Shown here one piece after another: positions 1-64,000 of a stretch of 64,000 nt of DNA. How positions within the stretch are numbered: the first letter of the stretch is position 1; every line of letters begins with the position of its first letter. Source of the stretch: a virus; the IMG/VR virus record IMGVR_UViG_3300049719_000158, positions 1-64,000 of that record; one strand, 5' to 3'. Under the pieces are notes generated by a model. The model was given only the letters and a program-made list of their open reading frames with translations. It had not been told where the DNA came from and did not search any database. Made by a program: the position numbers and the translations under genes.

Positions 1-6
1 TCGTTC

Positions 7-44
7 CATGATCTCAGTATATCACATTCTCAAGAAGTTTACAC
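7..44 (-). promoter_or_regulatory. Conserved phage promoter (GTGTAA-17 nt-TATACT-6 nt-ATG), leaderless type
   Basis: Minus strand reads GTGTAAACTTCTTGAGAATGTGATATACTGAGATCATG; near-identical copies at 331-368, 1409-1446 and 49778-49815. Confidence 0.8.
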
Positions 45-48
45 ATTG

Positions 49-333
49 TTACTCGTCATAGCTCACTTCGTACACCGTGACCAACAGTGAGATTTCAGGG
101 TGCCCTGAGCCAATGCCTCCACGAGTGATCAGCTGATTTTTAAGAGTTCGTTTCTTGACGTTCGCGACGCCAGGCAGTGATTTGAGGCTGCGTGCGAACT
201 CGTCTCGCTCGAGCTTTGCAACTCGATGTGCCTCTTCGCTGTCGAACTCGTACCAACCGTACTCATTGCCTTCAACGAGCGTCCATTTGAAACAGCGATT
301 AACGGGATTGAACCTTTTTACGTTGTGTACCAT
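49..333 (-). CDS. Hypothetical protein
   Basis: 94 aa ORF whose ATG directly follows a promoter repeat. Confidence 0.75.
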   Translation of the reverse strand: MVHNVKRFNPVNRCFKWTLVEGNEYGWYEFDSEEAHRVAKLERDEFARSLKSLPGVANVKKRTLKNQLITRGGIGSGHPEISLLVTVYEVSYDE

Positions 334-368
334 GATCTCAGTATATCACAATCTCAAGAAATTTACAC
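331..368 (-). promoter_or_regulatory. Promoter repeat copy
   Basis: GTGTAAATTTCTTGAGATTGTGATATACTGAGATCATG. Confidence 0.8.
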
Positions 369-1217
369 TATGTCTTTGCAACACCTATATCCCTGGATAT
401 AAAAACTGAAATCGGGTGAATGCGAAGTCGTCATGGCTCTACACATGCTTCTGACACCAAAAGCGTGGCCACCCATCAAGGTGCTCACCCAAGGTTCATG
501 ATGGTATGAACCATTTTCGTTCATCACGAACTCGTCAACATTCCCATTGACATCGTGCACGTCGTAGTCGCTCTTACAATCTTTCATTGAACCCACAGGA
601 ACTCTTTTGTCGAGCTTTGCAAAAGGCGTTGTGAGAGGATCATGCCACACTTTATCAACGTTGCAGATCTTTTTGTCTCTCGTGTACCCATCGCCATAGC
701 CAATGGCGTGATTGTTTGGACCTTCACACGCCTTCTGAAACTCAGGCACGTTGCAAAGACGCTTCCCTTCAATCTCGCAACTGTTTTTTGCATCCGTCCA
801 AGAGATGTAGACTCTCGGTAGGTCTGACACTTCTTCGGTGTGCTCATACGTGTCCATGCAAAAATCAAGGTGCACAGTCTTCTTGCTCAAGCATCTCGAA
901 GTCTTTGCGAACTCCTCACACACCACAGGTGTCTTTCCTGGATTCTTGACGTGTGGATCACGTTTTCTCTCCCGTATGCACGTTTGTACTAGTTCAGGGC
1001 AATAATCACCTACAACGTGCTTCATGTCACTTGAACACACTTCCTTCACGCTCAGCTTCACGTTGTCGACTGTGGGCATTTTGAGGTGTTGTAAGGTGGT
1101 AACCTTTGCTTTCGCTCGAATGTCTTGAGCGACAACTTGTTCAACGAACACCAACGATGCGATGCCCATTGACACTGCGATCGACGTTGTGAGTATTGGT
1201 GCAATTTTTGACATCAA
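363..1217 (-). CDS. Secreted FGE-sulfatase (SUMF1/EgtB/PvdO)-domain protein
   Basis: Signal peptide; motifs MDTYE, ISWTDAKNSC..EGKRLC..EFQKACEG, VHDVNGNVDEFV and terminal GYRCC. Confidence 0.8.
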   Translation of the reverse strand: MMSKIAPILTTSIAVSMGIASLVFVEQVVAQDIRAKAKVTTLQHLKMPTVDNVKLSVKEVCSSDMKHVVGDYCPELVQTCIRERKRDPHVKNPGKTPVVCEEFAKTSRCLSKKTVHLDFCMDTYEHTEEVSDLPRVYISWTDAKNSCEIEGKRLCNVPEFQKACEGPNNHAIGYGDGYTRDKKICNVDKVWHDPLTTPFAKLDKRVPVGSMKDCKSDYDVHDVNGNVDEFVMNENGSYHHEPWVSTLMGGHAFGVRSMCRAMTTSHSPDFSFYIQGYRCCKDIV

Positions 1218-1411
1218 AAAGCCTTATATGTAATTGATTTCCACCCTACATACACTTTTACGTCATAACCGGCTTTACGTGCACGATATATCACATCATT
1301 CGGATCTGATTGATTTGATGTACATATGACGTTATCTTTCTTGTTATCAACATCCCAACAAACAACGCGATATGTTCCTGACCAAAAATTCAAATGTGCA
1401 GTCTTCTTCAT
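1214..1411 (-). CDS. Hypothetical protein (start reassigned to ATG at 1411)
   Basis: Promoter repeat 1409-1446 ends in this ATG (MKKTAHL...). Confidence 0.6.
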   Translation of the reverse strand: MKKTAHLNFWSGTYRVVCWDVDNKKDNVICTSNQSDPNDVIYRARKAGYDVKVYVGWKSITYKAF

Positions 1412-1446
1412 GATCTCAATATAACACATTCTCAAAAGATATACAC
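1409..1446 (-). promoter_or_regulatory. Promoter repeat copy
   Basis: GTGTATATCTTTTGAGAATGTGTTATATTGAGATCATG. Confidence 0.75.
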
Positions 1447-1532
1447 AATGATGTGAGGTTTGAACTCACGACTCACAGGGTTACCGTGCGCTTTGGCCTA
1501 ATATCTCTTTCGAGATCCAAGCTAATCATTGT
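1445..1532 (-). ncRNA. Non-canonical tRNA-like RNA
   Basis: Acceptor stem CAATGAT/ATCATTG; T-arm GTGAG-TTCAAAC-CTCAC; D-stem GCTT/AAGC with an extra ATCTC-GAAA-GAGAT hairpin; anticodon arm with only a 4-5 nt loop. Confidence 0.6.
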
Positions 1533-1543
1533 AAAAGTCTTTT

Positions 1544-1706
1544 TCGTTTGAGCTCTCATCACGAGACATGAAGCTTTTCGCAAACAATGATCAGTTGTCG
1601 CTATGTCTTCGCTCATCGGTCATGACGCGGTGCACACTCTATAGACGGGGCGTCACTAACGACTCACTAAACAATTCTTCATGCCTCTCGATGAGAGCTC
1701 AAACGA
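1544..1706. ncRNA. Candidate structured RNA closed by a 17-bp inverted repeat
   Basis: TCGTTTGAGCTCTCATC (1544-1560) pairs with GATGAGAGCTCAAACGA (1690-1706); continued by GAGA/TCTC and CATGAAG/CTTCATG; intergenic. Confidence 0.5.
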
Positions 1707-1712
1707 TTTCAA

Positions 1713-2018
1713 CTAACACTTGTTACAGGCGTGATTTCCACTAGGCGGTGTTGAGTAACACCCGTTGCCACAGTTCCAGGGAGTTGATCCACTACACCCG
1801 TTATTACAAGTGTGTGTAGTCGTGGTCGTGCCGGTGTCATGAGTGCAGCAAACCGCTCCGTCGTACACGTCGCTGCAAGCAGTGTAGCCTGGATACCCAG
1901 TTGACGACTCGACAACGCACGTGTTGCCGTCGTCACATGATTTGTCAGAACATGCATTTGTCTCCGGTAGGCAGCCAAAAGCAAGTAGAGTTAATAACAG
2001 CGCCAGCGTATTTTTCAT
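1713..2018 (-). CDS. Cys-rich lipoprotein
   Basis: MKNT + hydrophobic stretch + lipobox LAFGC; many Cys, including CDDGNTC. Confidence 0.65.
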   Translation of the reverse strand: MKNTLALLLTLLAFGCLPETNACSDKSCDDGNTCVVESSTGYPGYTACSDVYDGAVCCTHDTGTTTTTHTCNNGCSGSTPWNCGNGCYSTPPSGNHACNKC

Positions 2019-2137
2019 GGTTTTAATATATCAACTTTCTTATGACGTTACACTTCGTAATGCTATGTTTGAGCATCTCAATTTCTTCGAGAAGCTCCTT
2101 GCGACACTTCTTCACTTTTGGCACGTTGTACGACATA

Positions 2138-2794
2138 TCACACCTTTGACATCATAATGTCTTCCTTTGAACACCCACAGTCTGACGTGTACGGGTGCAT
2201 CAATTCATGCTCTCTTGCGAGCTTCTTGGCTCGTAACCTCTCCTTCATTCCTGGAACGAGCTTTGACTTCGCTATCCAATAGAGCGTTGAGAGCATTGAT
2301 GCATAGTTTGTTTCTGGTCCCCCGTAGTAGTTACACTGCTTCAATGTGTGTGCACTCTCAACTGCACTTTCATGTCCAAAAGCTCGATAAGCAGATTGAC
2401 ACTTGTCTATGACGTGCCAATATGCCTGTCCTGCTTCTTCAAACGTATTAAATGCTCTATAAATCGCTTCCTTTGAGTGCACGTACCACTGCTGTGACTT
2501 GTCATACACGGGTCCGAGATTCCCAAGATTGTGTTGCCAAACGATTGAACCTTCAGCGTTCTCTAACGAAACTTGAGCCCACGCCATAGATAAACGCGCG
2601 TCTGATGGCTCTCTATTATAGTTGACAACGTATGCGTCATAAAGCACGTCGATCAGGTCATCTCGAGATATTGGCGTTAGTACCTTTGGCACTTCACACG
2701 TCAGACACTGGTGTTTTGGAGCCCACCTCGCATTGACGCTTGACGTGGTGAGTATGATGCACGTCAGTGTTAACAGCTTTGCTACGTTTTTCAT
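2138..2794 (-). CDS. Secreted lysozyme-fold (GH73 glucosaminidase-like) protein
   Basis: Signal peptide; AQVSLE...NLGNL...YRAFNTFEE...YY...Y motif order resembles GH73. Confidence 0.5.
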   Translation of the reverse strand: MKNVAKLLTLTCIILTTSSVNARWAPKHQCLTCEVPKVLTPISRDDLIDVLYDAYVVNYNREPSDARLSMAWAQVSLENAEGSIVWQHNLGNLGPVYDKSQQWYVHSKEAIYRAFNTFEEAGQAYWHVIDKCQSAYRAFGHESAVESAHTLKQCNYYGGPETNYASMLSTLYWIAKSKLVPGMKERLRAKKLAREHELMHPYTSDCGCSKEDIMMSKV

Positions 2795-2856
2795 AATGAC
2801 AATGATAATTCATTTTGTTTGAAGTGTACACTTTTTATTTGCCTCCACGCGTAGTT

Positions 2857-2894
2857 GTGTATATTAACAGAGAATGTGATATATTGAATTCATG
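2857..2894 (+). promoter_or_regulatory. Promoter repeat copy (divergent partner at 2792-2831, minus strand)
   Basis: GTGTAT-17 nt-TATATT-GAATTC-ATG. Confidence 0.75.
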
Positions 2895-3092
2895 AACATA
2901 TCTGAGGCTCAGTATAAGAAATTCCTTAGCGTGTGTGTGGACTTCGCAAAAGGCGAATACGTTTTGTCACACGACGATGACGTTTCGAAAGCTCGAGCAA
3001 ACAATCCAATATTCAAGGACGGGTATCAACGTGGCAAAGCAGATTTTGCTGGATGGGTGCTTGAGTTTTTGAATGGTGACATAACCGAATAA
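2892..3092 (+). CDS. Hypothetical protein
   Basis: 66 aa ORF starting at the promoter-linked ATG. Confidence 0.65.
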   Translation: MNISEAQYKKFLSVCVDFAKGEYVLSHDDDVSKARANNPIFKDGYQRGKADFAGWVLEFLNGDITE

Positions 3093-3105
3093 CAGGAGAT
3101 TTAAC

Positions 3106-3735
3106 ATGAACACATCAGTCATCGACAATCAGATCCAAGCAGTAATCGATAACAAGCAGAAGCGCAAGGACGCAGGTCTCACAGACGAGGAACGTACGGC
3201 TCGACGTGCCGCAAAGCTGCTCAAGGACGAGTCAGAGCGTCGACGCAAAGCAGAGAAGCATGCAAACACAGCAGCAAAGCGCGCCGCAAAGAGGCCTCCA
3301 CACGTCATATCACTCGACAAGGCTGAAGCAAAGCTGCCTGCCCTTACAGATCGTGCAATGTACATCTACGACGAGGTAATAGGCGCTCTTGACATCGACG
3401 ACATCAATGCGCTCGCGCAGCATTTGGCACACACCGTTCGCAAGGCTGCAGTAAAGGCTAGCCTCGAGGGTGCGAACGTTGAGGTGGGTGATACAGTCAG
3501 AATCACAGTGGGTCCAGCAAAGCTCATCGGTAAAGTGGGCGTAGTCAAGTCAGTCAAGCGAATTCACTGCTACGTCGAGGTTGAGGGCGAGAAGCACGAA
3601 CATTACGCATACGTGTCAGACGTCGCAAGGGTGGCTAAGAACGTCAAGCTATCGCAAACGGCGGGTTACTTTTCAACGATTTTAGGAGACGACGATCTTG
3701 GATCTGTCGCGCCCGGCGATACATTTGGAATGTGA
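3106..3735 (+). CDS. KOW-motif protein with basic helical N-terminus
   Basis: AGGAG RBS; VEVGDTVRITVGPAKLIGKVGVV KOW motif. Confidence 0.65.
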   Translation: MNTSVIDNQIQAVIDNKQKRKDAGLTDEERTARRAAKLLKDESERRRKAEKHANTAAKRAAKRPPHVISLDKAEAKLPALTDRAMYIYDEVIGALDIDDINALAQHLAHTVRKAAVKASLEGANVEVGDTVRITVGPAKLIGKVGVVKSVKRIHCYVEVEGEKHEHYAYVSDVARVAKNVKLSQTAGYFSTILGDDDLGSVAPGDTFGM

Positions 3736-4133
3736 TAGAAATTATGGAACTCAAAGAATACATCAGTCACATGCATTGTCTCATTACGGATTTTGAAAAT
3801 TACTGGAAAGAACATGAAAGCGATGAAAACTTTCCACAAAATTTGCCGATTGAATCATGGGACGAACAGCTTGATTTCTTTGCAGAACATCCAAACGAAT
3901 AATTTTCACAATAAAATGTAAATTTATGTTCATGCACAAGGACTCATTTTCGAGTACAAAGACATGATTCCTCTTAAAACTGATGAAAATGGGAATAGTG
4001 AAATACCCGGGCCTGAAGGAATACGTTTCAATTAATTGTTTTTAAAAGTGTAAACATCATCAGGATGTATTAATATCATCAAGTAATCAGAAATCGGCAA
4101 TTATGCCGAACTCAAATACAGGAGATAAAAATC

Positions 4134-4334
4134 ATGGATCAGGTAACTAAGGATAAGCTAACCATACGTCAGTCAAAGCTCACTGCCGTCAAGGCAGCTC
4201 TCACCGCAAAGGTGCTCAAGCTCACTGCCAACGTCGAGAAGGCTGAAGCAAAGCGCGAGGCAGTCGAGGACAAGCTCTCTGCGGTGCAGTCAAAGCTCAA
4301 CAAGGTCGACGCAAAGCTCGCCGACGCTGAGTAA
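4134..4334 (+). CDS. Small Lys/Ala-rich coiled-coil protein
   Basis: AGGAG RBS; repeated (S/A)KLT/KLS/KLN heptads. Confidence 0.7.
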   Translation: MDQVTKDKLTIRQSKLTAVKAALTAKVLKLTANVEKAEAKREAVEDKLSAVQSKLNKVDAKLADAE

Positions 4335-4381
4335 CGCAAACTTATCGCCCAGAGCTATGTGCAATGTGCAATGGGCAGCAC

Positions 4382-4464
4382 GGTGCAGTGCTCGAGTGGT
4401 CTATGAGACCAGACTGTAAATCTGGCGACGCTGTCAAACGTAGGTTCGAATCCTACCTGCACCA
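4382..4464 (+). tRNA. trnY: tRNA-Tyr(GTA)
   Basis: GGTGCAG/CTGCACC acceptor stem, CCAGA-CTGTAAA-TCTGG anticodon arm, long variable arm, GTTCGAATC T-loop. Confidence 0.93.
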
Positions 4465-4474
4465 CTCGTCTTAT

Positions 4475-4547
4475 TTCGGATTAGTTCAGTTGGTAGAACG
4501 CTTGACTGTTAATCAAGAAGTCCTAGGTTCGAGTCCTAGATCCGGAG
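4475..4547 (+). tRNA. trnN: tRNA-Asn(GTT)
   Basis: TTCGGAT/ATCCGGA stem, CTTGA-CTGTTAA-TCAAG anticodon arm, GTTCGAGTC. Confidence 0.93.
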
Positions 4548-4554
4548 CAACAAC

Positions 4555-4628
4555 GGGCCCATAGCTCAATCGGTCAGAGCCCTGGCCTCATAAACCAGAT
4601 GTTCTCGGTTCGAGTCCGAGTGAGCCCA
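4555..4628 (+). tRNA. tRNA with CAT anticodon (elongator Met or Ile2)
   Basis: GGGCCCA/TGAGCCC stem, CTCATAA loop; lacks initiator features; two C-A mismatches. Confidence 0.85.
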
Positions 4629-5280
4629 CAACGGGAGACAAAGTGGAAACGACAATAAAATCGCTGAGATGCATGATAACAGAAGTGTTAATGCTTGAAA
4701 AGGCTGCGTCTCGAGAAATGTGGCAAGATCACCTAGTTAACTTCTTGACAGGAGCACTAGGTGAATGCGATGCGTGTCTTTAGTGGCAAGACAAAGAAAA
4801 ATTTTAACAAAGAAAAGCATACAAAGAAGTGCGCGAAGAACTCAATGAAGTCGATGCAAAGATACAAAGAAATTCAGAGCGTACTGATCAAGACACGTTA
4901 GATTTTTGGAAAATGACAGACGATTTTTTGTTATAAACGTCCGGAGACCAATCAAAATGACGCCAGCAATCGTGTTTTTCCGCCTCTTCTGCTCCCTCAC
5001 GCCCGCAGCAACGCCTGCTTACTTCGCAACGTTTGACAGTGGCAACGGTGACAAGGACACCTGTGAAATGGCAGCGACGATGTTTGCAGTCTACTACAAG
5101 CAATTGGAGCACCACGCTGAGGCAAAGTGTTGGTGCAACGAGATGAAGCCGGCGCATGCGTAAATTTCAGTCTCCCGTGCATGCACGCCATGGCGTAAGG
5201 GCGTGACTTTTGTGGACGACTAACGATGTCTTGTATCGCGTGCTTCGGGCGCATGCACGACGGGAGATATTTTTCATAAA

Positions 5281-5317
5281 GTGTATATTTTTTGAGAATG
5301 TGTTACTCTAAATCATG
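5281..5317 (+). promoter_or_regulatory. Promoter repeat copy
   Basis: GTGTAT-ATTTTTTGAGAATGTGT-TACTCT-AAATC-ATG. Confidence 0.7.
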
Positions 5318-7182
5318 GAAAATATCAGCGACAAGCTACGAAGAAACGAATACAACGGCACGTTGCCTTATACGAACCCAAAGTCTGATCAGGTCGAACA
5401 CAAGGCATACCACGCCGAGCAACACGCTCTTTACAATGAATTCGTGTGCGACCTGTACGCTACTCTGAAGCTTACAACTACACATCTAACCTCGTCGACC
5501 TGATCAAGTAATACGCGTCAATTAGACACAAACGAAAAACAAACACTTACACTCACTGATGGGAGATAAAAATGAAACGATTGTTGACGTTGGATCTGAA
5601 TCAAAGTCTTGCGACGTGCGGATTTTGGGGCGCTTTCGCACTATCATATCACTTCAATCACAGTTGGAGCTACGCAATACTACACGGTTTCCTGAATTGG
5701 ATCTACATTGTCGTGAAGTGTTGCATGATGTATCTGTGACGAGCCACTCGCACATTAACCTGCATGCTCGTGCACGCGAACGGGAGAGCGCATTCATGAT
5801 AAAGAAACAGGTCGTCGTTGAGCGTGAAGCTGAAGACATCACGTACGAAGCGTTCCTGCTGCAACAACAAGGTTATGAACACTACGCAACGCTGGGCAAC
5901 AAGGTGTACATGAAGCGCGGCAAGAAGACGGTGGTGCTCATTGACACACCACAAAAGTGACGGTTGCAAACACAGGGCGTTTGAGCTTCCTCTCAAGAAG
6001 ATTTCAAGATTTCTCAAGGTAGTCACGTGCAACCTGACGACAGGAGCACCAAACTTGCAGCGTCAAAGCCGTAGCAAGCTGATATTTCGAAAGGTCTTAA
6101 TCACTTTTGTTCTCGAAAATCAGATCACGAAGTGTAAAAAACGGGAGCACGTGGTAGAATTGCTCCAGTGGAAACTCAAGATCACCCAATCGTAGAGCTT
6201 GATGAGCTCATGGCAAAATACTTCAAAGAGCGTCCAGACGAGTACAAGCCCAGGCAATCTGCCTTAGCAGGCAGCTACGGTGCTGACAACGAGGGAATAG
6301 GAACAGTCGTCTGCCGAGCGACGCAACAATGTTCATGAAAAAGTGACGCAAGAGACAACTATTTGTCGCAATGCCGGGCAAAAGCACGCGTGGGTGCTAT
6401 TTATTACGATGGTGACAGCTGTCGTGAGGAGACACGTGTGTACTCTCGCAGACCCCCTCGAAGCCGCCAATCACTCCTGATCTCCCATTACTAATCTTGC
6501 GAATATTTTCGTTGAGTTCCCCCTCTGAGCGCTCGCGAGAGATTACCATTTTTGTCAAAATAACATTTGTTTTAAAAGACTAAAATCACACCAATTGCTA
6601 ATTTTTCACCCTTCGGCACCTTGACGTTGAACTTAATGAACACTGCGCGTTGATTTGGTTGTAATCCGTTTGAAGTAGAGGAGATTGTTCATGAGCGACT
6701 GTGCAAAGACGAAGATGCTTGAACACGTTAGAGCGCGTGGCAACGTTGAGAGAAGCGAGTTGAGCGACGAATTCGTCGACGTGAATGACGTGCTCGACGA
6801 GCTGATTGCTTCCAGAGAGCCCGTTTGCAGGGAATGCAACGTGCCTGAGATTGCTGATGATTGCTGCGTTGACATAATCTCTATTGATAATTGAGAAGAT
6901 TTTTGATTTGGTCTCCCGTTGAGTGAAAGGAATGAAATGACTGACAAAGAATTTTTGATGTGATTGCACGAGAGGCTCGAACGCGTGTACGGTGAAGATC
7001 GCTTTGTCGACTATATGCGCAAGTTGAAGGCGATAATCATGGCACGCCCCTGAACAGGCGTTCTTGCTTCAATTCTCTTGAAGAGGTGAGACAGCGCGAG
7101 AGTGCGACTAAAAATCAAGTGAATGAAATTTGTAGAACGTTTAACTTGATGTGATGTGTTGTATTATGAAAGTACGAAATAA

Positions 7183-7793
7183 ATGATTGAAACTCGATTT
7201 CAACGTGTGAATGCATCTGAGTTTTGCGAAAGGTACAGTTCTGATCCCGTTGAACTGAATTCAATCGCTAAACTTCTTGGCGTCTGTGATTCAGGTCCGT
7301 GGTTGGTCGGTGGGTGCGTCAGGCGTCAAATGACGAGCGCAAAACAAAATTCAGACTTTGACGTTGGGTTTGTGGACTTAGCTCAACTTGAACTTACGTC
7401 CGAATTATTGACTAATGCTAAGTTTTCACTAACGAAGGAGACCATGTTTTATCGACAGTTCGACGGTGAGCTCGATGGAAAGAAAATCAAAATTCAGCTC
7501 CTGAAAGTCAAACTCTCGGTACGATTGAAGAGATACTGAACGAGTTTGATTTCACGCTTTGTCAGACTGCATACGACGGCGTAGATTTTATCTTAGACCC
7601 GTACACGTTGTGGGACATTGGTCGAAAACACGTGTCGGTCAACAAGATTTCATTTGCTGCGTCGAGCGTCAGGAGACTTATAAAATATTCAAAGCAAGGT
7701 TACTTTGCGTGTCAAGGGTGCATCGTTGAGATACTTGAAACAGTCGCAAAGGATCGTTCAGTGATCAATGCGAAAGTCGATTACGTAGATTGA
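7183..7793 (+). pseudogene. PolyA-polymerase/CCA-type nucleotidyltransferase split by a frameshift near 7510-7525
   Basis: WLVGGCVR..DFDV motif in 7183-7539; the alternate frame continues IEEILNEFDFTLCQTAYDG into ORF 7608-7793. Confidence 0.7.
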
Positions 7794-8599
7794 GAGATAA
7801 CATGAAACAAGAACTTGAAAGTCATGACGAATATTTGCTCCGGTTGAAGATGCATGGACCGAGCGACTTTGACGATGCCCGCCAGATCAAGGAGACGTTC
7901 GTTGACTTAGCACAAAGCGCGATGGCATCAAGCAACGTTCATGAGACGCGCTTTGTGCTTAATGAGCTACACGAAGTCGATCAGGACTGCCAATGTGCAA
8001 CCTCTATTTCAAAGAAGAGTGTTATCGACGTGAACGTGAACCGCTAAAACTCGATCCTGAATATTTCCGCGAATTATTCTCACGCGTGCCAATGAAATGA
8101 GGACAAAATGAAGTGGAAAGCTAAAATTAAGCCAAATGTTGGCGACAAAACGACCAAACTTAAGTTTGCATGGTTGCCTATTCTTTCAAGAGAAAATGAG
8201 TTGGATATGGCTCGAAACGTATCTTGCAACATATGAATGTCGACAATGAAAAATCATATACACCACAACGTGTGGATGGTCGCCAAGTCAAATTTCGACG
8301 TACGTGTACACGTGGCATCGTATTGAAGTAAAAGGTCTATATGCGGCATGAAAAGTTGATGATGGAACAGTTCGTTGAGTTCTGCAACGACGAAGCGAGG
8401 TTTCGCCATAACGAACGCATAAGCAATTGGTGTAGAAAGCGTGCAGTCATGTTGTTGGCATACGCGTTTGGTGTCAGAACGATTTGGCACAAACGTAATG
8501 AGAATGGCATCGTTGACTTGGACGTGTGGTCACGTAAAGTGCGAGGGTTGCCGGTCAACTAATATGTACGACTATTATTAGAATGATTATAGTCTCCAC

Positions 8600-10189
8600 A
8601 TGTCAGATGATGTGAAAGAGACTTTTACCCGTGTTGTTTTTGCAGACGAAGCTCGCAAGGAGCTGTTCAAGGGAATTGAGACGACCTACAACGTCGTAGC
8701 ATCAACTCTTGGCCCACGTGGTCACTGCGTGTTGATACAGGCAGGAGACAATAAGATACCCATCTCTACAAAAGACGGAATTACGGTGAGCAAGTCGATA
8801 AACATTCGCGATCCATTGCAGCGCATGGGCAGTAAATTAATCACGGAATCGTCCAGTAATACGAACGACGTTGCAGGCGATGGCACGACGACTGCTAGCG
8901 TGTTGTCGTATGCCATGATAAAACAGTGCTTAAAGTTAGTCAACTCCGGGTATGATCCCATTGAGCTTTCTCATGGCATTGAGCTTGCCGTCAAAGACGT
9001 CTCAAAAGAGCTCGACAAGAACGCGAAGAAGCTCACGACACGGGACGAAATTGCGCAAATAGCGACGATATCTGCAAACGGTGACAAGGCATTGGGCAAC
9101 CTCGTCGCGAGCGCTATCGACAAGGTGGGCATTCAAGGCATTGTAACAGTTGAGGATGCAAAGGGAACAGAAACGAGCCTCTGCGTCGTCGACGGGTTGT
9201 CTTTTGAGAGAGGTTTCTTGAGCCCTTACTTTGTCACAAACCAGGAGAAGATGAACGTCTGCTACGACAACGCGTACGTCTTGATAACAGATAAGAAACT
9301 TTCTTCGGCTCAGGAATTAATTCCTCTCCTGGAAACCGTTGTGCGGTCTCAACGACCCCTTCTCGTGATTGCAGATGACATCGAGGGGGAAGCGCTCCAT
9401 TTGTTGGTAGTAAACCGTCTTAAATCTGGGTTGAAGGTCGTGGGTGTCAAGGCACCTGGATATGCCCAACACAAGGTCGACATCTTAGGCGACCTATGCA
9501 CGTTGACGAACGCAAAGTTGGTGTCGGCGTCGACAGGACTTGCGTTAAAGGACGTGAAGCTGAGTGATCTGGGAACGGGAACTAAAATCACAGTCGACGC
9601 AAAGTCGACCACGATTGTAGCCAACAACAAAGAAGTAGTGAAGCAACGCGTCGATGAGCTTCAGTCGCAGCTTCAGGACGTGACGTTGACGGGTGAAGAC
9701 CAGATAAAGCTACGTTATCGCATAGCTCGATTGTCGAACGGCGTCGCAATGATCAGGTGTGGAGGAGTTACTGAAGTCGACATGATCGAAAGAAAGTACA
9801 GGCTCGAGGACAGTTTAAATGCAACGAGAGCTGCGGTTGAGATGGGAATAGTTTCCGGCGGTGGGATTGCTCTCTGGAGAGCGAGCGAGAACGTTGCGAT
9901 GGTTACAGTTTCGGCTGACTTTGATGCGGGCTACGACATCGTCAGGCACGCTTGTAAGGCGCCCTTGCGACGCATTGTTGAAAATGCAAACAAGTCTCCG
10001 GACGTCGTTGAACTCAAGGTGAGAGAGGGATTTGACTACGATGCGAGCAAAGACGAGTATTGTAACTTGGTGGAACGAGGAATAATTGATCCTCTAAAAG
10101 TTGAGTTAACTGCATTGAAGAATGCGGCAAGCGTTGCTATAACTTTTCTTCAACTCGATGCTTGTGTGGTGACAGATGAAATTGTTTAA
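8600..10189 (+). CDS. groEL: Chaperonin GroEL (phage-encoded)
   Basis: TLGPRG, TKDGITV, AGDGTTT, ISANGD, RGFLSPYF, KAPG, GIIDP motifs; no GGM tail. Confidence 0.97.
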   Translation: MSDDVKETFTRVVFADEARKELFKGIETTYNVVASTLGPRGHCVLIQAGDNKIPISTKDGITVSKSINIRDPLQRMGSKLITESSSNTNDVAGDGTTTASVLSYAMIKQCLKLVNSGYDPIELSHGIELAVKDVSKELDKNAKKLTTRDEIAQIATISANGDKALGNLVASAIDKVGIQGIVTVEDAKGTETSLCVVDGLSFERGFLSPYFVTNQEKMNVCYDNAYVLITDKKLSSAQELIPLLETVVRSQRPLLVIADDIEGEALHLLVVNRLKSGLKVVGVKAPGYAQHKVDILGDLCTLTNAKLVSASTGLALKDVKLSDLGTGTKITVDAKSTTIVANNKEVVKQRVDELQSQLQDVTLTGEDQIKLRYRIARLSNGVAMIRCGGVTEVDMIERKYRLEDSLNATRAAVEMGIVSGGGIALWRASENVAMVTVSADFDAGYDIVRHACKAPLRRIVENANKSPDVVELKVREGFDYDASKDEYCNLVERGIIDPLKVELTALKNAASVAITFLQLDACVVTDEIV

Positions 10190-10814
10190 ACTTACAAAGA
10201 AATTTTGTGTCTATGTTGATTTCATTTAACAAAATGGCAAATTTATTGCAGGTTACGTTGGTAAAGGTATTCAAGGGCGTTTAAATCAATCAGGACGTAA
10301 TTCTCATCATGAAGATATTGCGGAACATCATGATTGGAAACGAGTTGTTGGATTTGAGACTGATGACGAAAGCGAAGCTTTTGATGTCGAAAAGACTTTA
10401 ATACGAGAACTTCGAACATATGAACATGATCCTGAAAAAACTCGATACGCTTGTAACCAAACGATGGGTGGTGAAGGTGGGTGTACAGGATACAAAATGT
10501 CAGATGAAGAAAAAAAGTTAAGAAGTGAAAAACAAAAAAATGTATGGAATTATCCCGGATATCGAGAAAACATCATATCAAAAATTTCAACGACACAGAA
10601 AAATCACAAACAATCAGAAACAACAATTCAACGTAAACGTGATAACTTTTTGAAAGATAATGTAAAAGAATTTCATTCTAAGATTGCAAAAACTTCTCAA
10701 GCGTTGCGCAGACTGGGACGACGTATCGTCAAGTATTTTAATTTTAAAGATGCATCAATGACAACGTATTGTAGAGTAAAAACGTATCATTTTGTTATCG
10801 GTGACAACAAATGA
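10176..10814 (+). pseudogene. GIY-YIG-like/NUMOD3 homing endonuclease with in-frame TAA at 10227
   Basis: MKLFKLTKKFCVYVDFI*QNGKFIAGYVGKG...CNQTMGGEG, in frame with ORF 10464-10814; paralog near 34666 has E at the stop position. Confidence 0.8.
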
Positions 10815-11170
10815 AAACAGATGATGGCACGGAATTTGATTTTGACGTAGCAGATATATTTGAACCGGGAGAAATTATAGAATATTGGCATCCCGGTTGT
10901 ATTCGATTTTGTGATGTTGAAGGTAATCTTACGGGTGAACATGATCGATTAAGTCGTGGAACACATGTAAAAATTGTCAAAGAACATTGTCGATTTGAAG
11001 GAATTTTTCCGGGTATAAATTACGTTGTTGAAATAGTTACAGAAGGTCGCGGACAACATTTGGGTGACATTCCAAACGGTACCTTTGGTATTGTGGGATC
11101 ACCACATCTACTTCGTTTTGGCGACGTTACTTCTGAACACGCGATAAATAAAATGGGTTGGTGCATATAA
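10811..11170 (+). CDS. Hypothetical protein
   Basis: 119 aa ORF overlapping the preceding stop (ATGA). Confidence 0.65.
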   Translation: MKTDDGTEFDFDVADIFEPGEIIEYWHPGCIRFCDVEGNLTGEHDRLSRGTHVKIVKEHCRFEGIFPGINYVVEIVTEGRGQHLGDIPNGTFGIVGSPHLLRFGDVTSEHAINKMGWCI

Positions 11171-11935
11171 AATGTTAAGAATTGAAAAAAGCATGTATTT
11201 GAGATTATTTTGGGGCAAAACGAAGAAAATATGTCATGTTTTACATTACAATTATAATGTTCCAATATGGGTTCTCAAGGCATTAGGGTTTGCACGTTTT
11301 TTAAATTGGTGTGAACAACGCGTAAAGTGAGAAATCATGTTTTATCAATACAATGACGTTGATGCAATAATCGTAAGCGACGACATAACGCTTCGGACAA
11401 AGAGCGTCTTGAATGCAGACGGATTTGTTTGTGGAAGAGCGTGTGATAATGCAAACGTTCCTCCGACGCTTTTGATCAAAGAAAACGATTTCATCATAAC
11501 GTCAAAACAGTTTGAACAACATCCAGAAATATTTAATAATCTAATCTTAATGTGTGAAAAGGGTGAAATTGGTCGTGTTTTGTACAATGAGGGCGACAAC
11601 GTTGTTGTCATGTACCCGTGATTGAGAATTTCTTTGTCTCCGGTGTTGATGAGCCTTTACGCGTTTATCGACACGTGAATCCAGATGGAAGCATGGGTGG
11701 GTACGTGTGCTTGAACGTGGTTGTAAATCCACATGAAAAAATTGAATTTGACGAAATTGTTCTTTCAGAGAAAGAATACACGAACAAAAATTTGTTCGAA
11801 CGGTTAGTAACAATGACAAGTGATTTCAATAGTGATCAACTTGGCACAGTATCACTTTTTTGTCCACAAAGCAAATATGTGGTGAAATTACACATTGGAT
11901 GGAAAAAATCGTGAGACGAGTGAGCTAATTATTTC

Positions 11936-12490
11936 GTGTACCTCTTTGAAAAGATACGATCAAAGTCATTCGATTGGAACGAATTCGTCAATGTGACTTC
12001 TGTTGGAAAGCCATTTCAACAACGCAAACGTGCATTGCAATATGCTGAAGAACATGGGCTACTAAAACTTGGTGAAGGCAGCACTCGACGCGTCTTCGTG
12101 TTGACACCAAAACTGGCTCTCAAGGTTGCAATTGACGATGACGGCAGAGCGCAAAATAAAAAAGAGGACGCAGCTTATTACAAGACGCATTCGCCAATCA
12201 TCACAAAAGTGTTTAAGAACAGCCACGACTACTCGTGGATAGTAAGTGAACTTGTCAGGCCCGTAAAGAGCGATCAAGAATTTTACGATTTGACCGGTCT
12301 TGAACGTTCATCAAATCGTTTTACTCTTGGATTGTTCGCTCAAAAACGTGAACTCGAAAAAAACGATTTTTTACAAGAACTCACAAAATTTTGTCAAAAA
12401 ATGAAAATTGCTGACTACGACATTGATCGCATTGAACAATATGGAGTGACGGCAGATCAACGTATCGTCTTGCTCGATTTTGGCATCTGA
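11936..12490 (+). CDS. Minimal protein-kinase-like protein, paralog 1
   Basis: LGEGSTRRVF Gly-loop, LALKVA Lys, helix-C Glu, terminal IVLLDFG. Confidence 0.75.
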   Translation: MYLFEKIRSKSFDWNEFVNVTSVGKPFQQRKRALQYAEEHGLLKLGEGSTRRVFVLTPKLALKVAIDDDGRAQNKKEDAAYYKTHSPIITKVFKNSHDYSWIVSELVRPVKSDQEFYDLTGLERSSNRFTLGLFAQKRELEKNDFLQELTKFCQKMKIADYDIDRIEQYGVTADQRIVLLDFGI

Positions 12491-12760
12491 GTGGAAATTA
12501 TGAAAATTACAATAAGAGAACTCAAGACATTGATACGGGAATATGGGCTTTTTGACGATTGGATGCATTCAGGTGAATATTGTAACTGTTCCGGGTTTTC
12601 AGATGCAAGAGCGAAGGGAACACAGGATAGCGTTTTAGCAGCGTCACAGGGTCTCGGAGATGAAGACGAACGTGTGAACGATGATGACAGGGAGTTCAGT
12701 GAACGAGAAAAACGTCAGATAGGTTGGAGCGTTCCGAGTTTAGACGACGAGCTTAGTTAA
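12491..12760 (+). CDS. Small acidic protein with MKITIRELKTLIRE leader
   Basis: Shared N-terminal motif; likely start ATG at 12500. Confidence 0.7.
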   Translation: MEIMKITIRELKTLIREYGLFDDWMHSGEYCNCSGFSDARAKGTQDSVLAASQGLGDEDERVNDDDREFSEREKRQIGWSVPSLDDELS

Positions 12761-12761
12761 T

Positions 12762-13112
12762 TCACGCGCCTCTCATCACCGACGTCGGAATGGGTGAACT
12801 CATGTTGACGTATGGGTCCTGTTGACACCACGCAACATTTTCATCATTTGGAGGACATGGTCCAAAAATATCTTCGTCAGTCTCAAAGTCTATGTTTTGA
12901 TCCCTGAGGTGTGTCGGTAACTCAACGTCTTCACCCGCGTCATTAATTGTGTCTAAATTCTGACTGTTCAAGAACGTCAGCTGTTCCCTCGATGTCACGC
13001 CCAATGGCTGATTGGGTCCATCGTATGGAACTTGCTTGTGATTGACACCACCACCATTTTCAATGAGCGATCGTCTTATCAATCGTCGAAGTTCTCTTAT
13101 TGTCGTCTTCAT
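12762..13112 (-). CDS. Protein with MKTTIRELRRLIRRSLIE leader
   Basis: Shared motif; TAATTA just upstream. Confidence 0.7.
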   Translation of the reverse strand: MKTTIRELRRLIRRSLIENGGGVNHKQVPYDGPNQPLGVTSREQLTFLNSQNLDTINDAGEDVELPTHLRDQNIDFETDEDIFGPCPPNDENVAWCQQDPYVNMSSPIPTSVMRGA

Positions 13113-13707
13113 GAAGTATAATTAAGGAACTCCAAACATTTGTGTCAAAAGTCTAAACGCCTTTTGCTTGTTCACGCTAACTCTCATCATGTCTCGCATA
13201 ATGCGTGCCATCGTTATCTTATCACACAGTTCGAACACACGAGTGCACCACCCACGCTCACAATTTTTTCTTCCGTTGACGCAACTTGTGCAATCACAGC
13301 ATTCGCAGCCGCAGTCTTCGTCTCCACAAGTTTCGCATGGCGGTTCTTCGAAAGGACAGTCATCACACACGACGCATCCACCAACCCACTCAGCAAGTTC
13401 AGGAGACAATAACATTTCTTTTCCGCAACGCGTGCAGTGATCGACTACGTGTGTCATGGCGTCTCAACAGGTTGCACGATTTCGTACCAGTCACCCTTTC
13501 GCGCAACGGGCAAATCACATGTGTAGTCGATCATCTCACGATTTGTTTCTTTGCACATCACGATTGTGTCGCCGTAATAATGTTCCTGTACAGTGAAAAG
13601 CATGTCATCATCGATGACATGTTGTGAGCGATAGGTCGCCTAACGTCTTGATTTTGTTTTCAACATACTTCTTGCAGTTACAATTTCACATGTCATTGTT
13701 TTCTCCT

Positions 13708-14007
13708 TCACCTGTCGTTCGTTATGCTCACGTAGACAGGAACACCTTTCCAGAACGCGCAAGCAATTCCTGCCTTGATGTAGTCCTGCAACATCACACA
13801 CAGTATCATGTGTTTCTGTAGGTCGTTCGTGCTCTTTATCAAAAGTCTAAGTTTGTGTTCTATTAGATCCTCAAACTTTGACGCATCAGTTCCCTGTGGG
13901 AGCCTGTGCCTGACGTGCAACACGAATGGCGTGCACTCGTTCAGTGGCACGTGCATCTGTTCTTCGTTCGCGAAACACTTTGCTTGCATGTAACTAACTT
14001 TCTTCAA
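13708..14007 (-). CDS. Hypothetical protein
   Basis: 99 aa ORF within a minus-strand gene run. Confidence 0.55.
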   Translation of the reverse strand: MKKVSYMQAKCFANEEQMHVPLNECTPFVLHVRHRLPQGTDASKFEDLIEHKLRLLIKSTNDLQKHMILCVMLQDYIKAGIACAFWKGVPVYVSITNDR

Positions 14008-14449
14008 CTGCTGTTTCTATGGGTTGTTCGGGCATCACGACGTCTTCGTTTTCCTCGACGTTCTTCATCCGTCGCTGTCGCTTCTTCTTTCCACGCGTCT
14101 TCTTCAAGTGTTCATCGGTAAGAATGCCACATCGTGGTGGATTTTTGGGGTCAATGCCATAGTTATCTACGCGAGTGTCATCAAGAAGATCGACCGTGAC
14201 GGTGTCGTGAAATCCGTTTGGATCATCGAACCCAACGACCGTGCAAATGTCGAGCGTGAACCTATCTTTGTTGGTGTCCCAATCGTGAGTGTCAAAGCGT
14301 TCTACCAGAACCTTGTCTCCCTTTTTTGGAATGAACACGCCATCGACGATTGCAGGTTGCAGGTCTTCAATCTTTAACAATGGGTGCGGAAACTCAGGAG
14401 TGAACTTGTAGACAATTCCACGAACTTTCTTTTCTTTGTCCTTAGCCAT
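13994..14449 (-). CDS. Hypothetical protein with basic C-terminal patch
   Basis: 151 aa; promoter repeat at 14447-14484. Confidence 0.7.
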   Translation of the reverse strand: MAKDKEKKVRGIVYKFTPEFPHPLLKIEDLQPAIVDGVFIPKKGDKVLVERFDTHDWDTNKDRFTLDICTVVGFDDPNGFHDTVTVDLLDDTRVDNYGIDPKNPPRCGILTDEHLKKTRGKKKRQRRMKNVEENEDVVMPEQPIETAVEES

Positions 14450-14461
14450 AAGCTTAATATA

Positions 14462-14898
14462 TCACACTCGCATAGAACATTCACTTTGCAAATTTTTCCA
14501 TCTTACGTATGCACAAAGCGCATGATCAACGGGAGGCTTTTTTGGAACGATGTTTTTGCAAAATATCTCCCAACTTGCCGCACCGTATTGCCCAATGCCG
14601 GGTAGCTCTCTTGCGTGTGTAAATCCGCCAATGTAAGCTTTTGCAAGTTTCATGAGTGTCTTTGACCTCCTGTTTGAAAAACCAAGAGGTTCAACAATGT
14701 AACAAGCTCATTCATGTCTGCGTTGACAACGTTTTTGGGATCACTGTACTTCTTGATGAAGTTAGGGAACATTTTGTCAACCTGCTTCCTCGTTGTACAA
14801 TTCAGGAACACTGCGACGCAAAGTGTTAGAAACTCATTGTCACAGATGTACTCTTGCAAGAGACAGATTGGAGATAATATTACTATTTTTGTTCGCAC
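14462..14898 (-). pseudogene. MBD4-like HhH-GPD DNA glycosylase, frameshifted near 14693
   Basis: LLQE...VFLNCTTRKQV...KYSDP...AD..EL, alternate frame EPLGFSNRRSKTL, then HhH motif ELPGIGQYGAASWEIFC. Confidence 0.8.
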
Positions 14899-15584
14899 TC
14901 AGGTTCCGTGTCGAGTTCTTGTTCAGCGTTAGTGCCGTATCCAAGATGTTTTTCAGCATCAAAATTTGGTTTTTCTGAGTGAAAACGACAGTTATAACAG
15001 TGTTTTGAGTCGTACAATGGGCATCGCCACGTGCAGTCGCAGCATGATTTACGTGTGTTTTGCATGTCAATTCGCCGCATCTGCCATCGACGGCAGTTTT
15101 GAGAAGATGACGAGCGTTTCACGTCCTGGGTTCTTTGCAAAGATTTCATTGATCTTTTCCTTGTCGAGAGCAATGATCGTTCCATTTTTGACAGTGCACG
15201 TCGCGACGCCCTGAAGTTTCGCAATGTTCATGAGGTAATTGATTTTGTCATCGTCGTTCATTTTGATTCACTTTCGTACTTATTTTCCGGACTCCACGTC
15301 CAAAAAGTCCACTCACCGTTTACAAGAACTGGTCTGTGTTCACAGTTGTGATCGTCACATGGATTACATCCTGCATTCACGCAGCACTCATAGTGATAAC
15401 ACGTGTCGCACACCCAACGACCGTCAACACACTGTGTGTGTAACACATGACTTCGAGCGTATATTTTTGTTGGTTCATCATCACCGTGGTGACAAAACAA
15501 CTCTTCAATGCCCGTCTGACACATGTGACAGGAACAAAAATCACAATACATTATGTGAAGAATATAAACAATTTATGAAGTGAA

Positions 15585-16118
15585 TTACAAATTCAAGTCA
15601 CTCATCATATTTTTAAAATAAGTGCTAAACGGGCTTGTTTCAGGATTTAGCAACGTTGATTTATCGACCCACTTGACATCGCCCTCATCACTGGGCGTTA
15701 TCTCACCTTCGACCTTACACGCAAAGCACGCCACTGTGAATGCATCATTTTTGTCAATGTAGATCTGGTTGCAAGACAACACCATGAGGCCCGTTTCTTC
15801 AAAACACTCTCGTGCTGCGGCTTTAGAAAATGGTTCACATCGCTCGCAATGCCCGCCAGGCAGCCCCCAAGAATTTACTCCCACGCCCCTGCTCACCGCA
15901 AGTATCTTGCCATCTTTTCGTCTAATGAAACATATTGCGGCACGATTTTTGCTGTCCCAATCATTGTCGCGCTCTTCGTCGCTAAAGATGTTTTGTCCAC
16001 GCTCGGGAGATAGTTCAACGTCATAGCGAAGATTGTGGGGACTATCGAAATAACGTAATCCACCCGTTCCAAATCCGTCAAGGACTTCCCATAAATATTG
16101 TCGAAGCAAGCGTTTCAT
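15585..16118 (-). CDS. Nudix hydrolase with LLRQYLWE leader
   Basis: Nudix box GGHCERCEPFSKAAARECFEETGL. Confidence 0.9.
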   Translation of the reverse strand: MKRLLRQYLWEVLDGFGTGGLRYFDSPHNLRYDVELSPERGQNIFSDEERDNDWDSKNRAAICFIRRKDGKILAVSRGVGVNSWGLPGGHCERCEPFSKAAARECFEETGLMVLSCNQIYIDKNDAFTVACFACKVEGEITPSDEGDVKWVDKSTLLNPETSPFSTYFKNMMSDLNL

Positions 16119-16314
16119 GACTTAATTATGTATGTCCCAATGGACAACGTGGTGTTAAAGGATGTAAACATTCTGACAAAAGCTGTGACGTTACATCAAA
16201 AAGATTTAGGCTCTTCGTAGATTAGCAAAACGAATATGTAATCAATTGTTGATAAAAAATTTTATTGTCACTGCAAACATACAAGTATTTTCTAATATAG
16301 ATTATGAACAAGAA

Positions 16315-16521
16315 TTACTTCTTAAACACTTGCCAACATAACATTCCTATACTAAGAACGAAAGGCATAACCCAACGCTTCCAACTTGTCATATTTTCAT
16401 GTTCTTTGGTGTGAGTTATACGCCAATCGTTTAAAATAGCAATTGAAACAGTCATTGACGTCGTTAATTCATCAACTTTTTCCACAAGATGGTCCAGTTT
16501 GTCATCAATTGAGCGTGTCAT
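16315..16521 (-). CDS. Small coiled-coil protein with C-terminal TM helix (holin/lysis accessory candidate)
   Basis: Directly downstream of the CHAP-like gene; hydrophobic C-terminus. Confidence 0.45.
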   Translation of the reverse strand: MTRSIDDKLDHLVEKVDELTTSMTVSIAILNDWRITHTKEHENMTSWKRWVMPFVLSIGMLCWQVFKK

Positions 16522-16581
16522 TGTTTCACCTATACGTCGCGTGTCATTTAAGTTCCCTCTTTGATAATTAGGAAATTCACG

Positions 16582-17148
16582 TCAAAATACGGGTAAATTG
16601 ATCATGTTTGTGTCAAAAAATCCGATCAAATTTCTTCCATTGTCAAACATCGGGCCCAACGTTCGCTTGCCCATTGAACACTCAGTGCCATCGTTTTTGC
16701 CGCCCTCGGCAGTCGTCCACGTATTATTTCCCATGTCTTCAACGAATATTCCAACGTGGCAATTATCAGGGCTTGCTTTGCTTTGAACGAAAAATATTGC
16801 TCCTGGTGCAGGCTGCGTTGTGTCAGGTGTCCTGTACTTTGTCCACGACGGGTGAGAAAATCCAAAAGGCACCCAACCTTCAAGTAAAGTCTTGTTATTC
16901 TTTGCAGGATTTACTTTACATCCGCAATAGTACAATACAGCTCTCACGAATATGCCACAACTTGTGTGAATGCCTGATAGATCAACGCTGTCATCGCCGC
17001 ACGAAATGAATTGCTTGTAGTAATCGTGCTGTAGCTTATTGCTCATTGGTCCACGAGACAACACTTCCTGAGCACAGCGAGATACACGTTCGTTTGTAGG
17101 TTCGCCTTGTTTATTTTGAAAGAAAAAATAGTAGTTGTAATCAATCAC
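16582..17148 (-). CDS. CHAP/NlpC-like amidase (endolysin candidate)
   Basis: TSCGIFV...PAPGAIFF...HVGIFVE...TAEGG, giving a Cys-His-Glu arrangement. Confidence 0.7.
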   Translation of the reverse strand: MIDYNYYFFFQNKQGEPTNERVSRCAQEVLSRGPMSNKLQHDYYKQFISCGDDSVDLSGIHTSCGIFVRAVLYYCGCKVNPAKNNKTLLEGWVPFGFSHPSWTKYRTPDTTQPAPGAIFFVQSKASPDNCHVGIFVEDMGNNTWTTAEGGKNDGTECSMGKRTLGPMFDNGRNLIGFFDTNMINLPVF

Positions 17149-17151
17149 ATA

Positions 17152-17400
17152 TTAATTATGTTTACAAACGTAAAACGAAATGAACATATTTGGAGATGTC
17201 ACAAATACGTCGTATTCGTCTTGTGTCATTCCTAAGAATTCGTGAAGTTTTATGTTCGTATTTTCATGATGCCAATAATCAATTGCGTCATCGATTTCTT
17301 CGTAAATATCATCAACGTTTCCAAATATGAAACGTTCCATCACAGGTACGTGATATTTTTTGGGAGTTATTTTGTAATAATTTTTCATTCTGCGTTCCAC
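17152..17400 (-). CDS. Hypothetical phage protein
   Basis: IDYWH...LHEFLGMTQDEY motif. Confidence 0.6.
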   Translation of the reverse strand: MERRMKNYYKITPKKYHVPVMERFIFGNVDDIYEEIDDAIDYWHHENTNIKLHEFLGMTQDEYDVFVTSPNMFISFYVCKHN

Positions 17401-18281
17401 AAAGTGTCAAATGTTTTTGTAAACTTCTCCCAGTACGATGATTTCAACATCGACTTGAATTCGAACCCTTCAAACTTTGTTGCGACTACTTCCCAATTTC
17501 GTTCAGGATTTGAACTCGTAACTTTCATGACGTCGCTCTCGTCGAATTCGTAGAACTTGATGAGCTGCAAGTTTTTCTTCAAACGTTCCTTCGCAGCTTC
17601 ACCGTATTTTTCTTCAACATTGCGAAGCAAAACGATCGGGAGAGGAATTTGTTTCTTTGAAGACGTTGAAATCGCGACGCACTCATCAATAAGTTTTTTT
17701 GCTGTAACAGGTCCAACGTCTTCAATTCCTTCAACGTTGTCGCTATCATCGCCAGTTAGCGACTTCACAAGCAAGTAGTGATCAATGTTTTCAACGAACG
17801 ACTTCTGGACGGGATTGTACAATCGAACGTTTAGGAACGTATTCAAAAGTTGAATAAAATCTGTGTCTGTGCTTATGACTATGAAGTTAACCGAACGTGA
17901 TGCACGATTAACTACGTTAAAAATTAAGTCGTCTGCCTCGACGTGTGGATGTCGCATCACTGAGACAGGAAAATACTTGCTCAACAAGTCAATGATTTCA
18001 TCGCACTGTACATAAAACTTCTTACGCTTCTCAATCTCTATGGGATCAGAAGTCTTGCGATTTGCTTTGTACTCGCTATCAATTTCGACACGTCGTTGTT
18101 CGTGACCTTCAAGCGTAAAAATGATACGTTGAGGATTGAACTTTTCGATCAGTGACTTGAGAGATCGAAACAAGTTAAACGTGCATGCATGGTCTCCCAA
18201 TTGAAATCCGCTTCGAGCGCGATGCAACATATTTTGACCATCAAAGATGAGTGTCAATGGATAATTGTCATTTTGTGTCAT
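17385..18281 (-). CDS. 5'-3' exonuclease (FEN/T4 RNase H/PolA N-terminal family)
   Basis: FDGQN, YKANR, EADDL, STDTDF, LTGDDSDNVEGI..VGPVTA; start moved to the promoter-linked ATG at 18281. Confidence 0.92.
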   Translation of the reverse strand: MTQNDNYPLTLIFDGQNMLHRARSGFQLGDHACTFNLFRSLKSLIEKFNPQRIIFTLEGHEQRRVEIDSEYKANRKTSDPIEIEKRKKFYVQCDEIIDLLSKYFPVSVMRHPHVEADDLIFNVVNRASRSVNFIVISTDTDFIQLLNTFLNVRLYNPVQKSFVENIDHYLLVKSLTGDDSDNVEGIEDVGPVTAKKLIDECVAISTSSKKQIPLPIVLLRNVEEKYGEAAKERLKKNLQLIKFYEFDESDVMKVTSSNPERNWEVVATKFEGFEFKSMLKSSYWEKFTKTFDTLWNAE

Positions 18282-18311
18282 GTGAAAATTATAATCTATT
18301 TTGACACACAA

Positions 18312-18734
18312 TTACAATGCTATGAATACTGTTCCCAAAATTATTGACAACATTCCGATCACCTTCATCAATGTTATCGTCTCATGTAAAAACATGTAAC
18401 AAAAAAGAAACGTCAACATGGGATAACAAGAAGTTAAAGAAACAGCTACGTTAACTGGCACGGTGACCATTGCTTTGTTCAAAGCAAGTTGCGCAATCAT
18501 GTTGACCGCGTATGCTCCGGCTGCCCACCAAAATGCATTCAATGAAAAGTTTAATTGAACGTGATTTTTTACAGCAATAAAATACAATGTAGGTAAAAAG
18601 AATGCACCGCTGACACCGACCAATAGCGTAACTGCGATCGGAGACGACGCGATCAGTGCACGCTTCATCGCGATTGGCCAAAATGCCCACGAAATTGTTG
18701 TCGCCACTATCATTCCTACATCTATCAACTTCAT
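18312..18734 (-). CDS. EamA/DMT family membrane transporter (single repeat)
   Basis: Five TM helices; YPMLT..F..MFLHETIT..KVIGM motif. Confidence 0.8.
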   Translation of the reverse strand: MKLIDVGMIVATTISWAFWPIAMKRALIASSPIAVTLLVGVSGAFFLPTLYFIAVKNHVQLNFSLNAFWWAAGAYAVNMIAQLALNKAMVTVPVNVAVSLTSCYPMLTFLFCYMFLHETITLMKVIGMLSIILGTVFIAL

Positions 18735-18738
18735 GTTA

Positions 18739-19146
18739 CTAACCCATTCTTACTCGTGCTTTTGTGCCATCTTCAAGAGTTATCATTTGACACCCATCTT
18801 CACCCAACGTGCGATTTGTTGGACCTCGTGGAAGAGTGGGAGGTGTTTGAGGTGTTTCAACTTGCGCTTGCAAATACCATTCCTTGGCATTCTTCTGTGC
18901 GTCGTCAATGATCGCGTTTATCGCTCCTGTTGCCCTCTCGATCAGTGTCTTCTTTGCTGACTTTGCGTCGTCAAAGAATTCAGTTCCAATGTCAGTCAAG
19001 GGAACGGGAGCGTTATTCTTGTACTGAACAAGGTACGCAACGTCAGACCCGCTCAGCGTCTTTTTGACAATTTCTTCAACGACGAGCACGGGTTGAACTG
19101 TGTTTCCCTTGACGACGTATATCGTTTGTCCCAATTTGTATGTCAT
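18739..19146 (-). CDS. Hypothetical protein
   Basis: 135 aa ORF, operonic. Confidence 0.7.
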   Translation of the reverse strand: MTYKLGQTIYVVKGNTVQPVLVVEEIVKKTLSGSDVAYLVQYKNNAPVPLTDIGTEFFDDAKSAKKTLIERATGAINAIIDDAQKNAKEWYLQAQVETPQTPPTLPRGPTNRTLGEDGCQMITLEDGTKARVRMG

Positions 19147-19600
19147 AGTTTCATCCGCGGAGATAAATTTGATCCCAAAGACATCTTCTCTCTGTCAATC
19201 ATATTTGGTTCTTCAGCAACACCTGGCGGTGGCTCATTTGTTTCAGCTTCAATCACGTCACGTTCTTCGTCTGTTATTGCGTTCCAATAACGTTCTAGCG
19301 CGCCAACGTACTTCATCTCTTCTTTTGCGAAAGATTAGTTCGCTTCTGCACGAGCTAAAAATAGCGACATTTTTGTAATAAGCCAATCATGTCACTTATC
19401 CTGCAAACGGATTATCTTTTTTATCAAAAGAACAAATATACGTATCAAAAGGAATGTGATAAATAGCGGCCAAAATATGCAGCGCGCACAAATTATTGGT
19501 GATTTTAAGTAATAAAACGTATCGTCCTCGAGAATATCTCCTGTAATAAAAGCGGCCGCTAATGCGACGATGCAAATCGCTAGCCAAACGAATAATAATG

Positions 19601-20029
19601 TCATGTCTCTTCACTTTCGTGTTCACACTCGCAGCATTCGCACTCACCCTGACACGCTTCTGAAAAAGCATTTTCACACTCAGGTTCAGGTCCATCGCCT
19701 TCGTACTGCGGGTCTGCCTGAAGCTCAAACACGCCCAATGTCGCAGGAGCAGAAATCGACACAATGTAGTCAGGTACAACGTCACCCACGGGCACGTCAG
19801 CTTCAATGCACAGCCTCACGATCTTGTTCCAAAGCACCTGTTCGACCATCGAACGATTTCCAACCTTTGCGAGCGCCTGGCTGATCGTCTCGCGCATGTC
19901 AGAGGGTAACATGACACTCATGACGTCGCGCAAGTGCAAAAGCTGATACCGAGTGAGCTGCAATGCGAACACGTCGTTAGTCTTTGAGATAAATTCTTCT
20001 TCAGTCGGCATGGTCATTTTTCCTTTCAT
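19601..20029 (-). CDS. Hypothetical protein with CEC-rich acidic tail
   Basis: 142 aa ORF. Confidence 0.65.
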   Translation of the reverse strand: MKGKMTMPTEEEFISKTNDVFALQLTRYQLLHLRDVMSVMLPSDMRETISQALAKVGNRSMVEQVLWNKIVRLCIEADVPVGDVVPDYIVSISAPATLGVFELQADPQYEGDGPEPECENAFSEACQGECECCECEHESEET

Positions 20030-20226
20030 TGAATGCGTAAAATGTTGTTTTGCGTTTCAAGGGCATCCGGGTGAGCTTTCTTCAACCTTTCGAGCAAGTG
20101 TCCAATGATAACCTACTCGACAATCGAAGGAAGTTGCTCACCATTCCTGACAATGGCTTGTGCGTACTCTTGATTTGCTAAAGCGAAAGCTGCACGAAAC
20201 GTGCCAGTATCCGGATGTTTCATTTT

Positions 20227-20508
20227 TCACACCGTAGTTAAGGCCTCTATGAACAAGTCAAAGCAATCACGATGTTCAACTTCGCTCTGAATTTTAGTGA
20301 CTTTAAGCGCCGCATTCAAAGTGCGAATATCAAGTTTGTCAGCGTACTCTTCGACTAATGCCTTGCGATCGTCTTTGAGCGTTGAAATCTCATTTTCAAT
20401 GTTCTGCATGCGATCCATGAATTCCTTCACGGTTGCACGTAATGCATTGATTTCATCAGGTTGAAGTTGACCAATATCTACTGTTTGTTTCTTACTACGT
20501 TTTGCCAT
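20227..20508 (-). CDS. GapR/T4 DsbA-like dsDNA-binding protein
   Basis: LR..VKEFMDRMQNIENEI..LKDDRKAL..EY..KLD...LNAALK pattern. Confidence 0.65.
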   Translation of the reverse strand: MAKRSKKQTVDIGQLQPDEINALRATVKEFMDRMQNIENEISTLKDDRKALVEEYADKLDIRTLNAALKVTKIQSEVEHRDCFDLFIEALTTV

Positions 20509-20556
20509 GTTTGAATATTATCAAACACAACGTCAGGTGTATAAACTAATTCATAA

Positions 20557-21156
20557 CTACAATCCATACCCATAATCTAAAAGTCTTAGCTCACCATCCG
20601 CATTAGTCCCCCGCTGCTCTGCAATGCAAAATTCAGCAGGGTCAAGTACGGCGCCTTCAAACCTTCGCAAGAGCTCAATGAACGCATTGTGGTTGTTTTC
20701 GTCCTCAATGACGTTGTACGCTTCGTCTTCAAAGAAGCCTGTGATCTTTTTGAGCTGTCGTTCGTTCTTGATGGGTTTCACGAGCTTCGACACGAGCCAC
20801 GTACAGTGTTCACCGGTTGCGTATTTAAAAATCTTCGTGATGGGCAAGTGTTTCAACTTTTCGAACTGTTCAACCTCAAACTTGTTCTGATTAATTCCTC
20901 TGCTATTACGAGCAATTTTTAACACCTTTTTGCTCGTTAAAACGAGAGCTTCACGTGAAGAAGCATCGCCAATTTGTTGCAAACGTTCTTCGGCATAGTG
21001 ACGTGCTTGAACGATGTCGCCCGGTTGATCAGAGAACTCGTCCGGAGAGCTTGCAAGTCGCTCAAACTCTTGCATGTTGAACTTTTTGTCGTAAGCTTGA
21101 CGAATTCGCTCACGTATTAATCGACGCAGTCTTAGTTCATTGAAAGGGTGAGACAT
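20557..21156 (-). CDS. Minimal protein-kinase-like protein, paralog 2
   Basis: IGDASSR, VLKIA, QNKFE, LRLLDYG; LRRLIRE leader. Confidence 0.75.
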   Translation of the reverse strand: MSHPFNELRLRRLIRERIRQAYDKKFNMQEFERLASSPDEFSDQPGDIVQARHYAEERLQQIGDASSREALVLTSKKVLKIARNSRGINQNKFEVEQFEKLKHLPITKIFKYATGEHCTWLVSKLVKPIKNERQLKKITGFFEDEAYNVIEDENNHNAFIELLRRFEGAVLDPAEFCIAEQRGTNADGELRLLDYGYGL

Positions 21157-22188
21157 TACAAACTTCTTACGCGTTGGATCACTTTATTATAATCGAGTAT
21201 GTACTGCGAGTTCTCCGGAACTCCTGCTTTCCTCGCTGACTGGACCTGACCCAACAAATTCTTCACGATGAACTGCTTTGAAGAAGCCTTCACTGCTTTC
21301 AATAACTGTTGTTCAGCTTGTTGCATGTCTTCTTGCGGAAGCGACTTTAACTTTGACAAATCAATTTTTCTACCCGTGATTCGCGACAGGTCATCTACGC
21401 TCTTTGCATCCGCGATGCCCTTTGCGGTGTTGTATGCTTGCGTGAGAGCGCCTTGCACGATCTTTTGCGCTGACTGCTGCGCTCGTTGCGTTTCAGGTGA
21501 GTCTAAGAATGCATTGACGAGCTTCTCTGATGAGAGAACTGACACAACATCCTTTTTTGGTTTTGCGTCGTCTTCATGTAATAGATCACCTGTGCGCAAC
21601 GAACTTTCGTAATTGTTGTACGAACTATCGTTTCCATTCGATTTTTTATCGGTGATGTGAAACACGTTCTTTATTTTTGAGAGAACGCCGTCTAATCTTC
21701 CGCCCGATAATATCGACGCTGCTTTCATCACTGACGCGGGAGCTTTTTGTAAAAAGTCTGCCGCAAAAAACATTTTTGGGCTATATAACATAGCTAAAAA
21801 TTGCACGTCTGAGTCCATCAGACTGTTCCATGTAGCATCGTACACGGGTTTGTACTGTTGTTTTAGCTTTTCAATTTGTCGTTGCTCAGCATCGAATATA
21901 TCTTTATAATCAGAAGACAACGAAGGTATAAGCGTTGAACCAATTGTTTCAAAAGCAGATTTTAATAAAGTTTGTGCTTTTACGCTTGTTTCTTGCGACT
22001 TTCCGGAAATTGTTTTTCCCACATCAAGGAACGGATCAAGAAATGTCTTTTTGAGTGCGTCTTGACTTGTGAGCGACATTCCAAATGGGCTATCGTTTGC
22101 TGCGAAATCGCCTAACGATCCCATGTCGTTTCCAACATCACCGTCTTCGGTTAGAATGAGTTTTACGTATTCTCGCAACAGTTTCACG
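21156..22188 (-). CDS. Helical protein with KLLREYVKLILTE leader (probable virion/internal protein)
   Basis: Likely GTG start at 22188 preceded by TAGTTA; the longer ORF start would overlap tRNA-Pro. Confidence 0.65.
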
Positions 22189-22229
22189 TTAATAACTATT
22201 CTTACAACACAAGTTTGTTTTTGAATTTG

Positions 22230-22303
22230 TCTGGATGACACGAATCGAACGTGCAATCCCCGCGCCCCAGACGCGGTGCTTTACCAAGTTGAGCCACACC
22301 CAG
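22230..22303 (-). tRNA. trnP: tRNA-Pro(TGG) with atypical C33
   Basis: CTGGGTG/CATCCAG acceptor, CCGCG-TCTGGGG-CGCGG anticodon arm, GCACG-TTCGATT-CGTGT T-arm. Confidence 0.85.
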
Positions 22304-22735
22304 GATTTTAATTATATTCTATTTCTCAATACTCACTGAACCCAGGACAATTTTGACAACCGTCAAGATCAAATTCACGACATCAACTACACATGTGTGT
22401 GCCCAAATTTAAACGTTTTGCGTTCACCGTCTAGCGTCTCACCGAATTCTGTGATTGCTTCGTTGAGCTCGTCGAGTTCGTCTGACAACTTATCGAGCGC
22501 TGACGTGTCAAAGTCATTTTCTTCGTCGACTTCTAACATCCTATCGTATTTTTTACGCAATGCATGAGCTATTGTGATCAGTTCGTCGTTCCAACATTGT
22601 CTAAAACAAACTTGATCTCCCGACAGTATCAAATCGTACCCACACTTTCCGATATTATCTCAACATACACGTTGACGTTGTCAACTTTCCAGTAGTTGTT
22701 ATCAATTTTCAATGACAGTTCAACGTTCGAAATGT

Positions 22736-23233
22736 TCATGTCAATTCGTAACCTTTCAACCAATATGTTCGAATGTTCATTAAGATATTGCCAAGTTTAT
22801 TTTCTCCCGTGCCAGATCTGTAGTCTCGCCCCCAATACACGTCGTACCACGAGTTTAATTCAATGAGTTCTTTTTCTAGTGTTTCAATTAATTTGCAGCG
22901 TAGTTCAACATTTCTATAAAATTTGTCGAACAAAATTATTGACATCACGTCAAAACGTTTCTTATTCCATTCATTAGGCGTGTAAAGTTTGTTAAATGTC
23001 TCAAATTTCCATGCTTTCTTTGACTCACTCGGTGACATTGACGTGAACGATGACCTGTGTTCTGGTATTAGTTTTGCTGCTTGATACGCATTTTCACTGC
23101 TTGGATAAAGTAACATGTCAAAACATACATCACAGCGATGAAAATTTGATAACCATCTATAGTTATCAAAAAATCCTGCGATTTGTGTATCATCATGAAT
23201 GATGTACGTTTTGTAATCAATCATGTTTAACAT
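22736..23233 (-). CDS. NADAR family protein
   Basis: WLSNF, SSENAYQAAK, KF..N..LR..L, LIELNSWYDVYWG, GENKLGNILM. Confidence 0.92.
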   Translation of the reverse strand: MLNMIDYKTYIIHDDTQIAGFFDNYRWLSNFHRCDVCFDMLLYPSSENAYQAAKLIPEHRSSFTSMSPSESKKAWKFETFNKLYTPNEWNKKRFDVMSIILFDKFYRNVELRCKLIETLEKELIELNSWYDVYWGRDYRSGTGENKLGNILMNIRTYWLKGYELT

Positions 23234-23626
23234 TTTTTCATCTCCATTTTGATCCCGTCGTCATTAGGAAACCTCACAACACTTGGTAAACGGGTAACTG
23301 TCTTTACGATTGTCTTGACGACGATTTCGGGTTCAGGACACCTGTTCGTGCAAGTATCAACGCACTCATTGACGGTGATTTCATCCGAGCTAAGCGCAGA
23401 TTCAATCACGTCTTCAACGATGCCCGCGTCTTCGGGTACGGTGATACCTTGTCGAACAGGAGACGACAAGCAACTTGATAAGATTAGTGATAAAAACAGT
23501 ACACATTTTTTCATTTTATCCAGCTTTCTTAGCACGTGTAGTTACAGTAACACATGTCATTTACTTCGTACACAATTTACGTAATAATTTAGTGTAACTA
23601 TTATGAGAGTGTGATAAACTATTTAT

Positions 23627-23848
23627 ATGAAGTGGAACAAAAAAGAAAAACCAAAACCTGGTGACGTTCGATTTGTAAAACAGTTTTTGTTCATGCCAAA
23701 GTGTCTTAAGACAATTGGTCAAAATGATACGTTAACGTATCGTTGGCTTGAAACTGTGTGCATAAAACAAGCATACACCGCCGAACACCATGGTGACCTT
23801 CATCCTTATGACTATAAATGGGTTGATCTTGGATGGGTAGGGTTATGA
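23627..23848 (+). CDS. Hypothetical phage protein
   Basis: Promoter repeat at 23592-23629; a frameshifted paralog (MKWKAKIKP...WIWLET) starts near 8108. Confidence 0.65.
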   Translation: MKWNKKEKPKPGDVRFVKQFLFMPKCLKTIGQNDTLTYRWLETVCIKQAYTAEHHGDLHPYDYKWVDLGWVGL

Positions 23849-24477
23849 ATATAGTAGGATTATTACCTTGCGCGTGTAAACCATACCATATTGGCCATCA
23901 TTTATTGATTCAGCACGCCGCTCGAGAATGCGACGTCGTTAAACTATTTGTTTCCACCGCGGACCGCAAACGTGGAGGTGAGGCGGTTGTGTTGGGCGAA
24001 GACATGCATAAGATCTTCATTTTCCAAATAGAAAAGTTGCTTCCGAAGAACGTTGAAGTGAAGTATGGCGGTTCTCCAGTGAGCAATGCGTGGGAACTCG
24101 TTGGAATGGTCGACAAAACACAACCGCTTGACATTAGCAAATCATATGTTTTATATGGTGATCCCACTGACATCAACGAAAATTTTCCGCAAACGTCATT
24201 AGCAAAGTACACGCCAAACTTACTAAAGTTAGACCTCGTAAAAACAGTTTCGGTTTCACGGTTATCTACTGTCAACGTGTCAGGCACTATGATGCGCAAT
24301 TGGCTTTCAACGGGAAACAAACAAGATTTTTGTGATCATTTGCCACATGGCATTGACGTTGATTTGATATGGAACACGCTAAAAGCGTCTGCAGACAACG
24401 AATTATTGAAGCGTGTTCAACGAATGAGCACAAAAGCAATAACGTCAAAAACGATAAAACCAAAGAAAAAGTTATGA
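23833..24477 (+). CDS. Cytidylyltransferase-like (HIGH) nucleotidyltransferase
   Basis: KPYHIGH and VSGTMMR motifs. Confidence 0.8.
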   Translation: MGRVMNIVGLLPCACKPYHIGHHLLIQHAARECDVVKLFVSTADRKRGGEAVVLGEDMHKIFIFQIEKLLPKNVEVKYGGSPVSNAWELVGMVDKTQPLDISKSYVLYGDPTDINENFPQTSLAKYTPNLLKLDLVKTVSVSRLSTVNVSGTMMRNWLSTGNKQDFCDHLPHGIDVDLIWNTLKASADNELLKRVQRMSTKAITSKTIKPKKKL

Positions 24478-24491
24478 AAACACGATATTGA

Positions 24492-25532
24492 TCAATCTTC
24501 CAATATTTTTACTTTTGGCAAAATTTTAAAGTCTCCCTTTGACGCACAATCAACGATACAATCGTTCATCAAACGGGGGTAACACTTGTTATTCTTGTAA
24601 AAGATGACACCTGTCGTGTCGCTTTCGGCGCTCAACATCTCTTCGTGAAGAGCTTTCTCAAAGTCTCCAAACTCTTTCACAAACAGTTCTTTGTTAGCCT
24701 CAATGACACCCTTCGTCAAGCTGTTTCTGACGTCGCACCTGCCGACGTTGATAAAGTCGTTCAACTTTGATAGCTCAACGAGCTTCTCACAAACTTTGCA
24801 CGTTGAGTATGAGCTCTTACCTAATCGAACTGACCCGTTCTGAAGTTCTTTTACGTGAAAAGTTGTGCCATTATCGCAGTTTACGTCGTGGTATCCAACG
24901 CCGCGGCACCAGTTTGTGTCTGCAAACAAAAATAGGCTCAATATTTCTCCCCGCCCATTCACTCTGTCAAAGATGTTGAAGACAGGATCAAAAATTGGTG
25001 CTATGTCAAAGTAGTTCTTTCCGTGTTTTTCCAGAGCGTCATTGATCGTCCCGAATGGAAACAATGCCTCAAACAACTCTCTTGGATTACTCGTGAACAA
25101 CACGCTCAAAAGGTGTAAATAGAGATCACGTCCTTGCGAACGCACTGAACACACCTGTTTATCGAGAGCGTTTATTTTGTCAAACCTGATGCACGAATAT
25201 TCATTTTCGTTTCGTCGAGCATACAACCAATTTACATATTCAGTGTCATAATACACGCCCTTTAAATCGCCAATTTTGGGCGCATGTTTTTTTGATTGCG
25301 ACCACGCCCACGTTCTGTCAGAAGAATTCACCTTCCTCAACGTTGACAATATCGAAAGTTGTTCGTCCTGCCAATACTTTCGTGCGTGATTTACTTCGTC
25401 AAGCGTCCAGCGCTGCGCTTCGTTACGTAGGTCAATGAAACCCAGCTTGCACAACGTTTCCTGCATTTCAGGCGTCACGCAGTCACCTGATGCAACATAA
25501 TTTTCTACACCGTTGACACTCAACGTAATCAT
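24492..25532 (-). CDS. Hypothetical protein, possible C-terminal PD-(D/E)xK-like domain
   Basis: GRGEIL...DV...HVKE arrangement. Confidence 0.5.
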   Translation of the reverse strand: MITLSVNGVENYVASGDCVTPEMQETLCKLGFIDLRNEAQRWTLDEVNHARKYWQDEQLSILSTLRKVNSSDRTWAWSQSKKHAPKIGDLKGVYYDTEYVNWLYARRNENEYSCIRFDKINALDKQVCSVRSQGRDLYLHLLSVLFTSNPRELFEALFPFGTINDALEKHGKNYFDIAPIFDPVFNIFDRVNGRGEILSLFLFADTNWCRGVGYHDVNCDNGTTFHVKELQNGSVRLGKSSYSTCKVCEKLVELSKLNDFINVGRCDVRNSLTKGVIEANKELFVKEFGDFEKALHEEMLSAESDTTGVIFYKNNKCYPRLMNDCIVDCASKGDFKILPKVKILED

Positions 25533-25570
25533 ATTGATGATTGTTATTTACATCATCACTAATGATGTGT

Positions 25571-26476
25571 TCAATTAGAGTGTAACTTGAGTACACTGTG
25601 TTGCATCTCGTAGAAATCGCTTGGCTTCTCAAAGTGGTGCCACGTGCACAAAGTTGCCCTATCGTTCAACACGTGCAACACTTTTGCTTGGTGCTCTGTG
25701 ACATGTGAAAATGCCGCGCAGCGTTCGTAGTCAATGTGACCATCCTGAGTGATAGGATAAAACACGTTGAAGTCAGCGACGCACTTCAACTTTTTGCTGT
25801 GTATCCAATTACGTTGTTTTTGAATTCCAGTGTCATGGCACCATGGCTTGTCTGATGGCTTATCGATCTTTTGCGACGATATCATTCTCGTCTCGCACTG
25901 AATTACGCTCAACGCGTTGCACAACACCTGATCCTGCGCAATCGTGTAAGGCCACATGTGTTGCGCATCAAATGACAAGTTGACATCATTGTGCAACACG
26001 TCGTACGCTTGAACATAGTGCTCGTGCGTTGATATGACTTCTTGAACTTGTGAAAATGCAGCAGCGTTCATGAGCAACCCTGCGCCGCCATTGAACCTGG
26101 GACCCTTTCTCAAAGCTTCAGCGCGCGCATCAACGTTCGTGCCTTTGCCAAATGCTTTCCACAGGTTCGCATCCTTGCTCGTCACCATGCCAATTCTATA
26201 GTACACGACGCACGGTGTTGCAGGAAGTCGCGACAATAATAGTTTTACGTTGTTTGCGTTCACCCATGTGTCGTCGTCTATGAAGAACAACCAGTCGTGA
26301 GAGTTTGGCTTTTCAAAATATTTTAGCCACTTGCGCGTCGTTGACATGACCTTAAGACGCACGTCAATGTCATCGGCGTCATTGAGCATCTCAACGTTTT
26401 GCCCAAAAAGACACGTTTCACGTTGCGCTTTACAAAGTTCAACCTGCTTGTCACATGTCGTGACTACGTACTGCAC
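25571..26476 (-). CDS. Fringe/GT31-like glycosyltransferase
   Basis: WLFFIDDDTWV (DxD), NGGAGLLM, QD, terminal WHH. Confidence 0.75.
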   Translation of the reverse strand: MQYVVTTCDKQVELCKAQRETCLFGQNVEMLNDADDIDVRLKVMSTTRKWLKYFEKPNSHDWLFFIDDDTWVNANNVKLLLSRLPATPCVVYYRIGMVTSKDANLWKAFGKGTNVDARAEALRKGPRFNGGAGLLMNAAAFSQVQEVISTHEHYVQAYDVLHNDVNLSFDAQHMWPYTIAQDQVLCNALSVIQCETRMISSQKIDKPSDKPWCHDTGIQKQRNWIHSKKLKCVADFNVFYPITQDGHIDYERCAAFSHVTEHQAKVLHVLNDRATLCTWHHFEKPSDFYEMQHSVLKLHSN

Positions 26477-27522
26477 TTGAACTTCTCCATGTCGTACATC
26501 ATCTTAGGTTGCTTTATTCTATGAAGAGAGATTAGATTTGCGTCACTCTCTATGACGTGAGCATTTTTTCTACCCGTTGGGTCGTGCACCCTTGCGAGCT
26601 CCCACGCTTTCTCACAGTCAAGTTCATTGCGAGTTCCTGGCACAACAGGATACGCTGGAGACAAATCGGACACGCACTTTTCTGCTCCTGTTTTCCAGTG
26701 TCCCAACTTTTTCTGAAAGTGCGTGTCGTGCATCCATGGGTGGGATGAAACATACGCGTCTTCAACTATCTTTATGATCGTTCCGTCGTCATTTTTCTTC
26801 TTTGTGATCTTTTGCAACGGAGGTGCGTACACTTCTTTGTACACTTGCGACTTTGACACATTGTACTCAGCGCATGACTTTTCAATTGCGAGCGCGAGAG
26901 GTCTTCGCATCACGTGATCCTGACCCATGAAGAATGGAAACATTGCGTCAGCACCTTCTGACAACGACTTTGAATTTCGCGTTGCATCAATCGCTGCTGA
27001 CATGTGATTATCGGTTCGCATTATCGACGCGATAATTTCGGACGCCTTGACGTTCATCAAAAGTCCTGCCCCACCGTGATATCCTGTTGCGTACTTTGTC
27101 TTTTCGTGAAACAAGTCCTTTGCGCGTTGTGGGTAGTCTGTCAATCCAGGAAACATTGACCTCGTCTTGCCGCTAAGACATGTTGCAGCATCGAACGACC
27201 AAAACGCCGGGCAATTGTACGTTGAAATGACCGGAAATGATGTTGGTAGCTGAGAACATGCGCGCTCAAGGTTTTCAGTGAACACCCACGTGTCGTCATC
27301 GATAAAAAACAGCCAATTATGTGTGCCAAAATCTTCACGATCCCACCACCGCAGCGTCTTGCGTGCAGTGCTCAACAACGCTAATTCTTTGTCAAGGTTG
27401 TCTTCGTCATTGAGCACGTCAACGTCTTGTCCAAATAAACACGTTGAAAGTTGAGCGTTCATAAGCTCAACGTATCGATTACACGTGATTGTTACATATT
27501 TGACGTTATGTTTACCTTGCAT
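26464..27522 (-). CDS. Fringe/GT31-like glycosyltransferase (tandem paralog)
   Basis: WLFFIDDDTWV, HGGAGLLM, QD, ISLH. Confidence 0.75.
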   Translation of the reverse strand: MQGKHNVKYVTITCNRYVELMNAQLSTCLFGQDVDVLNDEDNLDKELALLSTARKTLRWWDREDFGTHNWLFFIDDDTWVFTENLERACSQLPTSFPVISTYNCPAFWSFDAATCLSGKTRSMFPGLTDYPQRAKDLFHEKTKYATGYHGGAGLLMNVKASEIIASIMRTDNHMSAAIDATRNSKSLSEGADAMFPFFMGQDHVMRRPLALAIEKSCAEYNVSKSQVYKEVYAPPLQKITKKKNDDGTIIKIVEDAYVSSHPWMHDTHFQKKLGHWKTGAEKCVSDLSPAYPVVPGTRNELDCEKAWELARVHDPTGRKNAHVIESDANLISLHRIKQPKMMYDMEKFKCST

Positions 27523-28666
27523 ATCGATAATATCCCAATATTTTATTCACACGACCAAAATTCGCAGTCAACTTTAACATCTTTCCAAAACAATTAAATA
27601 CTATTCCTTCAATGGGCAACGTGTTATTCACGTTGAAATTCATTGTCTCTTTTTCAACGAACGACTTTGTCTTCACGTCCTCAGACTGACGCATTTCATT
27701 TATGACGTTTTGCAATGTATCTTTTATTCGTTTTGTCTCACGTTCAGGATCATTCACCAACACAGGTTGAACTTGTTTCAATACTTCGTGCGAAAAGTCT
27801 TTGATTATCGTCTCAAACGGTTCAACGTACTTTTGTACGAGTTGTGGTCCCACGTTCTTAACGTAGTCAGAAACTTGTGTTTGCTGCGACTTTGGCAACG
27901 TTTTCTTTATTTCAGTGAGCGACAAAGCGTTGTCGTCCTTCACGATCCTGTTAGCGACATGAGCTGCGATGACGGGAGCCAAAAGTAAATCTCTTCTAAC
28001 GTCCTTCAAGACTTGAACTTTCAAGTAATCAAGCAACGTATTTTCGTTTGTAAGCTCTGCCTCACCAATCAGATCGTTCATCTTTGATAAGGACACTTGT
28101 GCAACTTCACAATCAAGTTGTTTCAAACAAACGTTGAAAGGCCTGTGTAACGTCCACCCGTCGACTTTGATTTTAACAGGAAAGTTTGCATTGCACTTTA
28201 CATTTACAATTTCACCCTTGATGACTTCAAAGACCGGTGCGTCATGGAATATCACGTGATTACCATCGTACTCAATCACGTTCCTCGTGGGTCCATAGAT
28301 GATCTCAATAGAGTAAAACCTACTCCCATTAGCGAAGATGTTTCTAAGAACTTCATCGCTTTCTTTTTTAAAGACGCTTGACAATACTTTGTACACGTTG
28401 ATGAACGCATCCTGCACGTCGCCACGACCGTCAAACTTGTTCGTGAGCTCATTGCATGACAACCCTCCTGTCAACATTTCGGTCTTGTTACGAGCGACAC
28501 GAACGCCAAGTTGGGAAACAGAAAACATCAAATTTTGACCGTCAAACTTAGTGCTGACACCTCGCATTTTACCTGCTGAAACACGTAAGATTATGTCTTT
28601 GATCTCACCAAAAGTGAAGTTAAAACACTCAGTGATGTGTGCGATGTGGCCAGCACTTCCGCCCAA
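27512..28666 (-). CDS. Conserved large-phage protein with ligase-like KxDG and EGIV motifs
   Basis: MGGSAGHIAH, TKFDGQN, ARNK, IEGIVF...LKLT. Confidence 0.65.
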   Translation of the reverse strand: MGGSAGHIAHITECFNFTFGEIKDIILRVSAGKMRGVSTKFDGQNLMFSVSQLGVRVARNKTEMLTGGLSCNELTNKFDGRGDVQDAFINVYKVLSSVFKKESDEVLRNIFANGSRFYSIEIIYGPTRNVIEYDGNHVIFHDAPVFEVIKGEIVNVKCNANFPVKIKVDGWTLHRPFNVCLKQLDCEVAQVSLSKMNDLIGEAELTNENTLLDYLKVQVLKDVRRDLLLAPVIAAHVANRIVKDDNALSLTEIKKTLPKSQQTQVSDYVKNVGPQLVQKYVEPFETIIKDFSHEVLKQVQPVLVNDPERETKRIKDTLQNVINEMRQSEDVKTKSFVEKETMNFNVNNTLPIEGIVFNCFGKMLKLTANFGRVNKILGYYRYAR

Positions 28667-28868
28667 TTTACCCTCCTAATAAAAAGTACGTTTGAAGAAT
28701 GTTTGAGGCAAGAATTGTCCCTTCATATTCTCCTGCTTTTATGCGCACCACTGCTTCAAGAAAACCACAGCGCAACGATGAATTACGAGCGAACTCTTCG
28801 CCCTCGTCAAGCAACTCATCTTCAGTATACTCCCAAAAGTGTTCTCCAGTTTGTGTTGGCATGTTTCA

Positions 28869-29525
28869 CTATACCACAATGTCGTCGAAAATTAATGGAA
28901 TTCGTTTCTTCGTTTCTTCAAGCGTCATCAACATCAACTCTCTCATCTGCGGATGTGCAGCCTTTGACGTACGAAGATTAAAAACATGTCGCCATTCGCG
29001 CAAATTAGCAGTCATGACAATCTCGGTTTTGAGCGAGTTCGGAAGCACAGTGTGCGCCTGTTGAGGCGAAGCTCCCGCTTGAAGCAACGCAAAGTATGAA
29101 ACTTCAGCGTGTTGACATACGTCTTTCCAAATAGTGTAAAAACGTTGATTTGCTGTTAAGTTCTCTATTACACGTTCATCTTCGTCATCAACCCAAAAAC
29201 AAGGTTCTATGACTGTAATTTCGTTACCAAACTTGTCTTTGTTGTAGTTACAATATCGTGTGCTTTCCTGGGAGAGAGAACACAATCGATGCCTAACGAG
29301 TTCATGCGTCACACCGCGGTCACACACGAATTTTATTGTCATGGATGCGTGTTCGATGACGCTCTCATGATGTCCTTCAAGTATTTTCTTGACGAACGGA
29401 AGCGCAGTACCAGGTAAAATCTTGTCTTCACTTTTATAACAAACACAACCGGCGAGCTCAAGAAGCTCAAGTGGATTCGCAGGAGATATATTCAGAATTT
29501 CAAATGATGGTTTGATTATTTTCAT
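28869..29525 (-). CDS. thyX: Flavin-dependent thymidylate synthase
   Basis: HESVIEH, RHRLCSLSQESTRY, TANLREWRH..LR..AHPQMR. Confidence 0.95.
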   Translation of the reverse strand: MKIIKPSFEILNISPANPLELLELAGCVCYKSEDKILPGTALPFVKKILEGHHESVIEHASMTIKFVCDRGVTHELVRHRLCSLSQESTRYCNYNKDKFGNEITVIEPCFWVDDEDERVIENLTANQRFYTIWKDVCQHAEVSYFALLQAGASPQQAHTVLPNSLKTEIVMTANLREWRHVFNLRTSKAAHPQMRELMLMTLEETKKRIPLIFDDIVV

Positions 29526-30101
29526 GTTTCAATCTCAAAATATTTCTGCAAGTGTTCGTTCGTTATTTGCTCGTCTTGTTCAAGACACAATTGTTTTCGA
29601 AGTTTTTCAATAAAATTAAACGTTAGCGTGACTGTTATATTACCATTTTGTGAATGCACATTTTGCGTTTTGTACAAGTGTGTCATATCACCACCATAAA
29701 TTTGTGTAATACTCTTCGAACAATTTTAGTCCCTCATGAAATTTTTCACATGGTTCAGTGTCATAAGACCAATAGTCTTCAGACGCCGCAAATTCAAATG
29801 CGTCAATCATCTTGTCGAGTATCGTTTGCCATTCTTTGTGCGATGATAAGTCACAAGGATATGCATATACACCATTTCGAAAAGCCTTAAGACGAGGCAA
29901 AATTAATTTTGCTAACGAGTGATCGAGCGACCACAATTCGGTGTCGTCAAAGCCACGAACCCTTCGTTGCACAAAGTGTTTGAATAGGCGTACGTGACTA
30001 CGTAATTTGTATGAAAAATGATGATACAACTTAACAAACTGACATACGTTCATGTCAAAGATAATAAAATAAATATGCATTCATGTATACGTTCGTGAAT
30101 T

Positions 30102-30306
30102 AAAATTGCGACTGAAGAAACTCGAAAAAAGATAAGTGAAGCAGGACTTATTGCTCAAAATCGTCCGGAAGTAAAAAGCAAAAAGGAGCAAATCAATGCT
30201 TGCATATAACACAAAACCAGGTGTTAGAGAACACAAAAGTAAAATGGCACGTATTGCACAAAGCATTAAAACGCGCTGCAAAACGTTTTATGTCATCAAT
30301 TATTGA
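30102..30306 (+). pseudogene. NUMOD3 homing-endonuclease C-terminal remnant
   Basis: TEETRKKISEAGLIAQNRPEV resembles AAQNRPEV in ORF 33775-34371; no start codon; frameshift in an A-run near 30175. Confidence 0.55.
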
Positions 30307-30337
30307 AAATTATTACATTGACATAAAAAAGTTGTAA

Positions 30338-30961
30338 TTATCTATTTTTGGGTTGAATTGGCATCATTTTTGGTGCCATAGTATTTTCTACACCCGTTTG
30401 TTTCACTGAACTTGAAACGCTATTTTTCGTTATCGTAGGTTTTATGTGCTTTACGTTTTGTTGGTCATTTGTAATATTTCCTTTTTTCATCTTTATTGAA
30501 GGATCGGGATCTTCAGGTTCGGTCGCGGTCTGCGCATCAACAACTCCAGTGACAATTTGAGAAATACCTTTTAAAAATGCGAGAAGAGCAGTTTTTTCAG
30601 CTTTTGAAAGATTATTAACATAACTTGTCAAATTTGACTTTACAATTTCGTCTCTGTTAAAACTTTTCCCAGCACGTATAGAATTTAAGACGTCGATAAC
30701 GGCTTCAGGACTAACGTCGCCTGTTTTAAGTTCGTCACCCGTCTTCGTCTCAGGTTGTTCTTTCGTTGCATCAGGTGTCTTCATCGCATCACTTGGTGCA
30801 GTTTTAGCTGTATCACCTTTATCGCTAAAGAGTTCGCTCGAAGAGACTTGTGCTTCTTGTTTTTCCTCTTCATCTAACGCGTTCTTGTGAAGAGTGTCAT
30901 TGATCGCCTCATTGATGTATTCACGAAGCGAGCGAGAGGTGCGTAAAATCGTTGTTGTCAT
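30338..30961 (-). CDS. Protein with SLREYINE leader (probable virion protein)
   Basis: Shared motif; TAGTTAT upstream. Confidence 0.7.
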   Translation of the reverse strand: MTTTILRTSRSLREYINEAINDTLHKNALDEEEKQEAQVSSSELFSDKGDTAKTAPSDAMKTPDATKEQPETKTGDELKTGDVSPEAVIDVLNSIRAGKSFNRDEIVKSNLTSYVNNLSKAEKTALLAFLKGISQIVTGVVDAQTATEPEDPDPSIKMKKGNITNDQQNVKHIKPTITKNSVSSSVKQTGVENTMAPKMMPIQPKNR

Positions 30962-31163
30962 ACTTCTTATAACTATTCATTCACGATCAAAGTTGACGTT
31001 GCAACGTTCACAATCACACTCATCGTGGTGTTCAAACTCATCAAATTCATCAATCATAAGCGTTGAATATGTTCGAATTCGTGTTTTCACTGAAGGCAAA
31101 ATGACCAATTCACCCTTTTTGAAACCTTTACATACACTCATGAGTGCATCAAATAAGCTCATA

Positions 31164-31535
31164 TTATTTTCCTATCGTAAGGTCACACGTTCCATCGTGT
31201 AAGTTTGACATGTGATACTGCGTTAAGCGTGTAACGCAAGTGTTTGTGTATTTGAAGATTTTGTCTCCGCTCGTCACGTACGCGCACTCAAATCGTGGAA
31301 CAATTTCAACGACTTCTAATGCAGACGCAATGTCAACGCGAAGCGTAACGCTCAGTTCACCCACGGTGTGTGAAATGTTGACCAGTAAACCCGACAGTTC
31401 TAATGTTTCGTCTTTGTCCTTAAGACGAACCATGACAAACGTCGACTGTTTTACTTTTTCTTCGATAGGATCAGGTTGATGACCTTCTGCCCAATCCATT
31501 TCAATTTGATCAATGAAATCTACGTCTTTAGACAT
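31164..31535 (-). CDS. Hypothetical protein
   Basis: 123 aa ORF overlapping the uxs stop. Confidence 0.6.
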
Positions 31536-32487
31536 TTCTCAACTCTTTTCTAAAATAAGAAATGGTTGAAATTAGCCCATCTTTGAGAGAAACTTTTGGT
31601 TCCCATCCTAATAACTCTTTTGCTTTCGTGATGTCAGGCTTGCGTTGGAGTGGGTCGTCTGAAGGCAACGTGCGGTACACAAGTTTACTCTTTGAAAGAG
31701 TGAGCTTAATTATCGTCTCAGCGAGTTGTTTCACCGTAATTTCACTTGGATTACCCAAGTTTATTGGACCTGTGATTGTGTCATCACTGTTCATCAACTT
31801 GACAAAACCCTCAATGAGATCGCTAACGTAGCAAAAGGACCTTGTCTGCGACCCGTCACCATACAACGTGATGTCTTCGTCTTTTAGTGCCTGACATATG
31901 AAGTTTGAGACTACACGCCCATCGGACGGGTTCATCGCAGGTCCAAAAGTGTTGAAAATTCGCGCAATCTTGATGCGAACGTTGTGTTGTCGGTGATAAT
32001 CAAAAAACAAAGTCTCCGCAACTCGCTTGCCCTCGTCGTAGCATGAACGTATGCCGATTGGATTTACGTTGCCATGGTACTCTTCACTCTGCGGATGATG
32101 AGCCGCGTCAGGGTCACCGTAGACCTCTGAAGTGGAAGCCTGAAACACCTTTGCGCCAGTCCGACGAGCAATGCCCAACACGTTGATCGCGCCTAGGACG
32201 CTCGTCTTTGTGGTGTGCACGGGATTGTGCTGGTAATGAGGGGGCGACGCAGGACAGGCGAGATTAAAAATTTGATCTACGTCTAATGTAATTGGTTCAC
32301 ACACGTCGTGTCGAATTACCTCAAAGCGCGCTGGATAATCGTGCATCAACTGCACGATGTTGTCCTTGCGACCGGTGAAGAAGCTGTCGAGGCAAATGAC
32401 TTCATCATGAGGGTGATGCCACAAAAGTCTTTTGCAGAGGTGACTGCCGATCATCCCAGCGCCACCTGAAATTAACGTTTTTGTCAT
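31528..32487 (-). CDS. uxs: UDP-glucuronate decarboxylase (UDP-xylose synthase)
   Basis: [66 protein letters not shown]. Confidence 0.93.
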
Positions 32488-32786
32488 TTAAACTTCCTTC
32501 GTGAACCACCATTCGCACCACTCTGGAACCGTAAATCCGAACTGAAGCGTTGTTTTTGGTGGTGCTAACAATTTCCACCCATCGCCTAAAGCATGTAAGG
32601 GCGTAGAATAACTTCGTATTGTTGGTATGTCAATTTGACTTGTTTTGACGTCTAATCCAAATTCTATCATCGCAGATGCAACAAATAATCCGGACTCTGA
32701 TGATTGGTTTATAACACTGTCACGAATGTGTGATGATTTCGTTACTAAAACAAGTATAATTTGATGTGTCATACTAAGATAGTATA

Positions 32787-33128
32787 CTACGCGTTTACGT
32801 TATACACAATGTCTCTGTAAAATTGATCACACGCCGCGGCGTAGCTCTTGTCGAGCTCAGTGATGACGTCAATTCCACGCGTGAAGACTTCAATCGTCAC
32901 TTCAAACGTCATTGCTTCGCTAACCTTTTCAATCACGATCTCTGCGTTGTGTTGAGACTGAAGTTCATAGTACAACACGTCTGCGACGAAGCGTACCCTT
33001 TGTTCGGGAGACAAAAACTTGTAAATCTTTCTGAGCACAACAATGTCACACCCACGATCTACCTGACGCCACCTGTCCTGAGCAACGATTGCGGGTTCAC
33101 GATCAATGGGATTGATTGGGTTGTTCAT
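32787..33128 (-). CDS. Pterin-4a-carbinolamine dehydratase-like protein
   Basis: W...LRKIYKF...FV...E..QHNAEI...T..ITELD..YA pattern. Confidence 0.6.
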   Translation of the reverse strand: MNNPINPIDREPAIVAQDRWRQVDRGCDIVVLRKIYKFLSPEQRVRFVADVLYYELQSQHNAEIVIEKVSEAMTFEVTIEVFTRGIDVITELDKSYAAACDQFYRDIVYNVNA

Positions 33129-33555
33129 TTTTGTGATCTTTTGTGCTTCGCACAGTGCAATTAATTATTGACGTTGCCACAATTAGCAACATACATGTGA
33201 AAAATGAGACGAGATCCATTTGCCAAAATTGCATTTTATCACTTTCCAAAAATCATTATTGATGCCGTAAAAATCAAAAATGCAATACAAAAATCCCAGA
33301 AGTTCATTCGTCACACCCACTCTTCTTTACATCAACCTTCACCGACATAATCACGTCGTCAACCCACGTGATTGTTACACCACCAAAAATAGTCATCGAC
33401 ATGAACAGCACGTTGCCGGAGAATATCTTGAGCAACATGCTTGCACGAGCAAAGACTTCAGGTGAGAGCTTGGATTTTAGAGAGGTTAACTGTTTAATTG
33501 CTTCTTGGTTTGTCATTGATAAGATTGTATAATACGGAGGGTGAAGAGTACACAA

Positions 33556-34666
33556 TCATGGTGGATTACCTGAATGTGCTTCAACGTTAAAGTTTTTAAT
33601 TCCTAAAGTTTTCATTATGCGTTTTGCAAATCTTCGTAACGCGAGCGAATTTTTCGCGCCTACGCTTTTCTTTTGTTTGACTTCCTGCTTGTTTTGAGAA
33701 ATTAGTGATGCATTTCGTTTTCGAATTGTTGTTTCTGGATGATTTTGCGCTTCACGACAACGTTGAAGTTCAAGTTAAGTTTTCTTTCGTCCCAATTGAG
33801 TTTCTCGTTTTCGTTTTCTTGCTTCAGGCGTACCTTGCGCTTTTTTCATGTTCATTTTTGCTTCTTCAGATCTTTTTACGCCTGTTTGTCGAATTGATTT
33901 TGCACGACATTGTTCTTCAGATAATTTCCAACGTTTTCCTCTATGCTTACGTTTTTTCTCAATGACTTCCGGACGATTTTGCGCGGCGATCATATTTGCC
34001 CGCGCGATTGGTGTCGCAGGTCCACGTTTTTGTTGAGCGCGCGCCATGTTTTCACGTTGCTCGGGCGTACGTTTTTGACCAACCATTTTTAAACGACGCT
34101 TTTCTTGCGTACTTGGTCGATTTGCAACGTCTTTGTTACGCGCACAAAGCGCAGCGTGTCGAACAGGATCATTTTTTAATTCAACAATTGCTCTTCGTAA
34201 ACCTGCTGTTCGTTTTGCTTTTATTGTCGGATCATTTGCAGAACGTTTGTAATTTACCAATGCCTCATCTGATCTTTTTACGCCTTTGTTCGCTTTTGAA
34301 ATTAATTGTCGTGTTTCTTGACTAACGCCACGACCAACGACGCATTCTCCTCCGGGAGTTTGATTACACACGTATAATGTTTTTTGAAAATCAAACGTAC
34401 CATCTATATATTGACCTATACGTGTGAAGTTCTCTTATTAGAAGTTTTTCAACTTCAAAAGCTTCATTCTCATCGTCAGTCTCAAATCCGATAACACGTT
34501 TCCATTCATACTTTTTTGTATAACATTGATGTTGTCGATTACGACCTTTTTCGTTTACGCGATTTTCATTGCCTTTACCGACATATCCAGGAATGAATTC
34601 ACCGTCTTTTTCGATGAAATCAACATATACACAGAATTTCTTTGTGAGAATAAAACACTTCTCCAT
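33556..34666 (-). pseudogene. GIY-YIG-like/NUMOD3 homing endonuclease with a frameshift (near 34416) and an in-frame TAA (33775)
   Basis: N-part FCVYVDF..GYVGKG, middle CNQTPGGE plus NUMOD3 repeats; beyond the TAA the frame continues to AKNSLALRRFAKRI, matching the paralog at 10464-10814. Confidence 0.8.
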
Positions 34667-34720
34667 TTAATATTTCCTTTGGTGAAATACTAAACAAAGT
34701 TTTGTTGTACGTACAAAGAA

Positions 34721-36025
34721 TTAATCTTCTTGTTCGTCTTCTACGTTAACGCGATCCAATGCCATCTCGCGTTTGATTGCTTTTCCGAGGTACTCGCGGA
34801 AACCGTCCAAAAGTTCGATCTCATTTGGATTATTTAATAAAAATTGAATATCTTCTGGGCTCAGTTCTCCCGATGACGACAAAATATCTATATATTCGCG
34901 GATTGCATATAACGTAATTAGACGCAAATCGTCAGGATCCATCGACGCGACGTAACTTGCTTTCGCCAGCGCACGATCTACGCTCGCTTTCGCGCCTGCA
35001 ACGCTAAATCCCAAGTCTTTTGCTATGTCTTTGAACGACGCGCCTTCTTTATTCGACTTAAATCTCTTCTCTTCATCGTCCTCGTCTTCATCATCTTCTT
35101 CGGTCGCTTCTTTTACTTCTCCCGTGCCAACAGTAGCTTCCGGTTTCTTCGATTGCAGACTTTCTTGCTTTTCTGCCTGCGTCTCTTGAGCTACTTCTTC
35201 CTTTTCGCCCGTCGTTTCTTCAGCCTCAGGTTCCTCTTCTTTTTTCTTTGGCCACATTGCATCGTGTGCGTCAAGGTTCTTCTTCCACGCCTCGACTGCG
35301 GGATCCTCTGACGTCTCGATTAGAACCTTGCGAATTTCATTGCGAATTGCTTCTTCTGTTTTCATGTTGCTTCCTGGCCACACGGGCTCGTTTGTAATTG
35401 TGACTTCTGCGGGCACGTCTTCTTTAATTTCAACCCACCAGTGTGAATTTTTTCTCGTCCCACCGCCGCCCACAAAAGGTTTGTTGACTTCGCCCTTGTT
35501 GACGACCTGAAAATTAATTCCAAGCGCAGTTAGTTCTTTTGCGATTTTATTTGCAAAATCATCGGCGCGCATTCCTTGCTTGTAAAAAAATCCCCGACGC
35601 AGGACGACGTTGCCTTCTTTGTTTTTGCTAACGTCATCAACGCCTGGCAAGTCTCCCTCTCTGACGAGCTTCACTATCCTTGACCCAAAGCTACCCTTGC
35701 CTTCAGTCAACTTTCGTGCTTCTTCAACCTTGTCATTCGTGCTCGTCGCCGTGTCTATCGCGTCCTTTATGTCGTTGTAAGCTTTGTTCACCTTTTCGTC
35801 AGGCACTTCGCCGATGTCGTTCGCCATCAGCACGAGGCTCTTCTTGAGCTCTTCGCCATTGCGAGGTTCAACGTCCTTGTTGAAGGGATCTGTTTCAATT
35901 GCAGACGGATCTGCATTTGGGTTGACGTTCACCGCTGTAGAGTGTGACACGCCATAGTCGTGGTTATCGAGAGCTTCCTTGACGAGCTCTGATAGCGCTT
36001 GTTTGCTGATGACAACGCTTTTCAT
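34721..36025 (-). CDS. Acidic multidomain protein with leader-like LxE motifs and a C-terminal HTH
   Basis: ISKQALSELVKE, internal IRNEIRKVLIE, ASFKDIAKDLGFSVAGAK; TATTTAT upstream. Confidence 0.7.
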   Translation of the reverse strand: MKSVVISKQALSELVKEALDNHDYGVSHSTAVNVNPNADPSAIETDPFNKDVEPRNGEELKKSLVLMANDIGEVPDEKVNKAYNDIKDAIDTATSTNDKVEEARKLTEGKGSFGSRIVKLVREGDLPGVDDVSKNKEGNVVLRRGFFYKQGMRADDFANKIAKELTALGINFQVVNKGEVNKPFVGGGGTRKNSHWWVEIKEDVPAEVTITNEPVWPGSNMKTEEAIRNEIRKVLIETSEDPAVEAWKKNLDAHDAMWPKKKEEEPEAEETTGEKEEVAQETQAEKQESLQSKKPEATVGTGEVKEATEEDDEDEDDEEKRFKSNKEGASFKDIAKDLGFSVAGAKASVDRALAKASYVASMDPDDLRLITLYAIREYIDILSSSGELSPEDIQFLLNNPNEIELLDGFREYLGKAIKREMALDRVNVEDEQED

Positions 36026-36049
36026 GTGTATAAATAGTTTCGTGGAGAA

Positions 36050-36466
36050 TTAATTCAATTCGTTCTTTGTCTTTTTGGAGCTTTGTTGTGTAATGGCAAC
36101 GTCTGTTTCAGAAATGCCTTCTCGCAATGCGTCTGCCACGATCTTGTCGAGCGTCTCAATGCTTCCCTTGAGGTTCAACACCGATTGGTAGTTCATGTTT
36201 ATTGCCTTTGCGTAGTCGAGCAGCTTTACGATTATGTCTCCAACATTCTTCAACGTCGTCCTGAATGCCACTGACCTGTTTAGCTGCTCGTCTATGTCCT
36301 TCAACGAATTCACGTCGCTTTGCACGCCCGCAATGACGTTATTGTTGACGAGCAACACCGCTTCGAGAGACTGCCTCAACAGCTCATTTTCTGCGCGCAG
36401 TGCCGCGACAACTTCACTCTTCTCAAGCAATTTATCAATGAACTTCATCTTCTTCCTTTTCGTCAA
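36050..36466 (-). CDS. Coiled-coil hypothetical protein
   Basis: Heptad pattern over about 130 aa. Confidence 0.65.
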   Translation of the reverse strand: MTKRKKMKFIDKLLEKSEVVAALRAENELLRQSLEAVLLVNNNVIAGVQSDVNSLKDIDEQLNRSVAFRTTLKNVGDIIVKLLDYAKAINMNYQSVLNLKGSIETLDKIVADALREGISETDVAITQQSSKKTKNELN

Positions 36467-37100
36467 TCATGCGGTACAGGACGTCGTCGTCTATCGTTGA
36501 CATGTTGTCCAAGCGCGCTCTCTCGAGCTGATCTTTTCTAAGAGCTTTTTTCTTCAAGTGCTCCACGTCGTGCTTTGCGAGGCGCTTTGATAATTTATCC
36601 ACTATACCACATGCAACGCTGTTATTAACAATGTAGAGGCGACAAAATTCACTTAGTATCGCCTGCAAGGGCAGGTCGCTAAGCAACAACTTCACTCGGC
36701 AACGCTGTAGTATTTCCTTTGGCACGACGAAGTGCGTCAAGGTGTGTGCGTCTTTTTTCTCCTGTCGCCTGGCTTTTTCTTCGTCTGAAATGGTGTGTTG
36801 ATAGAAGTAAGGCCACTTTTTGTCAGTCCTTCGTGGCTTTACGTTTTCTGCATTTATTGCTTCTTGCTTTGCTTTTTCGAGGTTTTCTTTCGCAGTTGCA
36901 AAAGCCAAGTCGTTGACAATTTTTTCTGCCTGTACCTCATTGTCAGAGTACGCCCTACAAAACTCAACGAGAGTTGCCTGCATGCTAATGTCGAGCGGCA
37001 ATAATTTTTCTCTGCACTTCTGCAACACGTCCTTGTGCAACACCAGGTGCACGGTGCGGTGCGTCATGAATGGATTTGTGTTTAGCGTTTCAATTGCCAC
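36435..37100 (-). CDS. Tandem ribbon-helix-helix-like regulator
   Basis: Internal duplication TVHLVLHKDVLQKCREKL..MQATLVEFC / LTHFVVPKEILQRCRVKL..LQAILSEFC. Confidence 0.6.
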   Translation of the reverse strand: MAIETLNTNPFMTHRTVHLVLHKDVLQKCREKLLPLDISMQATLVEFCRAYSDNEVQAEKIVNDLAFATAKENLEKAKQEAINAENVKPRRTDKKWPYFYQHTISDEEKARRQEKKDAHTLTHFVVPKEILQRCRVKLLLSDLPLQAILSEFCRLYIVNNSVACGIVDKLSKRLAKHDVEHLKKKALRKDQLERARLDNMSTIDDDVLYRMIDEKEEDEVH

Positions 37101-37114
37101 GATAAAATTATAAT

Positions 37115-37690
37115 TTACGAAAGTCCGTACTGTACACCTTGCGCGTAGCCATAGTCTAACAAACGAAGTTCACCATCTGCATTTGTTCCCCACTGTTGTG
37201 GAATTGCTAGTTCATCAAGATATAATCCTCCATCAATACATTCTTTCGCAATTTTAATAAACGTATTGTCTAGGTCGATTCCATCAGACGCATCGTATAC
37301 TAAATCTGACACATATCGTCCTGTTAATTTTTTAAATTGTTCGTCAGTTTCAATTGGATTCACGAGCTCACAAACCAACCATGACGGTTCGCTGCCTTCT
37401 TCGTGTTTTAAAATTTTTGTCACCGGTAAGTTTTTCAAACGTTCATAGTTACGAACCTCAAACGCATTTTGTTTAAGACCACGTAAACATGTAGCAATTT
37501 TTAAAACTGAGTGTGACGTCAACAAATACGCTGCTCGCGATGAGTTACCAAGACATTTTAGCCGTTCTTGTGCATATCTTCGAAGAATGACTATGTCATT
37601 GTCTTCAATGCTCAAAAATTCATTCCATTTGAACTTCTTGCTTGTCTCCTGTCGAATTTTTTCACGTATGAGTTGACGTAATAAGTCCAT
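37115..37690 (-). CDS. Minimal protein-kinase-like protein, paralog 3
   Basis: LGNSSR, VLKIA, QNAFE, WGTNADGELRLLDYG; MDLLRQLIRE leader. Confidence 0.75.
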   Translation of the reverse strand: MDLLRQLIREKIRQETSKKFKWNEFLSIEDNDIVILRRYAQERLKCLGNSSRAAYLLTSHSVLKIATCLRGLKQNAFEVRNYERLKNLPVTKILKHEEGSEPSWLVCELVNPIETDEQFKKLTGRYVSDLVYDASDGIDLDNTFIKIAKECIDGGLYLDELAIPQQWGTNADGELRLLDYGYAQGVQYGLS

Positions 37691-37694
37691 CGCA

Positions 37695-38198
37695 TCACCC
37701 AGCCGCTGACGTCAATTCTGGGCCGCCGCCGATGCCAGAATTGGGAGAAGCGTACTCACTGTCCTCGACGTCCTCTTGAGACTTGCCTACGACCAATCCA
37801 TGTTGCTCTCTCAGCGCGTCCTCGAACGAGGTCACGATTGACTTGTTGTATGACTTCGTCAAGAAATTCTTTGCTCTGTTGACTATCGTGTCATGAAACT
37901 CAAGCAAGTTCTCGTAATTCTCGATCATGTTTGCGATGCTGTTCGCAAAGTTTTCAACGTCAAACTCGTCGAGCGTCTCGTCCTGCTTTGATTGTGTAGG
38001 CATGTCGCCTTCAAGGAGCTGGCGACAATAACCAAACCAATCGTGCGTTTCGTTCTTCGCCTTGTGAGCCTCTTGTTCATATTCAGAAAAATAACGATCC
38101 AACTGATTATCTAACGACGCGCCAAGAACTCGCTTGTCTTTAATGACATTGCCCTCTTCATTGATCAATTGTCGAAGCTCTCGTAGTGTAATTTTCAT
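37695..38198 (-). CDS. Protein with MKITLRELRQLINEE leader
   Basis: Shared N-terminal motif. Confidence 0.75.
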   Translation of the reverse strand: MKITLRELRQLINEEGNVIKDKRVLGASLDNQLDRYFSEYEQEAHKAKNETHDWFGYCRQLLEGDMPTQSKQDETLDEFDVENFANSIANMIENYENLLEFHDTIVNRAKNFLTKSYNKSIVTSFEDALREQHGLVVGKSQEDVEDSEYASPNSGIGGGPELTSAAG

Positions 38199-38905
38199 AG
38201 CAACCTTGCGATTTTTTCTGATTTATTAAATCTTTCTTCGATCACATTCCAATTTATGCTGCGCATGAACGCAATCGCTGCAGACTTTTTGTCGGTCGAG
38301 TAGTCGATTATGTTTGCGTGCTCGTACATGTCCAAGACTATCAGCGGCATGAAGCCCACCATGACGTCCTGTGACATGTTACTGATTATTGTGTTAATGT
38401 ACGACTTTAGGAAAAAGTTATATCCACAAACTGCCCATCCATTGCCGGCAGACAACGCGCAGGCAATGAAGTCTGTCTGCCAATCGTCAAACGTTCCGAA
38501 TGTGCTCGACAACTTCATGTAAGGGAGACTGTCGACGTAGCACTCCGAATGAGGATCGAACGCATTAGCAAAGTATAATTCATGTAGTTGAACTGCGTTC
38601 AAGTTGTAAGTCTCATCGAGCTTCAGCAATCGAAACGTGCTGTGCCTTGAGTTCGTTTCATCTTTGTTCACGCCGTCGAGCTCAGCGCTCACCCTGTTAA
38701 AAGTTTCAACGTATTGCTTGTACAGCTCGGTGTGCAGCTTCTTCGTGCGTTCAGATGTGAGCTCTGAAACTTGCTTGTATTGCTTTGGCTCAGCAACGTA
38801 AGCCTCACCAAGCAGGTCTGACTTTGCGCCCTTCACGCTCGTCTTGACGATTGACTTAATGTCGAGCGAGCCAATGAGTTCTTCAATTGATTTTTTCATG
38901 TTCAA
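38195..38905 (-). CDS. Fe/Mn superoxide dismutase-like protein with N-terminal extension
   Basis: LH..LY..YV, LHELYF, FG.FDDW, GWAV, LDMYEHA, INW. Confidence 0.85.
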   Translation of the reverse strand: MNMKKSIEELIGSLDIKSIVKTSVKGAKSDLLGEAYVAEPKQYKQVSELTSERTKKLHTELYKQYVETFNRVSAELDGVNKDETNSRHSTFRLLKLDETYNLNAVQLHELYFANAFDPHSECYVDSLPYMKLSSTFGTFDDWQTDFIACALSAGNGWAVCGYNFFLKSYINTIISNMSQDVMVGFMPLIVLDMYEHANIIDYSTDKKSAAIAFMRSINWNVIEERFNKSEKIARLL

Positions 38906-38922
38906 CCTATAAGTATTTGTGA

Positions 38923-39865
38923 TTACGTTAGTTCAATCGGTAAATCTTTACGTTTAAATTGCGCATCTGTGACGCGTATTAATTTTAATTCATTTTCATT
39001 AAAATATTTGTCTTGTTCACGATCTGTGAGATATTTTTTGTGTATCTGAACGTCACGCGGATGTTTATATTCAGCAATTACATCTAACGAGCGATTTAGA
39101 CCGTGCCAATAGACACCATCAAACTGAACATATGTATTAATATCTTTGATGTAAAAGTCTATTGGCCATCCTTTGATTGAAATTTGACGTTCAACATTGA
39201 TAAATTTTTTGCATAAAAATACGTAAAAATCGTCTTCTATTTTTGATTTTGCGTATGTACCATTTTTCTTCATTGTTTCATGTCGTTGTCTTGCACGTTT
39301 TTGTTGCGTCAAAATGAATTCTTAACATTATTCCATTGTCTTTAATATTTTTCCACATTTTCATAGTACCTGCGACTGCTTTTGCAAGCACTTCTGGGCG
39401 TGCGACATTACACTCAACACCATATTTTTCAATACACGTTTGTTTTATTTTTTCTTTCACACTTTTAGCTTGTTGATGATGTTCAACGCCAAAACGTACA
39501 AGACACGTTTGTTTTACTTTTTCTTTACATTCTTGTGTTTGAGAATAAAATTCAACACCGTTTTTATCAAAACAATTTTGTTTAATTGTTTGTCTTACTT
39601 CTTGCGCTTGCCATGGATTCTCAACGCCATAGTGAATAATACATGTTTCTTTAGATTTTTCTCTAATTTTTCCATGTCCAAGTGATATTTTCATACATTC
39701 AAGCGAACAATAATGACATTCACTTTCAATTGTTAATCCACCTCTGTGTTTGTTTTTACGTGAAAATTCTATACTACACGTATCACATTTTAACAAAACA
39801 TATTCAATCATTAAATGAGAATGAGATGGACGTTTGTGTGGTAAGAAATACGTAGATATAAACAC
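38923..39865 (-). pseudogene. Vsr-like (DUF559-type) homing endonuclease with KxTxxxxYGVE repeats, frameshifted near 39300
   Basis: Repeats in 39278-39865; nuclease motif SKIE...IDFY...QFDGVYWH in 38923-39312. Confidence 0.8.
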
Positions 39866-39896
39866 ATTAAAATTATAATATATGTGTTATTACTTG

Positions 39897-40202
39897 TCAT
39901 TCAAGGACGTATTCATTCTCGAACGTTGTAGCATCAACGATAAATAATTTACCTTCTGACGTTCGAAGTACGACATCTTGAGGTGAAACACTGTCAACTG
40001 TGTATTTTAATCCGGATTTACGATGTTGGACCTTTAGCTCAGGTGCAACCAATATCGTGTCTTTGTCACCAACAACACCGGAGAACGTAATGTTTGCCTT
40101 TTCGCACAGCGTCTTGACGCGAGACGTCCATTCTTCTCGCATTACGTCGATGATGTCTGTTTCAGTGAGCTTACGCATGTTATCTACTAACAATCTTCTC
40201 AA
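39897..40202 (-). CDS. Hypothetical protein with MRKLTETDIIDVMREE leader
   Basis: ORF with a leader-like motif. Confidence 0.65.
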   Translation of the reverse strand: MRRLLVDNMRKLTETDIIDVMREEWTSRVKTLCEKANITFSGVVGDKDTILVAPELKVQHRKSGLKYTVDSVSPQDVVLRTSEGKLFIVDATTFENEYVLE

Positions 40203-40416
40203 CTTGTGAGATCATTTCAGGAATAAAAGACGATTGAGCGTATTTGAGCGTTGAAAGGATCTCAACGTAATCATTGGTTGTTTTCATTTTGTCTATCATT
40301 TGTGATAAACTTTCAAGATCATTAAAAATATCTTGTTTTCTGCGCCACCCAGATGAATATGCGTCAAGTTCTTCATTGATGATACGTCGTAATTGTGATG
40401 TCTTAATCGTCGACAT
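40180..40416 (-). CDS. Small protein with IKTSQLRRIINEE leader
   Basis: Shared motif; TAATTA upstream. Confidence 0.7.
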   Translation of the reverse strand: MSTIKTSQLRRIINEELDAYSSGWRRKQDIFNDLESLSQMIDKMKTTNDYVEILSTLKYAQSSFIPEMISQVEKIVSR

Positions 40417-40426
40417 GTTATATTAA

Positions 40427-40963
40427 TTATTCGCCTGTCCAAACTTTACCGTCAAACGTTCTAATTAGGCCTAAACTAATTTTCTGAATTTCTTCTAATG
40501 TCGGTGGAATTATGTGTGTTCTCACTTCAATTCCCGCTTCTCTCAGCATGTTCAATGCAACCATGAAAGTTTCACCCATACCGCCCGTAGGAGCATCTGT
40601 GCCGTCAGGAAACACGACAGTCTTTATTCCCGATTGTATGATCGCCCGTGCGCAGTCGGCACAGGGCGAGTGATTACAGTACAACGTGCATCCCTCAAGA
40701 CTTTCACCACGACGCGCCGCAGCGTATACTGCATTTCGCTCAGCGTGCTCAACCCAGAAATATTTTGTTGGGCGCTCTGAGCGTTCTTCAACGTCATCTG
40801 ACAAATTTCTTGGTATTCCGTTGTAGCCTGTCGCCCTGACGTTGCGCACGTCATCGACTATGACTGCGCCCACCTTCGTGGACGTGTCCTTTGACCATGA
40901 TGATATCAGTTTGGCGAGCTCAAGAAACCGATTGTCCCATTTGTTACTCACTTTGTCACCCAT
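40427..40963 (-). CDS. dCMP deaminase (ComEB family)
   Basis: SKD..TKVGA, GYNG, HAE.N, PCADC. Confidence 0.95.
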   Translation of the reverse strand: MGDKVSNKWDNRFLELAKLISSWSKDTSTKVGAVIVDDVRNVRATGYNGIPRNLSDDVEERSERPTKYFWVEHAERNAVYAAARRGESLEGCTLYCNHSPCADCARAIIQSGIKTVVFPDGTDAPTGGMGETFMVALNMLREAGIEVRTHIIPPTLEEIQKISLGLIRTFDGKVWTGE

Positions 40964-41095
40964 CGTAGCTGTTGCATGTATTGTTCTCGAACGTTAGCTC
41001 GTGAAGACACATCACCTGGGTTGTCACTGCTAAAACAATTGACGACGCGAGGCACGTCTCAATGAGGCACGCTGACACAACACACGTAGCTTCAA

Positions 41096-41902
41096 TCATT
41101 TCTTTGTCTTCCATTCTTTCACAGACGTGCGTGAGACTTCAACGAGCTCGTACTCAACGACTTCGCAGTCGTAGTCTTTACTGTAATGGTCGTTGTACGC
41201 TACCATGTGAGCGCTCACGTGACCACGCGTTGACCACGTTTTACCAACTTTTGTGAACACATTCGACCCAAGAGACGGTAATCGAAACAGTCCGGTTTTC
41301 TTGTTGCGAATTTTGTAGACTTTTTGTCTTTGATTTTCAGAATCACGTATGTCAATTTCACACAATTTAGAAAGTTGATCATGAAGCGCTTTTGCATCAA
41401 TTGATTTATTTCCCCATGACGAAAGCAATGTGTTAAGTTTTGCGTCGTCTTTTTCGTCCCACTTAAGATCTGTTTTTACTTGAGTGGTGTCAATTCTATT
41501 TCCAACACACACTTTGTCGTCATAATGACGAGGATACCACTTCTTTGCACATGTGTTACATTTCATCATACCGTTTAACGTGTATGTAACATTTTTTGAT
41601 GTACATTCCGGACAATATCCCATTGTAAGCGATATTTGTTCGCGGTGTCTGTCACAATTTCCATCATGATCATAGTCACGTTCGCAGCACTGTTCGCCTT
41701 GAAATGCCCAGTAGACAAATTCTTTGAACAGTTCTCTTGAAACACAATAAACGTTCGTGTTTTCCTTTTCGTGATTGAACGGCCGCCAACAACCCGTGCC
41801 TTCAGTAAAATAGTCTTGATCGCTGAGCCAATTATCAAACGGAGAATATTTCGAAACTTCAATCACAATTTCATTCAATCGATTTTTTCGAATGTCAATC
41901 AT
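41096..41902 (-). CDS. Hypothetical protein with zinc ribbon
   Basis: CPEC...CNTC. Confidence 0.55.
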   Translation of the reverse strand: MIDIRKNRLNEIVIEVSKYSPFDNWLSDQDYFTEGTGCWRPFNHEKENTNVYCVSRELFKEFVYWAFQGEQCCERDYDHDGNCDRHREQISLTMGYCPECTSKNVTYTLNGMMKCNTCAKKWYPRHYDDKVCVGNRIDTTQVKTDLKWDEKDDAKLNTLLSSWGNKSIDAKALHDQLSKLCEIDIRDSENQRQKVYKIRNKKTGLFRLPSLGSNVFTKVGKTWSTRGHVSAHMVAYNDHYSKDYDCEVVEYELVEVSRTSVKEWKTKK

Positions 41903-42083
41903 CTTTCAATCCTCTTTTGCTTTGCAAACTCAAGCGCGTGTGAGATCCAATCACATGAAATCACACCGTCGATCACCTTGTCGTACACTTCGTTCACCGC
42001 ATCCTGTATTTGATACCACGATGTAGCAGTTTTAATTTTACTCTCAAACATGACAATTTCGTAAGGCTTGTTTTCCATGACAT

Positions 42084-42854
42084 TCACTTTCCATACAATT
42101 CTTCATAACGACGCTTCGTGATGCTAATTTCACCAGTTTTTGCATAGTGATCTATGAGATAGAAGTGCCTGGAATAGATGTGGAGACTGCCTGCGTTCCA
42201 ATAAAGATCACCAACGGGATAACCAATTTCTTGTACAAATTCTTTCAAAATTGTCTGCTGCCATGCACAATCGTTGCGGAGTCCCAGTATCGCGTCCGAG
42301 GAACGCATCGTGACTATCGCATTCAATTTTCCGTCACGCATTAGATATTGCACACAATTCGTACAAACAAAATCTTGACGTCCATTCAAATTATACTCGC
42401 TCCACATCGTGGGACGCGTATAGATGATGATTGCTCTCCTGCTTTCGGGATTTTTCTTTAGCTCTTCAACTGCGTGTTCGAATTGGCGACCGTTTGCTTC
42501 TGATTTGACAATGTGGCCATAATTTGAATTGATGAACCCATCCTTGTCAGCAACTGCTTTCCACACTGCGGGTGCACCACCCGGAATGTCGTTCACGTTC
42601 AGTGACATTGACTTGTACCACGCAAGCTCTCTCTCGATGTACTCGTGATTTAATTCTCCAAAGATCGTGTTCTCGTCAACAACAAACGTCGCATTGATGA
42701 TCTCGACTGTGTCACCACCCATCAACGAAGTCATTGACGCTTCCCTGCAATAACCTGTGAACTTCTTCGCTTTGTATAAATTAACGAACTCTTTACGTAC
42801 GTCTGCTACTGTGTGATGTTGCATGGTAATATTGTATTCAACTCGTTGCGTCAC
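42084..42854 (-). CDS. dCMP hydroxymethylase (T4 gp42-like thymidylate synthase fold)
   Basis: INSNYG, SRRA, DFVCTN, MRSSDAILGLRNDCAW with Asp at the dCMP-specificity position, GSLHIY. Confidence 0.88.
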   Translation of the reverse strand: MTQRVEYNITMQHHTVADVRKEFVNLYKAKKFTGYCREASMTSLMGGDTVEIINATFVVDENTIFGELNHEYIERELAWYKSMSLNVNDIPGGAPAVWKAVADKDGFINSNYGHIVKSEANGRQFEHAVEELKKNPESRRAIIIYTRPTMWSEYNLNGRQDFVCTNCVQYLMRDGKLNAIVTMRSSDAILGLRNDCAWQQTILKEFVQEIGYPVGDLYWNAGSLHIYSRHFYLIDHYAKTGEISITKRRYEELYGK

Positions 42855-43362
42855 GTATTGTCATTGACCCACTTAAACACGTCGTCGCCAAAAACCGTCG
42901 TCATCATGCACTCATATGCCCAGTGTTGAATGTCCTTGATTTCATACCCGTATTCACAAACGTGATCAACATTTTTCTTCGCAAGTTCAACGAGTTCATG
43001 CCAGTCGATACATAATTGTACATTTGGCTTCTCGCTTTTAACACGTTTACGACGTTCTAACTCTTCAATGAGTTCATCGTCATTGACGTCACGTAAAATA
43101 CTCTCAAGGTTCATTTTTTGTCTCGCTCTTTCGCTTACGTGACTTCTTCTCGCGTGGTGGCAGTGCCAACACGACTTTTTGCTTCCCATCGTCTATCTCA
43201 ACATTTGCAACAAAGTCAAACTTCTTCAGTTCATATAACTTATCAGTGTCACACCAGCCACCCACGGTGGTTGTGAGCACGAGGTCGACGTTGAGTAACT
43301 TTTTGCGCGACAGCTTGCATGCACACTTGAATGCGTCGCTTGAAGTTGTCACAATAACGTAA

Positions 43363-43758
43363 TCAACGGTCATCATATACGTCCTTCACTTTTTTAAAAT
43401 AACACTTCATTGATGTTATGTACTCACGCTTGTTGACGTAATATGCATCACTGTTTTCCTTCTTACCACACAATCTGTTCAAGTAACCACACGTTGGACA
43501 CACGAATTGTCCTTCGTCCTCTTTCCAATAATCACCCACCTGAACTGAATAGGGCGCAACGTAGAAGTGTGTCTGAATGTACGTTAGGTCTGACACCTTG
43601 TGCAACGTGTTGCAGCCTTTGTTTTTGTACCACGGTGAACAACATCTTATGAGAACTTGTGAATGAAGTGCTTCAATTAACGAATTAATGTCACATCTTT
43701 TCTGCTCAAGTTGAGTTATTTTCTTTTCAATCAGTTCGTTGTTCATTACGTTATCCAA
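43363..43758 (-). CDS. Zinc-ribbon hypothetical protein
   Basis: C..C and CPTC pairs. Confidence 0.6.
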   Translation of the reverse strand: MDNVMNNELIEKKITQLEQKRCDINSLIEALHSQVLIRCCSPWYKNKGCNTLHKVSDLTYIQTHFYVAPYSVQVGDYWKEDEGQFVCPTCGYLNRLCGKKENSDAYYVNKREYITSMKCYFKKVKDVYDDR

Positions 43759-44012
43759 TCATCTGAAACACGATCCACGAGTATCCCGCAACGATACCGG
43801 AGACCAAAAACAACGCGTCAAAAATGTAATTCTTCATGTGAACTCCTACTTACGATTGTAATCAAACCTGTCACTGCGCACTTCTATCACGCCCATTTGT
43901 GCAAGGTAACAAATTATTGCTTCACGCACAACGCCACCCTTTTGGCCGGTTGTCATGGCATATGCTTGTAGCTTTTCGTACAAGTCATTGTCGATGACAT
44001 CAGACACTTCCT

Positions 44013-44234
44013 TCACTTTTCACATCCCTTGCAATTGCCTTCACACTTTACATTTGAACTATACCCATCCTTGTACCAATGCTGTCCCTTTAGCACGAAT
44101 GACGTTCCAGCAATTTGTCGCTTCAACGCAGGCTGACCGCACGCTTCACACGTCGTCAAGGGTTCGGCTGTGATGCGTTGCTCAACTTCAAATTCTTTGT
44201 TGCATGAAGTACAAACGTAGGGATAAGTGGGCAC
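44013..44234 (-). CDS. FmdB family zinc-ribbon protein
   Basis: MPTYPYVCTSC..FE...CEACG...F.LKG..WY. Confidence 0.88.
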   Translation of the reverse strand: MPTYPYVCTSCNKEFEVEQRITAEPLTTCEACGQPALKRQIAGTSFVLKGQHWYKDGYSSNVKCEGNCKGCEK

Positions 44235-44268
44235 AGGTGATTTTCCTTTGTAATTACAATATCACACG

Positions 44269-45087
44269 TCACAAGTAGTTACACAAAACTTTCACTTCTT
44301 CATCAGTTAAGTCTTTCCATTCTTTGTCACGTAGCCTATTCAACAAACTGCCTTTGCATTGTCCGCAAGTCAACTTTCGAATGTCAGTGACAATGCGTTG
44401 TTTGAGCTCCTCAGGATTAACCCAATTTCCAACGTTTGTGCACGAAGTCGAAAGGTGTGTTTTAAGAGGTTTCATGAGTTTAACGTCTTTTGACAAAGAT
44501 ATACGAATAAGTTTCATATTGTGTTCATGAAAGTATTCATTTTGTTTTATGTCAATCAACATTTTGTGATGTATTTGACCATCACGTGGCGTACGATGTT
44601 TTGCAATTTCTTCTATTGGTCTATCAAGACCATGCCAATATGGGCCGTCATATTGAATGTATGTATCAATTGTATTCACGTAAAAATCAATTGCCCATAT
44701 TGTTGATTACTTTTTGTTTCGTTCACCAAAATCTTTGTCTAAGAAACGTGCACTTTCCATATATTTGTATGAACGTTGTTCAATGAGTGTTAATTCATCA
44801 CCATGAACAAATTTAAGTACACGATCAATTTGTTCATAAGTAAATGTTTTTTGTGTTTTAAAATTTGAACGATTACATCCTAATAGTAATCGAAGTGGTG
44901 TTGTTTTAAACGTACCGCGTTTGCTATCAACGCACGTGCAACGTCTCGCTATTGAAACATATGTTTCGTCAATAAGAGTAATTGTATTTCCGTGAAGAGA
45001 TTTAATGAACTCTTTTATGTCGTCAAGCGTATATTTCACAATCCCATAATTTCCATTGCTTTTTGCGTCGTAGCTTCGTATGAACAT
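44269..45087 (-). pseudogene. Vsr-like homing endonuclease, fragmented
   Basis: N-part resembles the N-terminus of ORF 52496-53794; C-part WAIDFY..IDTYIQYDG.YWHGLDR...PRD. Confidence 0.7.
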
Positions 45088-46307
45088 CGTTCTCTAATAA
45101 CACGTTGCAAATTGTTTAAATGTTGTTGTTTTGATACTTGAAACGTATTCAATAGTTTATCGAGTGTATCAATAAAGTTTGAAAAATCTGGATTATACAA
45201 GAATGGATAACCCGCTTCTTTCGCTATTGCTGCGTATTCGTTACAATTTGCCCATATGGGCATCATACCAAGCGTTATACACTCTCTTGATGCAGTTCCT
45301 CCATACGTATCAACATCGTACGCGCCTATTACAACGTGTGAATTTTTTGCAACAAATTTATATTCGTTTCTATTAAACGCATTGCCGCCAATACTAATAT
45401 AGCCATGTGCGCCACACTTTTCTTCAAGTTGTTTATTTGAAAATTTCTGATTAGGATTTCCTGCGATAACAACAAAATCTTGTCGATGTTTGTAAAGTTT
45501 CGGAAGAATTTCAAACATAAATTTCATACCTCGAGTAAAATCATTACTTCCGGTACTGATACGATTAGGAAAAAACAGAATTTTCTTTCCCTTCGTCTTT
45601 TGTTCAAACTCACACATATCGAAACGTACGTTGTCATAATTTATTTCGGACGTAATTTCTGCAATCGAATATCCATCGTCATAGGGTGAGCTCTTCTTCA
45701 TGATTTCGTCAACGACTTTATCCTGTAAAACTTCTCTTGCATCATCTTCAAACTGATCAAGCGCCGTTTGACACTGCCAGAAATTATAATCAGCTTTTTG
45801 CGCCGCCTCAAGTTGTCCCAACCAAATTGACGCTTCTTCAGGAAATTTTGGATTTGTTGGACAATCAATAAAATGTGCATGGACAACAAATTTTGGCGTA
45901 TAACCAGCGCGTAAAAAGAATAATGCCTTATAGTGCCTCAATAATAGTGGATCGTTAACATAAACGATATCATAGCGCATGTTTGTGTACGGCTTCATGC
46001 GTGTTAAGCTAAGTGCTTCGTCCATTTCGTCTATGTTGAAATCGTAACGCGTTGCAAGTGCGTTTGGAATGACACGATGTGCCTTGTAAAGGACCATCCC
46101 TCCACCTTGAAATAAGTCAGGATTTATTTGTTCCGGTTGTTCAACGAGTTGTTCACGAAGTGGCCCTGTGATGTCAATCAGGAGATTGGGAGACAATTTC
46201 AACATCTCTCGAATTCGTCCGACACACATCTGCCAGCCGCTGTCTTGTCCTAACCCTGCTTTACCATTAATAAAATTGCTTAATTGCGTTTGGAAAAGTA
46301 CTCGCAT
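45036..46307 (-). CDS. GT-B-like glycosyltransferase (candidate DNA glycosyltransferase)
   Basis: 423 aa, two Rossmann-like halves; ILFFPNRIS, EY..V...S.V, DTYGGTASRECI.LG..PI resembling the GT-B Ex7E region. Confidence 0.65.
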   Translation of the reverse strand: MRVLFQTQLSNFINGKAGLGQDSGWQMCVGRIREMLKLSPNLLIDITGPLREQLVEQPEQINPDLFQGGGMVLYKAHRVIPNALATRYDFNIDEMDEALSLTRMKPYTNMRYDIVYVNDPLLLRHYKALFFLRAGYTPKFVVHAHFIDCPTNPKFPEEASIWLGQLEAAQKADYNFWQCQTALDQFEDDAREVLQDKVVDEIMKKSSPYDDGYSIAEITSEINYDNVRFDMCEFEQKTKGKKILFFPNRISTGSNDFTRGMKFMFEILPKLYKHRQDFVVIAGNPNQKFSNKQLEEKCGAHGYISIGGNAFNRNEYKFVAKNSHVVIGAYDVDTYGGTASRECITLGMMPIWANCNEYAAIAKEAGYPFLYNPDFSNFIDTLDKLLNTFQVSKQQHLNNLQRVIRERCSYEATTQKAMEIMGL

Positions 46308-47177
46308 ATGCTTCCTATTTTAATCACTGACCAAATTTTTGTTAAGCATTCCACGTTTTCGAACGCTGTAATTCACGTATCCTCTGCGTCTATGCGGAAA
46401 CTTATGTAAGTCTATGTTCATATCGTCCCATATGACGTCCCACAAAGGCGTGCTCATCGACCAATACGCATCATCGTTCTCGCCAGCGTCGATTGAACAC
46501 TGTACAATTAGATTGTAAATTTGTTGAGAATTACGTGCCAAATTCATGTTCAGCAGTTATTTGTGTCATGTACCAAATCGCCATTTTCAATGGACAATAT
46601 TTATCAAGTAAAATTTCAGTGCAAATATTCAATTCCAACAAACATAATTTTGTGTAATTCCACTTATCACGACGAATTTGTTCATGCGTGAACTGTGGAA
46701 AATCTTTCAGTGTTCCATCAATTGGATGGTACCACTGTGGGTCGTCTTTGTACGCGTAAGACGCATATTGCATATCATGTTCATGGTGACATAATTCTAA
46801 CATTTCACGAACTCCATGATCGTCTTCACGATCTCGTGTTGCTTGTCTTCAAGGATTGTCTCATATCGTCCATTCAAATGCTCTTCATCGCTACACTTCA
46901 CGACCATTTCGTCAGTGAACACACGTAACATATTATTTTCTTTTCTGGACACTTTCACGATAACGTTTAAGTAATTTATTGATCGAACTACTTGAACAAT
47001 TCAGCATTTTTGCGATATTATCGACTGACATTGTTTTTCGAAACTTAGCTACTTTTTCGTCATCAAGTTTTAATAACTTACCACGTGGTAAACGTTTATT
47101 TGTGACAAATATACCCGCATTAGATGCATTTTTTAAAATTTTGGTAATTTCTTTAAATGAACAGTCATAAGCATTCA

Positions 47178-48221
47178 TTATTTCACCATATGTACAGCCG
47201 CTATTTTTTTGTGCATTACTTCAGGCCATTCAATAAATTCAAGCACCTCTTTTACTTGACGATCTAAATCTTCGTCATCAACATAAAGTATATGAACGTT
47301 ACCATGTGACCAGTTTTTAAAACAATGATAAAGTTCTGAAATATATGTTAACGCTTTTTCATTTATTGTTGGGTCTAAATCATCACATATTCCAACAAAT
47401 GATTTTCTGGTGCATATCAAAATTTTTGCACCAATTTTGGTGTAATCATAATCTAACTTACGTAACATCCTCAAATCTGTTTCACGCTTAAAATATTGTG
47501 CATAAACCCATTCACACATATATGCACGATCAACTAATACACTTGTACACAATTGATATAATACATCCACAAAACGTGGTTCTGCATATCGTATTTCATT
47601 AATAAATCTATCTTGAGATAACAAGAAATTTTCATGTTCGTTTGAAACTTTAAAATAATTTATTCCTGTTATACGTTCAATTTCTCTAAGAATTGTTGTT
47701 TTTCCACATCTATCGGGTCCACCGCATAAAAGAACAACTTGTTGAGGATTTCCTCGACGATTTGTTCGTTCTTGAGCATTTTTGTGTTTTATACGATCTT
47801 CTTCTGACCACTTACGACCCATTCCTGCTTTACTTAAATTTGAATGAGTTTCAGTGGAAACAATTCTGTGCCACGACGACATTTTTAATTTTGTTTCAAA
47901 CGTCATTTCGCACCCGCACATTCCTTCACCTCCACGTGTCATATTGTATCCTTTGTCAGGATAATCATATATGAACGTTTGGTGCTCAGAAATTAGACGA
48001 ATTTCTGCACTTTTTGCTTCTTCGCAAGAAGCAAATTCACCCAATATTTCATGTATCCATGCATCAATACCGTATTTTTGTATTGCTCTATGAAAAGCGT
48101 ATTTTGATCCTCGCTTTGCTGATTTAATATGTCCTCGCCAGCATTCACTAATAGATGAATTAGTCCATCCAATGTACGCTTTTCCGTTAGTTGAATTTGT
48201 ATGTTTATATACAAGAGGCAT
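47178..48221 (-). CDS. GIY-YIG/NUMOD3 endonuclease fused in frame to a dNMP kinase
   Basis: VYKHTN..NGKAYIGWT, GYNMTRGGEG, then GGPDRCGKTT and LVDRAY..EWVY. Confidence 0.8.
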   Translation of the reverse strand: MPLVYKHTNSTNGKAYIGWTNSSISECWRGHIKSAKRGSKYAFHRAIQKYGIDAWIHEILGEFASCEEAKSAEIRLISEHQTFIYDYPDKGYNMTRGGEGMCGCEMTFETKLKMSSWHRIVSTETHSNLSKAGMGRKWSEEDRIKHKNAQERTNRRGNPQQVVLLCGGPDRCGKTTILREIERITGINYFKVSNEHENFLLSQDRFINEIRYAEPRFVDVLYQLCTSVLVDRAYMCEWVYAQYFKRETDLRMLRKLDYDYTKIGAKILICTRKSFVGICDDLDPTINEKALTYISELYHCFKNWSHGNVHILYVDDEDLDRQVKEVLEFIEWPEVMHKKIAAVHMVK

Positions 48222-48529
48222 GTGACAATATTCTATTCTAACCAACGACAATTGTACACACTACAATAACTTAAACTCTGGATGTTCTTCGAGAAGAACA
48301 CGCATTGCAACGTCGTAGTCGTTCGGTTCAATGAACGAAAATCTCAATGCCCACCCAAGTGCTTCATGAATGATATCAAATTCCTTTTAAGACATTTAAT
48401 TGTCTTCCTTTTCGTCAGGAACGTTCAAAAACACGTACATCGACAATAATGCCAAGACTATTGCGACGAACAACCACGCGTCTTGCGTCATGTGTGGCCA
48501 TTGAAAGTGAACGAGCCACGTTGGGGGCT

Positions 48530-48835
48530 TCATTGTTCGACGATGCTACGCACCGCCTCAGAGAAGTTTGTGAAAGCTTGCTTTGCGACGAGGCCTATGT
48601 ACCATCCTATGCCTCCAAACGACAACTTATACGCATAACCTCCGCGCTTGCCTGCGTTATCAATGCGGGCAACGAGTTGTTCGTCGTGCATCTTCTTCAA
48701 CGCGCTCGCAACAGTCGCAGAAGACAGATGCGTAGAAAAAATTTTGTTGAGTTCAGCAACTAACTGAGCGCACGTCATTGATTTTGGCGAACGTCCGAGA
48801 ATTATTAAAAGTTGCTGTCGAATGGTGAGCGTCAT
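48530..48835 (-). CDS. Winged-helix regulator
   Basis: MTCAQLV..L....SSATVASALKKM....LV.R....GGYAY. Confidence 0.7.
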   Translation of the reverse strand: MTLTIRQQLLIILGRSPKSMTCAQLVAELNKIFSTHLSSATVASALKKMHDEQLVARIDNAGKRGGYAYKLSFGGIGWYIGLVAKQAFTNFSEAVRSIVEQ

Positions 48836-49513
48836 AAACTTACCTTTTCTTGTTTTTCTTTTCTACTTTCGAATCCAAGCTTTTTTCTATTTGCGTTCCA
48901 ATATTGCAATTTGCAACGTTGCGTAGTCATCGCCCATGTGATGCCCACACACAGGATAAACGTGCCTGTAACCTATCATAAGATATGCTCCTCGTGGATT
49001 TGGACACCCGCACTGCAAACACCAAACAAAGCGCTTTCGCCACGTGCATCGGTGCCATAAAGCAAATCGCCATCCAACATGTGTCATCACTTGCACTCTT
49101 TACAATAAGTCTCGCATAGACTATGCTCACAACACCACTTCTTTTCACACCCTGAAACGACCCAAAACTTGGGTTCACTAAACGCTTTTGAGTACGTGCC
49201 CTTGAAACCTGAGACAAACGTGAGGTTGGTGCACTTCGTCATGTATTGACTTATTTGCATACGATCGTCGTATGAAATGCAGCTGAACAAAGATAAAGAA
49301 ACGAGCATTGCTAGAATTGTTTTCATTTTACTATCCTAAACTTCGGTCGCATCGGTGTATCATCGTCGGGTGAGTGAATGCTTTCAATGTATGTTTTAAA
49401 CTCCTGCTCGCAGGGCACGCTGTTCGAGTCGGGCACCCACGCACCGTTGATGGGAGGAACTTGCTTGAACGCAAGACGCGAATGTTTCGCTTGAGCTCTT
49501 CGGTAGACATTAA

Positions 49514-49780
49514 TTATCTTTCAATCATTGTCTGACACCAGCCAAGTTCATCGTCGTTCAGTGACACGTCGCTCTCAAACCCGTCCTTGTCGAACACGTG
49601 AACTGTCTTCTCGACGTCAGATGGGAGCACAACAAAGTTCTTGTCGCTCCACGAAAGCTTGTCGTCGTCGAAATCATCGCCGTCCCAGTTGACTGCGAGC
49701 TCAAAGTCTCGCGTCTTTGGTCGAAACTCAATCATGACGTAGCCGAACGAGTGATGCGTAGTCAACGTGATGTTGTTCAT
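49514..49780 (-). CDS. Hypothetical acidic protein
   Basis: Starts at promoter repeat 49778-49815. Confidence 0.7.
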   Translation of the reverse strand: MNNITLTTHHSFGYVMIEFRPKTRDFELAVNWDGDDFDDDKLSWSDKNFVVLPSDVEKTVHVFDKDGFESDVSLNDDELGWCQTMIER

Positions 49781-49815
49781 GAAATCAATATATCACAATT
49801 CTCAAAAGATTACAC
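49778..49815 (-). promoter_or_regulatory. Promoter repeat copy
   Basis: GTGTAATCTTTTGAGAATTGTGATATATTGATTTCATG. Confidence 0.78.
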
Positions 49816-50606
49816 CTTCCATGGATTTTTAATCGCTAATGCTTGAGCTGCGCGGCGCTTTACACGAACGTGTTTTTCTTTGAGACAATCGATCAAATGA
49901 AAATATTTTCCATGATTTTCATTCTCTTCAAAGTCTATTTCGTCCTGTATGTCCCACTGCCGGCGCACTAATGCTGCAACTCGAAAGTCCCAGCCTTTGC
50001 GAAGCTGATTGCGAATTGAACGTTCTACAATTTCAACGTCGGCGCAATCATATGCATCTGTGGCTTTGTAAGGTGTTAGTTTCATTTTATTCTTCCATTT
50101 TTGATCAGGCTTCGAATACTTCTTCAAGTTCATTCGTCGTATCCATCTAAAATCCAAAAACACGTCGTGCACAGTGCACCGCCAAACTTTGGCGACGAAG
50201 GTTCTTTGAGAGGTAACTTGCAGCACTGACACTCATGTTCAAGTTCTTCAGGTTCTTCTTTTTCTTCTTCAATCATTGAATGATAATACCACACTCACCA
50301 ATGTTTTACACAAAACCACCCTTCACATGGAGCGGCGCGTAAGTCTCCAGGGCCTGCAATGTTGCCAAGAAAACGCCCACACTCAGTACAATACGGGTGC
50401 ACAATTTCAAACTCGCAACCTCTTCCAAACCATATAACAATGGCTTCCAATCGCGTTTAAACATCTTAATTTTAATATTAATCAACGCATTCGGTGTTGT
50501 ACAAATTATTTTACGAAAAAGACAATTCATGTCATCCCACGATGGGATGACTATTCTTGTCAAAGTCTCGAACATAAAAAGCTCAACAACCACGTCAACA
50601 ACTTTT

Positions 50607-52508
50607 TCATACTGTCACTTCCTTGCACTTGTGTATTCTCGTTGAAACTCCGAAGTCATTCCTCTCACACTCAGCTACGTATAACGCAAATGGCACCAAG
50701 TCTTGGTTTGCACCCCAAACGTTGATCTTCACGTTTTTGGTGCCAATTCCGAGCGTGTCGGCACACACGTAGCTCTTGCCTGCCTTTGTCTTCTTCAGGA
50801 GAGACCTTACACAAACAAAGTAGTACAAGTCCTTCGCGCCTTCTTGACACATGTTGATTGGCTTTATTCCCTTGGCGTCAAGGCGCTCAAACACTGCCTT
50901 GTCTATCAAGGACACCGTATCGATGGCGCCTGTGATTTCAAGCATGAAAGAAGCCAACTCCTTCTTCGACCACTCGTCGCACTGGCCCACAGTTCGAGCC
51001 AGCTCGTACATTGTGCGCATGCCGATGTGTGGGTCGTTCTTCTTGCAGTGGCGTATCTTGCCGTCCATGAGAACTTCGTGCATTCCCTTGTAGGACTTGA
51101 AAAGCTTGTCCTCGCCCACGCAGTCAAGGCTCTCGAAGGCTCGAAGCTTCACGAGGGCCTCAAACCCACGCTTGTTGAACTTGCTGAAGCGCCACGTGCC
51201 GTCAGCGTTGTAGAGCATGTGCTCGAGGCTGTCAAAGGGACGAAGCGACATGAGCTCGGCTACTGCTGCGGCGCCGACGCCTTTGCAGGAGAGGAACGAG
51301 GGAACGAAAGTCTTCTTCTCCTTGATACAGACCCACTTTGATGAGGAGTAGTTGACGTCGAGGGACATGACCTTGTAACCGAGCTCTTTTACTTGGGAGA
51401 CGGCCAACGCCTTGTCTTCGTCCGAGGAGACTGACTCGAGGTACGTGGCGAGCCATTCGTCGGGATATTTAGTGAAAAGCCAGCTGCAATAAAAGCTATC
51501 GATTGCATATGCGGTGGCATGCGAACAATTTGAAACAGATATGTCATTTGCAAAAAATGTGTGATCTGGATGATCTACTGTAAGATCATATGTCATTTCA
51601 GGAGCACATTTTTTAATGCTAACGATTTCGTCAAGTAATTTGGTCGTTGTAACAACATGTTCACATTTACACGACATTATTTCTTTTAGTGATTTTAACC
51701 CAAACGGTGTCATTATTTTGTGATCAATGGTACAACGAAGCGTTTTGCCAGATTCTGTTCTTAGCTCGTATACTTCGTTCACACCTTGATCAAGTTGATT
51801 GAGCACCTTTACATAACCATTTTCAGACAAAACGTGCTCACCCGGGATGACGTCTTTAATTGATACTGTCCCACGTTCCTTTGTTTTCACAAACGAAGTG
51901 GCGGACAGACAATTAAACCCATATCCCGCAAAAAATAGAATATTTGCATATGCTTTTCGAGCTATTTCTTCAGGAACAGAATTCTTTATCGCACCGTTCA
52001 TGAAATCGTCTTCGAGCGCAAGAGCTTTTTTCTTTGCCTCTTCGCCACCTGACGTCGAACGCTTCATGATTGCTCGGCGAACTTCGTCACACTTCTCCAT
52101 CGGAAATCCACCGACGTAATGTGCCAAATTCATCACATCTTCCTGAAAAATTAAGAGACCTCGAGTTTCTTTTAGAACTTCGTTGATTAACGGGTGACCC
52201 CAGTCGTAGGGTTCATGTTCATGTTTGACCCAGAGGTCATGCACCCTCGCTGAAAGGGGTCCCGGGCGATAAATTGACGTTAATGCAGCAATATCCATTA
52301 TTGATTTTGGTTTTGCTTTTTTAAATAAATTTTGAGCTCCTTTCGACGTGAGCTGAAATATGATTGGGAAGTGACCGTCCTCATAAACATGCTTGTAAAC
52401 TTCTTGATCGTTCAAATCAATGGTATCAAGTCCCATGTTTTGTTCGTACCATGAACGAACATCAGAAAACGAAGGTTCAACTTTTGTGATTGACGTTATT
52501 TTTGACAT
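50607..52508 (-). CDS. dnaE: DNA polymerase III alpha, C-terminal part, containing a mini-intein
   Basis: IFQL, SIYRPGP, LIFQE, FAGYGFN, SHATAY, KGVG HhH, C-terminal OB-like region. Confidence 0.93.
   Translation of the reverse strand: MSKITSITKVEPSFSDVRSWYEQNMGLDTIDLNDQEVYKHVYEDGHFPIIFQLTSKGAQNLFKKAKPKSIMDIAALTSIYRPGPLSARVHDLWVKHEHEPYDWGHPLINEVLKETRGLLIFQEDVMNLAHYVGGFPMEKCDEVRRAIMKRSTSGGEEAKKKALALEDDFMNGAIKNSVPEEIARKAYANILFFAGYGFNCLSATSFVKTKERGTVSIKDVIPGEHVLSENGYVKVLNQLDQGVNEVYELRTESGKTLRCTIDHKIMTPFGLKSLKEIMSCKCEHVVTTTKLLDEIVSIKKCAPEMTYDLTVDHPDHTFFANDISVSNCSHATAYAIDSFYCSWLFTKYPDEWLATYLESVSSDEDKALAVSQVKELGYKVMSLDVNYSSSKWVCIKEKKTFVPSFLSCKGVGAAAVAELMSLRPFDSLEHMLYNADGTWRFSKFNKRGFEALVKLRAFESLDCVGEDKLFKSYKGMHEVLMDGKIRHCKKNDPHIGMRTMYELARTVGQCDEWSKKELASFMLEITGAIDTVSLIDKAVFERLDAKGIKPINMCQEGAKDLYYFVCVRSLLKKTKAGKSYVCADTLGIGTKNVKINVWGANQDLVPFALYVAECERNDFGVSTRIHKCKEVTV
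51528..51911 (-). mobile_element. Mini-intein (128 aa) at GFN|CSH of DnaE
   Basis: CLSATS start, CTIDH block B, TYDLTV..HTFFANDISVSN|C end. Confidence 0.9.
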
Positions 52509-53794
52509 ATTATATTCAAGAACTGTTCAAAAGAAGTTTCGTTATCAATAATACGAATAAAATTTAAATCTTGTAGTTTAAACCATTCGTTTTGTTGCAA
52601 GTCACGTTGCATTGTGTCAAATATAACCTTATCTCTTGGCTTTTTAAACTCTTTAATTTCATCAATTGATCTGTTCAACCCATGCCAATACGTTCCATCA
52701 AATTGGACGTATGTATCAATTGATTTTATATAAAAATCTATTGCCCAACCGTTAACATTTTGTTGACGTACTACGTCGTCAATACTGAATAGTGAAACTA
52801 AAAATTCGTAAAATCTATCTTCAGATTTAGACTTACCATATGAACCATTTTTCTTCATTGTTTGATGAATTTTTTCTTGAATTTCAGGACGCTTCAACTC
52901 TTCACTAATTTTTGCACGAACTTCAGGTAATTTTGAAAGGTTATCAACGCCAAATTTCTCAATCCAAGAATTCACACAGTCTTTTCTATCACCTGCCCAA
53001 TTGTGTTCATAACCGTGTCTAACAAGATTTATTTGACGTATCTTTTCTTGAATTACTGGTGAAGCGTACACATTTTCAACGCCATAACGTTCAATGTTAG
53101 TTTCCTTGATGTGTTCTCGCACTATCGTTGAGCCAATTGCATACTCACAACCATAACGCTCGAGATTTGTCTTGGTTCTACTAATTTTTGCTTTTTCTTT
53201 TATACTTTCGACCTTATTTGGACTTGAAACGCCATAATTTTTCATGTACGTTTCAACTGCTTTTGCTTTCACTACGGGTGACGACGAAGCGTGTTCGTAC
53301 CCATACTTCTCCATGCAAAATTCTTTTTTCTGTAACAATGCACGTTGGTGATGAACGCGTCCACAGTAAACTACACCCGTAGACGTATGAGAAAACTTTC
53401 CAAAATCTTTATCAATCCAATCGCAACCAGTGCCGGGATTGACATATGTTTCTTCAACGAGCTTTATTAGATCACCATACTTTTCAAGTAACAGCTGTTT
53501 TATTTTTAAAATGTCTCTTTCACGTTTTTCTTTTGCTTTTCGCTCTTTGTGATAAAAACCCTCAAAAAAATGATCAAGTCGTTGTGTAAATCTTCCAAAT
53601 TCAATGTCAATGAAATCACATTTTGATTTTAGACCTGAAAATGTGTTGTCAACTATCGTAACCGTATTTCCAAACTTTGCAAAAATTGCTTCTTTTACAA
53701 GTTTTAACTTTTCTTCTTTTGACTTACGTTTCATCACCAAACCTAAAAAACACACCTTCCAAAGAACCACTTTCACCAAGTGAAAACGAACCAC
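52496..53794 (-). CDS. Vsr-like homing endonuclease with ETNxERYG repeats (intact), lying between the dnaE halves
   Basis: Repeated KxTNxERYGxE; SKSE...IDFY...QFDGTYWH...RD..QN; likely start ATG at 53734. Confidence 0.85.
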   Translation of the reverse strand: MVRFHLVKVVLWKVCFLGLVMKRKSKEEKLKLVKEAIFAKFGNTVTIVDNTFSGLKSKCDFIDIEFGRFTQRLDHFFEGFYHKERKAKEKRERDILKIKQLLLEKYGDLIKLVEETYVNPGTGCDWIDKDFGKFSHTSTGVVYCGRVHHQRALLQKKEFCMEKYGYEHASSSPVVKAKAVETYMKNYGVSSPNKVESIKEKAKISRTKTNLERYGCEYAIGSTIVREHIKETNIERYGVENVYASPVIQEKIRQINLVRHGYEHNWAGDRKDCVNSWIEKFGVDNLSKLPEVRAKISEELKRPEIQEKIHQTMKKNGSYGKSKSEDRFYEFLVSLFSIDDVVRQQNVNGWAIDFYIKSIDTYVQFDGTYWHGLNRSIDEIKEFKKPRDKVIFDTMQRDLQQNEWFKLQDLNFIRIIDNETSFEQFLNIICQK

Positions 53795-53896
53795 TTGATG
53801 TCATCTTGAATAAGTCTGCTGAAACTTTATCATTATTTGTAGTTGTGTCAATAGGACATATTGTGAAGTTTAAATTTTTATCATCTTTTGTCATAA

Positions 53897-56650
53897 TCAC
53901 ATTTTTTCTATTGGTATCACTACGTCGTCACTAATTTTTAATTCCCGTACAAAGACGTATTGACCATTTGTTAACTTAACTTTGTCATTCTTATTTAATT
54001 TATAATTTATTCCATCAATACACACATTTACAAGTTCGTTTTCTAAAATTAAACTAATGCTATTTTCTATTAGACGCAAAGTGGATAGCCCGAGGATATC
54101 CATTTTTATCCACTGTGCAATTTTTTCTAACTCCTTAACATTCATACCTTCGGTCCATGGACTTTGCGGTTCTCCTCCTGACATTATGAGTGGCATCTGC
54201 TTCGCAATGTCGTCCGCAATCAACACGCCACCTGCGTGTCTTGACAAGCTCTTGTTTTGCTTGAACAAGATCTTCATCGAAGCTCCAATTTCTGGATGTG
54301 CCTCGATGAAATCCCTGAACGACTTGCTATATTCCATTGCAGCATCATAGGTTAACACAAACAAATTCTTGTCATCACCTTCTTTTAAGGTTGCCTTTCT
54401 TACTTCGTGTTCAACGGATGCAGTGGCCCTGTTCGCCTCTTCAAAGGGAATGCCATAGAACTTGCTCAAGTCTTTGATCAGCGATTTAACTTTGAGCAAG
54501 TTATAATTACTGATAGGAATTACATTCGTGTTTCCAAACTCTTTGCGCAATACATCTAAAACCTTGTCGCGGTCGCCGATATCGGTGTCAATATCCGCCA
54601 TGCCTTGGCGATATTTACTCAGGAATCTGGAAAACGGTAACTTCCATCTAATTGGATCAAGTTCGGTGATGTACAAAACGTAATTAACCAAACTTCCCCC
54701 GCCTGATCCTCTCGCAGGTCCTACAAGGGTGACTTCACGAGCGAGTTCTATCACTTTTTGGTATGTGATGAAGTACTCGGCCATGTTCAGAAACTCAATT
54801 ACTTCAAGTTCCTCCTTGATCCTCTCTACGTACTCCCGCTTTCCCTTTAGCCCGCGCTTCTTTAGCCCTTCGATGCATAAATACGACAGGTGTTCTATCG
54901 GCGTCCTATCCTTTGGCACAAGCTTCTTCGGAAGCTTTATCGTCCTGTCGGGCTGCACGTCACCTATCTCTTCAAATGCTATATCGTGGCCTCGTTCTAC
55001 AGCATCGCAGACGAGATCATCAATGCTATCGTCGTATAAATCAGAGCGCTGCTTTGCTTTTTTATACTCCTCCCAGATTTGTAAATGATTCTTAGGATAA
55101 AGCTCGCACTTTAATTCCTCTCTCGACTTCGGCAAGAGATCAGGAGAGTACATGTCAAAGCTGACGTACGCGAGCTTCTTGTAGATCTCCCGTTCACGCC
55201 AGACGTCAGGGTTGTAGTAGTGCGCATCGCAGGTGACCAGGAGTTTATTAGTCAACCCATTTCTCTTGGCAAACTCGATCAAAGACAAGTTGATGATGTC
55301 CTGCGCGGCGAGCTTGTTGAACTGTAGCTCAAGGTACGTGTCTCCCTTACCGAACATGTCAACGAGCATCTCGTATGCATTGCCAACGGCATTGACGCAG
55401 TTTTCTTTGGTCTGCTTGTTACGAAGCAAGTTGACATCGAGCTCGTCGAACTTGTACTGTTCAAGGAGCTTGAAGATGTTGTAGCCCGGGAGACCTGAGA
55501 TACAATTGTGTACCAAGATGTCATCAGCAAAGAAGTTGTGGGTGTCAACGACTTCAATGTCATAGACGTCTGAATTGCCACAAGGATTTACCGTTTCAAT
55601 TTCAATGAACTCAACTGCGTCGTTGTCTTTGTATGCCTTTACACCTTGATGATGAAACCACTCAACGTATTGAGCACAATGTCGAGCGTGATTATGAGGA
55701 ACGCGACAAGTGCAGTAATTCTTGTATGTTTCAAGTCGATAGAGAATTTTGTCATCATGCCAAAGTTTTCCTGCCTCGACCCATCCACGTTTGGTGAACA
55801 ACCTGTGATCTGCAGTGAGTTTTATTTTTGCTCCGTTCATCAAGCACACTTCGACGATGGGCGTGTTGTAACGCGTCTTGTCTCCCCATGTCACCCGTCT
55901 GTGAACAATTTCATGCTTGTCTTCGTCCCAAGACATGACGTCTATTCGTTCGTTGTTCTTGTAAATTTTGACGACTTCTTCGATCGTGATCTTACCACGA
56001 TCAGTCCAAATCATCGTGTCAGGGTGCAGGCACGCCGTGCTCGCCAACACGTTGCCACGCGTCAAAGTCTCCTTGACCATCTTCACGTCGATGCGGGGAA
56101 ACCTATACAAACCCTCGAGAAAGCTTCTCGATGTCAGGTGAAACAACTCTTGCAGGCCCTGCGAGTTCTTTGGCAACAGAACAAGGTGGTGACGTCGGTT
56201 GACCGGGTTGAAGTGCTTTGTAGACTTGCTTTCGTCCTCGTTCTCAATGACAATTGCTGAAGACGTGTCAATGTCGACGATGTCATCGGAGCTGGAACGA
56301 GTGATGTTGAGCTGAGTCTCGACGGGAGTGCGGGATTTCTTTTTTAATCCTGCCTTTTCATCGTCGTGTTGAAGCTTGTCGAGCTTCCATTGTTCTAAGT
56401 CGGGGTGGAAATAAGCCTCGATGCCAGGGAGGTAGCGGAATTCTTTGCCTGACTTGTGCCAGCCTTCGACAAGAAGCTGGGAGCGGGCGTAACCCGACAT
56501 GTTCCCGTGATCCGTAAGAGCATGTCCACTTATTCCGTTCTCAATGCAAAAGGAAAAAATATCATCAGGATACCCAAGCGCGTCATTGCACGAAAAATTA
56601 CTATGGTTGTGAAGCGAAATATACTTTTGAGGAGTTTTTTCTGACATCAT
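53897..56650 (-). CDS. dnaE: DNA polymerase III alpha, N-terminal part (PHP + palm), containing a mini-intein
   Basis: LHNHS, LTDHG, GIEAY, TCDAHY, GPARGSGGGSLV, DIDTD, RHAGG, KMDILGL. Confidence 0.95.
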   Translation of the reverse strand: MMSEKTPQKYISLHNHSNFSCNDALGYPDDIFSFCIENGISGHALTDHGNMSGYARSQLLVEGWHKSGKEFRYLPGIEAYFHPDLEQWKLDKLQHDDEKAGLKKKSRTPVETQLNITRSSSDDIVDIDTSSAIVIENEDESKSTKHFNPVNRRHHLVLLPKNSQGLQELFHLTSRSFLEGLYRFPRIDVKMVKETLTRGNVLASTACLHPDTMIWTDRGKITIEEVVKIYKNNERIDVMSWDEDKHEIVHRRVTWGDKTRYNTPIVEVCLMNGAKIKLTADHRLFTKRGWVEAGKLWHDDKILYRLETYKNYCTCRVPHNHARHCAQYVEWFHHQGVKAYKDNDAVEFIEIETVNPCGNSDVYDIEVVDTHNFFADDILVHNCISGLPGYNIFKLLEQYKFDELDVNLLRNKQTKENCVNAVGNAYEMLVDMFGKGDTYLELQFNKLAAQDIINLSLIEFAKRNGLTNKLLVTCDAHYYNPDVWREREIYKKLAYVSFDMYSPDLLPKSREELKCELYPKNHLQIWEEYKKAKQRSDLYDDSIDDLVCDAVERGHDIAFEEIGDVQPDRTIKLPKKLVPKDRTPIEHLSYLCIEGLKKRGLKGKREYVERIKEELEVIEFLNMAEYFITYQKVIELAREVTLVGPARGSGGGSLVNYVLYITELDPIRWKLPFSRFLSKYRQGMADIDTDIGDRDKVLDVLRKEFGNTNVIPISNYNLLKVKSLIKDLSKFYGIPFEEANRATASVEHEVRKATLKEGDDKNLFVLTYDAAMEYSKSFRDFIEAHPEIGASMKILFKQNKSLSRHAGGVLIADDIAKQMPLIMSGGEPQSPWTEGMNVKELEKIAQWIKMDILGLSTLRLIENSISLILENELVNVCIDGINYKLNKNDKVKLTNGQYVFVRELKISDDVVIPIEKM
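55505..56032 (-). mobile_element. Mini-intein (176 aa) at TA|CISG of the PHP domain
   Basis: CLHPDT start, LTADH block B, VYDIEV..THNFFA..ILVHN|C end. Confidence 0.92.
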
Positions 56651-57006
56651 TTACCTTCCCAAGTCGGGATCAACTTCCTATATTTTACCTTAAATTCACC
56701 ATATTGTTTACCCTCAATTAAGATTATTTTAATCTCCGGGAATAATTTTGGCATCAGTTCAATTTGATTTCTTGACCTGTCATTCATTCTACCCTTAAGC
56801 TCATACCACACATTGTCTTCACTAACATAAAAATCGGGAGTGTACGTTAGATTGTTTGCCAAACGAAAAGTTCTTGGCTCGTATTCCCACGTTTTATTCT
56901 CGTAATTCAAAATTCTTGCAAAATTTGCTTCCCAATTTGAGCGACAGGTCTTCCCAAATTTCTTGGACTGCAACACGTAGCCAAAATCTTTAACTAAACT
57001 CTTCAC
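56647..57006 (-). CDS. PD-(D/E)xK endonuclease
   Basis: RSNWEAN...YEP...YTPDFY...ELKG. Confidence 0.8.
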   Translation of the reverse strand: MKSLVKDFGYVLQSKKFGKTCRSNWEANFARILNYENKTWEYEPRTFRLANNLTYTPDFYVSEDNVWYELKGRMNDRSRNQIELMPKLFPEIKIILIEGKQYGEFKVKYRKLIPTWEGK

Positions 57007-57416
57007 AAGTCAGCTGAGCCAAGGCCGTCCCCATCGCAAACTGACCATTCCCGGGCGGTCTGTTTCACTTCATCGGCCTGCTCTGCAATGTCATCGTCCA
57101 ATTGCTTTAGTGCAGCACGCCTAAATGTTGGTAAGAACTCAAGAATATTGAACGCTGTTCGTCTAAAGCGGGCGAGGTCTTCCAAGGGGCAAGGTGCGAC
57201 GGATGTACTACATATGCGTTTAAACGTGTCAATGATTACGTCATTGTCCACACTCTCTTTTGCCAGCTCACACACCTCAAAAAACGTTGCAATTTCGTCT
57301 TCGTTCAAACACGCAGTGATGTCTGTTCGACGCATGATTTCGTTCTTGATATTGTCAATTTGTGACTGTGTTAGCATGATGAAATCCAAACTTTCGTAAA
57401 TCCCGTCAATTGACAC
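57003..57416 (-). CDS. Hypothetical protein
   Basis: 137 aa ORF, operonic. Confidence 0.6.
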   Translation of the reverse strand: MSIDGIYESLDFIMLTQSQIDNIKNEIMRRTDITACLNEDEIATFFEVCELAKESVDNDVIIDTFKRICSTSVAPCPLEDLARFRRTAFNILEFLPTFRRAALKQLDDDIAEQADEVKQTAREWSVCDGDGLGSADL

Positions 57417-57554
57417 GAAGCAACGTACTTAATCACAAATCCTTCGAGCCATGAAACACACACGATGTCATGCGACCCAACACGGAGACAAAAGTTCTTT
57501 TCTCCCTCAACGAACTTGCGTCCAGTCAACATTCGTGCGGTGTCTAATGGCGTT

Positions 57555-58112
57555 TCAATCATGATTGCACACGTACTCGTACAGTTCGTTCATGCCATTT
57601 TCATCAGGCGTTATTATAAGTTCTTGTCGCATGCATATTCTGTTATAAAATAAGTCTTTGTCAATTTCGAGCGCTTGACTTTCACTTTCGTACCTGTCTT
57701 CGCTCACGTACTTGTGCACACGTCGCAGTATTGCGTTGACGTGAACGTGTCCTTCGTCCTGAGCCTGCTTGTAAAACGCATTGATCATCATCTCAACTGA
57801 ATTCGCAACTTCAACGCTGCAGTACTTTCTTGCGTATGCTAAGTTCAACAGCACCGGTGAGTCCGTGATCACGTAGTCGACTTTGCCATACAACATGCTC
57901 TCTCGACGAATTCCCTCGCCCAAGAAATACAATTGATCAAACTTTCCAACGGTTTTGCCGTCATAAAGCCAGTCTTTGACACACTCACGAACAAGCTCAG
58001 CGCTTTTGCCGTTTTTCTTGAAGACGTAGTAAAGGTACGCTGCACACGTAGACTTGCCGATTGATGGGCCACCGCACAGGTTCACGATCGTAGTCATTTC
58101 ATCGCCTCCCAC
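57555..58112 (-). CDS. P-loop NTPase/kinase (AAA_28/NadR-like)
   Basis: GGPSIGKST, ITDSP, R.ES..QA.EID. Confidence 0.8.
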   Translation of the reverse strand: MGGDEMTTIVNLCGGPSIGKSTCAAYLYYVFKKNGKSAELVRECVKDWLYDGKTVGKFDQLYFLGEGIRRESMLYGKVDYVITDSPVLLNLAYARKYCSVEVANSVEMMINAFYKQAQDEGHVHVNAILRRVHKYVSEDRYESESQALEIDKDLFYNRICMRQELIITPDENGMNELYEYVCNHD

Positions 58113-59086
58113 ATGCTTCTCACGGCGTCTTCAAGAGTTCGCTTTGCTTTCCACCCAAGAAAAGTATATGCACTGTGAGGGTTTGCGTATACTGTTGCAG
58201 GATCACCTGGTTTTCGTGGCCCGACTTCAAATGTTATTGTCTTGTTAGTAACTCGTTGAACGATGTCAATCGCCTCAAGTATGCTACAACCTTGCCCTGT
58301 GCCGAGATTATATACGACGTTAGCAAGTCCTTGACATCGTGGCATATAATTCATTGCTTCAACGTGAGCATCAACGATGTCTTCGACGTGAACGTAATCT
58401 CTTATACATGTTCCATCTTTCGTGTCATAGTCGATGCCATTAATCACAAATTTTTCTTTTGCTCCCGTTGCGACGTCAAGCAAAGCCGTAAACAGTCGTC
58501 GTTCGTTTGGATCTGCCGCGCCAAGAAATCCATTCTTCCCAACGCCCACTACGTTGAAGTATCTGAACATCGTTGCAGAAAATCGTGGATTAGACTTTAC
58601 AAAGTCATTGATCACCTGTTCACACATTAGCTTCGACGTACCGTACGGGTTTTCAGGGTGCTGAGGCGTGTGTTCATCAACTGGCACAATTTGTGGCTGC
58701 CCATACGTCGCGCAGGTGGAGCTGAAAATCAGATTGTAACAACCTGCCGCTTGCATTGCACGCAACAACGTCATCGTTCCACCAACGTTGTTGTCGTAAT
58801 AGTTCAATGGAAAATCGACGCTCTCTTTCACAAGAGCCAACGCAGCAAAGTGCATCACGCAGTCGACGTTGTTTTGCTCTAAAATTCTGTACAACCACAC
58901 GTCGTTCGAATCACGATCAAGTCGTAAATCGTATTTCTCAAACTTTGCTCGTGGATCGACCGCATGAATGTCACCACGAGACAAGTTGTCGATCGCAACG
59001 ACGTTGTGTCCCAAGTCACACAATCGCTTGGCTGCATGACTTCCGATGTAACCTGCACACCCTGTGACAGCGATGTTTTTCTTCAT
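58094..59086 (-). CDS. galE: UDP-sugar 4-epimerase (GalE or UDP-xylose/arabinose epimerase type)
   Basis: GCAGYIGSH, MHFAA..VKESV..PL.YY.NN, SSTCATYG, YGTSK, RYFN, DGTCIRDYVHV. Confidence 0.88.
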   Translation of the reverse strand: MKKNIAVTGCAGYIGSHAAKRLCDLGHNVVAIDNLSRGDIHAVDPRAKFEKYDLRLDRDSNDVWLYRILEQNNVDCVMHFAALALVKESVDFPLNYYDNNVGGTMTLLRAMQAAGCYNLIFSSTCATYGQPQIVPVDEHTPQHPENPYGTSKLMCEQVINDFVKSNPRFSATMFRYFNVVGVGKNGFLGAADPNERRLFTALLDVATGAKEKFVINGIDYDTKDGTCIRDYVHVEDIVDAHVEAMNYMPRCQGLANVVYNLGTGQGCSILEAIDIVQRVTNKTITFEVGPRKPGDPATVYANPHSAYTFLGWKAKRTLEDAVRSMWEAMK

Positions 59087-59510
59087 TTCAATTCACCACA
59101 AAGTTATTGAGCGCCACAAACTCTTTCTCTGACACGACGACTGCGCGCTGGGCACCAATTTTATCAATGAATGGCGTGTCTAACAAAACGACGTACATGA
59201 AAATGTTACTTGTCACATTTCGTGCACCCACGACTTCACCCTTGCCAAAATCATGTGTCACAACTCGAGAACCAATATTCACCATGTAATCATAGTAACA
59301 TAAATCGTCAACAATTACACAATTCTCGACCATTCTTCGTTGTAACACATTGTCGCCGGATCGAACATTCCCACAAAGTACGGGTAATAGTCATCAGTGT
59401 TTTTGGTACCCACGCTAATACTTCAAGATCAAGGTAGATATCTAACGAACATTTGTATATATTCATTTACTTTACGTGTAAAACAAAATCTGGAAAGTTC
59501 ATTTTAACAC

Positions 59511-59975
59511 TTAATAATCCGAATTTATACGCGCACAGTTAATGAACCCTTTTTTCATGTACGCATCATAAAACTCTTCAGGTGTAAAGCCTGCAAAAAT
59601 TACACTTTCCAAAAGATAGTGCTGCGCATCGCACATTTCTTCAAGAAGATGTGCACGATCTAATTTTCCAACAACTGTTTTTCTATGCGCTTTTGCGTCT
59701 GAAAGTGCAGCTATTGCTTCGAAAATTTCTTCTGCACACTCGTGTAAATATTGCTTGACAACGCGCTGACCAGCTTTTGTTTCCATGTCAACAGGAAACT
59801 TTACCTGTCCACGCTTCTCTTGTAGTAGCAACATAAAATCTTTTTGTTGCTGCCACATTTCGTTTAACATATTATCATACTGTGATTCAAGACAACACAC
59901 ACTTGAACGCTTTGTAGTAATAACAACATGTTTACGTTTAAAACACGACTTTATTTTCTGAAATAAAGTCATCAC
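59511..59975 (-). CDS. All-alpha dCTPase/dUTPase (T4 gp56/dUTPase_2-like)
   Basis: EEIFEA...LEEMCD..HY...Y.KK..IN.AR...DY. Confidence 0.75.
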   Translation of the reverse strand: MMTLFQKIKSCFKRKHVVITTKRSSVCCLESQYDNMLNEMWQQQKDFMLLLQEKRGQVKFPVDMETKAGQRVVKQYLHECAEEIFEAIAALSDAKAHRKTVVGKLDRAHLLEEMCDAQHYLLESVIFAGFTPEEFYDAYMKKGFINCARINSDY

Positions 59976-60226
59976 AACTCCGTGATGATGCTTGAACCCA
60001 TCTTTTGTGACTTCAGCTCTTCTGCACGCTTCAATAACTCATCGTACTCACGCTTGACATTCTGTTCATATTCAGGCGTCAACACGAGCTTGTTCGTGTC
60101 AAACTCATCAGGCGTGAGTTCAATGAGACGCATCGCATCGCTACAATCGCGTGCGAGTAACAGACTTTCTTGAATTATGTTGACAATACGCGCAAGAACA
60201 CTGTCTGATAACTTGTACTTTTCCAT
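59972..60226 (-). CDS. Hypothetical protein
   Basis: AGGAG RBS, 84 aa. Confidence 0.7.
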   Translation of the reverse strand: MEKYKLSDSVLARIVNIIQESLLLARDCSDAMRLIELTPDEFDTNKLVLTPEYEQNVKREYDELLKRAEELKSQKMGSSIITEL

Positions 60227-60544
60227 GTAATCTCCTGTGCTAAAAATATATTCACTCGCTCAAACTTTGTTTCAAATTGTTTTCACTCGAGTTGAAACCT
60301 GATCAAGTTCAACGTTCTTGTGATGTGCACCCGCGCTGACGCAACGTTGAATGTAATTCACTTTTTCTTCTTGTGTCACGACGAACTCAACGATTGCTGG
60401 ACCATATGACGGCTCGTACACGATCGCAGGCGTAAGTCCAGCGTCAATTAACTGCTTCACGATCGGGTGATTGATCTGAATTGAAAACGTTGTCTTGCAG
60501 AAATTCGATACATCAGTCATTTGATTTTTCCTTTCGCGTTATCT

Positions 60545-61171
60545 TTACAATAATCTAACAAGTTTGTCGTGTTCAAGATGAATGGCGCTGCCTCGCAAAA
60601 GATGCATGACACGTTTGTGCACGTGTTCTTTTGTTCCAGATGACTTCACCAAACACGCACTTACGTCTTTCAACGCCCACTCAACGTAGCCATCGTTCAC
60701 TCGCTTCTGCATCGCATCATCGAGCTCGTATGTGTCTTTCAGCGGTCGAGAGCTCCTGTATGGCTCACCGTGTAACACGATTGTCACGTCAGGTTTCTTT
60801 AGACACTTATACAGTAACTTACTTAAAAACTTGTTTGCACCGTCTGCGTTGCCGTAGATCAACCCGCTTAGAGCCCACCTGTCGAGAACAACGACGTCGT
60901 GTGTCTGAAGAAGCTCACGCAATGCGTTGACATGAAACAAAATGCGATTTAAAAATTGCAGCGTTTGAAACAGATTTTTGCACCGCTTTGCGAGCCCATT
61001 GTCCAACGCAAAGCGTGTGAACCAAAAGAACGCGTCTGAATTTCTGATTGGCTCGGCGTACGCCGTAGTTATGTCAACAGAATTCAACTTCTCAACGAGA
61101 CGCTTCGCCTGGTACGACTTGCCTTGCATGTCAGACGCCTCAAACACGATGAGCAACGCTCGTTTTCTCAT
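60545..61171 (-). CDS. tmk: Thymidylate kinase
   Basis: IVFE.SD.QGKSYQ, LDRW..S..YG, KPD. Confidence 0.85.
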   Translation of the reverse strand: MRKRALLIVFEASDMQGKSYQAKRLVEKLNSVDITTAYAEPIRNSDAFFWFTRFALDNGLAKRCKNLFQTLQFLNRILFHVNALRELLQTHDVVVLDRWALSGLIYGNADGANKFLSKLLYKCLKKPDVTIVLHGEPYRSSRPLKDTYELDDAMQKRVNDGYVEWALKDVSACLVKSSGTKEHVHKRVMHLLRGSAIHLEHDKLVRLL

Positions 61172-61283
61172 GGTTTAAAGAAATTAAAACACAAACGTGA
61201 AGATGTTCAAGAATTCTTTTCAAGAGGGCATGTGAGTGATGGGATCACAGTCAGACGCGTATCGCCAGATGAAACCACCTGAT

Positions 61284-61649
61284 TTACTTCTCGTACCAAT
61301 CTTGCGTTTCAGGATTATACGTCGCAAGTTCAACACGTGGATCACATTCTAACGCAACGACTAACTTATCGCCTTCTCTGAAGAATGCTGAGCGCTTTTT
61401 AATCACAAATGGATCATTTGAAAGTTCAGGAGCAATTTCGCCTGCAACTTCACACCACGCTGTAACACTTCCTGGATAACGTTTTTCCGCTTCCCACGAC
61501 GTCAATTCTTCATTTTCATCAGGAACAAATGAAGTGTTGAATTGTTTTTTGCCACCACGCGCAGGACGAAGTTTACCTGTAGGTGTATCAAAACGTTCAT
61601 TCAGTGCATTTCGAATTTCTTTGCGAAGTTGTTCAAGCGTGAGTTTCAT
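61284..61649 (-). CDS. Protein with MKLTLEQLRKEIRNALNE leader
   Basis: Shared motif; TAATTA upstream. Confidence 0.75.
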   Translation of the reverse strand: MKLTLEQLRKEIRNALNERFDTPTGKLRPARGGKKQFNTSFVPDENEELTSWEAEKRYPGSVTAWCEVAGEIAPELSNDPFVIKKRSAFFREGDKLVVALECDPRVELATYNPETQDWYEK

Positions 61650-61670
61650 AAAATTAATTATTCTCCCGTT

Positions 61671-61961
61671 TTACACGTGTTGCAGAAATTTCCATAGCTT
61701 CGCATCAAGCAACTCGTTCACCGACTGCTCTAAATCCTGCATCGCAGCGTTCGCCTCAGCAATCGTGTCGCGTTGTTCCTGTTCAGTGAAACTCTTGTCT
61801 GTCAACACGAACTTCTTGACGCACTGTCTCACTTCGTCGACGAACTTACGCGCTGCTTCCTGAAACATAAAGTTTGGAATTCCACGAAGCGCATCTTCAT
61901 TGAGGTTCTTGTTGAGTTCCTCGACAATGATGCGTTGAAGCTGTTGTTTGCTAAGTTTCAT
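61671..61961 (-). CDS. Protein with MKLSKQQLQRIIVEE leader
   Basis: Shared motif. Confidence 0.75.
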   Translation of the reverse strand: MKLSKQQLQRIIVEELNKNLNEDALRGIPNFMFQEAARKFVDEVRQCVKKFVLTDKSFTEQEQRDTIAEANAAMQDLEQSVNELLDAKLWKFLQHV

Positions 61962-61964
61962 GTT

Positions 61965-62297
61965 TCAAATCTCATCAACGTCAAACACTTGTTCGCTCTC
62001 TAAATAATTTTTTATCGATGGGTACTTTCTCATGACGTTCAGCAACACTTCATCGCCCTCAATCATGCCTAAGTACTCTCGCCACGTCTTTGCACCCGCG
62101 CCCAATTCACCACACGCAACGACGACATGAGCGTCATCAGGTATTGACTTGGGATCCTGTGACATCGCAAACACGTAAGTCTCGGTGTACCAGTCGTCCC
62201 ACGTCGCCCACACGCTTCCCGGCCACGACGCCATGAAATTCTTGGCGTCTTCAATAACGTTATCACGTGATATCATTCCGACGATTACTGTTTTCAT
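61965..62297 (-). CDS. Hypothetical protein
   Basis: 110 aa ORF between leader-bearing genes. Confidence 0.6.
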   Translation of the reverse strand: MKTVIVGMISRDNVIEDAKNFMASWPGSVWATWDDWYTETYVFAMSQDPKSIPDDAHVVVACGELGAGAKTWREYLGMIEGDEVLLNVMRKYPSIKNYLESEQVFDVDEI

Positions 62298-62560
62298 TCG
62301 TCAAACTCATCCTCAAGATCAGAAATTAGTGCTTCAATGCCGTCTATTAAACGTTCTGCAACTGTTTGCACGAACAATTCATCACTACGCCACGCATTAA
62401 CACGAACATACGTACTTGCTAATATCTCAATTGCTCTCCTGATAGCGGGATTTAATCCCATATTTGGGCCTTGTGCAACTTCCATGTCAACTGTTCTCTT
62501 TTCGCCAGGAGACAATTCTTCCAAAATGATCGTTCGCAACTGTTGTTTAGTGAGTTTCAT
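62294..62560 (-). CDS. Protein with MKLTKQQLRTIILEE leader
   Basis: Shared motif; TAATTA upstream. Confidence 0.75.
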   Translation of the reverse strand: MKLTKQQLRTIILEELSPGEKRTVDMEVAQGPNMGLNPAIRRAIEILASTYVRVNAWRSDELFVQTVAERLIDGIEALISDLEDEFDE

Positions 62561-62572
62561 GATTGATAATTA

Positions 62573-63049
62573 TCAAGTCACCGCAAAAGTTGCCGCGGCT
62601 TTTTCCAACAACTCACGCTTCTTACATTCATTTTCAACAACAACTTCATTCGCTTGTTGCCTCGCGAGTTCCTGTGCGACGACAATTTCTGCCTCAAGTT
62701 CAACAACGATATCTACAATCGCTTGTTGCCACGGGCCTTCTTCACACCAACGTCCTGAACTGTAAACTTCAATTCTTTCACCTTCAATAGGCTTTGGAAC
62801 AGGATCACCATTATATTGAGGATTTGTGTCCCACTTCATGTATTTAACAGGATTCATCGTGTGAACCCACACCCTGCAATAATCATTGGTGTTCCAATCA
62901 TTCACAAATAGCATGTTTCTTCGCATGACGCCACATGGGTGGTATCGATACGAACTTCCCTCCCAAAAACCCGTGAGCTTATAATATCGTGCCTTTGTAA
63001 GCACATCACACATTTTAGAAGCAGATGGTGGTTGAATTGTGTTTTCCAT
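62573..63049 (-). CDS. Hypothetical protein
   Basis: Promoter repeat 63047-63085 ends at ATG 63049. Confidence 0.65.
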   Translation of the reverse strand: MENTIQPPSASKMCDVLTKARYYKLTGFWEGSSYRYHPCGVMRRNMLFVNDWNTNDYCRVWVHTMNPVKYMKWDTNPQYNGDPVPKPIEGERIEVYSSGRWCEEGPWQQAIVDIVVELEAEIVVAQELARQQANEVVVENECKKRELLEKAAATFAVT

Positions 63050-63090
63050 GTGACTATGATAACACATGTTTGATGAAAATTACACAATAA

Positions 63091-64000
63091 CTATCCACAT
63101 TTTGAGCTTAAACAACCTTCACAGTGAACACATCCATCAACATATACCAATTTGCCACCGCAATTTTCACAAGTGCCTGCGTCTTTTCCGTTTGGTATGT
63201 ACTGCTTCAACACCCTTGCCAAAACAGACGCAAACGACGTCATATCGCTGTTCTTGTCTTTCTTTATCTGTTCGACGATTTCGTACACGTCAACGCCTTT
63301 GCGTAAGCTCAGCGACAACAGACGCGTGAGAACTCCGTGGAGCGGATTGTTGAACATGTTCACGATGTCTTTGAGTAAGATGTTGTCGTCATTGCCGACT
63401 GGAATGCGTAGGTTATACGTTGTCACGCCGTCAGAGTTTTTGCCATTTCTTATAATGGTGGCTTTCTTTATCTTTTTTGGCATCGCGATGCTTTGGCTCA
63501 ACCCTGCAAATATTTCATATGGTTTCCCGTTGAGCAGTCCAACGAACACAGTGTACGCCTCGCCTTTCACGTTCGCTCGATGAATTTCACACTCAAGCTC
63601 CTTTGGGCGAGCAGACGTTTTTTCTTCTTTCTTCTTGTCTGCGTTAACTATCACACCGTCGCGACAGCCATCTCGATACACTGTGATGCCCTTGAGACCC
63701 ATTTTCCACGCCGTCCTTAGGATTTGGTCAACGACTTCAACGGGTGTGTCTCGATGGAGGTTCACAGTCTTTGAAATTGCGCTGCAAACGTAGCGTTGAG
63801 CTGCGGCCTGAATTTCAATCGACGACTTCCAATCAATCTCTTCACATGTTGCGCCAAAGTAGGGAGATAACTTTACGTCGGTGTTTCCCGTTGCTGACAT
63901 CCAGTCCTTGACACCCCTGTGTAAGACTTCATACTCCTGCCAACAATCACCTGACTTATCGATAAAGTCAATCTTTTCTGCATCACGTGGCACCTTGCGC
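63091..64000 (-). CDS. nrdJ: Class II (B12-dependent) ribonucleotide reductase, 3' part; runs off the window
   Basis: QAAAQRYVCSAISKTVNL, GLKGITVYRDGCR, RP..L, PYEIF, terminal C..CG...GC..C..C..SKCG. Confidence 0.9.
   Translation of the reverse strand, partial: RKVPRDAEKIDFIDKSGDCWQEYEVLHRGVKDWMSATGNTDVKLSPYFGATCEEIDWKSSIEIQAAAQRYVCSAISKTVNLHRDTPVEVVDQILRTAWKMGLKGITVYRDGCRDGVIVNADKKKEEKTSARPKELECEIHRANVKGEAYTVFVGLLNGKPYEIFAGLSQSIAMPKKIKKATIIRNGKNSDGVTTYNLRIPVGNDDNILLKDIVNMFNNPLHGVLTRLLSLSLRKGVDVYEIVEQIKKDKNSDMTSFASVLARVLKQYIPNGKDAGTCENCGGKLVYVDGCVHCEGCLSSKCG

Follow-up and report, generated by a model that had tools for sequence, protein, structure and literature searches.

Genes for a cytosine-hydroxymethylating enzyme, a glycosyltransferase (GT), and two enzymes of UDP-sugar metabolism occur together in an uncultured jumbo phage, and we asked whether they act jointly to place a sugar, and specifically a pentose, on the cytosines of the phage DNA. 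The stretch of 64,000 nucleotides analyzed here (the window) belongs to an 89.7-kb record that represents 27% of a genome of about 330 kb (CheckV) and lies within the phage module for replication and nucleotide metabolism. It was compared with 26 related jumbo-phage loci from IMG/VR, the presence of individual genes being counted in 23 relatives. A first-pass annotation had proposed, on the strength of eight genes, that C is replaced with hydroxymethylcytosine (5hmC) carrying xylose or L-arabinose. All eight turned out to be intact minus-strand open reading frames in an ORF check, with the coordinates given in Table 1. Six are as had been described, while a presumed second kinase and a presumed dCTPase need correction.

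Table 1. Features of the window discussed in the text, with the evidence for each.
Feature	Coordinates	Strand	Evidence
Two tandem ORFs (301 and 352 aa), weakly Fringe/GT31-like	25571..27522	-	PF02434 E 7e-4 (one ORF), below cut-off
ThyX flavin-dependent thymidylate synthase	28869..29525	-	PF02511 E 1.6e-45
UDP-glucuronate decarboxylase (UDP-xylose synthase, UXS)	31528..32487	-	human UXS1 4gll E 3.9e-112
dCMP deaminase	40427..40963	-	PF00383 E 3.9e-25
dCMP hydroxymethylase, T4 gp42 type	42084..42854	-	PDB 1b49 E 2.9e-74, active-site signature
GT-B fold, GT4-like glycosyltransferase, candidate hmC sugar transferase	45036..46307	-	AF2 model, structure matches
GIY-YIG homing endonuclease + Tmk/dNK-like kinase, in-frame fusion	47178..48251	-	phrog_314, family alignment, AF2
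DnaE polymerase, two ORFs with intein segments, and intervening DUF7487 endonuclease-like ORF	50607..56650	-	context
AAA_28 P-loop protein overlapping GalE stop	57555..58112	-	PF13521 26.7 bits; phrog_2107 E 1.4e-9
UDP-glucose 4-epimerase GalE, canonical type	58094..59086	-	TIGR01179 360 bits
Small all-alpha NTP pyrophosphohydrolase-like protein (MazG/dimeric dUTPase superfamily), candidate dCTPase	59511..59975	-	phrog_12184 E 1.6e-10
Thymidylate kinase-like protein	60545..61171	-	phrog_761 E 3.7e-11; TIGR00041 40 bits, below cut-off

The identity of the modified base was read from the gp42-like synthase (256 amino acids), which aligns with the structure of T4 gp42 itself. It retains both the FVC-TN motif (Cys) and the RND motif (specificity Asp), in agreement with the earlier claim of a dCMP-specifying Asp, and alignment to PDB 1b49 places Asp at -3, +23, and +31 relative to the catalytic Cys. 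These offsets correspond to L143, D169, and N177 of E. coli ThyA, the positions used as diagnostic in PMC13326640 (NAR 2026), according to which the Asp divides makers of hydroxymethylcytosine from RB69-type makers of 5-hydroxycytosine (5hoC). RB69 gp48, aligned here, has Glu at -3, Asn at +23, and Asp at +31. The rule thus gives the right reading for RB69, and by it the enzyme of the window would be of the 5hmC type. Because it keeps the diagnostic Asp, the enzyme is predicted to make 5hm-dCMP from dCMP, and hence 5hmC is expected and not 5hoC. Glycosylated 5hoC, as in RB69, DLP3, and RL38J1, might be suspected from the same triad of kinase, GT, and thymidylate synthase (TS) homologue and from the homology of the kinase, but the D169N exchange is absent, with Asp at +23 and +31 in all 23 TS homologues examined from related loci; identity is 48 to 53% to T-even gp42 (tblastn; 772 records at E<=1e-30) versus 27% to RB69 gp48; and neither SIS (arabinose-5-P isomerase) nor NTP_transferase genes are present on the 89.7-kb record. 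We regard that outcome as scarcely credible.

The GT-B transferase that had been noticed near the synthase was borne out by structure prediction. The protein (423 amino acids) has no match in Pfam, PHROG, or NCBIfam, and tblastn found none to any isolate phage gene, T-even a-gt and b-gt included; 379 homologues were detected at E<=0.001, and the family has no sequence similarity to RB69 gp46/gp47. Its AlphaFold2 model (pLDDT 91.5) resembles BshA (6n1x; VIA Z 30.2, rmsd 3.3, 354 aligned residues) and MshA (VIA Z 28.1; Foldseek to 3c48, E 1.7e-13), and its Atlas neighbours are GT4/GT1 clusters. As modelled, the protein folds as a GT4-like GT-B glycosyltransferase, a fold class from which a retaining reaction, and hence an alpha linkage, is predicted.

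Cytosine in DNA is the candidate acceptor of this enzyme on account of its gene neighbourhood. In the related loci, the GT gene has a kinase gene ahead of it in 25 of 26 (the remaining locus begins at the GT), an SDR epimerase gene after it, within about 4 kb, in 26 of 26, and a TS homologue after it in 25 of 26 (the remaining locus ends first). DnaE directly precedes the kinase-GT block in the relatives, and the dCMP deaminase comes after the TS homologue in most loci. In 10 of 23 loci, a MilA-like CMP hydroxymethylase (5jnh, E 3e-47) stands in place of the gp42 type, and the kinase-GT-epimerase block stays. A block of kinase, GT-B, sugar 4-epimerase, and cytidylate hydroxymethylase thus recurs in related jumbo phages. 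The GT4 enzymes in the structure-match list usually act on lipids, sugars, or small molecules, and the phage DNA could accordingly contain unglycosylated 5hmC or be unmodified, while the GT-B, UXS, and GalE glycosylate proteins or small molecules and merely sit in the early-gene region. This is very improbable, however, because in 25 of 26 loci the GT is flanked by a nucleotide kinase on one side and a cytidylate hydroxymethylase on the other, and it has kept that position through a non-orthologous hydroxymethylase swap.

The gene annotated as a second dNMP kinase besides Tmk does encode a kinase domain, but it is not a simple kinase. A GIY-YIG homing endonuclease occupies residues 11 to 168 (phrog_314, E 1.6e-30), and the C-terminal ~185 amino acids (47178-47735) alone are a Tmk/dNK-like P-loop kinase. 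There is no in-frame start codon ahead of the P-loop, and, judged by its sequence, the kinase can be made only as a fusion to the homing endonuclease. The kinase family profile matched dGK (2jas, 2.3e-4) and YorR (2axp, 4.4e-3) in the PDB, 12 of 13 family members matched phrog_761, and comparison with RB69 gp45 (hhalign, 95.4%, E 1.7e-8) indicated homology. Foldseek with the AF2 model (pLDDT 87) returned YorR 3kb2 at the top, followed by dAK and Tmk; 3kb2 is also the top fold match of DLP3 gp78 in Table 1 of PMC13326640. The block therefore corresponds to the published kinase/GT1/TS triad. The AAA_28 P-loop protein was considered as a paralogue of the GT-linked kinase and rejected (hhalign to the kinase alignment, 2%).

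As an alternative, the GT-B might glycosylate 5hm-dCMP before replication, with a gp45-like kinase specialized for the bulky glycosyl-nucleotide and DnaE polymerizing the product. The kinase-GT-hydroxymethylase triad is kept here and in three unrelated published systems (PMC13326640, Table 1), whose phages also own a separate gp1-type dNMP kinase. According to that paper, the TS-syntenic GT1 enzymes of these closest published systems are inactive on 5hoC DNA in vitro, and its authors leave undecided at which level, nucleotide or DNA, the first sugar is added; the same paper has DLP3 gp76/77 acting on DNA, which speaks against the nucleotide. The polymerase would also need to accept a glycosylated dNTP. 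To our knowledge, all characterized DNA sugar transferases, such as T4 a-gt and b-gt, act on DNA, and we hold glycosylation ahead of replication to be improbable. The phage probably replaces cytosine with 5hmC and then glycosylates the 5hmC, since the block recurs, the kinase is a homologue of RB69 gp45, and UXS is linked in 17 of 23 relatives. To this extent, the original proposal stands, with the T4-type signature and the GT linkage in 25 to 26 of 26 loci behind it; its choice of xylose or L-arabinose fares less well, with UXS 12.5 kb from the GT and a canonical GalE.

Both sugar enzymes are what the first-pass annotation had taken them for. UXS aligns with human UXS1 over residues 3 to 317 (next non-UXS chain, 7e-35), and a 14-residue stretch and GSQTR align identically. 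The 4-epimerase is a canonical GalE (TIGR01179 cut-off, 262.3 bits; PDB 8wxk, E 8.6e-75) whose best matches are UDP-Glc/Gal epimerases, and nothing points to UDP-xylose 4-epimerase activity. Orthologues of this GalE occur in none of the 23 relatives at E<=1e-30, the conserved epimerase of which is of a different, TviC/WbgU-like type. Of the 23 relatives, by comparison, 17 have a UXS orthologue (44 to 56% identity), located in the replication/nucleotide module of genomes of ~340 kb. A UDP-glucose dehydrogenase, which it had been suggested to look for beyond the window, has no family member on the 89.7-kb record (27% of the genome), and NDP-sugar (UDP-glucose-like) dehydrogenase family genes are found in 7 of 23 relatives, including all three that are at least 90% complete.

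A hexose is the other candidate sugar: the GT-B could transfer glucose, taken from host UDP-glucose, or galactose, supplied by way of GalE, while UXS serves another glycan, e.g., one attached to virion proteins or the host envelope by the GT31-like pair or by GTs encoded elsewhere in the genome. The position of GalE above the equivalog cut-off fits this, as does that of UXS, which adjoins ThyX and lies ~4 kb from the GT31-like ORFs. Moreover, one relative (78% complete; G015) has the GT module and no UXS, UXS-like genes occur in other phages without an hmC pathway signal in our searches, such as Aphanizomenon and Pseudomonas phages (46 to 48% identity), and complete relatives carry further sugar clusters that could consume UXS/epimerase donors. 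In one of these (G007), the dehydrogenase genes are ~145 kb off, in a separate cluster with PseB/PseC-like enzymes and another GT, which makes it clear that these phages also put sugar nucleotides to other uses. On the other hand, UXS lies 5 to 20 kb from the GT in all 17 relatives having it (distances worked out by hand from coordinates), and the constant place of the epimerase next to the GT is a hint of a donor other than plain host UDP-glucose. We consider hexosyl-5hmC rather unlikely, and a pentose somewhere in the DNA adduct plausible, if tentative.

The T4 system comprises gp42, gp1, gp56, cd, and the alpha- and beta-glucosyltransferases, together with ThyA, and takes its sugar from host UDP-glucose. 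In both T4 and the window, a dCMP hydroxymethylase of the gp42 type, with identical active-site signature, has a GT-B fold transferase nearby, and a dCMP deaminase and a separate thymidylate synthase are encoded as well; the NTP pyrophosphatase has a candidate counterpart in the window. Unlike T4, the window has a GT4-like GT without a sequence match to isolate phage genes, a kinase of the gp45/YorR type (the gp1 type was not seen), ThyX in place of ThyA, DnaE as replicase, and its own UXS and GalE. Bacteria and plants make UDP-L-arabinose with a UDP-xylose synthase and a 4-epimerase, as with Sinorhizobium meliloti Uxs/Uxe, plant MUR4, and bifunctional UGEs. A genuine UXS and a GalE-family 4-epimerase are likewise found here in one genome, and complete relatives add the dehydrogenase, but the GalE is canonical, the clade's conserved epimerase is TviC/WbgU-like, and the destination of the product would be DNA, not polysaccharide.

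The 5hoC clusters of RB69, DLP3, and Rhizobium phage RL38J1, as described in PMC13326640, share with the window a YorR/Tmk-like kinase, an MshA-like GT-B, a dCMP-specific TS homologue, an uncommon UDP-sugar made by the phage, and additional GTs for extending the chain. Their TS homologue has Asn (5hoC type) in place of the Asp169 (5hmC type) seen here, and they convert ribulose-5-P to UDP-arabinofuranose via an isomerase, a kinase/uridylyltransferase, and a HAD phosphatase, none of which was found on the 89.7-kb record; the sugar route here is UXS plus 4-epimerase, and RB69 has the genes in the opposite order. According to the same paper, the arabinosyl-hmC of RB69 has been re-assigned to arabinosyl-5-hydroxycytosine, derived from ribulose-5-P and not via UXS. 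Since RB69 was the only arabinosyl-hmC precedent, a UXS-based route becomes more distinct but loses that precedent. Shewanella phage Thanatos is similar in its pentose-type sugar on cytosine and phage-made UDP-pentose, and UDP-xylose is mentioned as the product of a phage enzyme in PMC12838424; it differs in having a UDP-sugar pyrophosphorylase, TH1_063, not UXS, and, according to PMC13326640, a TS homologue of the D169N (5hoC) type.

In the pathway that we propose, a MazG-like NTPase (weakly indicated) and the dCMP deaminase would shape the dCMP/dUMP pools, and ThyX would make dTMP. The gp42-type enzyme would convert dCMP to 5hm-dCMP, as its signature suggests, the gp45-like kinase domain would phosphorylate the modified nucleotide, and the phage DnaE would incorporate the product. 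The GT4-like GT-B would then glycosylate the hydroxymethyl group with a UDP-sugar as donor, consistent with its fold and conserved linkage, the donor being tailored by UXS (UDP-glucuronate to UDP-xylose) and by GalE, which would 4-epimerize a UDP-sugar. The deaminase was confirmed as annotated; ThyX is real as well, but lies outside the span 31528-59975 assigned to the pathway. The presumed gp56-like dCTPase retained only part of its description. It is a weak match to the MazG-type NTP pyrophosphohydrolases (Pfam dUTPase_2, 19.1 bits, below its cut-off) with no PDB sequence match, and tblastn gave no T-even gp56 match, only MazG/dUTPase matches in Gordonia phage over the last 30 to 39%. It is conserved in 19 of 23 relatives and is weakly assigned as a candidate dCTPase of the MazG/dimeric dUTPase superfamily. 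We identified no gene whose product would exclude or degrade DNA that contains C. The two GT31-like ORFs are lineage-specific, matching none of the 23 relatives, and may be transferases that extend the sugar chain.

The IMG/VR record, of which the window is the first 64 kb, is 89,731 bases long and was rated 27% complete by CheckV, so the whole genome should measure about 330 kb. From 12 kb onward the minus strand carries nearly all long ORFs, and the stretch from 28 to 66 kb turned out to be a replication and nucleotide-metabolism module with genes for ThyX, UDP-glucuronate decarboxylase (UXS), dCMP deaminase, a thymidylate synthase (TS) homologue, a 423-amino-acid (aa) ORF, a P-loop ORF, DnaE (split over two ORFs that bear intein segments), GalE, a MazG-like ORF, Tmk, and a class I/II-type RNR, followed by DnaB, a DNA methylase, RecA, and gp32. 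The first-pass annotation had read this region as a candidate pathway for pentosylated hydroxymethylcytosine DNA. Its observations were essentially correct, ThyX and dCMP deaminase both being clear, but two gene calls, those of a second dNMP kinase and of a 154-aa gp56-like dCTPase, need qualifying. Megablast of window nucleotides 40000-48500 against isolate phages gave no match, and the 423-aa protein, searched by tblastn against 50,697 phage records, had none at E ≤ 1e-3, the T-even a-gt and b-gt (GT72/GT63) included, so no cultured relative can be named.

Coordinates of the features discussed (window positions unless stated otherwise)
Feature	Positions	Strand	Positions in locus L001
GroEL-type chaperonin	8600-10189	+	
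UXS	31528-32487	-	
Small ORF adjoining UXS	32787-33128	-	
434-aa ORF	34721-36025	-	
Protein with Fe/Mn superoxide dismutase C-terminal domain	38195-38905	-	
Second DUF7487 ORF	39278-39865		
TS homologue (gp42-type)	42084-42854	-	
423-aa ORF (GT-B)	45036-46307	-	
Small ORF with HTH	46933-47178		
GIY-YIG/P-loop kinase ORF	47178-48251	-	
DnaE (two ORFs)	50607-56650	-	
First DUF7487 ORF	52496-53794		
P-loop ORF	57555-58112		
GalE	58094-59086	-	
N6/N4 DNA methyltransferase	contig 67077-67946	-	4077-4946
NUMOD3 ORF	contig 77171-78064	-	14171-15064
Second sugar cluster of the complete relative G007 (locus L030)	G007:C1:319000-338000		

Scanning IMG/VR with the single sequence of the 423-aa glycosyltransferase (GT) gave no match, while an alignment-based scan gave 26 loci carrying it at 46 to 53% identity, whose gene order was determined by tblastn of the window proteins. 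The recurrent order was UXS (where present), DnaE_N, DnaE_C, kinase, GT-B, SDR, TS homologue, and dCMP deaminase. In 25 of the 26 loci the kinase preceded the GT, the remaining locus beginning at the GT; the TS homologue came after the GT likewise in 25, the remaining locus ending 0.6 kb past it; and an SDR epimerase was found at most about 4 kb downstream of the GT in all 26. Whole-record searches, which covered 23 of the 26 relatives, showed the TS homologue at the same place in every one, in 13 as a gp42-type enzyme (48 to 59% identity) and in 10 as a second type (33 to 39% identity, ORFs of 285 to 347 aa) that proved to be MilA-like (CMP 5-hydroxymethylase 5jnh, E = 3e-47). The presence of either type in one slot points to a non-orthologous replacement of the cytidylate hydroxymethylase, with the kinase-GT-SDR block retained. 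It is this swap that argues most strongly for an action of the block on hydroxymethylated cytosine. In four relatives (G020, G016, G014, and G022) the gp42-type match was broken by one to three stop codons, which may reflect decay of the gene or an inserted intron or endonuclease.

The window's own TS homologue, annotated at first pass as a gp42-like synthase, matched T4 dCMP hydroxymethylase with an E value of 2.9e-74, against 1e-12 to 1e-14 for ordinary thymidylate synthases. By tblastn it was 48 to 53% identical to T-even gp42, and 772 records were hit at E ≤ 1e-30, T4-like throughout among the matches listed. A different product, 5-hydroxycytosine (5hoC), had to be weighed against 5-hydroxymethylcytosine (5hmC): according to PMC13326640, the DNA of phages RB69 and DLP3 bears arabosylated 5hoC, and their TS homologues are flavin-dependent 5hodCMP synthases. 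In E. coli ThyA numbering, D169N is described there as diagnostic for 5hodCMP synthase activity, N177D as a mark of dCMP specificity, and L143D/E as a mark of a non-methyl product (water access). The window enzyme has the catalytic Cys equivalent to E. coli C146 (FVCTN, FMCTN in T4), an Asp for Leu143 (QDFVC, SDFMC in T4), an Asp for Asn177 (RND in both), and an Asp, not Asn, for Asp169 (RSSD); its Asp/Asp/Asp at -3/+23/+31 from the Cys is thus that of T4 gp42. RB69 gp48, aligned at 27% identity, has Glu/Asn/Asp at the same spacings, with RSQN in place of RSSD, which shows that our mapping reproduces the rule of PMC13326640. Asp was present at both +23 and +31 in all 23 relatives examined, irrespective of TS type. 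On the D169 rule we rejected 5hoC chemistry, and from these residues 5hmC, not 5hoC, is the predicted product of the clade.

The designation of the 423-aa protein as a GT-B transferase proved right. Neither Pfam (E ≤ 0.01, the GT4 and GT1 profiles included) nor PHROG or NCBIfam gave a match, and a precomputed Pfam domain was found in none of 120 listed homologues (379 in total at E ≤ 0.001), which showed 48 to 89% identity and in many cases lay on contigs of 300 to 370 kb. An AlphaFold2 model built from a 33-sequence alignment (pLDDT 91.5, pTM 0.89) was placed by both Foldseek and VIA-align among GT4-like retaining GT-B enzymes. Foldseek matched it to MshA (3c48, E = 1.7e-13), and in VIA-align it superposed on GT4 enzymes along its whole length, with two Rossmann-like domains: BshA (6n1x, Z = 30.2, rmsd 3.3, 354 of 423 residues aligned), MshA (3c4q, Z = 28.1), sucrose-phosphate synthase (6kih, Z = 28.1), and PimA (Z = 27.4). 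Its neighbours in the protein Atlas were GT4/GT1 clusters. Judged from the model, it is a divergent GT family, known by fold alone.

The ORF upstream, called a second dNMP kinase, turned out to be composite: its last ~185 residues are indeed a P-loop kinase, but it starts as a GIY-YIG homing endonuclease (phrog_314, E = 1.6e-30; TIGR01453). There is no in-frame ATG, GTG, or TTG just ahead of the P-loop, so the kinase could be made only as a fusion with the homing endonuclease. The relatives, as against the window, have a free-standing kinase of ~175 aa, and at two loci (L012 and L013) the kinase ORF likewise has an N-terminal extension. A family alignment of 13 sequences of ~175 aa displayed the motifs GPDxxGKT and DR(G/A)YPCEWVY; its profile matched deoxynucleoside kinases (2jas, 2.3e-4) and SPbeta YorR (2axp, 4.4e-3) in the PDB, and 12 of the 13 members matched phrog_761, "thymidylate kinase". 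The top Foldseek folds for the AlphaFold2 model (pLDDT 87) were YorR (3kb2), deoxyadenosine kinase, and thymidylate kinases, and the T4 gp1 structures 1dek and 1del were absent both from the 58 profile matches at E ≤ 1 and from the Foldseek matches listed. In hhalign the family aligned with RB69 gp45 (95.4%, E = 1.7e-8, 139 columns). On sequence and model, the kinase resembles YorR, deoxynucleoside kinases, and Tmk. Another role for a P-loop protein in such a setting would be that of a kinase acting on DNA itself, as the 5-hmU DNA kinases do in thymidine hypermodification; with sequence and fold favouring the nucleotide and nucleoside kinases and RB69 gp45, we rejected it as the leading idea. 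The other P-loop ORF of the module was ruled out by hhalign as a paralogue of the GT-linked kinase.

As to the donor sugar, both enzymes named at first pass were borne out. The decarboxylase matched human UXS1 over its full length (E = 3.9e-112, the next family reaching 7e-35) and was identical to it in a 14-residue stretch and in GSQTR, which we take to be catalytic motifs. The 4-epimerase is a GalE, scoring 360 bits with TIGR01179 against an equivalog cut-off of 262.3 and having UDP-glucose 4-epimerases as its best PDB matches. A special donor made by the phage is favoured by the presence of UXS orthologues in 17 of the 23 relatives (44 to 56% identity), always 5 to 20 kb from the GT as calculated by hand from the coordinates, by the constant position of an epimerase beside the GT, and by NDP-sugar dehydrogenase family genes in 7 of the 23, among them all three that are at least 90% complete. 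In the complete 369-kb relative G007 the best named models for the dehydrogenases were UDP-glucose 6-dehydrogenases, with only the subfamily cut-off passed.

Several observations speak against naming that sugar a pentose. The GT-adjacent epimerase of the clade is TviC/WbgU/WbpP-like, a type absent from the window, which has a canonical GalE found in none of the 23 relatives at E ≤ 1e-30. A search of the 89,731-base record, 27% of the genome, for the UDP-glucose dehydrogenase of the proposed route was negative, as it was for SIS isomerase and NTP-transferase genes. UXS is missing from the relative G015 (78% complete), although the module is present. In G007 the two dehydrogenases lie in a distant second sugar cluster with a GT1/GT4 transferase, a PseB-like 4,6-dehydratase, and a PseC-like aminotransferase, so sugar nucleotides have other destinations in these phages; directly after the cluster come an NMNAT-NUDIX protein and a NAMPT-like nicotinamide phosphoribosyltransferase. 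Near UXS lie two ORFs, weakly Fringe/GT31-like, that had no counterpart in any of the 23 relatives; they might lengthen a sugar already on the DNA or serve elsewhere. Of the original proposal, then, the part that stood is glycosylated 5hmC, which we consider the probable state of the phage DNA; a pentose anywhere in the adduct is plausible, though less likely than not. Somewhat less likely still is the full scheme of an undescribed base, 5hmC O-linked to xylose or L-arabinopyranose, in which a phage UDP-glucose dehydrogenase/UXS/4-epimerase route would supply the donor, a new GT4-like family of DNA (or nucleotide) GTs would attach it, a dedicated gp45-like kinase would serve the pathway, and the GT31-like enzymes would extend the sugar to an oligosaccharide in this phage.

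Glycosylated cytosines are a well-known phage defence against restriction enzymes and CRISPR nucleases, and to our knowledge their chemistry was, until 2026, known almost solely from T-even phages. The cassette would extend it to a large clade of uncultured DnaE phages of ~340 to 370 kb. Table 1 of PMC13326640 lists RB69 gp45, DLP3 gp78 (top match YorR 3kb2), and RL38J1 gp214 as "nucleotide kinases" adjoining a first GT (MshA-like 3c4q/3c4v, 6kih) and a TS homologue. The window shares this kinase/GT/TS triad, and its GT has the fold class and top PDB matches (3c4q and 6kih) of those first GTs, but the hydroxymethylase is T4-type, whereas such a kinase/GT pair had previously been reported from 5hoC systems only. 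Compared with RB69, the kinase is homologous to gp45, whereas the GT showed no sequence relation to gp47 or gp46 in hhalign (0.4% and 0.2%). Phage Thanatos has a pentose on cytosine and a UDP-xylose pyrophosphorylase, as reported in PMC12838424, and its TS homologue is classed as the D169N type in PMC13326640. In a full-text literature search we found neither a UXS or UXS/epimerase route tied to phage DNA modification nor a description of this jumbo-phage cassette, PMC13326640 coming closest; as far as that search shows, a UXS plus 4-epimerase donor route would be a new link to DNA modification. The exchange of parts within the clade (gp42-type for MilA-type, TviC-like for GalE epimerase, GT31-like genes present or absent) is what one would expect if these phages were in an arms race with modification-dependent defences. 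As candidates for new DNA-glycosylating tools, the GT and kinase could also help settle whether the first sugar is placed on the nucleotide or on DNA.

The 154-aa ORF called a gp56-like dCTPase gave only weak MazG/dimeric-dUTPase signals (phrog_12184, E = 1.6e-10; Pfam dUTPase_2, sub-threshold) and no PDB match; tblastn returned 32 Gordonia phage MazG/dUTPase matches, each over at most 39% of the protein, and none from T-even phages. Family and fold searches gave no lead for the 434-aa ORF, which is partly kept near dCMP deaminase in at least eight related loci (25 to 54% identity over short stretches). No family was assigned to the small ORFs lying among the kinase, GT, and hydroxymethylase genes, save for an HTH in one, and the small ORF adjoining UXS had a sub-threshold match to pterin-4a-carbinolamine dehydratase (E = 2e-4). 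Two ORFs encode DnaE: the N-terminal one (917 aa) contains a complete intein splicing domain and the C-terminal one (633 aa) an intein fragment, and one of the two DUF7487 ORFs lies between them. The window also encodes a chaperonin and a superoxide dismutase-like protein (see the table). Beyond it, a NUMOD3 ORF faintly matched PvuRts1I-like hmC-dependent endonucleases in their N-terminal domain (E = 0.005, too weak to interpret), and an N6/N4 DNA methyltransferase (PF01555, E = 1.1e-38) adjoins DnaB, from which the phage DNA may carry a second modification, a methyl group.

Follow-up and report, generated by a model that had tools for sequence, protein, structure and literature searches.

The described systems closest to the locus analyzed here are genes that occur in pieces together with homing endonucleases. 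In the fractured genes reported by Dassa, London, Stoddard, Schueler-Furman and Pietrokovski (2009; PMC2677866), a split intein is combined with a free-standing homing endonuclease. The NrdA-a/NrdA-b pair of Aeh1 was studied by Crona, Moffatt, Friedrich, Hofer, Sjoberg and Edgell (2011; PMC3045599), and the tails of these two pieces are essential for activity (an approximately 2000-fold loss) but not for the association of the halves. The Discussion of the latter work raises the possibility that the Aeh1 tails were left behind by a degenerate intein, a speculation that is offered there without sequence evidence. An endonuclease can also be encoded within an intron, as is the case for I-Bth0305I, the gene for which resides in a group I intron of a phage recA gene (PMC3239194).

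We analyzed a viral DNA stretch of 64,000 nucleotides (positions 1 to 64,000 of the IMG/VR record IMGVR_UViG_3300049719_000158; hereinafter, the window) in which DnaE (Pol III alpha) is encoded in two pieces separated by an endonuclease gene (Table 1), a layout that had been proposed in a first-pass annotation of this DNA and is confirmed by the ORF calls. According to the Pfam matches and ORFs, the N-half comprises the PHP domain, intein 1, the Pol III alpha palm/NTPase domain, the first fingers helix and the tail (matches to PHP, to Intein_splicing at residues 218-382 and to DNA_pol3_alpha at residues 587-854); its C-terminus reads KMDILGLSTLRLIENSISLIL, followed by the tail ENELVNVCIDGINYKLNKNDKVKLTNGQYVFVRELKISDDVVIPIEKM and the stop codon. 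The C-half consists of the head, the fingers domain, intein 2, and the HhH and C-terminal domains (matches to DNA_pol3_finger at residues 17-161 and to HHH_6), and its head is followed by the polymerase sequence PSFSDVRSWYEQN. The DNA_pol3_alpha match covers profile positions 2-260 of 260 up to N-half residue 854, and the DNA_pol3_finger match begins at profile position 12, so that over both halves the Pfam domains follow the standard DnaE/Pol III alpha order (PHP, palm (NTPase), fingers, HhH), and the two halves are colinear with the unsplit 1230-aa protein of a related locus (L002). The endonuclease ORF is also open from an upstream GTG at position 53794. Given the complete, strongly scoring Pfam domains in both halves, the catalytic residues retained in the two genuine inteins, and the recurrence of the two-piece layout with intact frames in dozens of diverged relatives, it is hardly credible that the phage is replicated by another polymerase while its split dnaE decays as a pseudogene.

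Table 1. Features of the split dnaE locus (positions in the window)
Feature	Positions	Strand	Basis
DnaE N-half ORF, 917 aa	53897..56650	-	ORF call
Intein 1, contiguous, 176 aa (CLHPDT...TADH...VHN|C), within the PHP domain	55505..56032	-	Genuine intein, Pfam
Tail, 48 aa (ENELVNVCIDG...DDVVIPIEKM), putative half-Hint remnant	53900..54043	-	Missing from unsplit relatives; hhalign; GC 27.8%
Spacer, 162 nt, from the N-half stop codon to the endonuclease ATG	53735..53896	-	
Homing-endonuclease gene, free-standing, 412 aa from the ATG at 53734	52496..53734	-	phrog_3339
Head, 11 aa (MSKITSITKVE), similar to the first IntC strand, without blocks F and G	52476..52508	-	
DnaE C-half ORF, 633 aa	50607..52508	-	ORF call
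Intein 2, genuine mini-intein, 128 aa (GFN|CLSATSF...TIDH...SVSN|C)	51528..51911	-	

In unsplit relatives, the polymerase sequence is uninterrupted across the junction, as in L002 (ELVLRKGGNQNPTFSDIRAWYDEH) and in the nearest relative of the window DnaE, P0122, which is 80% identical to it (ELILESQGNKNYTFSDVRKWFEEN). Both the tail and the ~11 residues with which the head begins are thus genuine additions, and the initial claim of about 48 non-polymerase residues at the end of the N-half held. The survey of relatives that had been suggested along with this claim showed that, among 106 proteins examined, the tail is present in 44 of the 44 N-halves that end at the same junction, and both tail and head are missing in 58 unsplit relatives. 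Among 88 IMG/VR loci, 7 are split at this junction, all with the tail, whereas 79 lack the module; approximately 50 of the 120 C-halves listed begin with the head. The tails are 42-75 aa long throughout, and none of the 44 N-halves comes with a complete, active split intein at this dnaE site. A near-identity DNA search of phage records produced no match, and the protein-level search detected relatives at less than 60% identity only.

Comparison, using hhalign, of the 48 tails with 15 genuine IntN drawn from the same set of DnaE proteins yielded a probability of 96% (E 1.6e-9, score 50), compared to a maximum score of 13.3 in 40 column shuffles and 10.4 for the reversed alignment. The tail profile aligns to IntN columns 44-105, that is, to the C-terminal half of IntN. 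A profile built from six tails was searched against 1.84 billion proteins and retrieved 264 of these (E<=1e-3), mainly inteins; in the top 146 proteins, which were re-scanned, [TS]xxH was found at the block-B positions in 161 of 221 matched stretches, and Pfam Intein_splicing was detected in all 28 of the top non-DnaE matches that were checked. Single tails searched against Pfam and PHROG hit no Hint family, so the homology is detectable at the profile level only. These comparisons support the homology, predicted from the sequences, between the tail and the second half of a split-intein N-fragment, with the Hint similarity extending over about half of the fold. The resemblance between the tail and this part of IntN that was noticed in the first-pass annotation is thus substantiated by hhalign and the profile search, and the low-Z fold match described below is consistent with it. 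The parallel suggestion that the head resembles the first IntC strand fared less well: the resemblance is there and in register, but by itself it is weak (probability 9%, P 0.0035, 11 columns).

The features required for splicing are missing from these sequences. The block-B [TS]xxH is found in 0 of the 48 tails, whereas the same procedure detects T..H in 9 of the 15 genuine IntN; the window tail has N..D in place of T..H at the equivalent positions. No block-A segment is present in any of the 48 tails, given that a tail begins at most ~8 residues before the strand that aligns to IntN column ~44, and the residue that follows the polymerase helix is not conserved among the tails. The heads, 10-16 aa in length, run directly into the polymerase motif P-x-F-x-D-[IV]-[KR]-x-W-[YF], and HN|C/S/T is absent from all heads examined, including that of the window. 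The lack of the TxxH His, of block A and of splice-junction residues, originally noted for the window only, thus extends to the relatives, and the evidence supports the view that the tail, judged by its sequence, is devoid of catalytic residues; across tail and head, the block-A nucleophile, TxxH, and blocks F and G together with the terminal Asn are all missing. We also considered an intein in three pieces, with the missing lobes supplied by the endonuclease ORF, and rejected it because it would require a nucleophile immediately following the N-extein, where none is conserved.

Phage replication genes are known to harbor both split inteins and group I introns with endonuclease genes, and the window tail contains a Cys (..NVCIDG..), so one could imagine that the pieces are joined after all, either through a group I intron that carries the endonuclease gene or by an unusual split intein without the canonical residues. 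We consider this very improbable. The Cys is not conserved among the tails; the tail and head are conserved as protein, with TxxH in none of the 48 tails and no head with Asn followed by a nucleophile; and the two segments total ~59 aa in the window, compared with 88-105 aa for IntN and 33-54 aa for IntC (PMC2677866). With regard to an intron, no Rfam family was matched in positions 50000..57500 at E<=1. A ribozyme core could not be accommodated in L010 and L013, where the endonuclease ORF extends into the tail-coding sequence on one side and the head-coding sequence on the other, and in L005 the gap is 2.9 kb long and contains other ORFs, one of these on the opposite strand. RNA folding upstream of the endonuclease ATG, in the 162-nt spacer, was not significant (z -1.1).

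The endonuclease of the window matches PHROG homing-endonuclease families (phrog_3339, E 2e-22) and the Pfam family DUF7487. For its C-terminal domain, the nearest ESM Atlas clusters carry DUF559 (score 0.95), and in one cluster Vsr is present in 18% of the members. The designation "Vsr-like", which this protein initially received, is supported as a lead only, given that Pfam yielded no Vsr match and the PDB sequence search gave chance-level matches. The slot between the halves is occupied by different genes in different loci, namely DUF7487-type (window), zinc-ribbon type (L001 and L013), GIY-YIG type (L010) and a 599-aa type (L006). In contrast to the flanking polymerase sequences, which have a GC content of 45.8-46.0%, the tail (27.8%), the head (27.3%) and the endonuclease gene (33.7%) are all GC-poor. 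On the DnaE tree (146 rows), the split state is scattered, with 30-31 changes, at least 10 of which are forced by strongly supported branches, a count to be read in light of the quick method, the 235 columns, and the possibility that recombination inside dnaE inflates the apparent number of changes; the sister of the window is the unsplit P0122 (support 99). Because of the shared low GC content and the patchy spread on the tree, the tail and head look, at the level of sequence, less like a product of host domestication and more like part of a mobile cassette. The first-pass annotation had described the half-Hint domain as domesticated, and this part of its interpretation is to be adjusted accordingly.

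Does the module do anything? The leftovers of an intein could have arrived with the endonuclease and have no function, with the halves assembling via their own interface. The halves of split enzymes often associate unaided, and the DnaE halves may bind through a large interface; the tail-less halves of Aeh1 NrdA still form a heterodimer (PMC3045599). Furthermore, the tails evolve faster than the polymerase core (mean pairwise identity of 27% and 69%, respectively; 7% for shuffled tails), tail ends vary in length, and some type-2 tails end 2-4 residues past the DD motif, so that the last tail strand is not universal. The pattern of conservation nevertheless makes a functionless scar unlikely. 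In all 44 N-halves, the reading frame has stayed open over 42-75 aa of AT-rich sequence, and the tails have Gly, Asp-Gly, Leu and Asp-Asp positions in common even though the cores are only 47-62% identical to that of the window. The charge pattern is retained as well: 45 of 48 tails carry a net negative charge in their end segment (mean -3.2), and 44 of 49 heads carry a net positive charge over residues 1-11 (mean +1.9), the same polarity as that of the genuine IntN ends (acidic) and IntC starts (basic) in the same data. Deletion of the Aeh1 tails, moreover, lowered activity about 2000-fold (PMC3045599).

A function other than pairing would be an added polymerase domain, in contact with a replisome protein or DNA, or a service to the endonuclease, such as coupling its translation, shielding the homing site or a regulatory role. 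The protein P0210 is relevant here because in it the module persists, inserted in frame, although no endonuclease gene is present. The endonuclease ORF invariably overlaps the head start codon (13 nt in the window, 8 in L001, 13 in L010 and 23 in L013), which would fit coupled translation. Both observations can be accommodated by such a function, but we find it quite unlikely: the conservation is seen in the protein pattern and charge and not in the DNA alone, and the module is missing from 79 of the 88 IMG/VR loci and from 58 of the 106 proteins. Given that most relatives do without it, the module is not a required replisome contact.

In P0210, the tail and head are naturally fused in a single chain (...NVVVDDVI-DN-KKIIDIKTDV-TPVFADV...), which implies that the tail end and the head can adjoin across a two-residue turn. 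A search with P0210 residues 690-800 found the insert in P0210 only, and the 6 other matches lacked it. P0210 (892 aa) also carries its own C-terminal IntN, to which MAFFT aligned the tails. The AF2 model of the fused form, which was built on a tail-only alignment so that the head had no alignment depth, has a mean pLDDT of 64, falling below 50-60 in the head and in the distal half of the tail. Compared with the PDB, the best 11 of the 41 rows for this model are inteins (Z 3.2-4.8), and Hint folds account for 26 of the 41, all with Z of 4.8 or less, a range that, according to the fold-comparison tool, common arrangements can also give. In a Foldseek search of the PDB with the same model, the top 7 hits were NpuDnaE intein chains, none of them significant and none at E<=0.001. 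Prediction of the complex between N-half residues 864-916 and C-half residues 1-32, both with alignments, scored 0.18 against a mark of 0.32, in a run without controls. Conservation, complementary charge and the natural fused form suggest that the tail and head may function as a clasp, that is, bind each other, and that the polymerase may need them.

The reading that we favor, and consider probable, is that DnaE of this phage is assembled from two unjoined chains which are held together by the leftover of half an intein that spread with an endonuclease cassette. The interruption of dnaE lies in a surface loop that connects two helices where the fingers domain begins, and under this scenario it was caused by a mobile cassette composed of the tail-coding segment, the homing-endonuclease gene and the head-coding segment. 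The tail descends from that portion of a split-intein N-fragment which extends from the block-B region up to the split point, its C-terminal half, and the head would derive from the first C-fragment strand. Neither the block-A lobe nor the block-B Thr and His are present, and blocks F and G are missing along with the terminal Asn, so that no peptide bond can be made or broken and the polymerase halves would remain separate chains. The tail end, which is acidic, and the head, which is basic, may pair as neighboring antiparallel strands, in the same way as docking split-intein fragments, and this pairing would tie the two fingers helices together, so that the polymerase would tolerate the insertion without harm. 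The endonuclease would spread the whole cassette, the clasp included, into uninterrupted dnaE alleles, presumably by homing, which would explain the patchy distribution of the cassette. Given that in Aeh1 NrdA, the only analogue in which this was tested, the tails are essential for activity and dispensable for the association of the halves, "clasp" is possibly the wrong word.

The module might not be limited to DnaE. Stretches that match the tail profile and likewise lack TxxH and block A are found at the ends of a family-A DNA polymerase piece (P0377) and of an NrdA piece (P0279). The latter is cut directly after CEILLPTKPFNSLDDEGD, whereas an unsplit relative continues with DDDKGRIALCTLGS, and the cut falls between the active-site residues that Aeh1 divides over NrdA-a and NrdA-b (PMC3045599). 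A locus search of viral contigs with P0377 as the query found no relative. It is conceivable, and is proposed here only tentatively, that the tail, endonuclease gene and head represent a distinct class of mobile elements, a non-splicing intein, which has lost both catalytic lobes and in which the docking half of the Hint fold, the only part retained, serves as an antidote to the gene fracture caused by the element itself, and that the same solution arose or spread in several replication genes.

If this reading is correct, the pair of ~45 and 11 aa would be a natural, minimal, non-covalent heterodimerization module. Two ways to survive gene fracture by an endonuclease, trans-splicing by split inteins and assembly of unspliced pieces with tails, would then be linked, and the docking function of a split intein could outlive its chemistry and travel with an endonuclease in a mobile element. 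The profile comparisons provide sequence-level evidence for a tail origin that was previously only guessed. The question of the smallest part of a Hint domain that is still capable of pairing becomes testable, with dozens of natural tail and head variants at hand. Should the pair bind, it would offer a small natural tag for non-covalent protein pairing, and some phage Pol III alpha proteins would be obligate heterodimers.

With the fractured genes of Dassa et al. (PMC2677866), the locus shares a phage-type replication gene (DnaE is among those described) in pieces on one strand, a free-standing endonuclease between the pieces (GIY-YIG or "Vsr-like" in that study), and intein-derived sequence on both ends with oppositely charged docking strands. 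The split inteins in that study possess six Hint motifs and five catalytic residues in fragments of the lengths given above, in contrast to the ~45 and 11 aa without catalytic residues in the present DnaE; since the window tail and head lack these residues, the pieces cannot be spliced. Genuine split inteins are present at other dnaE sites in the relatives L005, L006 and L010. The naturally split DnaE inteins of cyanobacteria likewise divide Pol III alpha between two genes with Hint-derived docking ends, but their fragments are full-length, catalytically active and trans-splicing, and the genes are distant, split at another site and not accompanied by an endonuclease gene (PMC2677866); in the window, the neighborhood of the cyanobacterial split site (..GYGFN|C..) harbors the contiguous intein 2. 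Other replication enzymes consisting of two chains due to insertion of a mobile endonuclease are gp43 of Aeromonas phage 25 and T4 gp39/gp60, and for the latter the relevant sections of the two papers (PMC2677866, PMC3045599) note tail-like extensions without reporting intein homology.

The claim of the first-pass annotation that such a state is undescribed stands in part: we found no description of non-splicing half-intein tails beyond the speculation in the Discussion of PMC3045599, in a search that covered few subscription journals, but the idea itself was foreshadowed there. The closest parallel is accordingly Aeh1 NrdA, an essential gene that was also split by a homing endonuclease, with AT-rich tails on both broken ends that are missing from unsplit homologues, are oppositely charged, and are involved in neither RNA nor protein splicing, as described in that paper (PMC3045599). 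The polarity is reversed, the C-terminal tail of Aeh1 being basic and the N-terminal one acidic, and, according to the authors, the Aeh1 tails have no detectable database match (PMC3045599), whereas the DnaE tails form a large family for which an intein origin can be demonstrated by profile comparison.

In the window, dnaE is represented by three ORFs arranged head to tail on the minus strand, with an endonuclease ORF separating the N-half and the C-half of the polymerase. According to Pfam, the N-half comprises a PHP domain, a genuine intein (residues 207-382) and a complete DNA_pol3_alpha domain (587-854), and the C-half comprises DNA_pol3_finger (from residue 17, profile position 12), a genuine mini-intein (200-327) and HHH_6; for the middle ORF, the PHROG match is to families of homing endonucleases (phrog_3339, E 2e-22). 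Given that both of these inteins are catalytically intact, live and dead Hint (intein fold) elements occur side by side in one gene. The GC content of intein 2 is 37.2%, below that of its flanks. The window is phage DNA that also encodes GroEL, ThyX, ribonucleotide reductase, an exonuclease and two nucleotide-sugar epimerases; no close relative was found among deposited phage records.

Features of the split dnaE locus and of nearby ORFs in the window
Feature	Coordinates	Strand	Remarks
DnaE N-half	53897..56650	-	917 aa ORF
Homing-endonuclease ORF	52496..53734	-	412 aa counted from ATG
DnaE C-half	50607..52508	-	633 aa ORF
Intein 1, genuine, contiguous	55505..56032	-	intact C1, TxxH, HN/SN|C
Intein 2, genuine, contiguous	51528..51911	-	intact C1, TxxH, HN/SN|C
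58-aa spacer ORF	53724..53900	-	other frame; spans the entire spacer from N-half stop to endonuclease ATG
119-aa ORF	56647..57006	-	4-nt overlap with dnaE start
357-aa ORF	47178..48251	-	

In two relatives from IMG/VR (loci L002 and L003), DnaE is unsplit and free of inteins (1206-1230 aa), and the junction reads ..ELVLRKGGNQNPTFSDIRAWYDEH.. In the window, the N-half ends with ..SLIL followed by ENELVNVCIDGINYKLNKNDKVKLTNGQYVFVRELKISDDVVIPIEKM*, and the C-half opens with MSKITSITKVE followed by PSFSDVRSWYEQN.. Thus, compared with the unsplit relatives, about 48 residues (the tail) and 11 residues (the head) take the place of a loop of about 8 residues. Among 106 proteins examined in a search seeded with the last 178 residues of the N-half, all 44 that end at the junction carry a tail, 58 are unsplit through the junction (including a fused form, P0210), one is a truncated unsplit fragment and three lack the anchor motif. 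About 50 of the 120 C-half matches listed begin with M-x-K-[IV]-x-S-[IV]-x-x-V, the pattern of the head. At the junction in 88 IMG/VR loci, DnaE is split in 7 and unsplit in 79, with no data for 2; the split loci represent 5 different tail sequences, and the tail is always paired with a head where the DNA is available.

An alignment of 48 tails was compared using hhalign with 15 genuine IntN (N-fragments of split inteins) drawn from the same set of phage DnaE pieces, and the two matched with a probability of 96% (E 1.6e-9, score 50, vs at most 13.3 for 40 column shuffles and 10.4 for the reversed alignment). The tail covers IntN columns 44-105, which begin just ahead of block B and end at the split point. 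In an independent test, a six-tail profile retrieved 264 proteins at E<=1e-3 from 1.84 billion cluster representatives; in a local re-scan of the 146 top proteins, [TS]xxH fell exactly at the block-B positions of genuine IntN in 161 of 221 matched stretches. All 28 non-DnaE top matches that were checked contain the Pfam domain Intein_splicing, in hosts such as portal proteins, family-A polymerases, ribonucleotide reductases and helicases. The tails are very similar in sequence to the ends of some genuine IntN, e.g., that of P0232, which ends with ..VEVELYDGTVVKCTPEHLFMLSDGTYKEAQYLTEDDDIMTVY (60 bits). Single tails were not recognized in a Pfam scan; judged from the sequences, the relationship to inteins is visible by profiles only. 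The head and the first strand of IntC, the C-fragment, align in register, starting at the initiator Met (MAKVtSIkkV vs MKLvSsk.vG), with P 0.0035 only, over 11 columns.

The residues that carry out splicing are missing. None of the 48 tails contains [TS]xxH or has a His at the position of the block-B histidine (these positions read N..D in the window), as against T..H in 9 of 15 genuine IntN analyzed by the same procedure. There is no room for the block-A lobe because the tail begins only a few residues before the strand aligned to IntN column ~44, and the Cys in ..NVCIDG.. of the window is not conserved among the tails. In the heads, polymerase sequence begins after 10-16 residues, without any HN|C/S/T. 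That the halves are nevertheless joined, at the RNA or the protein level, is highly improbable: protein splicing is excluded by the missing catalytic residues and the small size of the pieces, and RNA splicing is unlikely given that there is no Rfam match at E<=1 in 50000..57500, that no non-coding space is left in the relatives L010 and L013 and that tail and head are conserved as protein.

Among the 44 split proteins, the mean pairwise identity is 69% for the polymerase cores and 27% for the tails, vs 7% for shuffled tails. Every tail is 42-75 aa long, and the conserved positions comprise Gly, Glu, Asp-Gly, Leu, a second Asp-Gly, Leu, Asp-Asp and Pro. The end segment has a net negative charge in 45 of 48 tails (mean -3.2), and residues 1-11 have a net positive charge in 44 of 49 heads (mean +1.9), the same polarity that is seen in genuine IntN ends and IntC starts of these data; Dassa et al. 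(2009; PMC2677866) describe the two long strands through which their split inteins dock as oppositely charged. A neutral scar, in which tail and head do nothing, is hard to reconcile with this conservation and charge pattern and appears unlikely. In split inteins, docking is said to start with IntC and the second, disordered half of IntN ('capture and collapse'; Shah et al., 2013), and this is the part that the DnaE tail and head retain. We infer that the dead half-intein tail and the head pair with each other and hold the two unjoined DnaE chains together. Tails on a fractured gene have been tested in one case, Aeh1 NrdA, where deletion of the tails cut activity about 2000-fold; the tail-less halves still associate and the defect lies in higher-order assembly (Crona et al., 2011; PMC3045599). 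By analogy, the DnaE tails may serve to position the halves and not simply as a tether.

Only in P0210 were tail and head found within a single chain, fused in frame and without an endonuclease gene. Its residues ~700-760 read ..NVVVDDVI-DN-KKIIDIKTDV-TPVFADV.., as would be expected from a hairpin of the last tail strand and the head strand, were the endonuclease gene removed; this form may predate invasion or may have resulted from loss of this gene. A genuine IntN lies ~50 residues downstream of the insert, at a ..GVFQ|C site, and MAFFT placed the N-half tails on this C-terminal IntN of full-length P0210, not on the insert, an unplanned sign of the likeness between tails and real IntN ends. 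A 116-aa P0210 fragment was modelled with an alignment of 31 tails (mean pLDDT 64; head region <50), and the tail formed a helix, then four strands and a short helix (pLDDT 60-87). Against 48,161 PDB representatives, the 11 best matches to the model were all inteins (Z 4.8-3.2), and Hint folds accounted for 26 of 41 rows with Z>=2; in Foldseek, the seven best rows were NpuDnaE intein chains, none significant (E 0.33 or more). Given the low Z and the mediocre model, this result agrees with the sequence comparison but is not separate proof.

The GC content is 27.8% in the tail, 27.3% in the head, 33.7% in the endonuclease gene and 32.1% in the spacer, vs 45.8-46.0% in the polymerase sequence on either side, and the GC break coincides exactly with the alignment break. 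On a DnaE tree built from a 235-column stretch upstream of the junction (146 rows: 44 split, 101 unsplit, 1 fused), the split state requires 30-31 changes, at least 10 of which are forced by strongly supported branches. The sister of the window is the unsplit P0122 (support 99, 80-81% identity), and the two tail subtypes do not agree with the polymerase clades. The slot is occupied by a DUF7487-type endonuclease in the window and by zinc-ribbon (L001 and L013), GIY-YIG (L010) and 599-aa (L006) types in relatives, and by 2.9 kb with other ORFs in L005; whenever an endonuclease is present, its 3' end overlaps the head start codon. These data are most simply read as gain and loss of tail, endonuclease gene and head as one unit through homing and recombination. 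No complete intein was found at the junction in 44 relatives. Two origins are possible: (i) a full split intein would have decayed in place or (ii) an endonuclease gene would have hopped out of a split intein, carrying only the adjacent half-fragments, as proposed for mobE (Crona et al., 2011; PMC3045599).

Several further observations concern endonucleases and inteins around dnaE. The motif ..TICPID.. in the 58-aa spacer ORF loosely resembles MICPFCN.., with which the L001 and L013 endonucleases begin, and this ORF may be what remains, frameshifted, of an N-terminal zinc-ribbon domain. The 119-aa ORF matches PHROG 'Holliday junction resolvase' and 'endonuclease' families, resembles by eye the C-terminal end of a larger ORF upstream of dnaE in L001 (3..644), and is probably a short or truncated homing endonuclease. 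Residues 11-168 of the 357-aa ORF match GIY-YIG homing endonucleases (phrog_314, E 1.6e-30), and its C-terminal part (..GGPDRCGKTTILREI..) resembles by eye a stand-alone ~180-aa P-loop protein encoded downstream of dnaE in L002 (9033..9575) and L003 (9589..10149), so this ORF may be an in-frame fusion of an endonuclease and a host gene. In L006:1-12780 (a 309-kb viral contig), dnaE is broken up into 7 or more pieces over 12.8 kb, with several genuine split inteins and endonuclease genes between them and a dead tail/head pair at the same junction as in the window.

Fractured genes that carry active split inteins, three DnaE loci among them, are already known, as are the split DnaE inteins of cyanobacteria (Dassa et al., 2009; PMC2677866) and tail-dependent assembly without splicing (Crona et al., 2011; PMC3045599). 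The novelty lies in half-Hint remnants that are catalytically dead, form a large natural family, travel with an endonuclease and have demonstrable intein ancestry. No description of such a family was found in a full-text library that covers few subscription journals; the nearest statement in it is a speculation in the Discussion of Crona et al. (2011; PMC3045599). The tail profile also has matches in three more kinds of proteins whose C-terminal tails lack TxxH and block A, namely a family-A DNA polymerase piece (P0377), an NrdA piece (P0279) and proteins of unknown type (P0236 and P0287); a locus search of viral contigs with P0377 found no relative, and the partners of these proteins were not recovered. 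P0279 is cut directly after ..CEILLPTKPFNSLDDEGD / ..LPTKPFNSLDDEGD, where the unsplit NrdA of L091 (L091:68-1747) continues ..DDDKGRIALCTLGS, and this cut lies within the region that is distributed over NrdA-a and NrdA-b in Aeh1.
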